DNA of 64,000 bases, taken from NCBI RefSeq assembly GCF_004010195.1, contig NC_057734.1, positions 28,955,990 through 29,019,989 of the forward strand. The letters are read 5' to 3'. The notes beneath the pieces were generated by a model. The model saw nothing but the letters and a program-made list of their open reading frames with translations. It ran no database searches and was not told the DNA's origin. This DNA is from Chiloscyllium plagiosum. Its lineage: Eukaryota. A program made the position numbers and the translations under genes. Positions 1 to 64,000 of the stretch are shown piece by piece (within the stretch, counting starts at the first letter, position 1; each line of letters begins with the position of its first letter).

Positions 1-58
1 CCTGCTGCGCTTTTCCAGCAACACATTTCCATCTCTGATCTCCAGCATCTCCTCACCT
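1..58 (+). mobile_element. PLE family A 3' end, truncated by window edge
   Basis: cctgctgcgcttttccagcaacacattt...ctctgatctccagcatct matches the terminus of the family A copy at 53610-53691. Confidence 0.8.
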
Positions 59-60
59 CT

Positions 61-415
61 TGTTGGCCTATCTACATATTGTGTCAGGAAACCCTCCTGC
101 ACACATTGGACAAACACTGACCCATCTAACGAACTTGAGCTATAGCTTTCCCAATCAATATCAGGAAAGTTACAGTCCCCCATAACAACCACCCAATTAC
201 TTTCACTCTTCTCTCGAATCATCCTCGCAATCCTTTCTTCTACGATTCTAGGACTACTAGGAGGTCTGTAAAAGACTCCTAACAGGGTGAGCTCACCTTT
301 CCTATTCCTAACCTCAGCCCAAACTACCTCAGATGGCGAGTCTTCAACCATCGACCTTTCCACCGCTGTAATACTATCTTTGACAAGCAATGTTACACCT
401 CCCCCTCTTTTACCC
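61..415 (-). mobile_element. CR1-type LINE ORF2 fragment, APE endonuclease domain
   Basis: Minus strand reads VVVMGDCNFPDIDWESYSSSSLDGSVFVQCVQEGFLTQYVDRPT (GDFN-like motif and the CR1 LTQxVxxPT motif). Confidence 0.8.
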
Positions 416-419
416 CCAC

Positions 420-862
420 CATACAAGCATGGTGACAAGCCAGGCAAATACTTAGCATACCTTGCCAGAAAGAGAAGTGCCCCACAAACCATTACAGCGA
501 TTAGGGAAGGGTCTGGGAACCTAACATGTGATTCTAAAAAGATTAATGTGGCATTCCAGAGATTCTACTCTAAGTTATATCAGTCTGAGAATTGCGAGGA
601 GGGGCAGGCCAAAATGGAATCCTTTTTTAGAGACCTGAAGCTTCCGGGTGTGACTCCCGAACAACAGTCCTTTCTCAATGCCCCATTATCAGAGCAAGAA
701 GTGCAGGAAGCTGTGAGGCAACTTCAGAGTGGAAAGGCGCCCAGTCCTGATGGACTTACCAGTGAATTCTATAAGGAATTTATAAGTATACTGTCAGGCC
801 CAATGCTGAATATGTTTAATGATTCATACAGTCATGTTTGTCTCCCACCATCTCTGAGAAAA
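420..862 (+). mobile_element. L1-clade LINE ORF2 fragment (EN-RT linker and start of RT)
   Basis: YKHGDKPGKYLAYLARK...FQRFYSKLY...LQSGKAPSPDGLTSEFYKEF: typical L1-clade GDK/KLLA, FYxxLY and KAPGPDG-EFYK motifs. Confidence 0.8.
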
Positions 863-1343
863 CTCTTTTGGAATTTATAGCAGAATGTTAGGATCAATAT
901 ACATTGCTTTGCACAAATTGGAGTCTAACTGTTCAAACCAAACATCAGAATATGGTTTGCATCTACTTTTGTTTATCATATTGACCAAATCCCTCCATAC
1001 ACAATATATTTTAAGTGACAGATGTAGAAAAGAATAACTGGCAGACATGTGCCTTCCCCCAGTGGATATGTTAACTTTGTTGTTCCATTCCATTCAAACT
1101 TCTACAGCTTATGAAAAACATCAGATCTTTCTTGGCTGTTCCTAATGAATACTTTCAGTGCTAAGTAATAACAGTGTGACAAATAATGACAATGTGACTA
1201 GGGACTGGCCATAAATGTTGGTGTGCCAACGATGCCCACATTCCACAAAAGAATGAATAAATTTTTTTAAAATGTTTTGTGGACAAAAATAACAAAAAAC
1301 ATTTATTTCTTGTGAGGTAACAGATGCAAACTCTTTCTATTCT

Positions 1344-1512
1344 AGTTAAAAATCACACAACACCAGGTTATAGGCCAACACGTTTAATTGGATGCACGAG
1401 CTTTCGGAGCGCTCCAAAAAGCTAGTTCTTCCAATTAAACCTATTGGACTATAACCTGGTGTTGTGTGATTTTTAACTTTGTACACCTCAGTCTAATACT
1501 GGCATCTCCAAA
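1344..1512 (+). mobile_element. PLE family B mini hairpin insertion
   Basis: Inverted arms ~1344-1410 / ~1411-1478, unpaired tail 1479-1512, TSD tctttctattct at 1332-1343 and 1513-1524. Confidence 0.85.
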
Positions 1513-1587
1513 TCTTTCTATTCTGTCGCCAATTGTTCCACTTCCTACCTCCACACTGCTTGGCTAATGACCTAGATGGACTGAGGG

Positions 1588-1938
1588 CATTGTTGTGAAG
1601 TTTGCCAATGACACAAAGCTAGGCAGCATTTATCTAAATTAAACTCCATCTGCCACTCCTCAGCCCACTGGCCATCTGATCAAGATCCTGTTGTAATCTG
1701 AGATAACCTTCTTCACTGTCCACTGCACCTCCAATTTTGGTGTCATCTGCAAACTTACTAACTCATTGTTGTGAAGTTTGCCAATGACACAAAGCTAGGC
1801 AGCATTTATTTAAATTAAACTCCATCTGCCACTCCTCAGCCCACTGGCCATCTGATCAAGATCCTATTGTAATCTGAGATAACCTTTTCACTGTCCACTG
1901 CACCTCCAATTTTGGTGTCATCTGCAAACTTACTAACT
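1588..1938. repeat. Tandem duplication (176/175 bp) of a head-to-head CR1 RT junction
   Basis: 1588-1763 and 1764-1938 are nearly identical; each unit is plus-strand KFANDTKLG followed by minus-strand KFADDTKIGG sequence. Confidence 0.9.
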
Positions 1939-2535
1939 GTACCTCTTATGCTGACATCCCAATCATTTAAGATTGATCATGATTTTACCTTAATTATAAA
2001 ATATATGTGCTAAGAAATGTCTGAGCCACTATCACCAATTCCACCCACCTCCAGAGAAATCATATTTCCTTCTTCAGCAGTGGGATGTTCTCAAAACTGT
2101 CAATCTAGTTCAGTTCAGTGGTCTTTGGCAATTAATATAATATGTTGCTCTTATGCTAAAAGCATGCAACAAATACAAAACATTTGCAATGATGAACTAT
2201 GATATAATTACACTAATTAAAACAACCTTTTTGTGAAGCAAGTTTTGATGGGTAGATTTGAAAGAAATGTTTTACTTAGAAGCAGAAATTCATGTTTGAA
2301 GGCAACAGGCTCTCGCTGTAGAATGCTTCCAATACACATGTTTGCTGAAGTACTACTCAAGTGGAGTCTTCAAAGAAAAGTGTCAATTTGATAGCTGCAG
2401 CCAAGCAACCATCAATAGCTGACAGAGATAATGAGATTGAGAAATACCAGCTCATGCACCACAGTCAGCTGAAATGCAGGAACATTCATATCAGGAAGAA
2501 TAGACCCAGAAGGTCAATCATCCAAGGTCCAAATA

Positions 2536-2579
2536 ACTGTTGGACTGTAACCTGGCATTGTGTGATTTTTAACTTTGTC
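2536..2579 (+). mobile_element. PLE family B short tail-less arm fragment
   Basis: tgttggactgtaacctggcattgtgtgatttttaactttgtc matches the family B arm end. Confidence 0.7.
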
Positions 2580-4304
2580 AATCATCTAAGCAGCAGGCAG
2601 TTTTACTTCTTCCTGAGGTTGGTGAGCCGCACAGAGATAAAGTGCAGGGAGGAGGATAATATACTTTAAACAGAATTCTTTTCATAGATATCTTTGAGAA
2701 GTCATAAAATGGACTCAATAATTATTGGAGTATGTTCACACTGAAGACAGGCTACACCATTGGATTATTGGGAGGATGAGCCCAGTGCAAGAGTCGAGTG
2801 GCTGACCCCTATTGTTTCTATTCTAAACAACATGATCTGATCAATAAATCCAAAGGATATTTGGGTGAATTCATTATGGAACAAAAAAATCAGGAAAGTG
2901 GTAAGTTTGAAAAAAATGGCCAAAGGAAGTGACAATTGGGAAGGTGCGTGGCAAAGTAAATTTAGCACTGTTTAGTTTTGAGCTTAACACAAATTGCAGG
3001 ACACTAGCAAACTAAGTGAGGAAGAATTGGCACTGGGAGATTTAGAAGGAACCTGAGTTTGATTTTGATAAGCCATTTTCATTGTCAAAGTATATTTGAT
3101 GAAGTAATTTACAAACAATAAAAAAGAGGATGGTTTTACAACGGCCTTCATGGTTTATTCAGGAGGTAGTTGAACCGTACAAACCATCCTAGGTTCAATC
3201 ACTGGCCACTTTGAGACAGGTGATATGAAGTGAATGAACATTAGGGATGCTAACATCTCTCTTAGAACTCCTGGACTAAAATGAAAGCAGTTGCCTAGGG
3301 GTCCTAAACCCGGTCACCATCCAACAACCTGCGTTGGAAGTATGTGCATGTGGGAATGTTGCAGCTCAGCTGTGACCCGAATCTATGTTGCAATGTTCTG
3401 CTGACACCACTATCAAGGCAAACATGTGAATAGGGGCCACTTCAGCTGCAGGACTGGAGGGCTGTTGGCATTTGTGGAATTGCATTGTACTGAACAATTA
3501 ACACCACTAAGAGATGCTTCGAGGTGAGTAAAATGTTGATGGAAAAAATATCCTGTTTTCAGTTTTGACCCTTGTGTCACAAATATATACATTTTGATTA
3601 GTAATGATAGAGAAGAGAGCACTATGATTGAGTATCAGAGAGACTGAACTTGGAAGACAGATGGGAGAATCTAATAGGCTCTAGGAAAAAAACTGGTTCA
3701 GAAAGTATTCTACTTGGGTAGGTGATGCAAATTATTTGATGTTACAGAAGTTGGAATCAAAAGACATCAAGAGAAAATAGAGAAAACCAAATTAAGGACA
3801 GATGCTTAGAATACTTATTTTACATAAAAGCATGATGAATAGTTAATTGAATGTACAAGATATTAAATGTACAAAAGGGATGAGCGACAATGGCTTGAAA
3901 GTCAGCTCTTATCCATAAGATTTGATGTACTATATTGAATATTACAAGACCAGAGATTACCTCATTCAAGGAGTAATTTCATTACTACCTTGCAATGGTA
4001 ACAAGAGTCAGGATGATCCAGATTTGATCAGGCATTTTTTTCCATAATTGCTTTGGGTTTGTCACCCCTACCAGAAATGATTGCAAATAGATGAGAGCGT
4101 AGTCCGAGGCATTAATCATTATAATTATATGGGCAAGCCAGATGGATCAGTAGATGTTTTCCTATCTGGTATTCTACACATTTGCAGATATGCATTACAG
4201 TAGTGTTGTGATTATATTTATTTTTCTTGTCCAGAATCGATATACATAGAGATAGTTTATTTGGTATCTTTAATACTCTGCTTCCTATTTTCTAAAAAAA
4301 AAAC

Positions 4305-4440
4305 AAAGACTTGAAAGTTTACATCGCATTTTTCATAACTTTGGGATGTTTCACAGCAATTTACAGGCAGTGGAGTGCATTAGAAGTCTAGTCACCGCTG
4401 TAATGTAGAGAGCACAGCAATCAAATTGCATGCAGCAAGA
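4305..4440 (-). mobile_element. Deu-domain SINE (SacSINE1-like) 3' fragment
   Basis: Resembles the 3' end of the copy at 42140-42550. Confidence 0.45.
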
Positions 4441-4444
4441 TCAT

Positions 4445-4880
4445 TGCTTTGAATTCATCTCCAATCTCCAGCTATACTTACTTTTTCTACTATACCTATC
4501 TTTAACCAACTTTCAATCCAATGCTGCTAATGGCCCATAATCCTAAACATATCTAATTTACTAACCAACCTGCCATGTGGCATGATATCAAATGTCTGAA
4601 AGTCCAAATATACAACATGCACAGCACTAACCTCATCTACTGCAAGTGTCACCTTGTCAAAGAACTCAATCAAATTTGTTAGACTTGACCTGTCCTTGAC
4701 AAAGCCCATGTTGATTGTCAAATATTAACTTATTTTCCTCCAGGTGTATATTTACCTTATCATGTATTTTGGCCTCTATCAGATTTCCCATCATTGTTAT
4801 CAAGCTGACAGGTCTGTAGTTTCCTAGATGAGCCTTTCCTAAACAATGGTGTCACATTGGCAATTCTCTCGTCCCTGGGA
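4445..4880 (-). mobile_element. CR1 LINE RT fragment
   Basis: GFVKDRSSLTNLIEFFDKVT...VVYLDFQTFDIMPHGRL (ORF 4527-4721). Confidence 0.85.
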
Positions 4881-4949
4881 GTAATCTAGTTTTTCAATCC
4901 GTTTCTTCTTGAGGTTTCATTTTTCTCTCTCCACATCTGGAAGCTGAGA

Positions 4950-6230
4950 TTTTCATTCCACTAACCAGAAGGAAGTGAAGTACTCCATTTTTTCTTTCAT
5001 ATTCACTTCAGGAAGTGTTTCTTGAGCAGTCTGCTGCAGGTACGGCTGTATCTGTGATATTTGACTGCTTCCATACTGGTAAACCTGCAATGCTGATGAT
5101 GGAGAACATCTGTGACATCGAGGCAGAATTTTACAAGTTCCATTCTGCACATGGGGTTGGTGAACTATTGTATGTTGAAAGTTTGAGTTTTGTAGATTAT
5201 CTTGTCTGTGGGCACAGGATTGTTGGAATCATACGAATAGTATATTGGTACTCATCCCTACATCAATCTTAACAGTTACAAATTTTCTGAAGACAGCTCA
5301 TGTCAACTTTTATAAACACTTCAGATGGTGAAATCATGTTCATGTTTTCAACAAGAATGACTGTGAAACATGTGTTCACCACTGTCTCATTGTGCACAAT
5401 GATCAATGATTGCTGTTTGCTTCATGTGTCAGATATCAGATGGCCATTTTGTAACCTGGAGATACTGCTTGTGTGCAGTTTCTTTGGGTTGATACATGGC
5501 TCCTTGTAGCTGTATCAGATTTTGCTCTGGTGTGGTGGCACAGTGGTTAGCACTGCTACCTCACAGCGCCAGAGACCCGGGTTCAATTCCTGCCTCAGGC
5601 GACTCTCTGTGTGGAGTTCGCACATTCCCTCTGTGTGGGTTTCCTCCTGCAATCCAAAAATGTGCAGGTTAGGTGAATTGGCCATGCTAAATTGCCCGTA
5701 GTGTTAGGGGAATTGGTCTGGGTGGGTTGCACTTCAGCGGGTCGGTGTGGACTTGTTGGGCCGAAGGGCCTGTTTTCACACTGTAAGTAATCTAAAAATT
5801 CTTAGCCACAAGCCTTCATAGATTCACGAAAACTGTGCACTCCTCGGTGCATGCAGAAGACACACATTCAACATGTCTTGCTATTTTTGCCCGTTCTACT
5901 ATTGAGTCAACCAAGAAGTTTGTAATTAGGATCTGCAAACCTTCATCAACCTGTGAGGATTTTTTCGAGCATTAGTTGATCCTTCAGCAATTCTCCATGC
6001 TGCAAGTTTTCAGCTTGTCACGATAATCTTTCTGAAAAGCTAACATTGGAGTGGATGCAATCACATGGACAAGCTCTCCATCTAAAATCTCAAACGATGC
6101 AACTTTTCTCTGCATTTATTCACATGTAACCTACAGACTCTGTAGATTTCTGTCTAAGTAACATGAGTTCTTGTTGATGAAGTTTAAACTGAGGTGGTTT
6201 TCTAATATGGGAAGCATAAAATGCACACTT
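4950..6230 (-). mobile_element. Degraded Gypsy-type LTR retrotransposon gag-protease region, interrupted by an HE1 SINE
   Basis: Minus strand gives gag-like ELMLLRQKSTES and VIASTPMLAFQKD, a decayed zinc knuckle next to the SINE, and protease-like VKIDVGMSTNIL (DTG-like); many stops and frameshifts. Confidence 0.5.
5527..5795 (+). mobile_element. HE1-type tRNA-derived SINE
   Basis: Head gtggttagcactgctacctcacagcgccagagacccgggttcaattcc (A/B boxes) and HER1-like tail ccgaagggcctgttt...gtaatcta. Confidence 0.9.
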
Positions 6231-6699
6231 AGACCATCGGAGTTTGTAAATCAGTGGGGCGGATTAGATATGATGTTGCTGTCATCCTCAATCCCTTCAG
6301 CCCATCGACTGGGCACTGTTTCAGTCATGACCTCACTACTATCTCTGCTGCTGGAATCAGGTCAAATGTAGCAGTGCTGTTTCCCTGCTGGTTAGGTGCT
6401 GCTACTTCTGGTTATGCACCAGGTTTTCCTGCGAACATGTGTCAGTCAGTATGGTGCAATGTGATTGGGCGAAGCTGAGAGGTGTGGATATGAGGTTTGC
6501 AGTGATGCTCAGTGTATGAGGTGTGAGCCAAGTTCCTATTGTTAGTTATCAGCCACTTTTGCGAGAGAATGTTGGTTAGTTTATGAAGGGGAGTAAAGAA
6601 CAGAGAAGTGTGTGAGGCGAGTGAAACTTCTTCTTCCCAGCACTTGATCAAGTCAAAATACAAGTTCCCTTTAAGAGATGCAGGTTAGCTTTAAGTAAT

Positions 6700-6838
6700 A
6701 AAAGCAAAAGATTATGGATGCTGAAAACCTGAAATAAAAACAGAAAGTGGTGGAGAAACTCAGCAAGTCTGGCAGCATCCGTGGAGAGAGAAACAGAGTT
6801 AATGTTTTGAGTGCAGTACAATTCTTCTTCTGAACTCT
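6700..6838 (-). mobile_element. Old PLE family A-related terminus
   Basis: Minus strand gctgccagacttgctgagtttctccaccactttctg...ttcagcatc with a decayed hammerhead (cagaaga...caaaacatta). Confidence 0.6.
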
Positions 6839-6989
6839 AACTTTATGTATTACTTGCTTTTCACAGCTGTGTACTCCATGCACACATGTACTCAACCAGT
6901 CAGCCATCCCTATCCCCAGTTGCACGCTTTAATCACAATAATAAGCATGTAGCACAATGTTTGCAAACTCTCCACATCAGAGGGAATGG

Positions 6990-7290
6990 GCACAAATTAA
7001 TTGCATTTCACAATCCTCACGCCTATTTCCAGACTTCATTAAATTTTGAAGCCAGCTGTCGTTATAAAAAAAGGAATGTAAATACAATCCAAGACACTGA
7101 GAAAACTGCTCTTCCTCACATAGTACCACGTAATCTTTTATATCCAGCCGAGCTTAATATCGTAACTGAATGGTTATCCCTCTGACAGTGCAGCACTCCA
7201 TCAGTAATGGATTGGACCCTCAGACTAGATTTGGCACCTGCAACATCTAACTCAAATATTAGCATGCTTCCACTGGATCACAATTAAAAC
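6990..7290 (-). mobile_element. Deu-domain SINE, degraded
   Basis: ctctgacagtgcagcactccatcagta is the reverse complement of the Deu core gggagtgctgcactgtc. Confidence 0.6.
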
Positions 7291-8289
7291 AAAACTTTTT
7301 TTTGATCATCTATAATTGGGCTGAGCATCCCAAGAATAAATTTAAAATAAGACTTGTTAACTATATTTGCTTTTTTGGCATTCCATCATATTCAATGTGT
7401 TAATTTAGTAATTAGTCCTTTCATCAGCCTTAGATTTACAAAGCGTAAATTCTTTGTTTGCTAATTTTCACATTGTGCATTAATTTCTTTTTATACCTTT
7501 CATCCACTTGGCAGTAGTACAAGAAATGAATTTAGACAGGTTGAAAGGTGCCTGTACTATACCATAGATATGAGAAACCAAAACTGGTGTAAGCATGGGA
7601 GCTTGCCCCAGTGGGATTCCACAATCCAGAAAAGAAATATGAGAATTCTGAAGTACGGTTAATTTGTAGTGTCAACAAATGACTTGTAACTCCCAAACCA
7701 CTTAAGTAATTTTGAATTAGTAATGTTCCATCAAATCGATAATATTTTATTCTTTGTAAATTTTAGATCCCACGTCCTTGCTACAATTTTAGGTGCAATA
7801 TGTTAAAAGGTTAAAACAGCAAGCCTACAAGCCAATAGCTTTCTTCAACTTGCAGACAGAGCCATCAACAATTGGAACCTTAATGATAGATGCTCAATCA
7901 CTCCTGATCGTGAATTTGCACATTACGCTACAATAATGCTACTATTTTTTGAAACAGATTAGAAAATTTAATATAACTAGAAATATCATAAAACTAGAAC
8001 AGTACATCCACAAAGGTGATTTGGGACTTCAACATTTGCTGATATCTTTTTGAAGCCAAGGATAAGTAATGCCACAGCACCAGTTCTCCTTCATGCCAGG
8101 ATTGCACTCAACAGAAAATGTTATGCTCTCATTCTAAAGAAAAAAGGAACAGGAAATGTAGATTATCGCTCACATTACGAACATTTATTTGGTAAAAATT
8201 GAGTCATAGCATGAATTTCCAGAACATTTCAATTCTTATTCAATTATCAAGAGACATCCCTTTACTCTCACTGATAAAGGTGTGAAGTC

Positions 8290-8760
8290 TCCAATTTCGT
8301 TTTGATTTCCATTACCCTGCCCTGATTCTATTGAACTTAATCCTCTTATTTAACCAAAAGAACATATTCATGTCAGTTTTAATATTTTCAATTGATGCAG
8401 GCTCAACAGCATTTTCAAGGACAGGTTTCCAGATTTTCACTGTTCTCTGGTTAAAGCACTTTTTCACATCACCCTTGAATGCTCTAGCTTTAATTTTAAG
8501 GTTACATACCTTTGTTATGGATTCCATCAGAGGGGATCAATTTTCCCTGTATACCCGATCACCTCCCGTCAACAACTCAATGAAATCACCCTGAATCTTC
8601 TATACAAGCCTGATCTATGTGACATGTCCACAAACTTTAACCCTTTCGGCACTTAGGCAGAATAATGTGACACCCAATCCAAGGCTAATTTGCCCTTCCT
8701 GCACAGAACAGGATGCCCTATTCGACATGGGGTCCATATAGAATTATAACATTGTTCATG
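8290..8760 (-). mobile_element. Old CR1 LINE 3' region
   Basis: LKIKARAFKGDVKKCFNQRTVKIWK...NIKTDMNMF, CR1 C-terminal FFxQRVVxxWNxL motif. Confidence 0.75.
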
Positions 8761-8814
8761 AAAAACAGGCATCATGTAGCACCTAAATCCAATTTTGTCC
8801 ATTATTCACATTCA

Positions 8815-10207
8815 CAGATTTGTATCATCAATAGCCACAGATGAGGTGCCAGAGACTGGAGGTTGGCTCATGCGGTGCCACTATTGAAGACAGGTGGTAA
8901 GGAAAAGCCAGGGAATTATAGACCAGTGAGCCTGACATTGGTGGTGGGCATGTTGGAGGGCATTGGTGGAGGGAATCCTGAGGGAGAGGATTCATATGTT
9001 TTGAAAGGCAAGGACTGATTAGGGATAGTCAATGTGGCTTTGAGCATGGGAGATCATATCTCACTAATTTAATCAAGGTTTTTGAAGAAGTAACGAAGAG
9101 GACTGATGAAAACAAGACAGGTGGACGTGATCTATATAGACTTGAGTAAGGCTTTCAACAAGGTTCCTTGTGGTAGACTGATTGGCAAGAATCTGGATTA
9201 GTGGTGCTGGAAGAGCACAGCAGTTCAGGCAGCATCCAAAGAGCCTGAACTGCTGTGCTCTTCCAGCACCACTAATCCAGAATCTGGTTTCCAGCATCTG
9301 CAGTCATTGTTTTTACCTACCTGATTGGCAAGAATACATCACATGGAGTAGAAGGAGAACCAGCCACTTGGATACAAAACTGGCTCAAAGGTAGAAGACA
9401 GAGGGTGATGGTGGAAGGCTATTTTTCAGATTGGAGGGCTGTGACCAGTGGTGTTTCATAAGGATTGGTGCTGCGTCCACTGCCTTTTGTCATTTAGATA
9501 AATGCTTTAGGTGTGAACAGAGGAGGTGTAGTTAGGAAGTTTGCAGATGACACCAAAATCAGAGGTGTAGTGAAAAGTGAAGGTTACCTTAGATTAACAT
9601 GGGATCTTGATCAGATGGGCCAATGGGCTGAGGAGTGACAGATGGAGTTTAATTTAGGTAAATGTGAGGTGCTGCATTTTGGAAAGGCAAATCAGGGCAA
9701 GACGCTTAATGGTCAGGTCCTAGGGAGAGTTGCTGAACAAAGAGATCTTGGAGTGCAGGTTCATAGCTCCTTGAATGTGGAGTCACATGTAGATAGGATA
9801 GTGAAGAAGGTGTTTGGTACGCTTTCCTTTATTGGTCAGTGCATTGAGTATAGGGGTTAGGAGGTCACGTTGTGGCTGTACAGGATATTGGTTAGGCCAC
9901 TATTGGAATGCCACATGCAATTCTGATCTCCCTGCTTTAGGAAGGACGTTGTAAAACTTGAAAGGGTTCAGAGAAGATTTACAAGGATGTTGCCAGGGTT
10001 GGAGGGTTTGGGCTATAGGGAGAGGCTGAATAGGCTAGGGATGTTTTCCCAGGAGCATCAGAGGTTGAGGGGGGAACCTGATAGACATTTATAAAATCAT
10101 GAGTGGCATGGATAGGGCAAATAGACAATGTCTTTTCTCTGGGGTGAGGTATTCAAAGCTAGAGGCCGTAGGTTTAAGGTGAGAAGGGAAAGATTTAAAA
10201 GGGTCCC
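8815..10207 (+). mobile_element. HER1/CR1 LINE ORF2 RT region, 5'-truncated, carrying a nested PLE hairpin
   Basis: PEDWR...GNYRPVSLT, KFADDTKI and KCEVLHFG motifs; highly similar to 24822-26418. Confidence 0.9.
9193..9320 (+). mobile_element. PLE family A mini hairpin (128 bp)
   Basis: Perfect 38-bp arms 9193-9230 / 9243-9280, tail 9281-9320, perfect TSD ctgattggcaagaat at 9178-9192 and 9321-9335. Confidence 0.9.
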
Positions 10208-10224
10208 ACAAAATGTGATGCAGC

Positions 10225-10540
10225 AAATAACCTCAGCTCTTTTGACAATATCATCTAAATTCATGACCTTTAACACCTAGAGGACTAGAGCAGCAAACAC
10301 ATGGGAACATCAGCAGCTGCAAGTTTGTTTCCAAATCATATGGCACATTCAGTTGGAAATATATGGCCATTCCTTCACTGTCAAAATCCTGCAACACCTT
10401 TCCAAACAGCTTTATGTGTGTACTTTCACCAGAGTGACTGCAGCAGTTCAAGAATGGGGTTCTTAAGGGCAGAAAGGGACAGACAATAAATAATTGGCAT
10501 TGCCAGAGATGCCTACAATCTATTAAAGAATAAAACCAAA
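10225..10540 (+). mobile_element. 3' region of an abundant shark non-LTR family (CR1/L2 group, here family X)
   Basis: catgggaacatcagcagctgcaagttt...gcagcagttcaaga...aagggcag...aataaat; recurs near 1195, 18.4-19.4 kb, 22.1-23.0 kb, 35 kb and 52 kb. Confidence 0.6.
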
Positions 10541-11734
10541 AATAGAGGAGCTTAGGAAAGGAATTCCAGAAAGTAGGGCCTAAATGACTGAGGGCGTAGA
10601 CATTATTGGTGAAGCAAAAATGGTGCAGATGTACAAAAGACCGGAATTAGAAGAATCAAAAGACAGGGAGAGGTGAGGCAACAGAGTGATGTAAACATGA
10701 GAATGAAGATTGTTTAATTTGACCTGTTGGACTGAAGGATCTGTTTCTGTGTGATCTAACTCAATGACTCTATGATTGGGAACCAATGAAAGTCAGCCAC
10801 AACAGACGAGTCAAGTTTATTCAGGAAGAGGTTGTGACTCTTTCTTGGAGATTCTGGAATAGTCAAGTCATGGTATAAGTGGGAGTTTCAACAGTAGGAG
10901 GTTCATAGGGCAGAAGTGAATAATGTTAAAAAGGTGGAAAGCGGTGGTCTCTGGTAGAAAGGAGATGGGGTTAGAAGCTAGCTAAGGGTTGTCTGGAATG
11001 CCAATGTTATAAACAATCTAATTCAGCCTGAGATAGTAGCTCAGGGTGGTGCTGGTACTATTGACAAGTAATTTGTGGCAAGGTTGTGATGATTGTGGTC
11101 TGCATAATGCTTAGTTAGAAGAAACTGTTGCTTATTAAAGACTTAATGACAGCAAGAACTATGGTACAGCTGATGATCAGAGTGCCTCATGGGAAAGGTG
11201 ATCCCATGCTTGTAAATTACATGGCAAAGGAAGAATAGATAAGAAAAGGAGGTCAAGGATAGATATTATTGCAATAGCAAAAATACAATACTGCTAAAGA
11301 AATGCTGCCTTTTCAAATGCTTAATCTCCAGATATCGTAACTATACAAAAAGAACATACATCAAGGATTATATGCAAAGTTATCACTTTGCTGCACAATT
11401 ACACAGCTATCGAAATGGTCCCCCTCCAGGCCAAGCACCAGTTAGCCCCTTTAACTGACCATGTGTACATATCCACATATACACACTTTAAAGAACCCAT
11501 GCACTTAAATTAATAGGACACATAACAAAAGATTAAAGAGAATGTTTCTTATAAACAGGAATAACAATTAGGTTACACCTTTATGCTTTCCAAAGCAATT
11601 TTCTTTGTTTATTTTCAGTAATTACTTTTATTATAATCGACCTTGCAGCTCTGGTGTGTCTATGACTGTCTCTGTATTCAAACTGTACCATCTTAAATCA
11701 AATTACACAAGACACTAATTAACATGTTGCCCTT

Positions 11735-12030
11735 CCAGTAATGATGCTGTGTACCCTTCGAGTATCCTCACACTAATGATCCATGCTCTTACACCTAACA
11801 TTGTGTGGTTTCACTAACAATTATGCATACCCTCAACTTTGATGTATGCTCTTGTACTTAATGAGTGTTTTTACACCAATTACGATGTGTACCTTCATAT
11901 TAATGTGTGCCCTGACATCTATGCAACAAGTCCCTATACCAGTGACATATGCTTCCATTATAATCTCGGTAAATCATCTTGCAGTAGTAAGTGTACACCA
12001 TCAATGATGTATTTTTTCCTTCATACAACA
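11735..12030. repeat. Degenerate ~19-21 bp minisatellite
   Basis: Repeated variants of cactaatgatgtgtaccct (e.g. agtaatgatgctgtgtaccct, cactaatgatccatgctctt, attacgatgtgtaccttc, attaatgtgtgccctg). Confidence 0.5.
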
Positions 12031-12499
12031 ATAATTTGTGACCATAAACAAATCAGAAATGTTTTGTGAAGCTTTTAATGGCATTCAATGGCATTCAAGT
12101 GTTGGATTTCACAGAGGATAGCAATCTTCAAATTCAATTTGATTTCTAAACACAAAGGCAGTAACGTATTCTTGAACTAAAATGTAGGATATGCAGGATG
12201 CAAAAAAGTTCTATGACTATACAAAGCAGTCCAGCAAAAAGTTTTTAATTTTTTTTTCCTATACCAAGCAAGTAGGGAAAATTGGAAATGATGGGGTCTG
12301 CAGAAATCACAACAACGCCCCATGTAATTGCAAAATATCTAAACAAGGCCAAAACACCACTTGAAATGAAAAGTATAGCTTTCACTAATCGTTCGATTGA
12401 ACAGTTACTGCTCTGATTTTGACTGATATCTAAAATAGAACTGCTACAAATATTGTAGTATTGATATTTGGTGAATAGCTCCTAATGCAATGAGTAAAC

Positions 12500-15400
12500 T
12501 GCATTACTGTTAGTATGCAGTAGAAAATGTTAAATGAATGTTCTTAATGAATGCAGGGAACATAGGTGGACTTGTGAATTAGATTGAAAGATAGGTCAAC
12601 AGAGATGTGGTGCAGACATTTAAGGGAATATTTCAGAATACACTAGAATAAATGCATACTAATGTGAAAAAAAATTCATATGGGAGGACACACATCTGTG
12701 GTTAGCTAAAAAAAATTAAAGGTAGTATCAAACATAAAGAAAAAGGAGTAGTGGAGAAAAAGACTGGACAGAACATTTACAAAAGCATAGGATGATTAAA
12801 AATAAAACAGAAAAATTAGAGTATGAATGAACACTAGCTAAAAGTTTTAAAGCAGTAATAGGAGTTTCTATAGATATTTTAAAATAGAACAGAGTTAACA
12901 AAGTGAATATAGATCCTGCAAAAAGTGAGCCTGGTGATTAAAAGAAGAAAATAAGGGGATGGCAGATGAACTGAAAAGATATTTTGAGTTGTTGTTTACT
13001 AAAGGGGATACAAGTAATATCCCTGAAATAGCTGTACATCAGAAATAGGCCATTCAGCCCATTGAACTTTCCCCATCATTCTACATCATGGTTAATCATC
13101 TTCTCAATGCCATTTTCCTGAACTATCTCTACACCCCTTGATGTCAGCAGTCTCTAGCAACTTATCAATTTGTATCTTGGACCTGCTTAATGAATGAGTT
13201 TCCAAATCCCACTGGTGTAGAGATTTCCAAAGATTCAGAACCCATTTCAGATGAGAAATTCCTCCCATCTCAGATTTAAATGGCCTGTCCCTTACCCTGA
13301 GGTGAAGTTCCCCAGTTGTAGAGTCACCAGCCTGGGATACATGCTATCTATATCCACCCTATTTTGCAAAAAAGAATATTGTAAGTTTCAACGAGGTCAA
13401 CTTTCATTCTTTGAAACTCTTGACGATACAGACAGAATTCTCAGTTTCATCAATTAAGATAATCCCACCTTTCCATTAATTGACCTGGTGAATGTCCATC
13501 ATACTCCCTCAATGGCAAGTCTATCCTTCCTTAAATAAGGAATCCTAAACTATACACAATACTCCAGGTGAGCTCTCATCACGGTTTCACAGAACTGCGG
13601 CGAGATTTCTTTCTGTTTTAGTGACTCATAGACAAGAACACCCAGACCCTTTTGGGAAACCATACTTCCCAATCTCTCACTTTTTTTCCTATCATATTTG
13701 GATTGTACCCCATCTGCCGTGTTCTAGTGCATTCACTTCCTTGCATCCTCTCAACCTACATTCACACCCAGGTTGGTGTCGTCAGCAAATATGAAAATAT
13801 TACAATTGGTCACCACAAATTAATCATTTACATAGATTGTGAAGAGTTGAAAACGTAGCACTGAAACCTACAGTCCCCTACCAATAATAGCCAGCCATCC
13901 TGACTAGTGCTCATTTGTTCCCACTCCTTGCTTTCTGTTCATTAACAAGCTGTTCATCCATATTAGAGCATTCCCCTAACCCCATACGGTCTAATTTTTC
14001 TTTACTCACCTCCTATTTGGGACCATATCAAAAACCTTCTGAAAATCAAAGTACACTACACCCTCATTAGTTCTCCTCTGTATATGCTACAAGTAACATT
14101 ATTAAAAACTTTGTCAAACATCATTTCCCTATATTAAACCAATGTCAACCTGCTCAAGTTTGAATTATTTTCTAAATGGTGTTATCATATCCTCTATAGA
14201 CATTTTCTAAGCAAGCTATTCAGAGATATAATTACACACTTCTGGAGCGGATGGGACTTCAACACATCCTTTATAATAGATCCTAACATCTTCCATACTA
14301 TTGATGTCAACATTAAGGTCTGTAGTTCTCCTCTGTCCTTCTTTGCTTCTTAAAAATAGCATGGATACATTTGCTAACTTCAGTCAACAGGAACTTTTAC
14401 AGAATCTAATTTTGTTCCACTCTTCAGTTTAACAAGTCCCTCAGTTGTCTGGTGTTTCTTGGATTTTTTTTGCCTTCTCATGTGACAGATACATACAAAG
14501 TTACTGTTCATTTTTTTCTACCATTTCCTTGTTCTTTACAATAAGTTTCCAGTTTCCACAGTAATGGGCCCACGTATATTCATGCCAAATTATTTAGATT
14601 TTAGACATTAATTGAAACTTTTACAGTCCACTTTTATGTTCCTCACTTTCACATTCTGTTTTTCCTTTCTTTATCAGTTTCTTGGTCCTCCTTTGCTGGC
14701 TTGTAAATTGTTCCCAATCCTTAGGCTTACCATTCTTTCTGGTGTTCTTACAAACCTCATCCTTTAATCAAATGCAACTTTTAACTTCTTTTGTTTGGGT
14801 GGATCACATGTTCCCATTGAGTCCTTGTGCTTCTGAGGAAAGTATATCTACTGTAAACTTTAATATATGAGCTATTGCCTATCTCTCATCAAATCTTTTA
14901 GAGTATTTTCCAAATCCAGCCTCATCAGCTTGCCCTTCATACCCACACAGTCTTAATTTTGTGATGCTGAAGAAACTTGAGAGATTACAATCAACAGGAA
15001 AATGATACTGAATAAATCAATGAACCTTTGGACTGACAAGTCCCTGGGTCCTGATGGGCTTCATCCTGAGTGTTAAAAGAAGTGGAAGGTACAAAATCAT
15101 AATACCGACATAGTGAAAGATTGTAGAGGTCTGAAATGCAGAAGAATCCAGGTGTTCTCATACATGAATCACACAAGGTTAATATGCCGGAACAGTTACT
15201 GAAATATTTATTGTGAGGGAAATTAACACTGAAATGGGGAGATTATGCTTCAGTTATACAGGGAATTGGGGGAAGCCATATCTGGAATCTTTCTACAGTG
15301 TTGGCCTCCTTATTAACACAAAGATATAAATGTATTAGAAGCAGCTCAGAGAAGATTTGCAAGACTAATACCTGGAATTGGTCGGTTGTCATCCGAAGAA

Positions 15401-15770
15401 ACACTGGACCAGCTAAGCATGTATCCAATAGAGTTTAGAACAGTAAGAGGGTGTATATATTTATTGAAGGATAAAAGATTCCAAGGAGTTTTGATGGGGT
15501 GGATGCAGAAAGGATGGTTTCTCTTGTTGGAGGATCTAGAATTACTGTTTAAAAATAAGGAATCGCCCATTTACATCAGAGATTAGGAGAATGTTTATTC
15601 AGCTTTTGGACATATCTTTTTCAAAAGGCAAATGGCAGCAGAATCCTTGACTATTCAAAGCAATGGTTGACTGATAGGTGATGAGTAAAGGGGTGAAAGG
15701 TTTTCAAAACAGACAGAAATGTTGAGCAAGGTGCATTGTGGCCTATTTCTTCCTGCTAATTTGTCTGTTT
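12500..15770. mobile_element. Cluster of nested old CR1 fragments on both strands
   Basis: Plus-strand linker ~12500-13040, minus-strand 3' end and RT ~13045-14950, plus-strand KSLGPDG and 3' region ~14960-15770. Confidence 0.65.
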
Positions 15771-17214
15771 GTGTGAAGGTAGCTTTTCTGGGGATGAGAA
15801 AAGATCATCTTGATTTGAAAGATGCTATGTAACTCTAAGTTTTTATTATGCGTCACAGTTATCCTTTGATATTGACATAAATAAATAAAATCAGGCGATT
15901 TCTATAACCTTTGCAAAAGCAATGAGTTTTGTGCCTGGACAGCAGATATCTTAAATATTAATACCTCGGTGAATAAAATATCTTGAGTGAAAGAATAATT
16001 CTCACTGCTGTAGATGAACAACGTTGCATTGTGCCTCACAGCATTTACTGTACATCACACAGAGTTTATTATCTCCATTATATATGACCTTTTGGGGAAA
16101 TCAGGCTCCAAGAAGAATATCTCTCAATTCTGTAAGTTGAGAGGAAGTTGCGAATAAAATACAAAGATATTCTGCTGGGCACTGGCTTCTGTTTAAGCAG
16201 TGGGTTATTCGATCAAACATAAAGTCACCACCATGTGCCACAATTACAAATTGTGCTTTGTGGAAATGCTGTAATATTGGGTGAGATGGACATGGGGGTG
16301 GGATGTTAAGCTCAGGCTCCAAACACCCTTCAGATGAACTTACAATATTCAAAGGCATTGTTTCGCAAAAGAAAGCTGAGGAGTTATTCCCAGTGTGATG
16401 GTCAAAGGGAAGCCCTGAATCAGCATTGCAAAAAAAAAGACTGCATTGCTCTTTGTAGAGAACAAATCCATTTACTTTTAAAACAAATGAAATTGTTGAT
16501 TGGAACATTCACATGGAATTAAATTAGAAGCTGAGATATCACAAATGAACTTTTAAAAATAAGTTAAAATGTATAGTTTCATACTGTAATGGATAAATTT
16601 AACATTCAACAAAAGTTGCCTCCCTGAGGGCAGTGAGATGGTTTAGCAGTAATTATGAACTTACTACAGTTTTAAAAACCCAGTTACATCTCATTCAACA
16701 ATGTGCCACTAACTTAAGAGTCTTTACATTGAACTCGACAGTGTAAAAGTGGAATTGCTTTTCAGTTCAATGATTTCTAACTGTTTGCAGCCTGGAGGTT
16801 CTGTAAAAGCATTCCATCTGGAAAGCCATTGCATTAGTTACAGCAACTTCTGGATTTCCATGTTAAACCATGCAGACTCCAGGAACTGGATTGTCACCAC
16901 GGAGGTAGAAGACAGGTGTCGTGTCTGTCTGTGTTTCGGAAATATGCTTCTGGAGGAAAATGGGCTTCAGTTCAGTCTTTTACAGGAGTGATCCCTTAAC
17001 TGATATGGACACAGCTTTCCTGTCCATTTGGAGTAAAAGGGGAGAGGAATGGAGGTGGTCACGTGAAGTTTGAACCTTATTAGACACCCACAACTAATAT
17101 TGTTGGCTGTCCTGAGGGATTAATCTGCAGATACTGCCAGATCCTTCCAGACCATCACAGGGAAATGCAATGTTACAGAAGAATGAGAGACTGGTAACCA
17201 GGAAGGACAGGAGA

Positions 17215-17838
17215 TGTGACAATACTATGGCTTTAAGAGGTGTATTTTGTCCTTTTTATGTAGAAAGATTGAGTCAAAGGTTCCAAGCAATCTGCTCCAA
17301 AGCCAATAAAGTAAACAGCTTGTGAGGCCTTGGGGTTTTTTTTAAGTTGGAACAATAGAAGCAGCCTGAAAGGGTATGGCCATTGTCCCACAGAACCAGA
17401 ATTTCTTTTTAGTTTTAGCTTTCTGCAGTTGTTGGGGTTTTGAAGCTGGATATGAAGCTCTTATTCTTCTCTCTGTTACAGCTAAATGCTGGGGTTCTCT
17501 TCCTGTTGCTCAAATTACATATGAGACAATCTATTTTACTGAATTTGCCTTTGTCAAGGGTGTGCTTATGGGATGTTATGAAATTGGAACAGTTAATTAG
17601 TTGTAGTTATGTGTTATTAAGTATTCAAATAGAGTTACAGTTAAGTTAATTCTTTTATTTTGTCTGTAGTTTAATTATAGTGTACGAAAAAAGAGTGTTT
17701 TGTTTCAAGTCTAGTAGTTTGACCAATTGAATTGCATCTGGAACACAATGCCTTACACTTACCTCTAAAATAAGAAACAGTTCGGGTTGAGGCTACCTTC
17801 TAAATATGTTTTGAGAGGGTTAGGTCTGGTCCATAACA
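17215..17838 (+). mobile_element. Probable solo LTR
   Basis: Starts TGTGAC, ends ATAACA (TG...CA), 624 bp, flanked by gaga (17211-17214) and gagg (17839-17842), a 4-bp TSD with 1 mismatch. Confidence 0.65.
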
Positions 17839-18696
17839 GAGGGAAATCCTCTTCCCAAGGGATAGCAGAAGGGAACCACCTCATTGTGTCGCAGAGACAC
17901 AGCTCTGCTTAGTGTCACTGTCACCTGCCTCAAACTCTTCTTCCTCCATTACCTGCTTTGCTGCCTGATGAACTGTTCCCTTTCAGAACCTCTCCTTCCT
18001 CAAAAGGTTCATAGCCTTTATGAAGGGCCACAGAGAGTGCAGCAGAACATCACTATACTCAAGATCCTTGCAAGAGGCATCAGCCCAGGGATCCACAAAC
18101 TAGATCAGTGCACATCGAGCTTGCGATGTACCATCACATTCAGAACTGATGTGCTGTCCAGTATTGGTGAACAGGGCATCTGTCAAGCCAGTATGCGGGA
18201 TGACACAGATGCAAAGTTATTTCTTGAAAGGTATGTAATTCTGAAGAAACTTCAGGATCACCGTGATCCCGACTGATATTGGCAGGGCATGGTAATCAGC
18301 AGCGATAGCTGATGAGGGCACAGAAATGTGTGCCCATCTACCTACAGGCTGGTCCTCAGGAGCCAAAATAGACTAATCAATGTTAATACAATGCTTCAAG
18401 AGCAGGTCAAAGGCTGGAAACTATATGGCTCCCACAAACCTGTCCACTATTGACAAGACAGAAGTCGAGAATGAATGCAGCAATGCTGAGAAAGCTTGGC
18501 TTCAGCCAAGCCAATGTAATCTCCTTGACTGACAATACATCCACAACCTGGAACATTCACTGTCCCCACCACCAACATCCAGTGGCAACAGTATATAGAA
18601 AATGCAATGCAACGACTATCCAAGATGCCCTCAACAGCATGCTTCCAACTCTTGACATCCAACAGCTGGAAGGACAAGGCAGTATAACTGTTTGAG

Positions 18697-19034
18697 AACA
18701 TGGCATGGTGGCTCAGTGGTTAGCATTGCTGCCTCACTGCTCCAGGGATCCAAGTTCAATTCTACCCTCAGGCGTGAAGTTTGCATGTACTCCTGTGTCT
18801 GTGTGGTTTTTCGTCTGGGTGCTCTGGTTTCCTCCCACTCCAAAAGACTTACAGGTTCAGTGGGTTGGCCATGGTAAATTACCTCATAATATCCAGGGAT
18901 GTGCAGGCTTGGTGGATTAGCCATAGGGAATACAGGGTGACAGGGCGGGTTTGGGTGAGAAGCTCTTTGGAGTGTCAATGTGGACTTGATGGTGTAATGG
19001 CCTGTTTCCACACTGTTGGGATTCTATTCTATGA
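18697..19034 (+). mobile_element. HE1 SINE
   Basis: ggtggctcagtggttagcattgctgcctca head; cctgtttccacactg...attctattctatga tail. Confidence 0.9.
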
Positions 19035-19181
19035 TCACCTGCAAGTACCCACCCTCACCAAGTGAGAACACACCATCCTGACTTGGAACTATACAGTCAT
19101 TCCTTCAATGTCACTGGGTCAAACTCCTGGAGCTCCCTTCTTATGAATACCATGATACCAACTTGACATGGACTGCTACAG

Positions 19182-19261
19182 AAGAAGGGCTTATGCTTCG
19201 ATTCTCCTGCTTCTTGGATGCTACCTGACCTGCTGCACTTTTCCAGCAACACATTTTTCAG
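19182..19261 (+). mobile_element. PLE family A solo tail-less arm
   Basis: aagaagggcttatgc...ttccagcaacacatttttcag flanked by the direct repeat ctgctacag (19173-19181, 19262-19270). Confidence 0.75.
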
Positions 19262-19855
19262 CTGCTACAGCTCAATAAGGCAGCTCATCACCACATTTTT
19301 AAGGGCAGTTAAGAATAGGAAATAATTGCTGGCACAGCCAGGGATTCCACATTCATGATCAAAACAAAGATAAAAGCTCATGCATCCTCACTTCTGCCTG
19401 TAGGTCCTGCACTCGGAGTAATGTCTTCACATTACTCCTCTGACATTCAGATGTTTGGCATTGCACCCTTCCTTTGCTAGCTATCTCCAAAGGCCTTGTT
19501 TTTGAAGACTACAGTACCAGCTTCTCGCTGTTTCCTTCCAAGTGTCAGGTAGAGGCGAAACAGCCTTGTTCACTCCTCCAATGCCCATACAACCCCCTGA
19601 ACTGACAAATTCTTGAACGCCGACTGTGCTCCAAACTGGTGAAGGGCTGCTCCAACTGCACCTCAATGGAATAAGCCCTTTAGCCTGTGAACAACATCGT
19701 ACTGACTTGCAGATACTTTCCAGGCCTCCCTGTTGCACCTCAACTTGCTCCATACCTTCTTTCAGCTACTTGGAAACACGCAGTTCCGGAAGGCTAGCCA
19801 CCTCCAACTAATCCTGACATCTTTAGGATGATTGTTTTAAAATAAAAAAAACACG

Positions 19856-19950
19856 CATTCTGAAGAAGGGGTCACTGAAATGTTAACTCTGTTTCTCTCT
19901 TCACAGATGCTGCCAGACCTACTGAGTTTCTCCATTTCTTTGTGTTTTGG
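19856..19950 (+). mobile_element. Old PLE family A-related terminus
   Basis: ttctgaagaaggggtcactgaaatgttaactc (decayed hammerhead) followed by cagatgctgccagacct. Confidence 0.6.
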
Positions 19951-22119
19951 TCTTAAATGATCTTAACTGGGCACAAAAAGGAGTTTGGAAATTTTACAGA
20001 GGCCCCTCTCCCCATGCCTCCACAAAAACCTTGGACAAGCTGAATGGAGATGGGACATTGGCATTCAAGCAGTATTCACAATTCTTGCCGACTGATTGTC
20101 TCCATTCAGCTTGCAAATTCCAAACCTTGAAGGTATCCATGGGTTTCAAAGGAACGATGATAGCAATCACCAACAGCTTCATGTCATTACTACTTCTAAA
20201 TTTGGCCCACTTGCTGTGTTTCTCTCTCCACCAGTACTGCCCGACCTGCTGAATACTGCATTCATAGCATTTTCTTTTTCTATCCTGGCAAAAAGTTAAG
20301 TGAGATTTGGAACTTGCTTCGTGACCAATTAAAAGGTGAAGCTGAAACTTTCCACTCAACAGTAGTATTTTTTTCAATAATGTTTTCCCTTTGAACATTT
20401 CAAGATCAATTTGTTGAGTAGACCAATGCTTGTGAAATTAATAACCTGCTCTTGATACACAATGCCTGTCATGCCAACAAATTAGAAACTAAAACATTGG
20501 CCCTGATGACTGGAATATAACTAAATTCTGAATGCTCCACCATGGCCAATTGTTGTATCTTTTATTTTCGAAGTGGGATTCCTTACTTGTATCACTATTA
20601 ATCACCATGAAATATCACATAATTTGTCATTCAAACAAGATGAAAGAAAAGACATTTTTGAGAACTTGCAATAAATTGGCTTCATTTGGGGCATTTGAAT
20701 GGTGGAAATTTGACAATTGGGCTTTTTTCCAATCTCTGAACAGTCACCATTAATAAAACAGAAAGAAGTAAATAATTTGATTCGAAGCACAACTGAATCA
20801 GCTTTCAAGACCTGGCCTGATTGCAGTTAATTTCCCTCAGGGCAGTGCGAAGAAAAATTAAAGTAACTGGACTAAAACCAATTTAACTTCAAGCTACATG
20901 GTAAATGGACTTGACAAAAAAAACTGAGACAGTATTATATGGCCAAATTTATCTGGATAGTTACAGAAATACATTAATCCAAAACTAAGGTGTATTTCAA
21001 ATACTAAACATGAGCTTGAAGACATCAGAATCCTTTTGGTATGATAGGGCATTATCAATGTTCTAATTATTATTATTTTTATGTGCAAAGAGACAGTGAT
21101 GTATGAGCTGGAACATTTATCTGCTGAAAGCTGAGAAGAGTTTGTCTAGAGTTCATCTCCACAGAAAGCTTTTTATGCACTAGAATAATATCAAATTGCA
21201 TATTGCCTCATTCATTCTTTGATCGAGTCTGATCTCAAAAAAGGCCAAATGCTCATTCCGACTTTGTAGCTGATTGGATGCATGCGCTTTTAAATATCAA
21301 CCAGCTTCCGGATTATATAATGATACGATGGAACATAGTTGCTATGCTATCCATAAATCAATGATAACCTTTGAATTGTCTCATTCTATATTTTAATAAA
21401 GCACCGATATGCCTCCTGAGAATTCTATTGTTGAGGATGATAGTTCACGTACTGCAAGCTGTTAACCCAAGCCAAGTATCCTCCTTGGCTTGACGCACAT
21501 ACCTGCTTATTAACTCCTAGAGTATTAACTACCAGAATAAGATGATTTCCACTTTATTCTAGCAGTATTACAATCTCAGCCAATAGACATATATACCTCA
21601 GTGCCCTCTTTTTTCAGTTTGTCTGTATTCTATAATCTGCAGAATCTACAAGATGAGAGAGTATTAAAGGATTTAGAACTTACTTCTTATTTAAATCAGT
21701 TGTAAGTGGAGCCTCAGTAGCTTTCATTTGCTGAAGATATCACAACATGGTCATGTGAAGAATGTATTCCACATATCCATCATATTGCACAAGTCAGCTT
21801 ATGTTTTATCAACGCAAATCAGGTATTAGATTCCATATATGGCTATGTCTTCCTCCATAAGTATTTTTATTGTATTACAGGAGGTCTGACTTCTGACTTT
21901 TTATTTAATGTACACAATAAGAATCCGCAAACACCATGGCTACTTACTTGTTATGCGTTACACCTTACCGAGGGTGTACCATTTTCAACAAGGTCTACTG
22001 GTGGAATATTGTACCCTCCTCCATTGTAAGATTAGTGATGGAGGTATTATTTAATCAGGTGGAGAGAACACTGCTTTCCTTGAACAGCCTTCCTACCCTG
22101 CCACTAATGCCCAATTAAG

Positions 22120-23000
22120 ATTATTAATGACCAAAAGCTGACCACACCTGCTCCAACAGCAGTACAGTGACAAGACCAGGACAGGCCTCTGATAGGTGTC
22201 TCACCTCTTCATCCCTCAGATCCTTCCACAATTCAACAAAGCCCAAGGAAGAAACATGATAAAATGTACATCACTTCTCTGAAGGTGTAAAACTGCAACA
22301 ACATTCAAGAAGCTCAATGCCATTCAAACTGATACAACGGGTTTATTGTTGTCACTAAAATCCATCCCCTTCACCCCACACTGTGCTGTAACATATGATG
22401 TCTACAGAGTTATTTCGGCATCTGTCCCTTCCCTCCAACATCTAACAAGCTTGAAGAACAACAACAGTAAATGTTGGGGAGATACAACCATTTCCAATTC
22501 GCCTCTCTTGAATATACACTATTATTCCTTCATTGTCATAGAATCATCACAGAATCTCTATGGTGTGGAAGCAGGCCATTCAGCCCATCGAGTCCACACT
22601 GACCATTCAAAGAGCATCCTACCCCTCCTACCCTATCCCTGTAACCCTGCATTTCCCGCGGCCAATCCACCTGACCTGCACATCTTTGAACTGAGGGTGG
22701 AAACTGGCGTGCCCAGAGGAAACCCACACAGACACAGGAAGAACATACAAACTCCATGCAGATACTTGCCTGAGGCTGGAATTGAATGTACATCCTTGGT
22801 GCTGTGAGGCAGCAGCGCTAACCACTGAGTCACCACGTCATCCCTAGCCATAATCGTGGAAAGCCCTAATGTAATTGTGGGAGAATCACCCCTATAAGCA
22901 TGGTAGTGAATCAAAGGCAAAACCCAGCATTGCCTCCAAGAAGAAGGCAATAAATATAGCCTTGTTCATGTCACCCACATCTTAAGAATGATTACAAAAA
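22120..23000 (+). mobile_element. Family X non-LTR 3' region interrupted by HE1
   Basis: caacaacattcaagaagctcaatgccattca...tattccttcattgtc...aaggcaataaat...cccacatc. Confidence 0.5.
22537..22843 (-). mobile_element. HE1 SINE
   Basis: Reverse complement of the head (gctgtgaggcagcagcgctaaccactgag) and tail (catagaatc). Confidence 0.9.
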
Positions 23001-24821
23001 GAAGACTAGCACAGAGGAAAATTAGCAGCAACTGAGGAAAATCCCGTGACACAGACTGTTCGAGCCTCTCTGCCAAGATAGAACACTGTAAACCTTTGGA
23101 AGCTTAATGAGAAGATGAAAATAGAGACAGTAAAAATAATAATGAAAAATAAGTGTTCTATAGGATCTTGAGAATTACCTTAGCACTAGATTTCAGATCC
23201 CAAAGGTCTCAATAGGACACTGCACCTGCAGCTGTATATAACATGGAGAATGTGTTTGATGTTGAGGTGTATGATAGAAGCTGTCAACATAGCCCATGAC
23301 ACTGTAATACAGTTGTTAACTACTTTGATATTAACAATGGGCCCTTCTAAAGCAACAAAAAATATCAGGATCCTTTTCTGCTGTTTTGAGAAATCTGCTC
23401 AACACCACTGCACGATTTGGATTAGACACTGTACCCGTGTATAAATTAGACCACTAATTCCACAGTCAGCATTTCAGTACCCATGGTGATTTCAAGGTTT
23501 AGTTTAGAACATACATGGGGTGTGAGTTGCTTGCTGGAGTTTATGGTAGGCTATTTAAAAGAAACATATAAATGAAGCAAAATCTCTCATCACGTGGTTG
23601 CCTGGGTAAAGAGGACCACACAGTCAATGTAGATTAAAACTAACAAAACAATTCCTTTCAAATATCAGGTTTATTTTTGGTGGGGGTGGTGGAGAGGGGG
23701 TCTGTCAGGATTAAATCATATCAATCAAGAAGACTCATCAACAACCAACACACCAAGAAGAATAGCACAGTGATATTTTTAGGAAGTTTTAGATTTGATC
23801 ATATGTTAAATCTCTGAACTTATACCTCCACAATTAACACGATGCACAGTGAACCGTGGAAATCATTATCCATGAAGCCATGTTTTACATTTCATTGAAA
23901 AATTCCATCCATTTTGGCACAAACAATTATAATCATTAATTTAAATATATCACTGTGTTTGTGGCAGATTACCTCTTAGAGAAACAGCAAAGGAGGATCC
24001 TTCTGCCAAGAAACACCAACATCCCTTTGACGTGGAGCAAATGCAAGAATTCTTTGAAATAAAGACGGCAGAGGTGCTTGTGCTTTAAGATATTGATCTC
24101 CAAGTTTTAAATTAACATGTCTTTGTTAACAAAACAAATCTCAAGTAAACTGCAATTGAAGAACAGTTTGTATCATTAGCATCATGGACTAGTGGAACAA
24201 TGGAAAACACTATATCATACAATATTTAACAAAAAGATGTGAAGGTAGGCGATATTCTGATGTAAACTTGGATCCAGCAAATATATTCTCCTTCATTCTA
24301 GCCACCTGCACTGTTGAAGTAACCTCAAATAAGCAGTTGCCTTGTTATTAGCTCATTTCAACAGACAGAGAGTCAATGTACCATTGTGCCTGTCTTCTGA
24401 TCACCTTGTTGGCTAGTACTGGAATAAAGAAAGAAATTCAAGATCATCTGACAATAAATAAAAGCACAAATGGAGGGTTCATGAAACCAGGTAGTACTTT
24501 GCATAATTGTCAGAATTTCTTTTGAGGTGGAACAGAACCAGTTGTTCAGGGAGTCACATCTTGACTTTGACAAAAATGTCATGAAGTCACCTACAGGATC
24601 TCAATAGTTAAAGAGGTCCTAAAAAAAGGTATAAATTTGTGTTTTTTTTTAACTATTTCTCAGGAAAGTGAACTTGTTGCTATTACCAATAGTTCCTGAT
24701 GGGTACTGCAATGACTACAGTTCCTCAAAGATCAATCCTATTTTCAAAACTAAATCTTCTAATCAAATAGTTTGAAAGGAAAGTTTATCAATTTGTCAAT
24801 GACACATTTAGTAAGAGAAGT

Positions 24822-26418
24822 TCAGAGGAGGAGGTATTGGGTGTCTTAAAACACAGTAAGGTGCATAAATGCCCAGGACCTGATCAGGTTTATGCTAGAA
24901 TTCTGTGGGAAGCTAGGGAAGTGATTGCTGGGCCCCTTACTGAGATATTTGTATCATAAATAGCCACAGGTGAGGTGCCAGAAGACTGGAGGTTGGCAAA
25001 CGTGGCATCATTATTTAAGAAAGGTGGGAAGGAAAAGACAGGGAACTATAGACCGGTGAGCCTAACCTCAGTGGTGGGCAAGTTGTTGGAAGGAATCCTG
25101 AGGGATAGGATTTACATGTATTTGAAAAGACAAGGACTGATTAGAAATAGTCAGCATGGCTTTGTGCATGGGAAATCATGTCTCATAAACTTGATTGAGT
25201 TTTTTGAAGAAGTAACAAAGAGATTGATGAGCGCAGAACATTGGACATGATCTATATGGACTTCAGTAAGGCATTTGGCAAGGTTCCTCAAGGGAGACTG
25301 ATTAGCAAGGTTGGATCACATGGAATACAGGGAGAACAAGCCATTTAGATACAGAACTGGCTCAAAGATAGAAGACAGAGGGTAATGGTGGAGGGTTGTT
25401 TTTCAGACTGGAGGCCTGTGACCAGTGGAGTACCACAAGGATCAGTGCTGGGTCCAATACTTTTCATCATTTATATAAATGATTTGGATGTGTGCAGAAG
25501 AGATATAGTTATTAATTTTGCAAATGACACCAAAATTGGAGGTGTAGTGGACAGCGAAGGAGGTTACCTCAGCATACAATGGGACCTTGATCAGATGGAC
25601 CAATGGACTGACAAGTGGCAGACGGAAGTCAATTTAGATAAATGTGAAGTGCTGCATTTTGGACAGACAAATCGGGGCAGGACTTGTCCACTTAATGGTA
25701 AGGTCCTGGGGACTGTTGCAGAACAAAGAGGCCTTGGAGTGCAGATTCATTGTTCCTTGAAAGTGGAGTCACAGGTAGGATAGTGAAGAAGGTATTTTCC
25801 TTTATTGGTTAGAGCATTGAATATAGAAGTTGGGAGGTCATGTTGCAGCTGTACAGGACATTGGCTAGACCACTTTTGGAATATTGCATTTAATTCTGGT
25901 CTCCTTCCTATCAAAAGGATGTTGGGAAACTTGAAAGGGCTTAGAAAGGATTTAAAAGGATATTGCCAGGGTTGGATGATTTGAGTTATAGGGAGAGGCC
26001 GAATAAGCTGGGGCTGTTTTTCCTGGTGCGTTGGAGGCTGAGAGGTGACCTTACAGAGGTTTATAAAATCATGAGTGGCATGGATATGGTAAATAGACAA
26101 GATTTTTTTCCCCTGGGGTGAGAGAGTCCAGAATGAGAGGGCATAGGTTTAGGGTGAGAGAGGGAAAATGTAAAAGAGACCTAAGGGGCAAATCTTTCAC
26201 ACAGAGGGTGGTGCGTGCATGGAATGAGCTGCAAGAGGAGTGGTGGAGGCTGGTACAATTATAACATTTAAAAGGCATCTGGATAGGCATATGAATAGGA
26301 AGGCTTTAGAGAGATATGTGCCAAGTACTGGCAAATGGGACTACATTCGTCTAGTCGGCATGGATAGGTTGGACTGAAGGATTTATTTCTGTGCTGTACA
26401 TCTCTATGACTCTATGAC
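24822..26418 (+). mobile_element. HER1/CR1 LINE, 5'-truncated, RT to 3' tail
   Basis: ORFs 24975-25250 and 25385-25783 (NYRPVSLTSVVGK, SGVPQGSVLGP, FANDTKIGG); 3' end (ctctatga)n. Confidence 0.95.
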
Positions 26419-27419
26419 AAAATAACTGAAGTAATTAAAGGTTTATTGAGGCCAACTGGAGGAGGCCTGTAGCCAGCCTCTCAATGGCAGATCAAGGAGC
26501 TGTTGTGAGATTAAAAACTTGCTACAGCTCATCATGGTATCCTTACTGGATCTGCCATCAAAGTACTCTTTCCTGAGAATCTCGGAGGGATCTACACAAC
26601 TTGCTTGGCCGGGTGTGGTACAGGAAAACCACTTGCTAGTCTAATGCTAATTTGGGCTCTTATATTGAACACATACAGTTTGTTGAATGATAGCAACAAG
26701 TTACATTGGTATGATACACATTTCATTGAGACCATGGGCATACTCATTTCAAATCCAAAATTGATCCTGCAACACCACTCCCACCCCTCTCCCAAGTCAA
26801 TACAACATCACCAAATTGGATGTCTTCAATGTCCCTCCAATATTACCTGCTTCATACCACTGTATCCTCATGCAGCAGGAACCAAAACTCTGGGTAGGTT
26901 TAGATGTCCAATGTGCCTACTTGGATTTTGTGGTGATACAGCTGAAAATGTTTTCATTTTAAATTTGAGAAATGTGGACACAGATGCACTTTCATTTGGA
27001 CCCACGACATCCTGCTGCTTCTTCGAAGGTAGATGATCTTCTATTGGCCCTCCAGCTTAAAAGAATCTCTCCACTGTCCTTCATTGGTTGGCAAACCCAT
27101 CATCTGACTATTAGCTAGCCTACTAAGGTGAGGGCCTGTTTTCTCCACAGTACTGGCTTCTGACCCTCATTTCAGACTGACAGTGGGATCCGCAAAACCA
27201 CAGGAGAATCCTGCCCCAGCTTTTCACCACAACAGCCGAAACTCAGTTCAGCCCTGCTCTGGAATCAAAGAATGAAAAGCAGGTCATGTCAGTGCCAAAC
27301 CTTTACAATAGCTCATCCCAGTCCCCTGCTCTTTCCCTGCAGCCCTGTAGAATTTTCTCCTTTGACTGTTCACTCTCTCACTCAAAACAAATATCAGAAT
27401 TCAGCACCACTCCAGAATG

Positions 27420-27720
27420 TGAGTGCAGAGAATCCTGGCTCTCCCTTTAGTGAGACACTAAGAAACTGCTGGAGGGAGTGATGTGCTGCCTTCTGGGTGA
27501 AATTTTAAACAAAGGTCCTGTCTGTCCATTTAGGGGAATGGAAAGGTTTTAATGTCATGATTCAAAGAAAGGAATGGAGTTCATCTATTATTCAGGCTAA
27601 AAATCCTCCCTCAACCATTGGCCAATTATTCTATTTTTATCTCTTTCATCTTTCTTATATGGTTATCCAACAATGTAAAGTATTAATTATGAAACACTTT
27701 AGAACAGTCTGAGGAGACAA
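27420..27720 (+). mobile_element. Deu-domain SINE, degraded
   Basis: gagggagtg...ttaaacaaaggtcctgtctg...caaagaaagg...ccctcaacca follows the Deu core. Confidence 0.55.
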
Positions 27721-28426
27721 AAGAATCATAGAATTATTCATGAAGAAGGCCATTCAGTCCATCAATTTTGGTTTTTTTTGCCCAAATAGACAATTTCACA
27801 ATTTCCTACATTATACTCAATTTGCCAAATCTTTACGCACTCACTTAACCTATCTATATTCCTTGTGTCTTATGACCCCTTCACAACTTACACTCTTAAA
27901 TATTGTTGTTCCAACTAGCAAATTTAACAACCATAGCTTCAGCTCCCTCATCAAAGTCATTTTTTTAATTCTTAAAAAGGTTGAGGTTCCTGTAGCACAC
28001 CGCTCGTTATATCTTACCAACTAGAAAATGACTGATTTATATTTGTTTTCTGTTTCCTATTAGCTAGCCAGTATTCTACTTTCACAAATATACTCATCCA
28101 ATAGCTTTTATCTTCTACAATAGCCTTTGAGGCAGCACCTTATCAAATATCTTTTGGAACTATCAGCACAGTTTACCCACCCATTTGTAAAACATGATCT
28201 CCCCTTCACAAAACTAGATTGATTTGCCTTGGGTTTCAATAGCTTCTACTATCGTCCTAACGACTGATGTATAGCTAAGTAGCCTGTTGTTTCCTGTTTT
28301 TGTCTTCCTCCTTTTTTGAATAAAGGAACTGTGTTCACTATTTTTTAATTTAATAGGATCTTTCCCTAACAAAAAAAGTTTGGAAAATTAATACCAATGC
28401 ATCAACTATTTCTATAACCATCAATT

Positions 28427-28924
28427 GGGAGGTGCCGGTGTTGGACTGGGGTGTACAAAGTTAATAATCACACAAAATCAGGTTATAGTCCAACAGGTTT
28501 GTTTGGAAGCACTAGCTTTCAGAGCACTGCTCCCCATTGTAAGACACAGAATTTATAGCAAAAGTTTACAGTGTGATGTAACTGAAATTGTACATTGAAA
28601 AAGAAGCGGATTGTTTGTTAAGTCTCTCATCTTTTAGAATGACCATGTTGGTTTCAGCTCTTTCATATGTTCTTAAAGTTCTTACACATGGAAGAACTGA
28701 AACCAACATGATCATGCTAAAAGATGAGAGACTTAACAAAAAATCTGGGTCTTTTTCAAGATATAATTTCAGTTACACCACACTGTAAACTTTTGCTATA
28801 AATTCTGTGTCTTACAATCTTATTCTCCACAATCACCTGATGAAGGAGCAGTGCTCTGAAAGTTAGTGCTTCCAAATAAACCTGTTGGACTATAACCTGA
28901 TTTTGTGTGATTATTAACTTTGTA
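28427..28924 (-). mobile_element. PLE family B hairpin insertion (~500 bp)
   Basis: Tail ~28427-28453, inverted arms ~28454-28670 / ~28685-28924, TSD tataaccatcaatt / tatagccattaatt (28413-28426, 28923-28936). Confidence 0.9.
28834..28868 (+). ncRNA. Minimal hammerhead ribozyme motif (family B)
   Basis: cac CTGATGA a ggagc agt gctct GAAA gt TA gtg. Confidence 0.7.
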
Positions 28925-29479
28925 TAGCCATTAATTTTAAGACCCTAATTATAGCCCAGGTTTGTGTCAGTCCATTGCACCAACAATTTACTTCCCTGGT
29001 GATTGTAATCCTCTCTAGTTCTTCCATTTTCTGATTTACAGTTATTTCTGGGATATTACTTATATCCTATACAATGAGAACCAATTCCACTGTCATCTCC
29101 TTATATTCCATTGTTAAATCCCCCGATTCACTTCCTATACGACCAACATTCACTTTGTTACCTCTCTTCTTTTTCTAAATATATAGAAACTCCTACTGTC
29201 TGAGGTATTTAGCTAACTTTCTCTTGCACTCTAATTTCCCTCCTTATTAATCTTGCTATTATTTGCTGTTGTTTATCTTCTAGCCGATCTTCTGGCGTGC
29301 TTTGCACAATTATCTGCTAATTCTTTAGTTTTATCATTTTTAAAATTTATTAGATAATCACTAATGGAATTTGTCTTTCTCATGGGAATTTAGCTATTCT
29401 AAAAAACTCCTTAAATATCTGCCACTGCTTATCCATCTTACTTATCCAAATAATCGTTTTGTAACGTAGAACTTGAGAA

Positions 29480-29660
29480 TGGCTGAAATGAGAAACATTT
29501 TGATGAAGTGTTTAGTCTTATATCCATCAGGACAATTCACAAGGATATCCATTTTAGGGGAAGTCAATATTTATACTGCATGAGAGGAGAGTGCTGATAG
29601 TTCAACAAATTTGTGCTGATTGACAGTTAACTGTTGGGATTTATTTAAATTTAACCTGTT
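29480..29660 (-). mobile_element. Old repeat, probably a fourth PLE family (D) terminus
   Basis: Homologous to 41540-41775; minus strand gtcctgatgg...gactaaacacttc resembles a decayed hammerhead. Confidence 0.45.
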
Positions 29661-30349
29661 GTTACTATTCTGACTTTTCCTGTCTATGTACACATTAAAA
29701 TCCTCAAATTATTGCCATACCTTTCTGACAAGTTCCTATTATTCCTCCTTTAATACTCCATCTTATCCTGTGATTATTGTTTGGAGACTTATACAACTCT
29801 TCCAAAAGTAATTTTCTTGCCTTTATAATTTCTTATCTCTACCCAAATGCAGAGATCCCTATCCTAAGAGGTGATTTTTTAAAAATGCCCAAGGAGCTTT
29901 CCCATCACAGTGTGTATAATTTAGGCTTCAGCTCATGAATTCTGAGCCAAAACTGCTCAAGCTGTAAACACGTACTGATGTATGTGCCCTGAAACACATT
30001 GGCATCCAGGAGCTCCCATATGTTGCAGTCATGACACATCATCTATCCTGCCATCTTTATGAGTTTTATTGAACTACTTTAAAAACGTTGGCATGGAAAT
30101 TATGTGAGTGAGTGGATGAGGGAAATGTAAGGGGTGAGAACCAGAAGGCTTAATATTTTACACAGAAACTGGGATGAAGTATCAGACAACCAAAGTGGGC
30201 CTTTTAATCATCCTTCCTTTTTGTTCAACAGTCCTCTCGGCTGCCTCCGATCTGCATCCAGGGACAGCAGGTCTGATTCTATCCCACATCGGGAAATTTG
30301 TTGAAACAAGCTTCCTGTCCTGATGGCGAAAATCTAGTCTTTACTTAAT

Positions 30350-30445
30350 TCTGTGCCCCTCCACACAGAAACTGTCTGACCTGCTTAGTATTTCCTGAAC
30401 TTTCTGTTGTGGTTACAGATTTCCAGCATCTGCAGCATTCCATTT
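30350..30445 (+). mobile_element. Old PLE family A-related terminus
   Basis: ctgacctgcttagtatttcc...cagatttccagcatctgcag. Confidence 0.55.
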
Positions 30446-32184
30446 TCAACCATTTCTGGTCAAGCTTATGACCATGATCAAAGTGTTTGAGCATGAGAAA
30501 ACTCAGCTTCAAATGGGGTAAGTAATGTGTCCCCATCCACAATGTTTCCTACTCTCCTAATCAAAATGCAAAACATACTTCATCCTGCTCTAGAATCATG
30601 TGAAGGAAGCAATGTTATAATTCCTGTTTCTTATGCTGGCAACAGGCCTGATGGTAAAAACACCTTCTCCCTCAAGACTCGGATTAGCATGTCTAGCTCT
30701 GTAGTCTATCTAATGCTAAATTAATTTCCACAATCTTAATGACTGCATTAAATGGAAAGATAATAACTCGAGGGCCTGAGACTCTGCTCAAAATGAAGTG
30801 AATTAGTTCCAAAAGTCCATACAAGGCCAAACAACTTCAATAACAATTTCGGCTTGAAAACTTATGCAGAAACACAATAATGCCTCATTGTAATAGAACT
30901 GTTATTCCCACTGGCCATATTTCCTCATGGGCCTACTGAAGAAATCATAATGCAATAATTAATGCCGGTTTCTGTACAACATTTCATGCCAAGATTGCTA
31001 TTCGATGCATCTGGAACATAACGTCATTCTAATGCAATAAAGGAGCATTGGAGTTAAAGCATTGTGGATGAAGGGGAAGATTATTTCCTGACACACTTCA
31101 GCACACATACTTATTAACAAGAAGCAATAATCTTTGCTAGTTTATTTATTAATAAAGAGGGGAAAATTTGCATTATCTAACCTATTGCACCGACTTATGA
31201 AGGAAAGCACAACATCTTCATACATCGACACTGACATGAAGAAGTTACTACCATTTACCTGTAGTGAAATGCGTGCTTGTCTTCTATATTAGCGTTGTGG
31301 CAATTTTTCAAAAATATGTATGCAGCATGAGTCTCTCTCATATTTAAATCACCTGGGTGCAATTAAAATTTATTTATTCAGCGACACTGCAAATTCTTTA
31401 GGCCAAGGCAACACTTCTAGCAGGAATAACAAATAGGAAAATTGTCCTCTTTAGTAATGATCTATGATTTTGCAGTTCTTTTTGTTATTAGTTCTTGAGA
31501 AATGAGTGTCACTGTCCTTATATGCGAAGAAGTTTGTCTCGTTAAGGAATATGCAAGAACTCTTTGATAAGGTGAAATGGTTTACTTGATGAGCAAGAGA
31601 CATACAAGTTGGTGTTGGACTGCAGTTACATGTAGGCATATAGGCCACACACAATAGACACAAACTTCCTTCCATAAAGAATGTTAATTGGATAGAACCA
31701 GTTCACTTTGGTTCTATCCAATTGCTTTCAGGTCATTTATGTTGTTTCCCAAAGTTTTTAACTTGTATTCAACCTCTTAGTGTGCAATTGTATGATTTGA
31801 TTCTGTTCTCTAATCTATTAATCCAGACCTCTGAATTATTAATCAATAATGTAAGTGCTACATTGTTGGGGTCTGAATAATCAAGGCCATGAAACTTAAA
31901 ATTTGGGAGATTAAATTAACCTGTCCTTTTTGATAGACTCCAAAATCCAACGGCATTTACTGAAAAGTCTAACATTTAGTAGACATATTTGAATCAAGGG
32001 TTTTATTCAGAACTTCCCACCAAACATCTCAGAAAATTCCACTTGTATACAGTAAACATGTTCACAGAAAGAGGTCTAAGTGACTTTATGATTTCTTGGA
32101 GTAAGGAAGTAAAAAGGCAAATCAGATAAAGAAAGAATAAGAGAATAAAATGGCAGCTGACAGAAACAGGAACACAAATACCTC

Positions 32185-32305
32185 CAAAAACCAAAGAAAT
32201 GAAAATGCTGGAAATCAGAAACAAAAGCAGAAATTCAGCAGGTCTGGCAGTATCTTTTGAGACAAAGCAGAATTAACATTTCAGGTCCAATGACCCTTCT
32301 TCAGC
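32185..32305 (-). mobile_element. Old PLE family A-related terminus
   Basis: Minus strand ctgaagaagggtcattggacctgaaatgtta (hammerhead-like) followed by ctgccagacctgctg. Confidence 0.6.
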
Positions 32306-32329
32306 ACAAATATCTTCTACCAGTATGTA

Positions 32330-34110
32330 AATAGTTTGCTTATTGTAAGAGGTTGGGTGGATCCTTTTGAAGAGAAATGATAAATGCTGAGGGGTGCAGG
32401 GCAATGCTTGAATACTTAATAAGTACTTGTACACCATAGTTTCTTAAGGAAAGAAATGTTGACAAACTTTCCTTAGAAACGGAGATGGTAAATGCAGATG
32501 CATTGAAAATTGATAGGCTGATTCTACCAGAAAGGCTGACTATGTTAAGAGTGGTTAGGTCAACTGGTCCCAATGGGTTACATCCCAGATTCATAAAGGA
32601 AATGTTGGCAGTGATGTAGAAGGCTTGTCATAATCTTTCTGCAGATGCCAGAAGTTTGGAAAGTGGAAAATGTAAGACCTTTGTTCAAGAAAAGGTGTCT
32701 GAATTCTTAGCAAGTTCTTAACAACTCCAAATTGGTTATGCTAACATCAGTATTGGGTAAGGCTTTAGGAACAATAATAGGGGGAAAACATCACAGGCAT
32801 GAAGGGAGGTTTGAATTATTTAATTGATTTGTAAAAGATGGGACATATCTGATGAATCTAAGTTAATGTTTTGGTGGAATAACAGAGAAGGCCAATGAAG
32901 GGAATGCAGTGAATATTATCAATGTGGATATTAAAGAAGTTATTGATAAGATTTCACAGAACTTTTATTAATATCATAATAAGGATGATGAAAGATAGGG
33001 TCAATGTCTGCAAGGATAAATAATTGGCTTAATGAAAGTAAACATATCATTGTAGATGGTTGCTTTTCAGACCGAAAGACAGTGGAGACTGGTGCCACAC
33101 CGTTTCCCCTCACCTCCCTCGTCACCCTCACGAATTAATGACAGGGTCACTGGTTTTTTTAAAATGACATAGCATTGGAAGGCAGAGCAAAATCTTAAAA
33201 TTTGTCGATGATGCCAATTTTGGAGGAGGTTAAGGATGATATCAATTGATTCAAACAGGGCATTGAGAGGTTAGTAAAAAGGGCAGACGAGTAATGAATA
33301 GAAATTAATCTAGGGAAGTGCAATGTCATGTATTTTAGTGGAAGGGATGGAGTAAGGCAATATAAATTAAATAGCACAGCTCTAAAGACTGTTCAGCAAC
33401 AGAGCAACCCAGGGGTTCCTGTGCACCTATCTTTGAAAGTGGCAACATATATTGTAAATATTGTATGCAAGATCCTGGAATACATAAATAGAGGTGCTGA
33501 GTAAAAAAACAGTAAAGTTATGCTGAATCTCTACAAAGCTCACTGATCAACAGCTTGAGTGTATTCTCAATTCTGGTCACCACACTTTAAGAAGGATGTG
33601 AAGTCCCTGAGAAGATACAAAGGAGAATAGTTCCAAGGTTGAAAAGATTTAGCTACAAGGTCAGATTGCAAGAGCTACTTGTTGTCTTTGGAGCAAAGAA
33701 GATTGAAGGAAAATTGGATGGAGAGCTACAGATTTATGACCAATGTAGATAATGCAAACAAGGATGTGCTGTTGTCAATGGCCGATGTACACAGAGGGAC
33801 ATAGACCTAAAGTCATGTATATGAGATACAGGGAGAATGTGAGGGAGAACTTTAGTTACCCAGTGAGTGGTAATATCTTGGAACTCACTGGCTGCTGGAA
33901 ACAGAGATGATAAATTATTTCCAAAGAAAACCCATACAAACAATTGAGGCAAGCGAACTAGCTGCCTGACCTGCTGCGCTTTTCCAGCAACACATTTTCA
34001 GGGCTACAAGAATAGCTGGGCAAAACGAGACTGACTGAATCACTCGACAGTGAGAGAGAAAGGATTCACTGGGCTGAATTGCCTTTCTCTGTGGAATAAT
34101 GACTCTTCAG
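32330..34110 (+). mobile_element. Old CR1 LINE ORF2, heavily decayed
   Basis: GPNGLHPR, WKVENVRPLFKK, KFVDDA, KCNVMYF and QxVVISWNSL remnants in order. Confidence 0.75.
33961..34001 (+). mobile_element. PLE family A solo tail-less arm fragment
   Basis: gctgcctgacctgctgcgcttttccagcaacacattttcag, essentially matching young family A copies, inside old CR1. Confidence 0.75.
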
Positions 34111-34959
34111 AATAAAGAAGTGTTTCAATAAGATTCCTCACTGACCTAGTTGGTAGAGCCAAAAATAGTTGAACTATGCACACTGCAAATGTCCCAGACT
34201 TGATCTAAAAAGCTCCATGGAGCTACCTTAGAACAGTGAGAGTAGCAGGTGCAGCCATATGATTGGCCCTAACTAAGGGAGGGGAACATATGCCAGGTTT
34301 CCTGCCTCTGATCATTGAACAAAGCTGGCTGGAAGTGTGGGTTTGCAATCACTGGTTTCGACTGTGACATGATGTCTTATGGTGAACAGCTTGATGACAC
34401 TCACGGTTGAAGCCCACCCAGAAGAAAGACTGCTTAGACAAGGTGTCATACAGGAACTGGCACTTAGTGTAGTCATTATCCAGCAAGATGTCAAAACCTT
34501 CACAGGACAGCAGAGAAAACTGACAAAAAAAAGGAAGAAATGTTTCAATATTTAGAACTGGACCAAAATAATGGAATGGCTTTTCTGAACTGTGAAAAAC
34601 ATATAAAATGTGAATGTTGTGCTGGGTTGGGCTTTTTTGTTTAGTACTTTCTGTGACATATCTTTCTTACATCTTCCTGTATTCTTAAGTTTTTTTCACC
34701 TGGTTATGTTCCACTGCTGTATCCCTGCAAAGAGACAAAAACATCCTCACGTTTCTTCACTTCTCTGATTGCTGTGCTGATAGTTTGAAATCTCACCCAT
34801 TGTGAAGTTTCACCAAAACACTTGCCATTCTGACTTTGCAACTGCACAATGCTAATCTAATTATTATTGGCTGTGAACAATTTATTCCTTATGGTTAAGT
34901 ATGAGTTATCACATTTCTGAGAAGTATGGATACTCAGAGTACTGTTGAGATGGAAAATC

Positions 34960-35710
34960 TATTTATTGGTACCTTATCCCTGCATGGGCATCACTAGTTG
35001 AACCAGTATTTGTTGCCCATCTAGAATTGCCCTTCAGAGAGTGCTGGTGAACTCCTTATATGGACCACTGCAGTCCTTGTGGAGAAGTATTGTTAAGAAG
35101 GGAATTCCAGGATTTTGATCCAGTGACAGTGAAGGAACAGTGAAACTGGTGGTGCAGTATCTTTGAGGACATCTGCCAATGGTAGTATTCTCATGCATAT
35201 ACTGTCCCTGTCCTTCTAGGTAGTGGTGGCTGAGAGCTTGTAAATATCTGTTGAAGGACCCTTAGTGAGTTGCAGTAAGCACATCTTGCAGATAGTACAC
35301 ACTGATGCCATAGCGCATCTGTGGTGGAGGAGGAGAATGTTCGAAGTGCTGGATAAGGAGTTAGTAAAGTAGAATGCTCTGCCCTCGTTGGTGTTGAGCT
35401 TTTTGAGTGTTAATAGAGCTGCACATAACCAGGAAAATGAAGAATTTTCCATCACAGTTCTGAGTTGCGCTTTGCAGGTTTTAGACAGACCTAAGGAAGT
35501 CAGGAGGTGAATTAGTCATCACAGAATTCCCAACATTTGACCTATTCTGGAAGGCACTGTATTTATATAGCTTATCCTGCTCAGTTTCTGGCCAATAGTA
35601 ACTAGAGATGTCCGTAGTAGGGGATTCTGCAATGGTAAAGCCATTGCCTGATACTTGCGTGTCACAAATGTTACTTGTCACTTACCAACCAGAGTTTTGA
35701 TGTTCTCCAC
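34960..35710 (-). mobile_element. Family X non-LTR 3' region
   Basis: Reverse complement of the family X end (tttgttgcccatctagaattgcccttcagagagtgctggtga). Confidence 0.65.
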
Positions 35711-36917
35711 CTTATATATAGGAACATAGGAATGAGCAACTCAGCCCTACAAGCCTGCTCTGCCATTTAACATGATCATGGCTGATCTTATCCTGGTCTC
35801 AACTTCACTTTCCTGCCTGCTCCTCACAGCCATCTATCCCACTTTTCATCAGAAACATATCTATTTCTTTCTTGAATCTGTTGATTTATATTTTTGTCTC
35901 CTTCTTCGACATAAATATCCAGCTCAGAATTATCAAATCATTGTTTCTCCTTGTCAGCCTCTTTATAATTTACTTGATTCTCTATTTATCACTTTATGAT
36001 TTTTACTTGTCACCCTTTTTAAATCTCTTCTTTGTAACTCATTATCATCTTTACTTTATGATCAACTTTCTAAACAGCTTTATGAGAACATTAAGTACGG
36101 AGAAAGAAAAGGCCGGGAAACTCATTCTCCGCCTCCAAGTTGGCCTCTGATGTGAGTATAGGGAATCTACTAATTGAAAATATAAAGGAATTATTAACTA
36201 ATTATGAATCCAATGATGATTTTTCAAACATATGGAGATAGAATAATGAATATGGATACCATCGGAGTCAATATTTCAATATAAATGCCGAGATTTTCAC
36301 TCCAAGACCAAAGCACAGAGTTGGGACGTTGCCCAACTCCACAGACCTGACTCAAGAGGAAGTGCTCCAACGTTGGGATTCTCCTTCGCACGTGGTGAGG
36401 TTCCATGGGAGTTGGCCTGGACAATTCCAGGATGAATTTATAGGTGCAGCTGGGCATGGAGATGGCCTTGGCAGAAAGCCTGCCTTCATGCCTGGGTGCT
36501 TTGTTGAAGTGAGTTTTTTAAAAACAAAAATAAAAAAACTACATCCCACTAGCCATTCAACCTGACATCTCCTCAACCCCACGCATACTCCCTGCACCCT
36601 ATGGCTTTCCATCACAGTCCTGATTTATGCTTTGTAGGTATTGACAGATTTTGGAAAATCAGGAGGTTAACCCATGCCAACTCATAATCTCCAGCCCTAC
36701 TCCAAAATTTTCCATCCTCTCTATACCAGCCTATGCACCTTCGCCCACTCCCATATCTTTCTACAGCCGAAAACCAATCTAATGCCAATTCATGCCAACC
36801 CATGACCTCACCTTGTATCCAACATGGGCAGACCTGAGGATCTGTGAAGAGATAAAATAACAAAAATGTAAGTTTCTATAGGGTGTAGGTTTGCTCGCTG
36901 AGCTGTAGGTTTGATAT

Positions 36918-36957
36918 CCAGACGTTTCATTACCTGGCTAGGTAACATCATCAGTGG
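36918..36957 (-). ncRNA. Minimal hammerhead ribozyme (family C, left arm)
   Basis: Exact reverse complement of 37071-37110. Confidence 0.8.
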
Positions 36958-37070
36958 CAACCTCCAAGTGAAGCGAAGCTGTTGTCTCCTGCTTTCTATT
37001 TATATGTTTGTCCTGGACAAAAACATAAATAGAAAGCAGGAGACAACAGCTTCGCTTCACTTGGAGGTTG

Positions 37071-37110
37071 CCACTGATGATGTTACCTAGCCAGGTAATG
37101 AAACGTCTGG
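37071..37110 (+). ncRNA. Minimal hammerhead ribozyme (family C, right arm)
   Basis: cca CTGATGA t gttacct agcc aggtaat GAAA cg TC tgg: stem I cca/tgg, 7-bp stem II, intact core, predicted cleavage after C37107. Confidence 0.85.
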
Positions 37111-37434
37111 ATATCAAACCTACAGCTCAGGGAGCAAACCTACACCCTAAACCTCAACCTGAGCTACAAACCTTTACAAACCTTGCAAAAAAAGTAAGTT
37201 TCTATTGCAGACTTCGCTCGCATTCATAAAAAAATTATTACATTACATTCCTGCATTTACATGCTGTCTCATAATGAGAAATATTAATTCAACTGCAAAA
37301 CAGCTAATAAAATCAAGCAATGGAATCAAAATCCTACTTCAAAGAGCTTACAACATTTGGAGCTGTCAATCAAACTGGGAAGTAGCAGGTTTCCTTCCCT
37401 GTTAGTTGAAACTTGTAAAACACAGCACTAAGGA

Positions 37435-37850
37435 CTGTTTTCAATGGAGCATCGGAGGCTGAGGGGTGATCTTATAGAGGTTTATAAAATCATGAGGTGC
37501 ATGCATAGGATAAATAGACAAGGTCTTTTCCCCTGCGGTGAGGGAGTCCAGAATTAGAGGGCATAGGTTTAGGGTGAGAGGGAAAAATTTAACAGGGACC
37601 TAAGGGGCAATGTTTTCACGCAGTGGGTGGTGCATCTATGGAATGAGCTGCCCTAGGAAGTGGTGGAGGCTGGTACAATTGCAACATTTAAAAGGCATCT
37701 GGGAGTGTATAAATAGGAAGGTTTTAGAGGGATATGGGCTGGGTGCTGGCATGTGGGACTAGATTGGGTTGGGATATCTGGTTGGCATGGACGAGTTGGA
37801 CTGAAGGGTCTGTTTCCATGCTGTACATCTCTATGACTCTATGACTGTAT
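37435..37850 (+). mobile_element. HER1 LINE 3' end
   Basis: RLRGDLIEVYKIM...FTQWVVHLWNELP, tail (ctctatga)n, TSD agcactaagga / agcactcagga (37424-37434, 37854-37864). Confidence 0.9.
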
Positions 37851-37974
37851 AATAGCACTCAGGATAACGTCAACTGATAGAGTGAAATAGCAAGCACATT
37901 TTTAAATTTAAAGGGCAGATGTTTTACCTAGTTTTCAATGCCTTGACAGCTCTTACTGTAGCCTTTGATGGGGC

Positions 37975-38088
37975 CCCCTGCGGCTCAGTGATAGTGTCCC
38001 TACCTCTGGAATGAGATGCCTAGATTCAAAGCCCACCTCCTCCAGAGGTGTGTAATAATATTTCTGACCAGGTTGATTAGAAAAATAG
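37975..38088 (+). mobile_element. Short tRNA-related SINE-like fragment
   Basis: cggctcagtgatagtgtccctacctctg...gattcaaagccc with A/B box-like motifs. Confidence 0.45.
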
Positions 38089-39289
38089 GTTAAGTTAAAA
38101 AAAGTAGCCTTTGACAGTTCCTCTTGATACTTTTGTTATTTCCTCTAGATAGTTCCAATGAGTTTCACAGTTCAAATGAATTATGCACTTCTAACACACT
38201 TTTATACACACTTTTAATCATCCCAAATCTTGTCTGAAAGGGCCCCTGACCTCTCCCCCAACCCCCACCCTCAATTTATTGCAGAACCTATTCAAACATC
38301 TGTCTTTCTCTCTAAAAGGGTACTTTGTCAATCCAAATGAGTTCCCAACTTTCAGATCTGCTCCTACCAGGTCTATCTGTGCATGTTGCATTTTGTAGAC
38401 CTGAGTAGCCAGAATCTGACCTGGCTGAAGACAGCTGTTGATTCATATCAGCAGCAGTCTCTGTGGAACATGCATGTGTGAACCAGGAAAGGTGCCCATT
38501 CCTGGAGGTTGTACTTGCAAAGTTTCAGGCCCAACTCACTATTCACTTCTGCATTTTCATTTTGTTTTACATGCATGTTTGTGTCAGTACGTTTCCCTCC
38601 TCATGAATTTCTTCCTAATGCTCCCCTCTGTAAAGATAAATCTACAAACAGATCATCCTCTGGAATCTCCTTTGGGTTGCCTGTGCTCAGCCATAAAAAC
38701 TGTGTTACCAAAACAAGCATCAAAGTCCAATAGTATCCTCATCCAATGCCCTCAGTCACAAACTTGCAACAGGAATTTCTGAGTAGCAATCTGGAATAGA
38801 TTTCTCACATAGTTTGTGTCAATAATCGAAGGGTTCTGAAACCTAGCTCAGATTAACTAATTCAGCACACACTGGTGATCAAACAGAAGAGAGTCTTTGT
38901 GTGGTAACAGAGTGGTATTGATTGTCATAACTAAAACTTTAGATCTTTCTAATACAGAAAGCAATCTGTCAAGGAAGTTATCTGAATTCTTGGGTTAAGT
39001 TACAGCCCCATAACTCATTCCTGAGCTTCAATTGCTCCTTTTGTAGTCAATTACTGTCAAAAGGGAACTGTTTAACTGGGAAAGGTTATCGGAATGCGGA
39101 CAGAAGAAAACCTATTTTGAACTCCAGGGTCTAATGCAAACTTGCTCATAATCCTTAATGCAAATTTGACATTTTGCAAATGTTAACAATGGAAGAAGAT
39201 TCTGAATAATGGCTGCACATTGTGTTCATTCGTTAAACGTGCTTTTGGAAACTTGAGGTATCATGAAACTTCAAACTTCTGTCTGAATC

Positions 39290-39930
39290 ATAAAAGCATG
39301 GAATCTTATAGCACAGAAAGAGACCATGTGGCTGATCAGGGGAACTATCCAATCAGTTCTTTTCCTTCGCTCCTTCCTTGCAGCCCCAGCAATCCTTTTT
39401 CTTTTCAAGTAAATTCCATCCAGCCAGTGACTATTGAATCTGCTTACATCTTTTCAGAGCATAACAAGATGGTAGCTTTAAAAAAAACTCATTTGACCCT
39501 CTGCCATCCCTCCACCATCCTCTCCCTCCTCCATTCATTTGTCAGTTATCTTAAATAAGTGCCCTCTATTTGTCAACCCTCCAGCAATTGGAATAGTTCC
39601 TTCCTATCTACTCCATCTAAACTAGTTGAATTCCTGTTTTAAATTTCTGCATAACCTTTTCTGCTCCGCAAAGAACAATCCCAGCTTCTCCAGTTTCTCT
39701 GAGCCTTAGCAGCGTTCCTGAAGTGTGATGACCAGACAAGTGCACAATAATGCTGGTGAGGCCAAACCAGCGAATAACATGTTTATCATAACATTTTTGG
39801 TTTTGTACAGTACGCTGCCAATGATAACACCAGGGATTCCATTTTTTTTTACAGTCTTACAATCTTTGTATACCATCTTTAAGACCTATGCCTGTGAAAC
39901 TCAGGTCTCTCTGTTTCTACATCTCCTTTA
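39290..39930 (-). mobile_element. Old CR1 3' region
   Basis: catggaatcttatagcacagaaagagacc tail; aagaacaatcccagcttctccag. Confidence 0.6.
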
Positions 39931-41439
39931 AAATGTTTCTACTGTTCTTGGGTGAAAATGTGGCCCTTTCAAAGTTGAAGACTGTTCTATACACACACAC
40001 ACACACACACACTTTCTTTAGTGAGGAAGTGGTTTGTTCAATAACCTCAAAAATTATAACAGTTGTTTCTGACCTTCAGACATTAGACTTCTACTGGAGC
40101 ACATCCTAACAAATACAGTCATCCCCCTAGGAAATGCAAAGTTCTGCTAATTATTTAAATATTTAATCAAGATTGCATATCTTGCCTCAATGTGCCTTTG
40201 GCATCTGTCAGACTATCATGTTGGCATTGCTGTCAAATGAGTCTCTATTTATTTGGATCACACCTTTCTGCTTATACCCGTCTCCATTGGTTAATTAATA
40301 AGTAAAAAGAAAGAAGTATTTGCAGTTTCTTTCAATCTGGAAGCAAGCCCATTGAGTACAATCTGAATGGCTGATTCGAGCACATTCTAATCTGCCTTCA
40401 CAGTGGCTCAATAATGAGGAGATTTATTATTACAATAATTACAAACATCCAATGGATAGATGTTTACTGTCTACATATTTCTGGAAATTATGCAAATAGT
40501 AATGCAATTGCAGTGGAGGCAGTAGTCAAATGACTTTCATTGACAATATTACCGCTCCACCTTGGTATATGGAGCAATATCACCCTGGTGAGCCTGTGTC
40601 TATAGCTGGCAGTCTGCCTTCAAAACCCAATACAAACAGATGGCGAGGACATTTGTTTACAAGCACTGAAACTTCATTTCAATCTAAAATCAAAATACGA
40701 GGCATTTGAAATTTTTTTTTCCCTTCAGGCAATCCTAACTGCTGCCAAACATGGTTGAACCTTAGTTGTGAAAAAGAAAGGAAATCTGCACCGATAAGTA
40801 ATTCAATTTAGTGGGTATAGGTGTTCTTGAGTTGACTTAGTGCTCAGATTAGGGATAGAAACATTAGCTCCCAAGTGCTATCCAGTGCAGCCTGATAAAA
40901 GTGTAAGGTGGTTTACATAAAGGAAACAATTCAGGGTCTTATAAGATGAATGAAAATTCCAAGTTCCATGATTATACTTTGCCTATCCATCAGGTATTTT
41001 GAGGTTGTTGACAGAAAGAGAATTAACACTTAATTTTTAGAAAGAATTTCATGAGGTTACTAACAAAAGATCTGTTTGACTGAATCAACGTTGAAAGGGT
41101 TCTAAAAAGAAGTTGGAAATCAGAAACATTATTACGTTTGTTCTGAAGGAAATGTGGCTCATTATCAATGGAGATAGTTGCTGACAAAGACTACACTGAG
41201 GGAAGATCCTCAGAATGACCTGTAGTCAAATGTAATCTTTTAAAAATAAAATCTGTGAACAGCATTGCTGAAAAAGGCACATTTTGTCCATATTTCAGGA
41301 TGGTCCTGTGTGTGTAATGAATTATGCAGACAATTGATTTCATATTTCCAGTCAGGCTTACAATGTGGTGTACCTTCATATGTCCTGGAAGTAACATCTA
41401 ATTGTAAAATTGCCCCATTCTTTAAATACGGAAAAGATA

Positions 41440-41775
41440 TGTGCAAATTTCCATTTCTGTTTGTCTGTTGCAAATCAACAAAATAGGTGACAGCTATCGC
41501 TGAGTTCATTTATCAAGGCAATGTTTTGATTAATCAGAGACAATGTGCCTGGTTTAAAATTTAAACAAAGCCTGGCAGTTAACAGTCAATCATCACTAAT
41601 TGGCACATTCTCACATAGCCATGCCTCTATTAAATCAAAGTCCACTTGCTAACCAATCTGCATTCTCCTCTCATCGTATAAATTGATTTTCCCCTTAAAC
41701 TGGTATTCTTACAAATTGTCCACATGTGTACAAGTTGAACATTTTTGACAAAATGTGTCTTTTATTTTCAACATC
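41440..41775 (+). mobile_element. Old repeat, probable PLE family D 3' region
   Basis: Shares cagttaacagtcaatca, ctcctctca...gtataaa and ttccccttaaa motifs with 29480-29660 (opposite strand). Confidence 0.45.
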
Positions 41776-41799
41776 TTTCTTTTTACAGCAATACTGAAG

Positions 41800-42090
41800 T
41801 TCTGTGCTACCAGAAAGGTGTTTCAGCTTGTTGGTCAGTCTCCACTGGAGAAGTGGTCACTCTTTCTGGACAGAGATGAGGAGTTATTGTTTTCCCTCAG
41901 AGGATTGTGTGATTTTGGAACTCTCTGTCTCAGAAGGTGATGGAGCCAAGGTCATTGAAAATCTTAAAGACAGATGTGGATAGATTATTGTTAGATGGGG
42001 CAATCAAGGGTTATTGGTGTAGATGGGAAGACAGAATTCAAAACACAAACAGACCAGCAAATGATCTTATTGAATGGATGAGCAGGCTTG
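41800..42090 (+). mobile_element. Old CR1 3' end
   Basis: ccctcagaggattgtgtgattttggaactctct...cagatgtggatagatt...atgatcttattgaatgg. Confidence 0.65.
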
Positions 42091-42139
42091 AATTTGGTCA
42101 GAAAAGTCATGAGAAATCAAAATGTTCCATAGGAAGTGG

Positions 42140-42550
42140 AAAAAAATTGCATTTATATAGAGCTTTTGTCCACCAGTAGATGCCCCAAAGTACTTCACAG
42201 CCAATGAAGTACTTTTGAAATGTAATCACAGGAACCCCCCCAAAACAGCAATGTGAAAATAACAGGTTAATCTGTATGTTGTGATGTTGACTGAGTGAAA
42301 AATATTGGCAAGGTCATCTGGGTAATACCCCGCTCTACTCCAAATATGTTATGGGATCGTTTCCAACCAGCCAAGGAGACAGATGGAGCCTCGGTTTAAT
42401 ATTTTGTCTGAAAGGTGGCACCTTTGACAATGAAGTAGTTCCACAGCACTGCACTAGTTTCAGGCCTGATCTTGGTCCTGGAGTGGAGCATAAACCCAGA
42501 ACCTCATGACTCAGACATGTGAGTATTACCAACAGAATGACAGCTGACTT
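42140..42550 (-). mobile_element. Deu-domain SINE (SacSINE1/AmnSINE1-related), near full length
   Basis: gcctcggtttaatattttgtctgaaaggtggcacctttgacaatg (reverse complement of the Deu core), tRNA-like head near 42545, 3' end ttgcatttatatag. Confidence 0.75.
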
Positions 42551-42800
42551 TCCAAATAAGAATATTTTTAAAATGAGCATCTTTTGGAAGTCATCTGGTA
42601 AATAGTATGTAGTGAACACACAGTGAAGAACATCCATTAAATCAAGCTCAAAAGGAAAAACTCTAAAGATACTAGTTGGTTAACCTTTCAAAAGATAAGG
42701 CAATAGTTAGGATAACAAAAACAGAATAGACTAAAATTCAAGTTCTTAACATTAGAGACTGAGCTTGGCTCAACCTTGCCTTAGAATCATACAGGGACTA

Positions 42801-42917
42801 GGGGAAAGTGAGGACTGCAGATGCTGGAGAGTCAGAGTCAAAAAAGCACAGCAGGTCAGGCAGCATCCGAGGAGCAGGAGAGTCAATGATTTGGGCATAA
42901 GCCCTTCATCAGGAATG
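42801..42917 (-). mobile_element. PLE family A single arm with tail
   Basis: Minus strand cattcctgatgaagggcttatgccc...ctccagcatctgcagtcctcactttcccc. Confidence 0.8.
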
Positions 42918-44179
42918 TTACCGAATCATATAGTCATGCTAACATGCAAGGACATTGTACAAGAATGTCACAGGCTTAGCTGTTACACCTCTGACAAGTG
43001 AACATCCTACCATCACATTACAGCCTAAATCCATATGAAAAAGGCAATTTGGATGAGGTACTGGTTGGCCATGAGTCAATGTCGAACTGCACTTCAGACA
43101 GAAGTTGATCCTTGGTGACTAGAAGGAAGGAAATTAGCAGGGACACAGATGACATTCAGACAGTGAAAGAGGTAAGTTTGAAGCAGAGGATTTTGTGTAA
43201 GATCGTGAGTGAAGCATTCTAGAGATTACTGTCACAGTTCAAAGGCGTAGAGTGAGAAAGAGTTTTGACCTCTGTTAAATGTCCCAAACAAGTTCCTTCT
43301 GTTAATTTTGTGAGATGCAAGGTCCTACAAGGAGCAGTGAGATCAATGGCTCGGTGATCTGGTTTTGAGAATGCTGGCGGAGGGAGTAAGCTGGCCAAGC
43401 CACCATAAAAACTCCCTGCTCTTCTACAAAATTGTGTAGAATTGGGTAAAAGTTTTTCCATGGGAGCTTTAATTGTACCTTGGGAGCTTTAACTATACAA
43501 TGGGAGATTTAACCTGAAGAACAGCATCAGGCAGGTAGACATGACTTCTATGAAAATGATCCAAAACATAATGGTGTAGAATTAAAACCAGTGATATATA
43601 TTGACTGTACATAACAGAAACTGCCTGATCGTTCTTCTCTCTTATCAACGGAAAAAGTGCTTTCTGAAACTGGTTAGCAATCTGCGACAGCAGTTTTATA
43701 GCCAAGCATAGAAATCAAAATTTACCCCATGTGTCTCCAACAATTCTATTTTTTCCTTAATCCTTCACTGAAGTGTCAGCTTAGTTTTAAGTTGAAGATT
43801 TTGATTGGTATTGGCTTCCTTAATTCTGTAGGCAAAAAATCTAAAAACTAATTTAATTCATGGGAATCACATCCCAAATTAATTTGCTACTCTGTTGCAA
43901 CACTTGCTGGCAGATTACTTGAGGGATTCAAGCCACTCAATTCATATATGTGTGTGCTGTATGATAAATAAGATTATTTATCAACCTGACGTTCAAATTT
44001 CTGGCCTCAACATTGTGGGAGGGGAGGAAGGGTGTGCAGAATGTTGTAGATGATAACTTTTTTAAAAACTGAAAATGCAATAGGAAGGATACTACTCATA
44101 ACTGCTGACTTTTCTTTCATCAGTTCAGCTCTCCCCACACCCACTGATGGGGTGTGGAACTGAGTTACAAAATTACAGA

Positions 44180-44920
44180 TGTGGTAAAGTATAAAAATGA
44201 GACGATTTGGCTCTTTACAGCTCTCTGCAGAAGCAACTTACCTTGTGCCACAGTCCCACCTTCTCTCCACGGCCCCGCACATTCTGCTTTTGCAGATAAC
44301 AATCAAAGTTTCTCCATCACTTTCTGCCAGTGCATTCCTGAACCCCTAAACACTCGCGGCAATAAAAAAGATTTTTCCCCTCACGTTTTTCCTCTTGCTT
44401 CTTCTGCTTACTACCTCAAATCTGTGCCCTCTTGTTCTCAACCTTTCCACCAGTGGGAACAGATTTCCCTGGCTGACTCTCCCCAGACTCCTCATGATTT
44501 TGAACACCTCCATCAAATTTCCTGTCAACCTTCACTTCTCCTAGTGAAATAGTTCCAGCTCCTCCAACCTATTCCTGGAACTGAAGTTCCCCATCTCTAG
44601 GACCATTCTTGTGAATCTTCTCTGCATCCTCTTCCATGTCAGCACATCTTTCCTAAAGTGTTGCTCTGAAAGCTGGATGTCATTCTCCAGTTGAGGCTGA
44701 AGCAATGTTCAAGATGAGTTTAAAATAATCTCGTTGCTTTTGTACTTTGCACCCTTGTTAATAAAGCCAAGGATGCTGTATGCTTTTTTAATCCTGCTCT
44801 TCTGTCCCGCCACTTTCAACAATTTATGCACATAAACACAAGCCCCTCTGCTCTTGCTCCCACTTTGGAATGGTGCTGTCTGTTTTATATTACCACTCTG
44901 TGTTCTTCTATACCAGAATA
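44180..44920 (-). mobile_element. Old CR1 3' region
   Basis: GNLMEVFKIMRSLGRVSQGNLFPLVERLRTRGHRF (ORF 44346-44528). Confidence 0.8.
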
Positions 44921-45986
44921 AGCCACCAGGGTGATCCCCAAAGGCAGCTCATGAAGTGTCATTTTACTAATTGTTGATTCTGGCCACTGACCCAGCTCAG
45001 ATGATTGAACCTAAGTACCATGCATGTTAGCTTGCTAAACCAAATGGCACGGACCAAGGAGTAATCGTCAAACACTCGACAAATTCCAAACCTCTAAAAC
45101 ATTATAACATCAAATGGACACAGTAAAATACATAGATCTCGGGTTACAAACCCTGAAGATTGGACTAGACTTCCAGAGAGCTGCTTCTCACCAATAGTAG
45201 ATCTCATGTTCACCTTTGACTTCTTTCGCACCAAAAGGATAAAGAGTAAAAAAGTGGCGTGAATAAAAAAGATTGCAAGGATTGGTTGGGATGTGAAAAT
45301 CTGCCCCAGAAGGAAAAGTCAGTAAAGAAAACAGTAATATTTGGGGAATGAATATGAAAGTCAACCTGAAGCTCCATTTTGAAATCGAAAAGGTAAACTG
45401 AACAGTACGCCTCATTCACCAATTTTACCGTTTTCTCCTTCCAGGATGGTGAGGCTGTTCATGTTTGTTTTTGAGCATTAAAGAAGACCTCAGATTGGAA
45501 GAGGTGGAACTCACGGCACCAGTAACCCTCTCCACACACAGTGAGTCTCTAACTTTTGTCTGACCTCAGTAGCTCTTTCCTCTTTTAATCCAGTTGCCAT
45601 ACCATACCCTTTACACAGATTGCCCAGGCCCTGCAGAGCTCCCCATTTCCCTCAGCAGGTTTTTATATCTTGCTGCTCTCCCCATTTCGCTGCCTTCCCT
45701 TTCCTGGACTCCTTTGCAAATCTCATGCTCACTCCTGGGTCTGTCTCAGCCTTACTCCAAGCTGTTCCCATGAGGCCTTTCTTCAAAAGCTCATTTCATA
45801 CAGGTTCACTGGGTAGGGAGGGATAGCTGGGAGGCCCTCAAACGAAAGGTTAAAATTCCATCCTGTCGGCCAGTGGCTTTGGGGACCTGCTGCCTAAACC
45901 AGGTTTTAAATCACAAAAAAGTTGGGAATAGAGCAGGAAAAGTGGAGATTGTTAAAATAGTACACTGGATTTCAAAACACTGCTGT

Positions 45987-46133
45987 TTGCATTGCAAAAT
46001 AATCTGAAAGCAAACAGCTTCAAATCCTTTTGTGTCTAACTGACCGGAATTCTTTTCCAGGCAGGTTAAGACCCTGTTCCCAGAAGTGCATGCACTGATC
46101 CAAAACATAACTTTCATCTGATGACACTCTGGT
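45987..46133. repeat. Donor of an inverted duplicate found at 47030-47177
   Basis: Reverse complement aligns to 47030-47177 with about 20 differences in 148 positions by eye. Confidence 0.9.
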
Positions 46134-46906
46134 CATCAGCTGTAACGATGACTCTTCCTTGATGCTCCGTGACAGATTGTTGAAGATTGTCCATTCGACT
46201 GTCAGTCACACATCACAGCAGAACACTCCGCATATATTAAATGATTGGTTTGAAATCTGCTCCCTGGTGTCTTTGCTAGAATGCCAAAGCCAAAACTGCA
46301 AAGACAGGCGCTTTTTAAAAAAAATCTGATCCTGCGGGGTTTGATGTCATTAGATCATATCTTAGAGTACTGTGTTTGTTGTGGGTTTCATTCAATAGAC
46401 CATTTGGGAATGGATGCCATGTCTGTGTTTGTTTACTCTTGCCAGTATCACACTGAATGACATTGTAAGTGACAGGGACCCTTGCCACCACTGGGATCCA
46501 CAGACTGTGTTTAGGCCTTAGATTTCAATGCCGTTTAGCTGGCAACCTTCCAGTCACAGGCAATGAATCAAAGATTCTTTCACAGATGCCTTTTTTAAAA
46601 AAATTAAATGATATTCTGTTCTAACCTGATAAATTCCAACTGTGCAATTAATGGTTTCAAAAGGTTTTGTGCATTGTAAGGGGCAGAACAGAAACCTTCT
46701 GAGCCATCACTGCATACCACCCTGCAAAATTATATTTCAAGTTTCCTCAGGCAATTCTTTTTTGGGATATGTATGTTTCTATTTTGGGCTGACAATCCTC
46801 AATGTAATTTAATATCAGCATTTATTCAGAAGTAGCAATAAGATGACCTTGGCTTGGTTACATTGTTGTCTGACAATCTCTGCTGAACATGAATATTCCT
46901 GATTTG

Positions 46907-47177
46907 GTGGTGCTGGTGTTGGACTGGGGTGTACAAAATTAAAAATCATGCAATACCAGGTTATAGTTCAACAGGTTTATTTGGAAGCACTAGCTTACGG
47001 AGCACTGCTCCTTCATCAGGTGGTTGTGTACCAGAGTGTCATCAGATGAAGGATATGTTTTGGATCAGTTTGTGCACCTTGTGGGAACAGGGTCTTAATC
47101 TGCCAGGAAAAGAATTCCAGTCAATTAGGTACAAGAAGATTTAAAGACGTTTGCTTTCAAATTATTTTGCAATGCAA
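46907..47177 (-). mobile_element. Composite insertion: PLE family B 3' end (46907-47029) plus captured local DNA (47030-47177)
   Basis: Flanked by perfect 15-bp TSD aatattcctgatttg (46892-46906, 47176-47190). Confidence 0.85.
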
Positions 47178-48155
47178 TATTCCTGATTTGCTCTGATAAG
47201 TTGATGTCCCGAACAAACTAACTCCACCCCAAATTTGTGACTTTATTTTGGGGCAGCTCTTTAAGAAGTTATAGTATTCATATGTAAGGAAACTCAGGGA
47301 CCTGACACTTACAAAATAGTAATTTTATTGTCCCGCCTTCAGGGCCAATGGGTTAGGCAGGACAGTTGAATGAAACGTTAGAGTCTCTGCATGCTTTACG
47401 TGAATTTCATTCTACCCAATTCATTCAGCAGATCCTGAGATATTGAGACAGACACTTCCACTCGTGCGAGTCTCTGCCCAACTACTGGAGCCGTTAGATG
47501 TACAAGGGAAGATATTAATCCAACTGGCACTGGAAGAAAAGATGATTTAAACAGTGTTGTCAATGACTTCTGCCACACATGTTCTCCACATTTTAAAAAT
47601 TGACTGGAACTAATTTTCTAGAAAGCTCAAGTTTTTTTTTCTCTTGACGCATTGCTAAATTCAGGCAGAGTGACAGGAATTTGGCATCGCTGGCTGTCTA
47701 TAGTTTCCCGCTGTGGGTGACAAGTACACATCCCGCCCCTAGACCCATAAGCCAGTAGAATGATTAAACAGCAAAATAAATCATTTCAACCTATCCAAGC
47801 TATTCTTCTAATCTAAACCTTTTATTTTTCCAAACAGAATCAAATCAGGGGCCAGTGCTGAAAATAAATCTTTTGGCCTGAGGTCTAACTACCTGAAGCC
47901 ACTTAAAACCAGTCCCTCTGATCCCACTGTCTTCATGCCCTGTCCCAATCTTAACCTGCTCTTTTGAGCAGCGAAGTGAGAGACTTTCCAAGGAGCCAGC
48001 AGGTTGCTATGTTAAGAGTGCAGACCAGGCTCGATGGTCATGAGGACTCATCATTAAATTTTGGTTGGAGTCCTGAGCAGGAGACTATTTGGATCAATCC
48101 TATCGAAAGACAGATCAAGGGGGCAGCAGTAGCCCAGAAGGTAAATTCCTCTTGG

Positions 48156-48464
48156 GTCAGGAAGGCTGCTCTTGATGTGACACAGAAGCTAGCCTTGCAA
48201 AGGGTTCCTGACTGTATGATGTGGCAAAATACCTGGCCTTCTCCAAATTTCTTCCCCCAGCCATGGCCTGAGCCTCATCCCACAAGCTCAGTGCCAACAC
48301 AATTTTAACCCTTTCACCACAGTCAGGAAGGCTGCTCTTGATGTGACACAGAAGCTAGTCTTGCAAAGGGTTCCTGACTGTATGATGTGGCAAAATACCT
48401 GGCCTTCTCCAAATTTCTTCCCCCAGCCATGGCCTGAGCCTCATCCCACAAGCTCAGTGCCAAC
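48156..48464. repeat. 143-bp direct duplication with a 23-bp spacer
   Basis: 48156-48298 and 48322-48464 differ at one base; spacer acaattttaaccctttcaccaca. Confidence 0.95.
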
Positions 48465-48713
48465 CAACCCCCACCTCCTCCACTCACCATACTGACTCTG
48501 GTCAGATCTACCCCTTCCATACTCACCACCTCCCTGCCATCCTCCATTCCTCTCCACTGTTAGGACTGCCTCCAGAGTCAATGGCTGTGACCTTCCGCCA
48601 ACAGATTCCAGATCCCCATCCCACCCCAAGAAGGAAAGGTTTGTTTTTTAAAAAAAACACAGTAATACTTGGAAATGAATGTCTTGGTCTCACTGCATCT
48701 TCATTTTGAAAGT

Positions 48714-50184
48714 CATGATTTGGAGGTGCCGGTACTGGACTGAAGTGGACAAAGTTAAAAATCACACAACACTAGGTTATATTCCAACAGGTTTATTTGG
48801 AAGCACGAGCTCTCGGAGCACTGCTCCTTCATCAGGTGGTTGTGGTGCAGAATCATAAGACACACAATTTATAGCAACAGGATTGCAGTGTCAGGGAATG
48901 TAATATTAAACAAATTTAGCTTAAGACTTTCATCTTTTAGAATGATGATGTTAGTTTTGGTTCCTTCATATATAAATCCCATAACTTGTTAAAAGTTACA
49001 TTCTCAAGGTAGCTTTTAACAATAGGTGCCATCTCAGCTCCAATCATGTTAGGTCAGACTGATTCTGTTTCTAAAGTGAGAGTTACAGAATCTTGCATTG
49101 ATTTACGCAGTTTTTGAGCAAAGTAAAATGTAATTCTGCAAGTAAAAATTCACCCCACAAACTTAAATGTGTGTGTGTGTGTGCAGGGTAGACTGAGTGT
49201 GTGTGGGTGTGGGTGTTGGGGGGGTGGGGGTGGGCATGTCTGTGAGTGAATGTGTGTCTGTGTGTGTATGTCAGTGTGTCTGAGTTTAATGGGGTATACG
49301 TTAGTGAGAGGGTACGTGTGAGAGTGTGGAGGGATGGGAGTGCGTGCATATGAGAGAGAACTTGTTATGAGAGAAGGTGTGTGTGGATCTGGAGGAGTGT
49401 GTATATGTGCGCGTTACTGTAGCCTTTGCTCGGCCTTGCCACTGTACCATGTCTCAGGGCATCCTTGCCTGCAGCATGGATACGGGCAATGGATAAATGG
49501 ACACTGCACAACAATCGCCAGACAGGAGTGTTTGCTCCCAGTCGGGGAACACTTCAACAGTCCAGGACATTTGACCTCCCACCTCCACACACACACCCAC
49601 ATGCTCACAGTCACTCAGTCTACCCTGTACACACACACACACTTAAGTTTGTGGGTGGATTTGTACTTGGCAGAATTACATTTTATTTTGCTCAAAAACT
49701 GCATAAATCCATGCAAGATTCTGTAACTGCCATTTAGAAACAGAATCAGTCTGACCTAACACTGGGACACAGACAGACTTTAACTTCACACTTTCAATGC
49801 ATTATCTGAGCTGAGATGGCACCTATTGTTAAAAGCTATCTTGAGAATGTAACTTTTAAAAAGTTCTAGGATTTATATATGAAGGAACCAAAACTAACAT
49901 GGTCATTCTAAAAGGTGAAAGACTTAAGCTAAATTTGTTTAATATTACAATCCTGTTGCTATAAATTCTGTGTCTTACGATTCTGCTCCACAACCACCTG
50001 ATGAAGAAGCAGCGCTTCAAAAGCTAGTGCTTCCAAATAAATGGATTATAACCTGATGTGGAAATGCCGGTATCAGACTGGGGTGGACAAAGTTAAAAAT
50101 CACAAAACACCAGGTTATAGTCCAACAGGCTATTGTCCAAATAAACCTGATGGACTATAACCTGGTATTGTGTGATATTCAACG
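48714..50184 (-). mobile_element. PLE family B large hairpin with GIY-YIG remnants and a nested second terminus
   Basis: Arms ~48750-49200 / ~49610-50055, central CRQGCPETWYSG (minus) and WINGH...PVGEHF (plus), TSD tcattttgaaagt (48701-48713, 50185-50197). Confidence 0.85.
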
Positions 50185-50449
50185 TCATTTTGAAAGTTCT
50201 AAGGTGACTCTGTAAGTGTGACCCATTCCCCATTTTACTGGTTTTACCTTCTGGGCCAGCAGCCATTTATCTATCTGGTTGTGACTCTGGAAAGCTTGAG
50301 TTAAATAAGGTTGTGCATCCTTTCTGAGCTTTCTAGGTGTGTAACCCACATCCAGCTCCCATACACCATGCCTGCAACTCCACCCCATCGCTCCACCCAT
50401 CCCTTTAAAAAAACAGCAATCTACTCTGTAACTTTCGTAGCTTACTCCA

Positions 50450-50870
50450 CTGCTCCCAAAAATAGTGCTTCCAAATAAACCCATTGGACTCTAACCAAGG
50501 ATGGCACGGTGGCTCACTGGTTAGCACTGCTGCCTCACAGCGCCAGGAACCTGGGATTAATTTCAACCTCGGGTGACTGTCTCTGTGGACTTTGCACTTT
50601 CTCACTGTTTCTGTGTGGGTTTCCTCCCACAATCCAAAGCTGTGCAGGTTAGGTGAATTGGCTCATAGTGTTCAGAGATGTATAGGTTAGCTGCAGTAGT
50701 CCAGGGTAAACATAGGGGAATGGGTCTGGGTGGGTTACTCTTTGGAGGGTAGGTGTGGACTTGTTGGGCTGAAGGGCCTGTTTCCACACTGTAAGGATAC
50801 TCTAACCTGGTGTTGTGTGATATTTTTAACATTGTCCACCCCAGTCCAACATCGGCTCCTCCACATCATG
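50450..50870 (+). mobile_element. PLE family B arm plus tail, split by an HE1 SINE
   Basis: tagtgcttccaaataaacc...ctaacc | ctaacctggtgttgtgtgat...ccagtccaacatcggctcctccacatcat. Confidence 0.8.
50497..50798 (+). mobile_element. HE1 SINE
   Basis: ggcacggtggctcactggttagcactgctgcc head; TSD actctaacc (50488-50496, 50799-50807). Confidence 0.9.
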
Positions 50871-52039
50871 CTCCAAATGTAATTAAGGAAACCTCATGTC
50901 TGAAAAGTGCCACGATATGCATATTTCTGTATTTACATTTACATTTTTATCTCATTTGCCTATTTAACAAATCACCCTCCTCAAAAGCATTCCAGAAAAA
51001 GTAAATGATGTACAAAGGCAAGTAATTGTCCTTTACTTTGTTCTCCATAATTCAAGCCCTCATATTTATCTCCTGAAAATTAAAATAAAGTAATCCCTCA
51101 TAAATCTCTTCCCATTTAGTCAGAAATCAACTATGTGTCAAAACTCTGATCTCCCTGCTTGCAGCAATCTGATGGATGCCAAGAAATTGCATTCATTCTG
51201 ATGACATATGGATGTGCCAGTACATTTTAAAGAAATCAATTTAATTCTCTCACTGCAATTTGGACAATCTGAGCAATCTGTGCTCTTTTTAAATCTTGGT
51301 TGGTATTGTGTGAGGAAATAAATCTCCTTTTTCATTTTAAAATTGGAAGAAATGCTCCCAATCACACTGAATGGCTACTTACAGGGAGCTCGAAGTTACA
51401 CTGCAATCCTGATTTATGGCAAATGGAGAGAAAATGGTCTGAACATTAGCTATGCATTGATAAAGTTCTGGAATACAAAATAAATGGACAAAATCAAAGG
51501 TTGCATCACATTGAATATTGCAAATGACACTGTAACAAAGAGGATAATTTGGCTATACATTGAGGGATCTTACAGTATTTAAACTGGTCGCTGTTTTTCC
51601 TACCTAATAACAACTAAATAACAAGTAGTTCACAGGAAAGTCCTTAAACCTGTTGTTTTGGTAAGAAGTTACATTGATACAAATTCATTATTCCTATTTA
51701 CTGCATTAAAAAAAATTGGTTTTTAAAAGCAAATGAATATTTGCAAAGGCATTGATTGGAGAAATCCATGTTCACCTGCCAAACAATGTTCGTCACAGGA
51801 GTGGACTAGAACATTTTTGCGTAATTATGGCTCTTGACAATATGAACATTTCGGAATGATTTCCTCTCTGGGTCCATTGGTATATATTCTAGAATGCTGA
51901 TGGAGACTAGTGAAGGCATTTTTAGGATCACAGAAGAATTACCAAGTGCCACCAAGACTCCTCAAGACAAGAAATAGATATCATAGCATCTACTAGTGAA
52001 AATACCCATTACAATTCCATAGCCACTACTCTAGCAATA

Positions 52040-52645
52040 GTTACAGCTAAAAAGTCTCAAAATCAGGAGTGACCTGAATGAGTCCCAGCACTAGAACTAG
52101 CAATGGGAAACGCAGCCTTGTCCAGGCTGCAGAGTCCTCCTTTCTCATATTAGGAGAGCTATCTCACCGACAGCTCAAGCAAAAGCCTGACATAGTCATA
52201 TTCATTGAATCATACCTTCCACATAACGTCCAAGACAACACTATCACAATCCTTGGGTAGTTCCTCTCCAGCCAGCTAGAAATGGTGGCACATTGGTATA
52301 GAATCAAGAGGGAGCCCCTAACATTGACACTTTCAGAGTCATCATAAGTACAATTCACCAGTTGTATCTATCCATAGCACTTTCCTGGCCCATAATTTCT
52401 TACATCTAAAAGGAGAAAGGCAACAGATCCATGTGTATACCATCACCTACAAGTTTCCCTCCAAGCCACTCGCCATCCTAACCTGGAAAAAAAATGTAAT
52501 TTCTGGAACTCCCTCTCTAATAGCATTACAGGTTTACCGATAACACATGGAGTCAACAGTTCGGAATACAGCTCAGCACCACCTTCTCAGACCAACTGCT
52601 GTCCAATCAATGAATCCCACATGTCATGAATGAATACAAGAAAAA
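52040..52645 (+). mobile_element. Family X non-LTR remnants (endonuclease-like start joined to 3' end)
   Basis: LGELSHRQLKQKPDIVIFIESYL followed by cacctacaagtttccctccaagccac...cagctcagcaccaccttctc. Confidence 0.6.
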
Positions 52646-53225
52646 CATTTCTTCTCCAAGGTAGATAGATTATCTGAGTAGCAGTGACTAAACAAGATGC
52701 AGGTCATATGAATTTACAAGTGGAGGAGGCTACCTGATGCTCTTCTGAGGATTATTTGAGAAGGTATAGATAAAGCAGATAATGGAACTCCCTGTACCAT
52801 ACCTTCTGTGGGCTTTCAGAAACCCTAAGGCAAAGTGCCATTTGAAAGGCTTCCAATTAAACTAACTTGCGCTGCAGAACTTGAAACTAAACAATACAGA
52901 TAATACTTCAAAGCGATGCAAGACATACATTTAACAATTTCATTAATCAGGTCACAAACAAAGGCTGATTCCTCTGGCTATGACAATGACCAGTAAAGAT
53001 CATAGTGCCATGATAAGGGATTAGCCATTTAATACTGAAACGTAGAGAAATTCTTTACTTGGAAGATTGTGAATCTTGAAATTCTCTACCTCAGAGAGTA
53101 CCACTCCGGATTAGCTCAGTCATTGAGTATATTCAAGCTTAAGATGGTGTTAGGGGATGAGTACTGGCATGGATAAAAAATTGGCTGACTGGAAGAAGGC
53201 AGAGAGTAGGGATAAAGGGATCTTT

Positions 53226-53691
53226 GCTTAAAAATGTGTTGCTGGAAAAGTGCAGCAGGTCAGGCAGCATCCAAGGAGCAGGAGAATCATCTTCTGCCTA
53301 GGAACCCTCCAACCACAAGGGATGAATGCAGATTTCTCCAGCTTTCTCATTTCCCCTCCCCCCCAGCTTATCTCAGTCCCAACCCTCAGACTCAGCACCG
53401 CCTTCTTGACCTGCGATCTTCTTCCCGACCTCTCCGTCCCCACCCCCTCTCCGGCCTATCACCCTCACCTTAATCTCCTTCCACCTATCGCATTCCCAAC
53501 GCTCCTTCCCCAAGTTCCTCCTACCTACCCTTTATCTTAGTCTGCTTGGCACACCTTCCACATTCCTGAAGAAGAGCTTATGCCCGAAACGTCGATTCTC
53601 CTGCTCCTTGGATGCTGCCTGACGTGCTGCGCTTTTCCAGCAACACATTTTTCAGCTCTGATCTCCAGCATCTGCAGTCCTCACTTTCTCC
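53226..53691 (+). mobile_element. PLE family A hairpin with GIY-YIG C-terminus
   Basis: Arms 53226-53288 / 53594-53656, tail 53657-53691, IIFCLGTLQPQGMNADF (PLE endonuclease C-terminal motif), perfect TSD ataaagggatcttt (53212-53225, 53692-53705). Confidence 0.9.
53564..53595 (+). ncRNA. Minimal hammerhead ribozyme motif (family A)
   Basis: tc CTGAAGA a gagc ttat gccc GAAA cg TC ga; stem II is gggc/gccc in the copy at ~42900. Confidence 0.75.
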
Positions 53692-53876
53692 ATAAAGGGA
53701 TCTTTTTCAGGATAGCAGCCATTGACTAGTGGAGTTCTGCTCGGGGTCAGTATTTGGACCACATTAATTCATGTTATACATTAACAATCGAAACAAAATT
53801 TGGAGGTGCCGGTATTGGACTGGGGAGTACAAAGTTAAAAATCACCAGGTTATAGTCCAACAGGGTTATTTGGACA

Positions 53877-53912
53877 CCCTAGCTTTCGGAGCGACGCTCC
53901 TTCATCAGGTGG
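53877..53912 (-). ncRNA. Minimal hammerhead ribozyme motif (family B, left arm)
   Basis: Minus strand cac CTGATGA a ggagc gtc gctcc GAAA gc TA ggg. Confidence 0.7.
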
Positions 53913-54481
53913 TTGTAGAGTTTCAAATCGTAAGACACAGAATTTATAGCAAATGTTTATAGTGTGATGTAACTGAAATTATATATTGAAAAAGACCTGG
54001 ATTGTTTGTTAAGTCTCTTTTAGAATGAACATGTTGGTTTCAGTTCTTTCATATGTAAATCGCAGAATCATTTTAAAGTTACATTCTCAAGTGAACTTTA
54101 ACAATTGATGTCATGTCGGCCCTGAATAATGCACTGAAGGTGTGAGGTGCCCTGCGTGCGACTGTGCCACAATGTTCAGACTGATTCCAAACTAAAAAAC
54201 GGATTTACAGAATCTTACATGGCTTCGTGCCGTTTTTGAGCAAAGTAAAATGTAATTCTGCAAGTACAAATTCACCCCAAAAACTTATATTGTGTGTGTG
54301 TGTGTGTGTGCAAGTGGGGGTGTGTGTGGAGGCGGGGGCTGTTATGAGTGTGAGAGAGTGTGTGTATGTGTGTGAGGGTGAGTGTAAAGGGGTTTAAGTT
54401 TGTGAGAGGGTGTGTGTGTGCGTGTGAGTGTGGGAGTGTTTGTGTGAGCTTATGCGAGAAAGCTTGTGTATGAGAGAGGGT

Positions 54482-55143
54482 CCGTAATGACCTCCTCAGG
54501 AGACAGACAAGAGCTGCAACCGACAGGGTACCCTTTGTTGTTCAGTACTTCCAGGAGCCAGAAAACTACACCAGGTTCCTCGCAGCCTGCAACACATTAT
54601 CAATGAGGATGAGCACCTCGCCAAGACCTTCCCCACGCCTCCACTCTTGCCTTTAAACAACCACCAAACCTCAAACAGATCATTGTTCGTTGCAAATTGC
54701 CCGGTTTTCAGGACAACACCATACAACCTTGTCACGGTAGATGCTGCAAGACGTGTCAGAGTGTGAACATGGATACCACCATTAGGCGTGGGGACAACAC
54801 CCACCGTGTACGTGGCAGGTACTCATGTGACTCAGCCGACGTTGTCTATTGCGCGCGCTGCAGGCAAGGCTGCCCTGAAGCATGGTAGATTGGCAAAACT
54901 AAGCAGAGGCTACGGCAGCAGATAAATGGACACCGCACAATAATCAACAGACAGGAGTGTTCCCTCCCAGTCGGAGAACACTTCAGCTGGCCAGGACATT
55001 CCACCTCAGAGCTTCGGGTGACGGTCCTCCAAGACGGACTTTGGGACAGGCAACAAGTGGTCGAGCAGAGGATGATCACCAAGTTCCGTACCGATGGGGA
55101 TGGCCTCAACTGGGACCTTGGGTTCATGTCACACTACAGGTGA
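54482..55143 (+). pseudogene. PLE ORF C-terminus: RT thumb/linker, Cys-rich motif and GIY-YIG endonuclease (disrupted)
   Basis: RVPFVVQYFPG...PCHGRCCKTC...YSCDSADVVYCARCRQGCPEAW*IGKTKQRLRQQINGHR...PVGEHF...EQRMITKFRT.G.GLN; the Cys motif before the endonuclease is a Neptune-clade feature. Confidence 0.85.
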
Positions 55144-55850
55144 CCCCACTGTGCGCGCACACACACACACACGTGCATACACACTGACAGATAACAGACG
55201 GATACACACATAGACACAGACAGACAGACACTCCTACACACACACACATGCCTACAGACTCATGATCCTTCCAACTCATACACTCATGCAGACCCTCTCT
55301 CATACACAAGCTCTCTCTCATACACAGACACGTATACTACCACACACACACACCCTCTCACAAACTTAAACCCCCTTTACACTCACATTCATACACATAC
55401 ATACTCTCTCACAGACACTCAAAACACCCCCCATCTCCATACACACCCCCACTTGCACAACACACACATATAAGTTTGTGCGGTGAATTTGTACTTGCAG
55501 AATTACATTTTATTTTGCTCAAAAACTGCATGGATGCATGTAAGATTCTATAAATCTGTTTTTTAGAACAGCATCAGTCTGACCATTGTGGCACAGTCTC
55601 ACACAGGGCACCTCACACCTTCAATGCATTATCGGGGCTGACTTGGCACCTATTGTTAAAGTTCACTTGAGAATGTAACTTTCAAAAAGTTCTGCAATTT
55701 ACACATGAAAGAACTGAAACCAATATGTTCATTCTAAAAGATGAGAGACTTAACAAACAATCCAGGTTTTTTGCAATATATAATTTCAGTTACATCACAC
55801 TGTAAACATTTGCTATAAATTCTGTGTCTTATGATCTCATACTCCACAAC

Positions 55851-55885
55851 TACCTGATGAAGGAGCAGCGCTCTGAAAGCTAAAG
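55851..55885 (+). ncRNA. Minimal hammerhead ribozyme motif (family B, right arm)
   Basis: tac CTGATGA a ggagc agc gctct GAAA gc TA; stem I is degraded. Confidence 0.6.
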
Positions 55886-55987
55886 CTTCCAAATAAACTT
55901 GTTGAACTATAACCTGGTGTTGTTGTGAGATTTTTAACAATCTAAACAAAGGAATTGAGGGCATTGCTGCTAAGTTTGCAGGTAAAC

Positions 55988-56750
55988 CATAGGATACAGA
56001 AACAGTATGAGGCCATTCAGCCTATTGATCTCAGCTGCAATTCAATCATGGACGATATGTTTCTCAACACATTCTCCTGTCTTCTCCCTATAACCCTTGA
56101 TTCCCTTACTAATGAAGAACCTATCCACCCCTATCTTAAATATACTCAATCACTTGGACTCCTCAGTGGCAATGAATTCCACAGATTCACCACCCTCTAG
56201 TTGAAGAAATTCTTCCTCATCTCAGTTCTAAAGGTTGCCTCTTCACTCTGAGTCTGTGCCCTTTTTTCCGAGTCTCTCCTACATCTTCTTTATGTCCACT
56301 CTATACAAGCCTCTCAGAATCTTATAAATGTCAATGGGTTCCTCCATCATCCTTCTAAATTCCATCAAGTACAGACCCAGAGTCCTCAACTGCTCCTCAT
56401 TTGACAAGTCCTTCATCCCTGGGATCATTCTTGGAAACCATCTCTGCACCACTCCAAGGCCAGCACATCCTTCCTTAGATACAGGGCCCAAAACTGCTCA
56501 CAATATTCCAAATGCAGTCTGATCAGAGCTACCCTTATGTTATCTACAAACATAGTAACAAAGTCCTCAGTTCCTTTGTCTAGATTGTTCATGTACAAGG
56601 TGACTAGTTGTGAATAACACTAATGCCTGCGGAACAACACTCCTCACCAGCCTCTAGTTTGCTGTCTTTTGCCTCCCTCTCTTCTTAAACAGGGGTGTTG
56701 CATTAGCACCTTCTCAGTCCTCTGGGACCCTGACTCACTCCAGTGATAGC
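55988..56750 (-). mobile_element. CR1 3' region
   Basis: VQRWFPRMIPGMKDLSNEEQLRTLGLYLMEFRRM (ORF 56279-56491). Confidence 0.8.
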
Positions 56751-57006
56751 TAGAGGGGCAGATATTGTTGAGGAAGTGGGGAGGGTACAGAAGGACTTGG
56801 ACAGCTAGGAGTGTGGGCAAAGAAGAGGCATATGAAATACAGTATGGGAAAATGAAAGGTTATGTATTTTTGTCAAAGGTACAGAGGAGGAAGTGCTGGA
56901 TGTCTTGAAACAGTTAAAAGTGGATAACTGCCCAGTTCCTGATCAGGTGTACCCAAGGACTCTGTGGGAAGCTAGAGAAGTGATTGCTGGGCCTCTTGCT
57001 GAGATA

Positions 57007-57118
57007 GCTGGAGATCAGAGATGGAAATGTGTTGCTGGAAAAGCGCAGCAGGTCAGGCAGCATCTAGGGAACAGGAGAATCGACGTTTCGGGCATTAGCA
57101 TTCCTGAAGAAGGGCTAA
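57007..57118. mobile_element. PLE family A hairpin cut by the gap
   Basis: Minus-oriented arm 57007-57098, then the start of the plus arm ttcctgaagaagggctaa. Confidence 0.8.
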
Positions 57119-58068
57119 NNNNNNNNNNNNNNNNNNNNNNNNNNNNNNNNNNNNNNNNNNNNNNNNNNNNNNNNNNNNNNNNNNNNNNNNNNNNNNNNNN
57201 NNNNNNNNNNNNNNNNNNNNNNNNNNNNNNNNNNNNNNNNNNNNNNNNNNNNNNNNNNNNNNNNNNNNNNNNNNNNNNNNNNNNNNNNNNNNNNNNNNNN
57301 NNNNNNNNNNNNNNNNNNNNNNNNNNNNNNNNNNNNNNNNNNNNNNNNNNNNNNNNNNNNNNNNNNNNNNNNNNNNNNNNNNNNNNNNNNNNNNNNNNNN
57401 NNNNNNNNNNNNNNNNNNNNNNNNNNNNNNNNNNNNNNNNNNNNNNNNNNNNNNNNNNNNNNNNNNNNNNNNNNNNNNNNNNNNNNNNNNNNNNNNNNNN
57501 NNNNNNNNNNNNNNNNNNNNNNNNNNNNNNNNNNNNNNNNNNNNNNNNNNNNNNNNNNNNNNNNNNNNNNNNNNNNNNNNNNNNNNNNNNNNNNNNNNNN
57601 NNNNNNNNNNNNNNNNNNNNNNNNNNNNNNNNNNNNNNNNNNNNNNNNNNNNNNNNNNNNNNNNNNNNNNNNNNNNNNNNNNNNNNNNNNNNNNNNNNNN
57701 NNNNNNNNNNNNNNNNNNNNNNNNNNNNNNNNNNNNNNNNNNNNNNNNNNNNNNNNNNNNNNNNNNNNNNNNNNNNNNNNNNNNNNNNNNNNNNNNNNNN
57801 NNNNNNNNNNNNNNNNNNNNNNNNNNNNNNNNNNNNNNNNNNNNNNNNNNNNNNNNNNNNNNNNNNNNNNNNNNNNNNNNNNNNNNNNNNNNNNNNNNNN
57901 NNNNNNNNNNNNNNNNNNNNNNNNNNNNNNNNNNNNNNNNNNNNNNNNNNNNNNNNNNNNNNNNNNNNNNNNNNNNNNNNNNNNNNNNNNNNNNNNNNNN
58001 NNNNNNNNNNNNNNNNNNNNNNNNNNNNNNNNNNNNNNNNNNNNNNNNNNNNNNNNNNNNNNNNNNNN
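57119..58068. other. Assembly gap (950 N)
   Basis: Run of N. Confidence 1.
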
Positions 58069-58566
58069 CAGAGGGTGGTACGTGTATGGAATGAGCTGCC
58101 AGAGGATGTGGTGGAGGCTGGTACAATTGCAACATTTAAAAGGCATTTGGATGGGTATATGAATAGGAAGGGTTTGGAGGGATATGGGCCAGGTGCTGGC
58201 CGGTGGGACTATATTGGGTTGGGATAACTGGTCGGCATGGATGGGTTGGACCGAAGGGTCTGTTTCAATGCTGTACATCTCTATGACTCTATGACTCTAT
58301 AATAGCGAGTTGGACTATTTTCCAAATGAGGAACAGCTTTGACAATCACAAAGGAACTTGGGAGTCTTTGTTTAGGATTCTCTTGAAGTTAACATGCAGG
58401 TTCAGTTGGCAGTTTGGATGGCAAATACTACGTTAGCATTCATTTTAAGATTGTTAGAATACAACAGCAAAGATGTGCTGCTGAGGCTATATAAGTCTCT
58501 GGTCAGATGCAATATTGTAAGCAGTATTGCGCTCTGTATCTAAGGAAGGACGTGCTGACCTTGGAG

Positions 58567-58760
58567 ACAGGAGTCGAGCGTGTGGTGCTGGAAAAGCACA
58601 GTAGGTCAGGCAGCCTCTGAGGAGCAGGAGAATCAGTGTTTCAGGCAAATGACCTTCATCAGGAATCTGCTCCTCAGATGCTGCCTGACCTGCTGAGCTT
58701 TACCAGCACCACACTCTCGACTCTAATCTCCAACATCTGCAGTCCTTGCTTTTGCCTTTT
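58567..58760 (+). mobile_element. PLE family A hairpin
   Basis: Arms 58571-58627 / 58667-58723, tail 58724-58760, TSD tgaccttggag (58556-58566, 58761-58771). Confidence 0.85.
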
Positions 58761-59125
58761 TGACCTTGGAGGGGATCCAGAGGAGGTTTACAAGAAAGAT
58801 CCTGAGGATGAAGAGCTGGTCATATAAGGAACAGATGAGGATTCTGTATTCAATGGCGTTTAGAAGGATGAGGGGGATCTCATTGAAATGTGCAGAATAC
58901 TGAGAGGCCTAGATAGAGTGGACATAGGGAAGATGTTTCCACTAGTAAGATAGACTGGGACCTGAGCACATAGCCTCAGAGTTAAGGGATGACCCTTCCA
59001 GAACTGAGATGAGGAGGAATTTCTTCAGCCAGTGGATGGTTAATCTGTGGAACTCATTACCACAGAAAGCTGTTGAGATTAAATCACTGAGTATATTTAA
59101 AATAGAAATAGATAGGTTTTGATTC

Positions 59126-59443
59126 AGGGCGGCATGGTGGCTCAGTGGTTAGCACTGCTGCCTCGCAGTACCAGGGTCCTTGGTTCAATTCTAGCCTTGT
59201 GGCAACTGTCTGTGTGGAGTTTGCACATTTTCCCCGTGTCTGTGCGGGTTTCCTCCGGGTGCTCTGGTTTCCACCGACAGTCCAAAGATGTTCAGGTCAG
59301 GTAAACTGGCCATGCTAAATTGCCCAAAGTGTTACGTGCATTAGTCAGAGGTAAATGGGTCTGTGTGGGTTACTCTTTGGAGGGTCGGTGTGGACTGGTT
59401 TGGCCAAAGGGCCTGTTTCCACACTGTAGGGAATCTAATCTAA
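59126..59443 (+). mobile_element. HE1 SINE
   Basis: gggcggcatggtggctcagtggttagc head; gggaatctaatcta tail. Confidence 0.92.
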
Positions 59444-60466
59444 ATAAGCAGGAGAAGGCAGGAGAAAGTGGTTGAGAAACATATCATCCATGATTGAATG
59501 GGGGAGCAGACTTGATGGGTTGAATAGCCTAATTCTGCTCTTATATCTTGTGGCCTGGAGTCCTCTGGTCAAAGATCAATTAACTTTTGAGTACTAAGTG
59601 AGTAAAGGGATATGGGAAGAGGTGGGAAAATGGAATTGATATTAAAACTCAACCATGGTGAAACTGAATGGCGGAACAAAGTCAAAGACTGCGTGGCATA
59701 AACTTGCTTATCTTTCTTATGTTCTTCTGTGGAAAGTTAAATGGTCAAAAAAAGTCACGCAGAGAGGTATCCAATTTTTGGGCAAGGTTTTTGTTGAGAA
59801 ACGCAATCTCTGAAGATCACCCATGTCTTGTCAGGCAGATTTGTTGCGTGGTGATGTCTTTCTCATTGCCATGTGTTTACCTGACCTCTTGGTAAGGCCA
59901 AACCAGAACTGGTGAAACTTGCTGATGAAAAATCGGAAGCACAGTTGAGGCACAGAATGTGATCATTGATTTTCAAAATGTGTAGACTGTGCAATTGGGA
60001 AGACAGAAGGTAAATGAAATTTAATGCTGATAAATGTGAGGTGTTGCACATCGATCAGAAATGTGAGATATAGTCTTATTAAAAGAATGGAAGTAGGAGA
60101 AGTTTAGAAATAGACATGAGAATGAAAGTAGTACATCATTTTCAGAAACTAGACTATTTGGTGAAGCTATTAAAAATACTTAATAGAATGCGACTACAAA
60201 TTGCCAGAGCAGACGAATACGGCTGTGGAAATTATGCTTCAGATTTACATTATCTTGGTGAGATCACATCTCAAGTATTCTCTTATGATTCACATCACAT
60301 GAGTGTATAGGCATGTATTAGAATCAGTATACAAGAGAGCATAAAAAGAACATTTTTCAATTTCAAAATTGAAAATTTGAAGCTGTGCAGGAAACAGTCC
60401 TTAAGTGATAATTAATTGCATCGTAAGTTCTCAACTGAATCAAAGGCAGGAAGGGGGGGATAAAGA

Positions 60467-60540
60467 GACTGGTGTAGTGGTAATGTCACTGGACTCATAA
60501 TCCAGCAGGGCCAAGGCTAATGCCAAGGGGATACAAGTCA
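60467..60540 (+). mobile_element. tRNA-derived SINE head fragment
   Basis: ggtgtagtggtaatgtcactggact A-box-like start. Confidence 0.5.
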
Positions 60541-60544
60541 ATGT

Positions 60545-60815
60545 GGGTGGCACAGTGCAGCCTCACAGTGCCACGGACCTATGTTCAATTCCAGCTTGGG
60601 GCAAATGTCTGTGCACAGTTTGCATATCCTCTCTGAGTCTTCATGGATTTCTTCTGGGTGCTCTGGTTTCCTCGCACAGTCCATAAATGTTTAGGTTAGG
60701 TGGATTGGCCATGCAATGTGTGTGTGTGTCAGGGGTGGGAGTGGGTCCTCTTTGGAGGATCACTGTGGACTCGATGGGCCAAATGGCCTGCTTTCACATT
60801 GTAGGGATTGTATGA
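60545..60815 (+). mobile_element. HE1 SINE, degraded
   Basis: gcctcacagtgcc...ggtgctctggtttcc...gggccaaatggcctgctt...gtagggattgtatga. Confidence 0.8.
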
Positions 60816-60854
60816 TTTGCTGCATAGCAAACTTGGATTATGAAGTGAAATAAA

Positions 60855-61458
60855 TATGTTATGGGTGTTTGCAATCCCTTTACAGTCACCTAAAGGACCA
60901 TTTTCGCTGCTTTTGGTTCCACTTCAGCCCCACACTCCTGATCTTTGGGCGCCCAGTGCGGAGGGGTACTGGGCAGATCAGAGGATCTCTTCATGGGTCT
61001 GCTCCTAGGCCTGGTCAGGCTGGTCATGAACAGGTCCAGGCAGCTGGCTGTGGAGGAGCTTATTTTGACCAACTGCCTGCCGCTCCTCCGTGGCTATGTT
61101 CGAACCCAGCTGTCCTTGGTGAGGGAGCATGTGGTGCCCACCAATGTTCTCGATGCTTTTAGGTGGAGATGGGCACCGCAGAGGGTGGAGTGATTTACTT
61201 CCCTCTCTATTCTATTTTGATTTGATCCCTACTCTCTCTCTTCACTTTTTTTTCACGTAAGTATTGCCTTTGTCAGGCTTTGCTTATTCCTGCTTCCCTG
61301 GCCACATGGGGGAGTTTTCCCATTGGTGGAATATTGAATAGAATTATTTACAGAAGTGGTGTTTTCACTGAGTCCTTGCACCTACACACGCATGACAAAG
61401 GGAGGGAAAATAAACACCACTGCTGTACAGCAGGAGTGTGGGGAGAAGGAAAAAGAGG
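60855..61458 (+). mobile_element. Tx1-like LINE ORF2 C-terminus and 3' UTR
   Basis: FWFHFSPTLLIFG...EDLFMGLLLGLVRLVMNRSRQ...LDAFRWRWAP; ends in purine-rich gaaggaaaaaga. Confidence 0.7.
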
Positions 61459-63034
61459 ATTTAGAATCTCTTAAAAAAAATCAAAGGAAGGAAGGTTGGC
61501 CTAGAGTTCACCAGTTCCATGGTAAAATTATTGAGTGGTCAGGTGGTATGAAGTAGGATGGAGGATTTTCCGGGCCCAACACTCATCGGTCAGCAAGTGT
61601 TAAATTCGACTCATGGAATGTTAATTGTTATTTGCTTTTCAATTTTACAAGAGCAAAACTAAACATTTTCTACTAAAGTAAATGACTCAAGACTTGCAAC
61701 ATTTTGTATCCTCATTCTTTCAGCGAGGTTGGCGCTTGCTGTTTGCCAGTTTCTGCATAGACCCTAAGAAAGACGAAATCCAACAAAAGATTCTTCTATA
61801 CAGTGCATGTAATTCCCTCCATGAGCTTAGCCCAAAATGATCTGAACAATCTGCATTCTCTGTTGCTATCAGAATAGTTTTGACTCTTTGGGTGGAATAT
61901 TCTGTGCCCAAATGAAGACCTAGTCATACCATCCCAAGAGTATGGAATAGGGATGGGATGTGCAACCATAGCCTCCCCCTTGGCATTGTGGTATACAGTA
62001 CTTGAGCTGCCAGCCTCTGATTGGCCGACTGGTCCAGTTGGCCAGGTTATCCATCCCTGGGGTCCTTGTCAGGATGAAGACCGGCAAGTGTCCACTTAAG
62101 TGCCTGATGGGCACAAGATCTAGTGGACTTCCCTCAAAGAGTCAATATGCAGGCAGTGGGCAAGACACTCACCTCATCACAAAGAATGTATCTTTTGTTG
62201 CTGGAGCAAATGTCACTTCCTCTGCAACATTGTCCCAAAGAACCACATTAGAGGTTCAGTACATCAAAGGGTAATCAGCATCATAAGTATCAGAGGCCAG
62301 CATGATCCTGTGTTTACTTGATGTTGAAATTAAATTATTTTTAGCTAGGACTGAGCAATCATGACTGATTTTCCCCTTCCTAACCCCAAAGGTCGACATT
62401 TGACAACTGTGCGAGTATCCTCGTTCTGATAAGCCAACACAACACAGACCCAACGCAGCCCAACCATAAAGCCTCAAATTTACTGATGCTGTGCTGATAT
62501 CTATTCAAACAGAAAGAAATCCTGTCCCTTTGGCACTGAAATGACTGGTGCAGTAAGTCTAGAAGAAGATAGCTGACAGTTAGACTGTACTCAGCAACAC
62601 CCAAAGGACTTGGAATCAAAGATGCAAGACATGAAAAGCTGCCAAGCCAAGATTTCTAGAACAGTTTTCCATTCCTCTGCCAAGTAGCTGCCCCAAGTAC
62701 ATATACCCCAAACTGTTTATTCATGAACTTGCAACTGTTCAATTGATGTCCTAGCCAAAGTATTCATATAACCTTACAGCTCTTTGAATACCTGCCACTA
62801 CAACCACAATCCTGCAGCAAAATACAAATACAAATTATAAGTTACATCAGAAACTCAGGTGCACACTTCAAATATTTCTAATGAAACCTGTTGAACTTCT
62901 GCACATTCTTTTAGTAATGCACAAAATGGGCTGCGAGTTAAGTGAATATTTCATGAATGAATGAGCTGTTTCTCCTTGCAGCACATCAAGACTAAAGCCT
63001 GAACATTTAATGGGATAATTTAGGCAAAGTGTAG

Positions 63035-63232
63035 ATTAGAGTGGTGCTGGAAAAGCACCGCAGGTCAGGCAGCATCCAAGGAACAGGAAAATCGATGTTT
63101 TGGGAATAATGAAGGGTTTTGCCCAAAATATCAATTTTCCTGCTCCTTGGATGCTGCCTGACTTGGTGTGCTTTTCCAGCACCACTCTAATCTTGTCTCT
63201 GATCTCCAGCTTCTGCAGTCCTCACTTTCACA
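63035..63232 (+). mobile_element. PLE family A hairpin
   Basis: Arms ~63033-63104 / ~63122-63193, tail 63194-63232, TSD ttaggcaaagtgtag / ttagccaaagtatag (63020-63034, 63233-63247). Confidence 0.85.
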
Positions 63233-63784
63233 TTAGCCAAAGTATAGCCAGAGTCCTGATTCAGGAGTTCCTGCTTCCAAACCCAGAATGTACAGCTTTC
63301 ATTGGGGTATCAATAGAGAAGACTGCACATGTCAAATTGCCTTCAAATAAATTTAAGTTAGCAGAATTTCTCAAACACAGCTTGTAGTCTTTAGACTTGA
63401 AGAAAACGTAAGGTACCCTTTGGGATGGATGATCATAAAAATTGGACAAGTTCTGTGGACTGTCAAGTGTTTGAGCCATTTAAATCTCCTACCCATTATA
63501 TTTCAAAAACTCAATTTAAAATAATTACTGGTTACAATTTAACATTGACTTATGCATGAGGTTTCTCATTGTAGGCTTAGTACTGCATGACTCATTCCAT
63601 AACCTATCATTATAGAAGTGGGGTGCCTATCAGTTCACAATTTGACCTGAGCCTGTGTTGGTCACAAGTGCTCGTGACTTGACATGCCACAGATGACCAT
63701 TCCATTTGGTTGAGCTGCCCTGCCATGCCTTAACTTATACTTTTACATTAGTTTCCTTACTATAACTTCAGTTACTTTAATTAA

Positions 63785-64000
63785 GGGTGGCACGGTGGCT
63801 CAGTGGTTAGCCCTGCTGCCTCACAGCACTAGGGTCCAGGTTCGATTCCAGCCTCAGGTGACCGTGTGGAGTTTTCACATTCTCCCCATGTCTGTGTGGG
63901 TTTCCTCCCAAAGTCCAAAAATGTGCAGGTCAAGTGAATTGCCTATAGTGTTAGGTGCATTATTCAGAGGAGGATGGGTTACTCTTTGGAGGTTCGGTGT
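63785..64000 (+). mobile_element. HE1 SINE, truncated by window edge
   Basis: gggtggcacggtggctcagtggttagc...ggttcgattcc. Confidence 0.9.

Follow-up and report, generated by a model that had tools for sequence, protein, structure and literature searches.

The window, as we call the whole stretch of 64,000 nucleotides of Chiloscyllium plagiosum DNA analysed here (contig NC_057734.1), carries nine insertions that are truncated copies of three Penelope-like retroelement families (Table 1). A preliminary description of this DNA had listed nine inverted pairs with a one-sided overhang, and all nine are present at the listed starts, each overhanging on one side only. Their sizes of 128–2136 bp agree with the range given there (128 bp to 2.1 kb), and the remeasured tails, the lengths of which shift with placement of the duplication edge, differ from the earlier values by no more than about 4 nt; the tail at 28427, for instance, is 33 nt, or about 29 nt when the 14-bp duplication is used. 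The account of each insertion as two inverted copies needs amendment only for 48714, which has four arms.

Table 1. Penelope-like insertions and associated features in the window
Feature	Position	Strand	Tail (nt)	Target duplication	Remarks
Family A (Neptune-type) hairpin	1344..1509	+	31	1329-1343 / 1510-1524, 15 bp, 1 mismatch (12 exact)	right-side tail
Family B (subfamily B2) hairpin	9193..9320	+	40	9178-9192 / 9321-9335, 15 exact	inside CR1 LINE
Solo tailless family B arm	19182..19261	+		short, 9 bp	starts in hammerhead core; absent from preliminary list
Family A hairpin	28427..28922	-	33	28413-28426 / 28923-28936, 14 bp, 2 mismatches, weak	left-side tail; hammerhead core at 28837
Family C (Penelope/Poseidon-type) hairpin	36880..37187	+	39	36862-36879 / 37188-37205, 18 bp, 1 mismatch (12 exact)	arms 97% complementary; hammerhead cores 36954 (-), 37074 (+)
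Solo tailed family B arm	42792..42922	-		short, 8 bp	ends at hammerhead core; absent from preliminary list
Family A tailed arm plus inverted nearby DNA	46907..47175	-		46892-46906 / 47176-47190, 15 exact	tailless arm replaced by 147-nt inverted copy of 45987-46133 (87%); absent from preliminary list
Family A compound insertion	48714..50184	-	39	48701-48713 / 50185-50197, 13 exact	tailed arm 48714-49477, tailless 49485-50059, second tailed 50054-50129, second tailless 50135-50184
Family B (subfamily B1) hairpin	53226..53691	+	35	53212-53225 / 53692-53705, 14 exact, empty-site confirmed	tailless arm 63 nt, tailed arm 405 nt
Family A hairpin	53798..55933	-	33	53781-53797 / 55934-55950, 17 bp, 1 mismatch, empty-site confirmed	tailless arm (54482-55933, ~1.45 kb) longer than tailed arm (~0.65 kb)
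Decayed C-terminal ORF piece in the 53798 tailless arm	54652..55143	+			Cys-rich linker, GIY-YIG endonuclease with CCHH motif (translation); one in-frame stop; corresponding stretch open in copies L065, L066
Family B hairpin	58567..58760	+	33	58556-58566 / 58761-58771, 11 exact, empty-site confirmed	in CR1 ORF; 6-nt microhomology at tailless end
Family B hairpin	63035..63232	+	41	63020-63034 / 63233-63247, 15 bp, 2 mismatches, weak	

The claim of clean target duplications, given earlier as 11–17 bp long, holds for seven of the nine insertions, in which the two copies (11–18 bp) differ by at most one mismatch; those of 28427 and 63035 are weak. Empty-site paralogs of the host repeats gave duplications of exactly 15, 14, 17 and 11 bp for 9193, 53226, 53798 and 58567, respectively, the 9193 duplication sequence being single in 19 such matches; for the remaining five insertions none was present among the loci examined.

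Judged by their sequences, families A and B appear to be of Neptune type and family C of Penelope/Poseidon type. Reverse transcriptase (RT) with a YIDD motif could be read in families A and B and a GIY-YIG domain in all three, together with the CCHH endonuclease motif named in PMC8557442, which was read directly in the translations of A, B and C. Along with the hammerheads described below, these features bear out the identification as Penelope-like elements. RT is followed by a C-terminal GIY-YIG endonuclease in the single ORF of the long copies L062, L103 and L082, although all copies are decayed. Pfam RVT_1 matched family B above the cut-off (E 1e-7) and family A below it (E 4e-5), whereas GIY-YIG matched family B below the cut-off (E 3.5e-4), with two of five proteins lacking a match and nothing above the cut-off for the window's endonuclease pieces; a search of solved structures with the family A RT returned no matches. 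The RTs of A and B are 32% identical over 151 aa, and in the translations of both families GIY-YIG is preceded by the CX2-5CxxC linker common to Neptune and Nematis (PMC8557442). Family C has no Cys linker at this place, and its ORF starts in the hammerhead. The pLTR continues into the ORF in all three families, and copy L062 shows the layout pLTR-ORF-pLTR. Arm-arm identity, with a median of 93% and a range of 70–100%, indicates that the copies are old.

A pattern search detected a hammerhead core, stem II and GAAA in all three families, consistent with predicted minimal hammerheads; an Rfam scan for hammerheads gave no match at the gathering score. When the terminal 80–133 nt were compared between families by blastn, no match was better than E 0.35. 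The three families with one common offset are as previously described, and the arms lack obvious similarity across families except for the hammerhead core that all three have in common.

Pairs bounded by target duplications were then scored in a genome sample, from which the satellite pairs of L170 were left out before profile building and L191, with an element-internal duplication, from the microhomology analysis on. One tailed and one tailless arm were present in 107 of the 116 duplication-bounded pairs. Seven were ambiguous, the single pair scored as two-tailed proved on inspection to be a tailless arm plus filler, and the single pair scored as two-tailless was an element-internal false match. 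A second set, which is not fully independent because loci L196, L226 and L256 overlap earlier ones, gave a tailed and a tailless arm in 28/30 pairs, with two ambiguous, so that no clean two-tailed or two-tailless pair was found among the 116 + 30. Arm ends in a blind 1-Mb sample were bimodal (146 tailed, 135 tailless, 7 unclassed), and tail length was not random, the medians over the three families being 37, 37 and 39 nt in a table that omits four rows lacking a tail alignment. Duplications varied between 10 and 21 bp, centred on 14–15 bp; as a control for chance, 6 of 600 cross-locus arm pairs reached an equal duplication score. With the pipeline matched, six of the nine window insertions (~1 per 10.5 kb) compare with 44 in 964,857 sampled bases (1 per 22 kb). 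The window is thus about twice as dense as the sample, and the high density noted earlier, about one per 7 kb, reflects a local high and not the genome rate.

Short, numerous hairpins might be MITE-like units copied whole by a DNA transposase, and both the clustering of insertion sizes near 150–240 bp (most copies are stubs of 120–320 bp) and the recurrence, once each, of two junction coordinate pairs fit such an origin. The size cluster, however, arises because arms stop at the hammerhead. There were 75 distinct junction coordinates among 77 short insertions, so that hairpin centres are not fixed and repeated in the genome sample; moreover, the ends are asymmetric, the duplications are of variable length and the arms are continuous with RT and GIY-YIG coding sequence. 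A MITE-like origin is thereby contradicted and, in our judgement, hardly credible, in agreement with the preliminary warning against taking these insertions for MITEs.

The lengths of the two arms turned out to be independent. The tailless arm reached further upstream than the tailed one in 40 of the 107 pairs, with an excess of up to 2.2 kb, similarly far in 33 and less far in 34. Among insertions with an arm longer than 300 nt it reached further in 16 of 35 (Spearman 0.10, p 0.55), and the arm reaches of family B were uncorrelated (rho 0.09, p 0.5, n=52). Moreover, in six insertions of 2.5–3.9 kb, five of them with exact duplications, the ORF-bearing arm is tailless and the tailed arm short. 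Solo arms of both kinds were found with duplications, and a head-to-head tailless partner lay within 1.5 kb of 64 of 128 tailed arms; unpaired arms had a duplication in 15/67 cases, several of them false, against 9/201 in the control.

These observations bear on the published self-priming reading, in which one cDNA begun at the terminus folds back, primes itself and copies to about 37 nt short of its start, or, in a variant (PMC3846280), primes itself on an antisense template. The arms of similar reach would fit such a route, as would the near-palindromic junctions of some insertions, especially in family C, and the agreement of subfamily between the arms in 32 of 32 classifiable family B pairs. 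Yet fold-back cannot give a tailless arm that outreaches the tailed one, as seen in the 40 pairs and the six near full-length copies; nor does it accord with uncorrelated arm reaches or with solo tailless arms, and the palindromes of family C come from a search by similarity to one hairpin. We therefore consider fold-back improbable and, as a general route, contradicted; at most a minority of symmetric hairpins could still be explained by it. A second possibility is that two separate insertions occurred at one site, the later one entering the 5' junction of the earlier in opposite orientation. PMC11167929 proposes insertion into the element's own pLTR, and the insertion at 48714 is compound, but a single duplication brackets both arms, with an exact empty-site match in four window cases, and two successive insertions would be under no constraint to leave a single tail per pair or arms of one subfamily. 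We give this possibility very little credence.

Target microhomology averaged 1.56 nt at tailless ends (n=102) and 1.80 nt at tailed ends (n=65, the rows of the 107 that match the continuation reference). Under a two-sided null, adopted because a one-sided shuffle null (0.46) was too low, 0.71 and 0.72 nt were expected, and either observed mean was reached in 0 of 3000 simulations, also in the exact-duplication subset. Microhomology at the tailless end could also stem from end joining. In families A and C, the two element ends fall within and just past a conserved stem-loop, an arrangement suggestive of RNA recognition. A consensus stem could not be recovered for family B, and single-sequence pLTR folds were no better than those of shuffles (z 0.5 to -1.8).

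On another account, integration is preceded by a head-to-head intermediate of double-stranded DNA, which the GIY-YIG endonuclease resolves by two cuts spaced about 37 nt; this route would likewise yield one tail per insertion. PMC8557442 ascribes the tail to the endonuclease resolving the intermediate, and, according to earlier work cited in PMC11167929, recognition by the Drosophila enzyme depends on the tail. We nevertheless hold this order of events to be unlikely, keeping in mind the primer-like target microhomology at both ends, the coincidence of both ends with in vitro RT start sites (PMC11167929), and the placement of the ends at the stem-loop in A and C.

Short Neptune-type arms mostly end at the 5' edge of the hammerhead core. 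Among copies that carry the ORF start, 15 of 29 in family B begin at -7..+14 (2 further upstream), compared with 3 of 25 in family A (10 upstream) and 5 of 26 in family C (11 upstream); the hammerhead stop among such copies therefore holds for family B and not for A or C. The 5' end of the RNA could account for the stop in family B but in neither of the others. Truncation by hammerhead cleavage was unsupported (7 of 41 stops at +27..+31, p 0.14). None of the sequencing runs containing the family is recorded as RNA. Raw reads of a family-bearing species derived from many dispersed copies, and among them there was no position where many molecules begin or end, which tells neither for nor against an RNA end at the stop. 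The preliminary description, which gave no mechanism, had missed the stopping of short arms at the hammerhead, as well as the fact that either arm can be the longer and that solo arms of both kinds occur.

Simple fold-back is excluded by the combination of a single tail per insertion, arm lengths that vary independently and microhomology at both ends, and we think it likely that the insertions were made by double target-primed reverse transcription, each nicked strand priming a cDNA, as the old genomic copies from which this evidence comes would suggest. The RT/GIY-YIG protein, probably as a dimer, would nick the two strands about 14–15 bp apart, and each freed 3' end would pair by 1–4 nt with the element RNA. 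A distal start of one cDNA would produce the tail, while the other cDNA would begin at a proximal site, the two starts being coupled such that one of each is used per insertion. Each cDNA would stop independently of the other, the usual stopping place in short Neptune-type copies being the 5' edge of the hammerhead core, and the 3' ends of the two would be joined head to head via microhomology or filler, after which each would template the second strand of the other. A single unproductive primer would leave a solo arm of either kind. In PMC11167929, a lizard protein nicks and extends both strands in vitro from two start sites that bracket the tail, and a dimer is predicted; the start site is apparently alike on both strands of the target, which leaves the coupling of starts unexplained there. 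Also weighing against the model are the tailed arms that have no nearby tailless partner, about half of the total, the scarcity of duplications at unpaired arms, the hammerhead stop that holds for ORF-start copies of family B and not of A or C, and the pLTR folds that did not surpass shuffles. We also lean, with some reserve, towards the broader proposal that obligate asymmetric double priming is the way in which Penelope-like elements integrate. Dimer subunits would start about 37 nt apart at RNA sites set by the stem-loop, one per nicked strand, giving two first strands such that target-primed second-strand synthesis would never be needed; hundreds of thousands of hairpins would be the fossil record of this process in two clades.

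The layout itself is not new. An inverted pLTR with a 30–40 nt tail has been published for EN+ Penelope-like elements (Pen2a of Adineta vaga, PMC3846280; scheme in PMC8557442; Penelope of Drosophila virilis, PMC2377424), the inverted structure also in fish (PMC3846280) and the tail in a lizard element (PMC11167929), so the vertebrate setting is less notable than had been thought. Common to those elements and the present families are a head-to-head inverted truncated copy, a tail at one end, a target duplication, an ORF start inside the pLTR or tail and a minimal hammerhead in the pLTR. The duplications differ, being centred on 14–15 bp here and measuring 8–10 bp in the rotifer examples, so far as the source text available extends; so do the very high copy number and the predominance of short stubs. 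Whereas the tail is optional or at either end in the papers on EN+ elements, here it is one per pair almost without exception. Poseidon of Anolis carolinensis (PAc), the subject of the in vitro study PMC11167929, resembles family C in that the ATG lies within the hammerhead core, the proximal start carries an AC-rich loop and the terminus follows 111–118 nt past the ATG (about 110–115 nt in family C), and it shares with the families here two start sites bracketing the tail. That study records no strand difference in start site and, in the parts consulted, leaves the inverted arm unexplained; families A and B are of Neptune type instead. The origin of the inverted arm and tail was named an open task in PMC8557442 and is left to unvalidated steps in PMC11167929. 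The counts in our sample constrain this origin and yield a prediction that bears directly on the in vitro system already established. By rough extrapolation from 0.96 Mb, the genome would hold 160,000 hairpins with a verified duplication and 500,000 tailed ends, which are open to misfiling as MITEs; divergence between the two arms can serve to date individual insertions in the manner of LTR pairs. Like MITEs, these hairpins are short, numerous and flanked by duplications; unlike them, they have asymmetric ends, locus-unique junctions, variable long duplications and a retroelement origin, with neither symmetric TIRs and a fixed-length duplication nor amplification as a unit. In LINE-1 twin priming, a second nick primes a second cDNA, resulting in an inversion inside one target duplication with a microhomology junction; there, the internal position at which the second primer anneals varies, and each cDNA represents a different portion of the RNA. 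In the present insertions, by contrast, a constant distance of about 37 nt separates the two starts, and both cDNAs cover the same 3' region.

The hairpin insertions of the window, in which two inverted, head-to-head arms of an element 3' end lie inside one target duplication, are real and of an already known kind. When the window was compared with itself, each of the nine places listed in the preliminary description showed a local inverted pair with a direct duplication and a one-sided overhang, although the bounding duplications at 28427 and 63035 are weak. The tail, by which the arm ending at the element terminus (tailed) exceeds its partner (tailless), measured 31–41 nt, in keeping with the earlier estimates, or ~29 nt at 28427 if the shorter duplication is taken. 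For four insertions, uninterrupted paralogs of the host repeats hold the duplicated bases once, and the empty-site overlaps equal the predicted duplication lengths; for the remaining five, no such paralogs were found among the sampled loci. The list of nine had overlooked three more insertions: two solo arms and the one at 46907, in which nearby host sequence is captured in place of the second arm.

Insertions and neighbouring features of the window
Position (nt)	Feature	Target duplication	Empty-site overlap
1344	family A hairpin	exact, or exact across at least 12 bp	
9193	family B hairpin	exact, or exact across at least 12 bp	15 bp
28427	family A hairpin	2 mismatches	
36880	family C hairpin	exact, or exact across at least 12 bp	
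48714	family A hairpin, compound insertion	exact, or exact across at least 12 bp	
53226	family B hairpin	exact, or exact across at least 12 bp	14 bp
53798	family A hairpin	17 bp, 1 mismatch	17 bp
58567	family B hairpin	11 bp, exact	11 bp
63035	family B hairpin	2 mismatches	
19182	solo tailless arm		
42792	solo tailed arm		
46907-47175	tailed family A arm fused to 147 nt of inverted sequence copied from 0.9 kb upstream (45987-46133)	15 bp, exact	
50430-50869	another family A sense arm with tail, interrupted by a SINE (~50497-50798) with short duplication	no outer duplication found	
57007-57103	family B arm adjoining 950-base N run (~57119-58069)		
272-880 (+)	202-aa open frame		
8818-10775	decayed CR1 LINE		
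24820-26418	decayed CR1 LINE		
37428-37856	decayed CR1 LINE		
56879-58306	decayed CR1 LINE		
1588-1938	near-perfect two-copy tandem duplication (176 bp)		
48156-48464	near-perfect two-copy tandem duplication (166 bp)		

The partner of the family B arm beside the N run may lie within that run. Elsewhere in the genome, assembly gaps are frequent inside long inverted insertions (loci L080, L116, L131). CR1 sequence hosts several of the window's hairpins; its CR1 LINEs and tRNA-type SINEs resemble those of sharks, and one of the four decayed CR1 copies matched RVT_1 in Pfam. The 202-aa frame, which we take to be like the LINE ORF2 portion between endonuclease and RT, had no Pfam match. The two tandem duplications are either recent events or assembly artefacts.

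Long copies of the three Penelope-like families encode RT followed by GIY-YIG, with the Neptune/Nematis Cys linker present in A and B and absent in C; the resulting clade names (Neptune-type for A and B, Penelope/Poseidon-type for C) are motif-based rather than tree-based. RT identity is 32% between A and B and 34% between B and C, and the termini have no significant DNA match to each other, as the lack of evident arm similarity had indicated. All three families carry a minimal hammerhead ~113-128 nt from the element end, which an Rfam scan misses, and in tandem copies the pseudo-LTR continues into the ORF start. At least two further Poseidon-type and at least five family B subfamilies share the hairpin layout (L143, L187, L086:7673, L073:7955, L176), and family B tailless arms are embedded in a satellite of ~24-bp period at L170:3640-10000 (4550-4626, 9257-9331).

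Sampling of the 3.56-Gb genome combined targeted loci with a blind set of 100 stretches of 10 kb taken at round coordinates regardless of content (964,857 non-N bases). Overhangs already clustered near 0 and 30-40 nt in a reference-free search, and profiles of the three family ends classed the 288 blind-set arms as 146 tailed, 135 tailless and 7 unclassed. Across all loci, 116 of 311 candidate head-to-head pairs were bounded by duplications, under a search window that permitted either class at either end; only 6/600 cross-locus control pairs reached the same duplication criterion. Free assortment of the two starts would make half the pairs mixed, whereas 107 of the 116 combined one tailed with one tailless arm. 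Seven were ambiguous; the sole two-tailless pair was rejected as an element-internal match and the sole two-tailed pair as a tailless arm with filler. A second set, three loci of which overlap earlier ones, gave 28/30 mixed and 2 ambiguous. The common offset proposed across families holds in the genome sample (median tail 37 in A, n=21; 37 in B, n=59; 39 in C, n=23), and duplications span 10-21 bp (median 14, mode 15; search floor 10). In the blind set there is one verified hairpin per 22 kb; of the window's nine, the same pipeline detects six.

The tailless arm reached further upstream in 40/107 pairs, stopped within 15 nt of its partner in 33 and was shorter in 34 (20, 14 and 11 in the blind set alone); 53798 is a tailless-longer case. 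Among 18 loci with an ORF start, 13 of them chosen because the adjacent short arm looked tailed, six hold duplication-bounded insertions of 2.5-3.9 kb across the ORF start, and the long arm is tailless in 6/6. Fold-back of one cDNA onto itself would also give an inverted arm, but it cannot make a tailless arm longer than the tailed one, as seen in these six. Central junction coordinates were distinct in 75/77 short insertions, so the hairpins are not copied as units, and the warning against annotating them as MITEs was justified. One junction recurs in the family B hairpins of two separate loci (L153:8729, L141:4819), reflecting either a microhomology hot spot or rare whole-hairpin copying. 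Arms agreed in subfamily in 32/32 classifiable B pairs and in finer subtype in 12/12, which is consistent with a single source and likewise with subfamilies that were active in different periods.

In the A and B insertions that had not been retrieved by similarity, 76/97 arms reaching the hammerhead core stopped within -13..+12 of it (4.7 stops per 100 nt vs 0.73 downstream and 0.2 upstream), which accounts for the 150-240 bp size peak. The cleavage site itself was not supported as the stop point (p 0.14); an RNA 5' end or a structural stall may be the cause. Copies bearing the ORF start cluster at the core in family B only. The sense arm of one family C hairpin (L004:1490-1915) runs ~100 nt beyond the usual terminus into the ORF, which suggests occasional starts further downstream.

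Mean microhomology was 1.56 nt at tailless and 1.80 nt at tailed ends, against two-sided nulls of 0.71 and 0.72; with exact duplications only, it was 1.51 (n=67) and 1.40 (n=43), respectively. In both comparisons, 0/3000 simulations reached the observed values. Two bases outside the duplication, G was enriched, chiefly in family B, on the tail side (44/106, p 5e-7) and weakly on the tailless side (33/106, p 0.007; 16 tests in all), which hints at a two-fold symmetric cut. Consensus folds of A and of C place a 7-bp stem around a 28-nt loop, with the proximal start (that of the tailless arm) in the loop and the stem 3' strand in the tail; no consensus fold was obtained for B. In 14 hand-picked C sequences, from which the structure was itself derived, 98/98 stem cells are paired, and the one two-sided change is a single event common to one subfamily and within coding sequence. 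We regard the stem-loop as a ruler setting tail length as a lead only.

Pairs thus carry one tail, arm lengths are independent, microhomology lies at both ends, and solos of both kinds occur. We propose double priming, whereby two nicks would be cut at the target, two primers would each use one RT start, and the cDNA 3' ends would be joined to each other. Counting against this, about half of the arms have no partner within 1.5 kb. Resolution of a DNA intermediate by the endonuclease is a less probable alternative. The value of these data lies in quantitative constraints on Penelope-like integration, whose mechanism is still an open problem.

Within the accessible portions of the open literature (PMC11167929, PMC3846280, PMC8557442, PMC4209133, PMC2377424, PMC8969392, bioRxiv 10.64898/2026.07.22.740005), we found no statement for Penelope-like elements of a counted one-tail rule, of arms that vary in length independently or of double priming; Fig. 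S2 of PMC11167929 may bear on novelty. PMC4209133 describes flatworm hammerhead pairs on opposite strands, 100-700 bp apart. PMC11167929 reports a lizard protein that nicks and extends both strands, with two starts bracketing the tail and a predicted dimer. Double priming agrees with that system on nicking, extension, the two starts and the dimer, but goes beyond it, since there the strands did not appear to differ in start site.

Follow-up and report, generated by a model that had tools for sequence, protein, structure and literature searches.

Copies of Flanking DNA Captured within Penelope Element Insertions of the Bamboo Shark

Inverted duplications of flanking DNA have been described at LINE-1 (L1) insertions, where 0.3% plus 0.1% of the events in somatic cells carry an inverted duplication of 52–220 bp of flank (Nam et al., 2023, PMC10191854). 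These foldback inversions are somatic, and their donor lies 5' upstream of the target. Other L1 inverted duplications, in which the target-site duplication (TSD) is kept, have been explained by resection and self-annealing (bioRxiv 10.1101/2024.12.14.628481). With R2 PRINT, snap-back 5' junctions arise when the cDNA 3' end primes on the cDNA and, less often, on nearby target DNA, often after full-length cDNA has been made (PMC11371274). DNA polymerase theta (Pol theta) also leaves templated insertions, generally shorter than 25 bp (PMC12426944).

The known Penelope units share a 30–40-bp tail at one end, an inverted tail-less arm and a TSD (PMC3846280, PMC8557442, PMC11167929). In rotifer Penelope elements, unrelated DNA lies between pLTRs inside TSDs, and the accessible text gives no local donor (PMC3846280). 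In the parts of these papers that are accessible, captured DNA is read as trans-mobilisation or read-through and is not traced to the element's own flank. The accessible part of PMC9977147 likewise holds nothing on flank-derived capture. A literature search, with supplements and most subscription papers outside its range, found no report tracing Penelope-captured DNA to the flank of its own insertion. How Penelope elements finish integration and why inverted arms form are described as open in the available text of PMC8557442 and PMC11167929.

Here, one insertion in the bamboo shark and its sisters are compared with these systems; the window is the whole 64,000-nt stretch of DNA that was analysed (Table 1). 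The analysis supports a real and recurrent phenomenon, in which a single event probably put an element end and a local copy inside one TSD. The mechanism is of a known kind, and the same outcome has been published for LINE-1 and R2. What is new is its occurrence with a Penelope element, fixed in the germline, with donors on both sides and with chains of copies between two oppositely primed arms.

Table 1. Coordinates of the focal insertion (window positions) and of related loci.
Feature	Coordinates	Strand	Remark
Left TSD copy	46892-46906	+	last 7 nt (46900-46906) are the family's terminal letters
5'-truncated 3' end of Penelope/Poseidon-type element, 130 nt	46900-47029	-	
Tail of focal element, ~37 nt	46900-46936		pLTR end comes next
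Minimal hammerhead motif	46988-47022	-	read from sequence; helix II folds
Captured inverted copy of 45987-46133, 148 nt	47030-47177	-	
Right TSD copy	47176-47190	+	first 2 nt common to captured copy
Donor, single-copy intronic DNA	45987-46133	+	near end ~760 nt from left TSD
TMEM132C/D-like gene, first coding intron (~289 kb)	covers whole window 1-64000	-	
L164 insertion	L164:4203-5027 = G000:C1:15421712-15422536		clearest single witness for DNA templates
Cases at fragments taken to be LINE-like	L223:2135-2370 (donor 2735-2881); L127:2150-2304 (donor 1865-1942); G000:C25 ~29,222,000-29,222,720		

The two copies of the direct repeat are identical at 15/15 positions, as a first-pass annotation had stated in calling a perfect 15-bp TSD. 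That annotation began the element at 46907; the last seven letters of the sister elements are the last seven of the left repeat, so the element starts at 46900 and the true TSD measures 8–15 bp. The TSD and the element end thus overlap by up to 7 nt, and an overlap of at least 7 nt was seen in 7/176 TSD-resolved sisters. The captured segment matches the reverse complement of its donor in 129 of 148 columns (87.2%, against some 86% judged by eye before), with 13 transitions, 5 transversions and one gap (E ~1e-44 in a search within the 64-kb window). Homology ends abruptly on both sides, and the alignment agrees with the earlier reading that the final 2 nt are common to the right TSD. When 45900-46230 was searched against the genome, both candidates found (2/2) were the donor and the copy, and the donor is as unique as it had looked. 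The element end, searched as a control, gave 1748 candidates, which shows that the donor search can detect repeats; an origin of the 148 nt from a dispersed repeat or from the interior of a subfamily is thereby ruled out. An 8-bp hairpin at 46118-46139 spans the near end of the donor and holds the same seven letters as the hammerhead core, which may be chance.

The putative hammerhead consists of the core CUGAUGA (47019-47013), helix II (47011-46999) and a palindromic AGCU, and its GAAA has decayed to GUAA in the focal copy; Rfam gave 0 hits at the gathering score for this motif. Its cut would fall between 46991 and 46990, 26 nt past the AUG of the core. Ribozyme cleavage is ruled out as the source of the junction between element and copy, which lies 38 nt upstream of that predicted cut.

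Exon 2 of the TMEM132 gene was found ~9.2 kb left of the window on the minus strand (Pfam PF15705, PF23481), and exon 1, the first coding exon, ~215 kb right of it, where 28/28 residues match P0001; the protein used is 100% identical to the exon, and its source label is the bamboo shark Chiloscyllium plagiosum. Because exons flank the window on the minus strand, the insertion lies in an intron of a gene whose pre-mRNA is minus-strand. As to expression, no RNA holder was listed for the locus, and run X21 gave only repeat reads, in 3/30 bins. The focal copy has the look of neutral intron DNA.

Contigs from a second individual and from two other organisms (B and C) hold the donor, the left TSD with the start of the element, and 47040-47600 in one piece. 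The contigs of B and C extend 28–29 letters into the element; among the contigs listed, none crosses the element/copy junction and none spans the complete stretch, the pieces being present in separate contigs. Their presence in another individual and two other organisms rules out an assembly artefact, and their presence in B and C makes the capture older than their split; B and C are ~3% divergent (30 differing letters of 943). The earlier proposal to look for an empty site in relatives turned up the filled site in both B and C, and no empty site was seen in the second individual or in these two organisms. Nowhere did the 148 nt prove to be a dispersed or subfamily repeat, and neither B nor C showed the inverted copy without the element end. 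The contigs of B and C both break at the mirror positions 46123 and 47040, as expected if donor and copy have an exact 30-mer in common there in B and C (2 mismatches in this genome). Position 46004 is T, the letter of the copy, in X5, X10 and X17.

The focal arm departs from the commonest letter of its sisters in 7/118 columns (5.9%), and donor and copy differ by 18 substitutions in 147 columns (6.1% per copy). The ages of arm and captured copy agree, on estimates too coarse to split close events. The computed probability that a 15-bp TSD would still be intact at that age is 0.14.

Upstream of the shared 3' end, long sisters have RT-like frames followed by GIY-YIG-like ones, and a frame flagged as RT- or GIY-YIG-like was present in 11/30 loci examined. 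Frames of L115, L107, L119 and L122 have two cysteines between GIY and YIG, a criterion taken from PMC8557442. In the ESM Atlas, one frame scored 0.97 and 0.96 to clusters with PF01541 in 34–40%; in Pfam, five decayed frames gave only RVT_1, in 1/5 and below the cut-off (E 0.0011), and a PDB search with family frames gave no match. The family is probably of the endonuclease-bearing Penelope/Poseidon type, a label based on domain order, anatomy and spacing like that of Anolis PAc, not on a tree. By inspection, the pLTR of the family contains a minimal hammerhead, with its core, a helix II of 5–6 bp and palindromic 15.2-16.2, following the criteria of PMC4209133. The predicted cut 26 nt past the core AUG and the end of the tail 117 nt from that AUG are both spaced as in Anolis PAc (PMC11167929).

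A 32-letter tail pattern occurs at 9104 places in the genome (control pattern, 0). Two-armed, head-to-head insertions account for 133/176 TSD-resolved sisters, which bears out the earlier remark that many sisters have an inverted arm at the position of the captured copy. The second arm starts at column 34–44 in 115/133, i.e., it is tail-less. Such a pair of one tail arm and one tail-less arm fits priming at two ends, at two RT start sites, better than the fold-back of a single cDNA; the Anolis protein both cuts and extends the two strands. Arm lengths peak at 120–135 nt from the tail (95/257 ends in the unbiased part of the sample), just upstream of the hammerhead core and ~30–45 nt upstream of the cut site, and this peak may mark where a short template RNA has its 5' end. 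Sister TSDs are most commonly 12–13 bp long and are A+T-rich (68% vs 58%). Two-armed examples within the window, in which either arm may be short or long, lie at 1344-1514, 28423-28924 and 48716-50185. A run of 950 N occupies window positions 57119-58068.

The sister scan covered 269 records of 1.91 Mb in total (one contiguous block of 664 kb with the window inside it, 60 × 10 kb, and ~3 kb at each of 208 loci), with 321 distinct tail ends, 320 of them besides the focal one. In a first pass 292 ends were analysable and 29 were left out (short flanks, tandem context, running off the record); in a second pass 310 were analysable, 176 with a resolved TSD, 27 of these 176 coming from sets picked by likeness to a query. 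Flanks of at least 3 kb on both sides were available at 55/176 TSD-resolved sites, and donor distances are bounded accordingly. Five further captures were found among the 320 other tail ends, none of them selected for its junction. They are mostly 77–290 nt long, with donors ~0.07–1.1 kb from the break, on either side, inverted or direct, and most captures sit where two head-to-head arms meet.

In L123, a 13-bp TSD encloses two arms, one with and one without the tail, and between them 214 nt copied in inverted orientation from the flank on the tail side (~0.2 kb away); the donor spans the junction of two repeats and is the sole full-length genome match. L288 carries ~200 nt, inverted, from the far flank at 0.54 kb, between two arms, and L331 carries 77 nt, inverted, from the far flank at 1.08 kb. 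In these three, a genome-wide search found no full-length match other than the local donor, which was also the best. In L228, 239 nt of the far flank, from 1.02 kb away, are repeated in direct orientation; the next-best match within the 1.9-Mb sample measures at most 155 nt. In all four (L123, L288, L228 and L331), flank copy and element lie inside one TSD. L164 is composite: an arm is followed by four alternating flank pieces (left-inverted 21, right-direct 50, left-inverted 290 and right-direct 164 nt; donor checked in the 1.9 Mb) and then by more element, including a second tail arm. Its three inner switches show overlaps of 1–2 nt, and its TSD is 10 bp with one mismatch plus 4 extra letters; it was overlooked by the TSD caller and picked up in the background scan. 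The capture rate is 4/175 resolved sisters, or 2.3% (95% interval 0.6–5.8%), or 5/320 ends, 1.6% (0.5–3.6%), with L118, L213, L275 and L273 not counted among the captures.

Several candidates were rejected. L131 has 596 nt in a possible TSD, with no full-length donor in 14 kb of extra flank or genome-wide, and L135 was dropped with no local source. In L189, a family element lies inside a larger inverted duplication. In L195, L202 and two cases in the contiguous region, a SINE-like sequence had inserted later and is flanked by element to either side; at L176, L230 and L280 the duplication was not at the junction; L299/L300 is a tandem duplication; and L143 and others have repeat-rich flanks. 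Arm-to-arm spacers of 8–22 nt gave no flank match longer than 10 nt. No local donor was found for a 46-nt spacer in L167 or for a SINE-like piece of 88 nt that separates two arms ~1.8 kb beyond the right-hand end of the window. Jumps to other RNAs or to distant DNA are possible for these two and for L131.

Local duplications in general were counted by a blind scan for pairs of at least 70 nt and at least 86% identity, 60–1500 nt apart, in 1.86 Mb. It returned 83 pairs, 34 of which beat any non-local match. By reading, these 34 comprise 6 rows at family junctions (focal, L123, L288, L164), 9 rows that are arrays and 19 rows that represent ~17 other events, which means that the genome has other duplication routes too. 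With 16 events used, chance abutment is expected 0.34 times at 320 arm ends; three abutments were seen in the same scan without the focal one (P ~0.005). Four local inverted duplications of 186–347 nt lie off family junctions (L207:1158-1672, L209:3441-4159, L290:523-1228 and L189:3614-4829). Inverted copies of near unique DNA also abut, or lie inside, fragments that we take to be LINE-like, in L223, L127 and the contiguous region, and no clear TSD was found at these three. This suggests that the copying process is not special to Penelope elements.

The single TSD and the five further captures support the earlier suggestion that a polymerase switched to neighbouring DNA during one integration. 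The alternative offered beside it, a nascent local transcript as template, is not supported as it was worded: the host pre-mRNA is minus-strand, and an element cDNA that jumped onto it would yield a direct copy, not an inverted one. A jump onto the sense TMEM132 pre-mRNA is excluded on this ground. L164 alternates between flanks, which means that one growing strand read both genomic strands, namely those with 3' ends; if the alternating pieces all came from one end, a single RNA strand could not have given rise to them, and we infer that the template was DNA. Every captured piece can be read as synthesis leaving the break along the 3'-overhang strand, a geometry that can always be satisfied if either end primes and is no test by itself.

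Among five captures tested, junction homology is clear in one, borderline in two and at background in two, the focal one included. In L288, extended imperfect homology at the break-proximal junction was equalled by 0/285 controls. L228 (5–16% of controls as good) and L123 (4% at 12 nt, 31–52% at longer lengths) are borderline, and L331 (30–32% of controls) and the focal site (7–13% of control positions) are at background. A three-island interrupted homology between the cDNA end and the donor is striking to the eye and is not significant.

We consider it fairly probable that the focal copy arose by insertion-linked, DNA-templated copying on resected break ends, the polymerase probably being a host repair enzyme. 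After a staggered cut, 130 nt would have been reverse-transcribed, starting from the 3' terminus at 46906. The unsealed left end would then be resected for 760–905 nt, leaving the plus strand single, and the cDNA end would anneal to that strand at ~46134, with no more than 2 exact bases of pairing, and be extended away from the break to 45987. The new end would finally release and anneal through 2 nt to the 3' tip of the overhang on the right, so that the TSD stays whole. In most sisters the right end bears a second, tail-less cDNA arm instead, and captured DNA lies at the point where the arms meet.

Had the element merely inserted, by coincidence, next to an inverted duplication already present, the ~17 duplications off family junctions, and L189 with its element inside a larger inverted duplication, would be the kind of material required. 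One TSD, however, surrounds both parts, no second TSD surrounds the element alone, and chance abutments are expected only ~0.35 times in 320, which makes such a coincidence extremely improbable. A two-step history, in which a plain two-armed hairpin formed first and was later broken and patched from nearby DNA that replaced the whole second arm, draws on the abundance of palindromic sisters (133/176 resolved), on the fragility of palindromes, on the position of most captures at the hairpin centre and on age estimates too coarse to separate close events. Against it speak the focal patch, which runs right up to the opening base of an undamaged 15-bp TSD and leaves no remnant of a second arm, the agreement in age of arm and copy, and the end of the focal arm within the usual length peak; we think it quite unlikely.

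The template could also have been nascent minus-strand TMEM132 pre-mRNA, which would have taken the role of a second element RNA, with reverse transcription primed by the second target end. The site is intronic, copying a minus-strand RNA from the right end would yield just such an inverted copy, sisters carry their second arm in that slot, and one L1 case of such a kind is reported (PMC10191854). Against this, homology between the right end and the donor is at background (40–57% of controls as good), L164 requires both strands and L288 shows priming by the cDNA end, and we judge this origin very unlikely. A further reading keeps the DNA template and gives the copying to the element's own RT, which at the 5' end of a short RNA would jump to single-stranded flank DNA near the break. 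It accords with the narrow arm-end peak at 120–135 nt, which includes the focal junction (130 nt) and resembles run-off at an RNA end, with the scant junction homology of most cases, with tracts that are long for Pol theta, and with the Anolis protein, which can begin synthesis where primer and template share no homology and which extends both strands (PMC11167929). The same resection is nevertheless needed to expose a template 0.2–1.1 kb away, and similar copies adjoin LINE fragments in this genome. Moreover, the L1 cases are attributed to DNA polymerases (PMC10191854), and the literature text examined does not show a Penelope RT jumping onto a DNA template. Copying by the element's RT seems unlikely to us.

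Compared with the L1 foldback inversions, the shark captures are germline-fixed and come to ~1.6–2.3% of the sample, with donors on both sides, both orientations and chains. They resemble the L1 resection model in the resected end, the ~2-bp homology, the kept TSD and the remodelling of either end; in L1 the reciprocal end and small hairpins are involved, as far as the accessible text goes, whereas the focal donor is tail-side and 760 nt away (bioRxiv 10.1101/2024.12.14.628481). R2 PRINT is engineered and site-specific, operates in human cells and, in its accessible text, comes without a natural fossil series (PMC11371274). Pol theta insertions are alike in flank templating, minimal homology and iterative patchworks like that of L164, whereas the tracts here are of 77–290 nt (in L164 also 21 and 50 nt) with donors up to 1.1 kb away (PMC12426944). 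The 148 nt of the focal copy and the 77–290-nt tracts of the sisters are longer than the short tracts that characterise the Pol theta class.

These fossils imply that the two ends are left unsealed for long enough that flank DNA as far as ~1 kb off can be copied, and that such copying runs either way and leaves the TSD whole. The first-pass annotation had seen in the focal insertion a route to short-range inverted duplications of host sequence; the route is recurrent, with five more cases, and that description was too narrow, as copies are also direct and far-side. The effect on the genome is modest: more than 9,000 exact tail matches imply a minimum of one to two hundred duplications of this kind, with thousands likely by extrapolation from 28 ends in 664 kb. 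It is conceivable, if doubtful, that Penelope primes both cut ends, the tail arm at one RT start site and the tail-less arm at the other, and that its two free cDNA ends, driven by its own RT, would hit exposed flank DNA several-fold more often than LINE-1 does; short local duplications from this source would then number in the thousands in shark genomes and would serve as a fossil ruler of germline resection length. Elsewhere in the window, 48156-48464 holds a recent near-tandem duplication of 143 nt × 2, 99% identical, with a spacing of 166.
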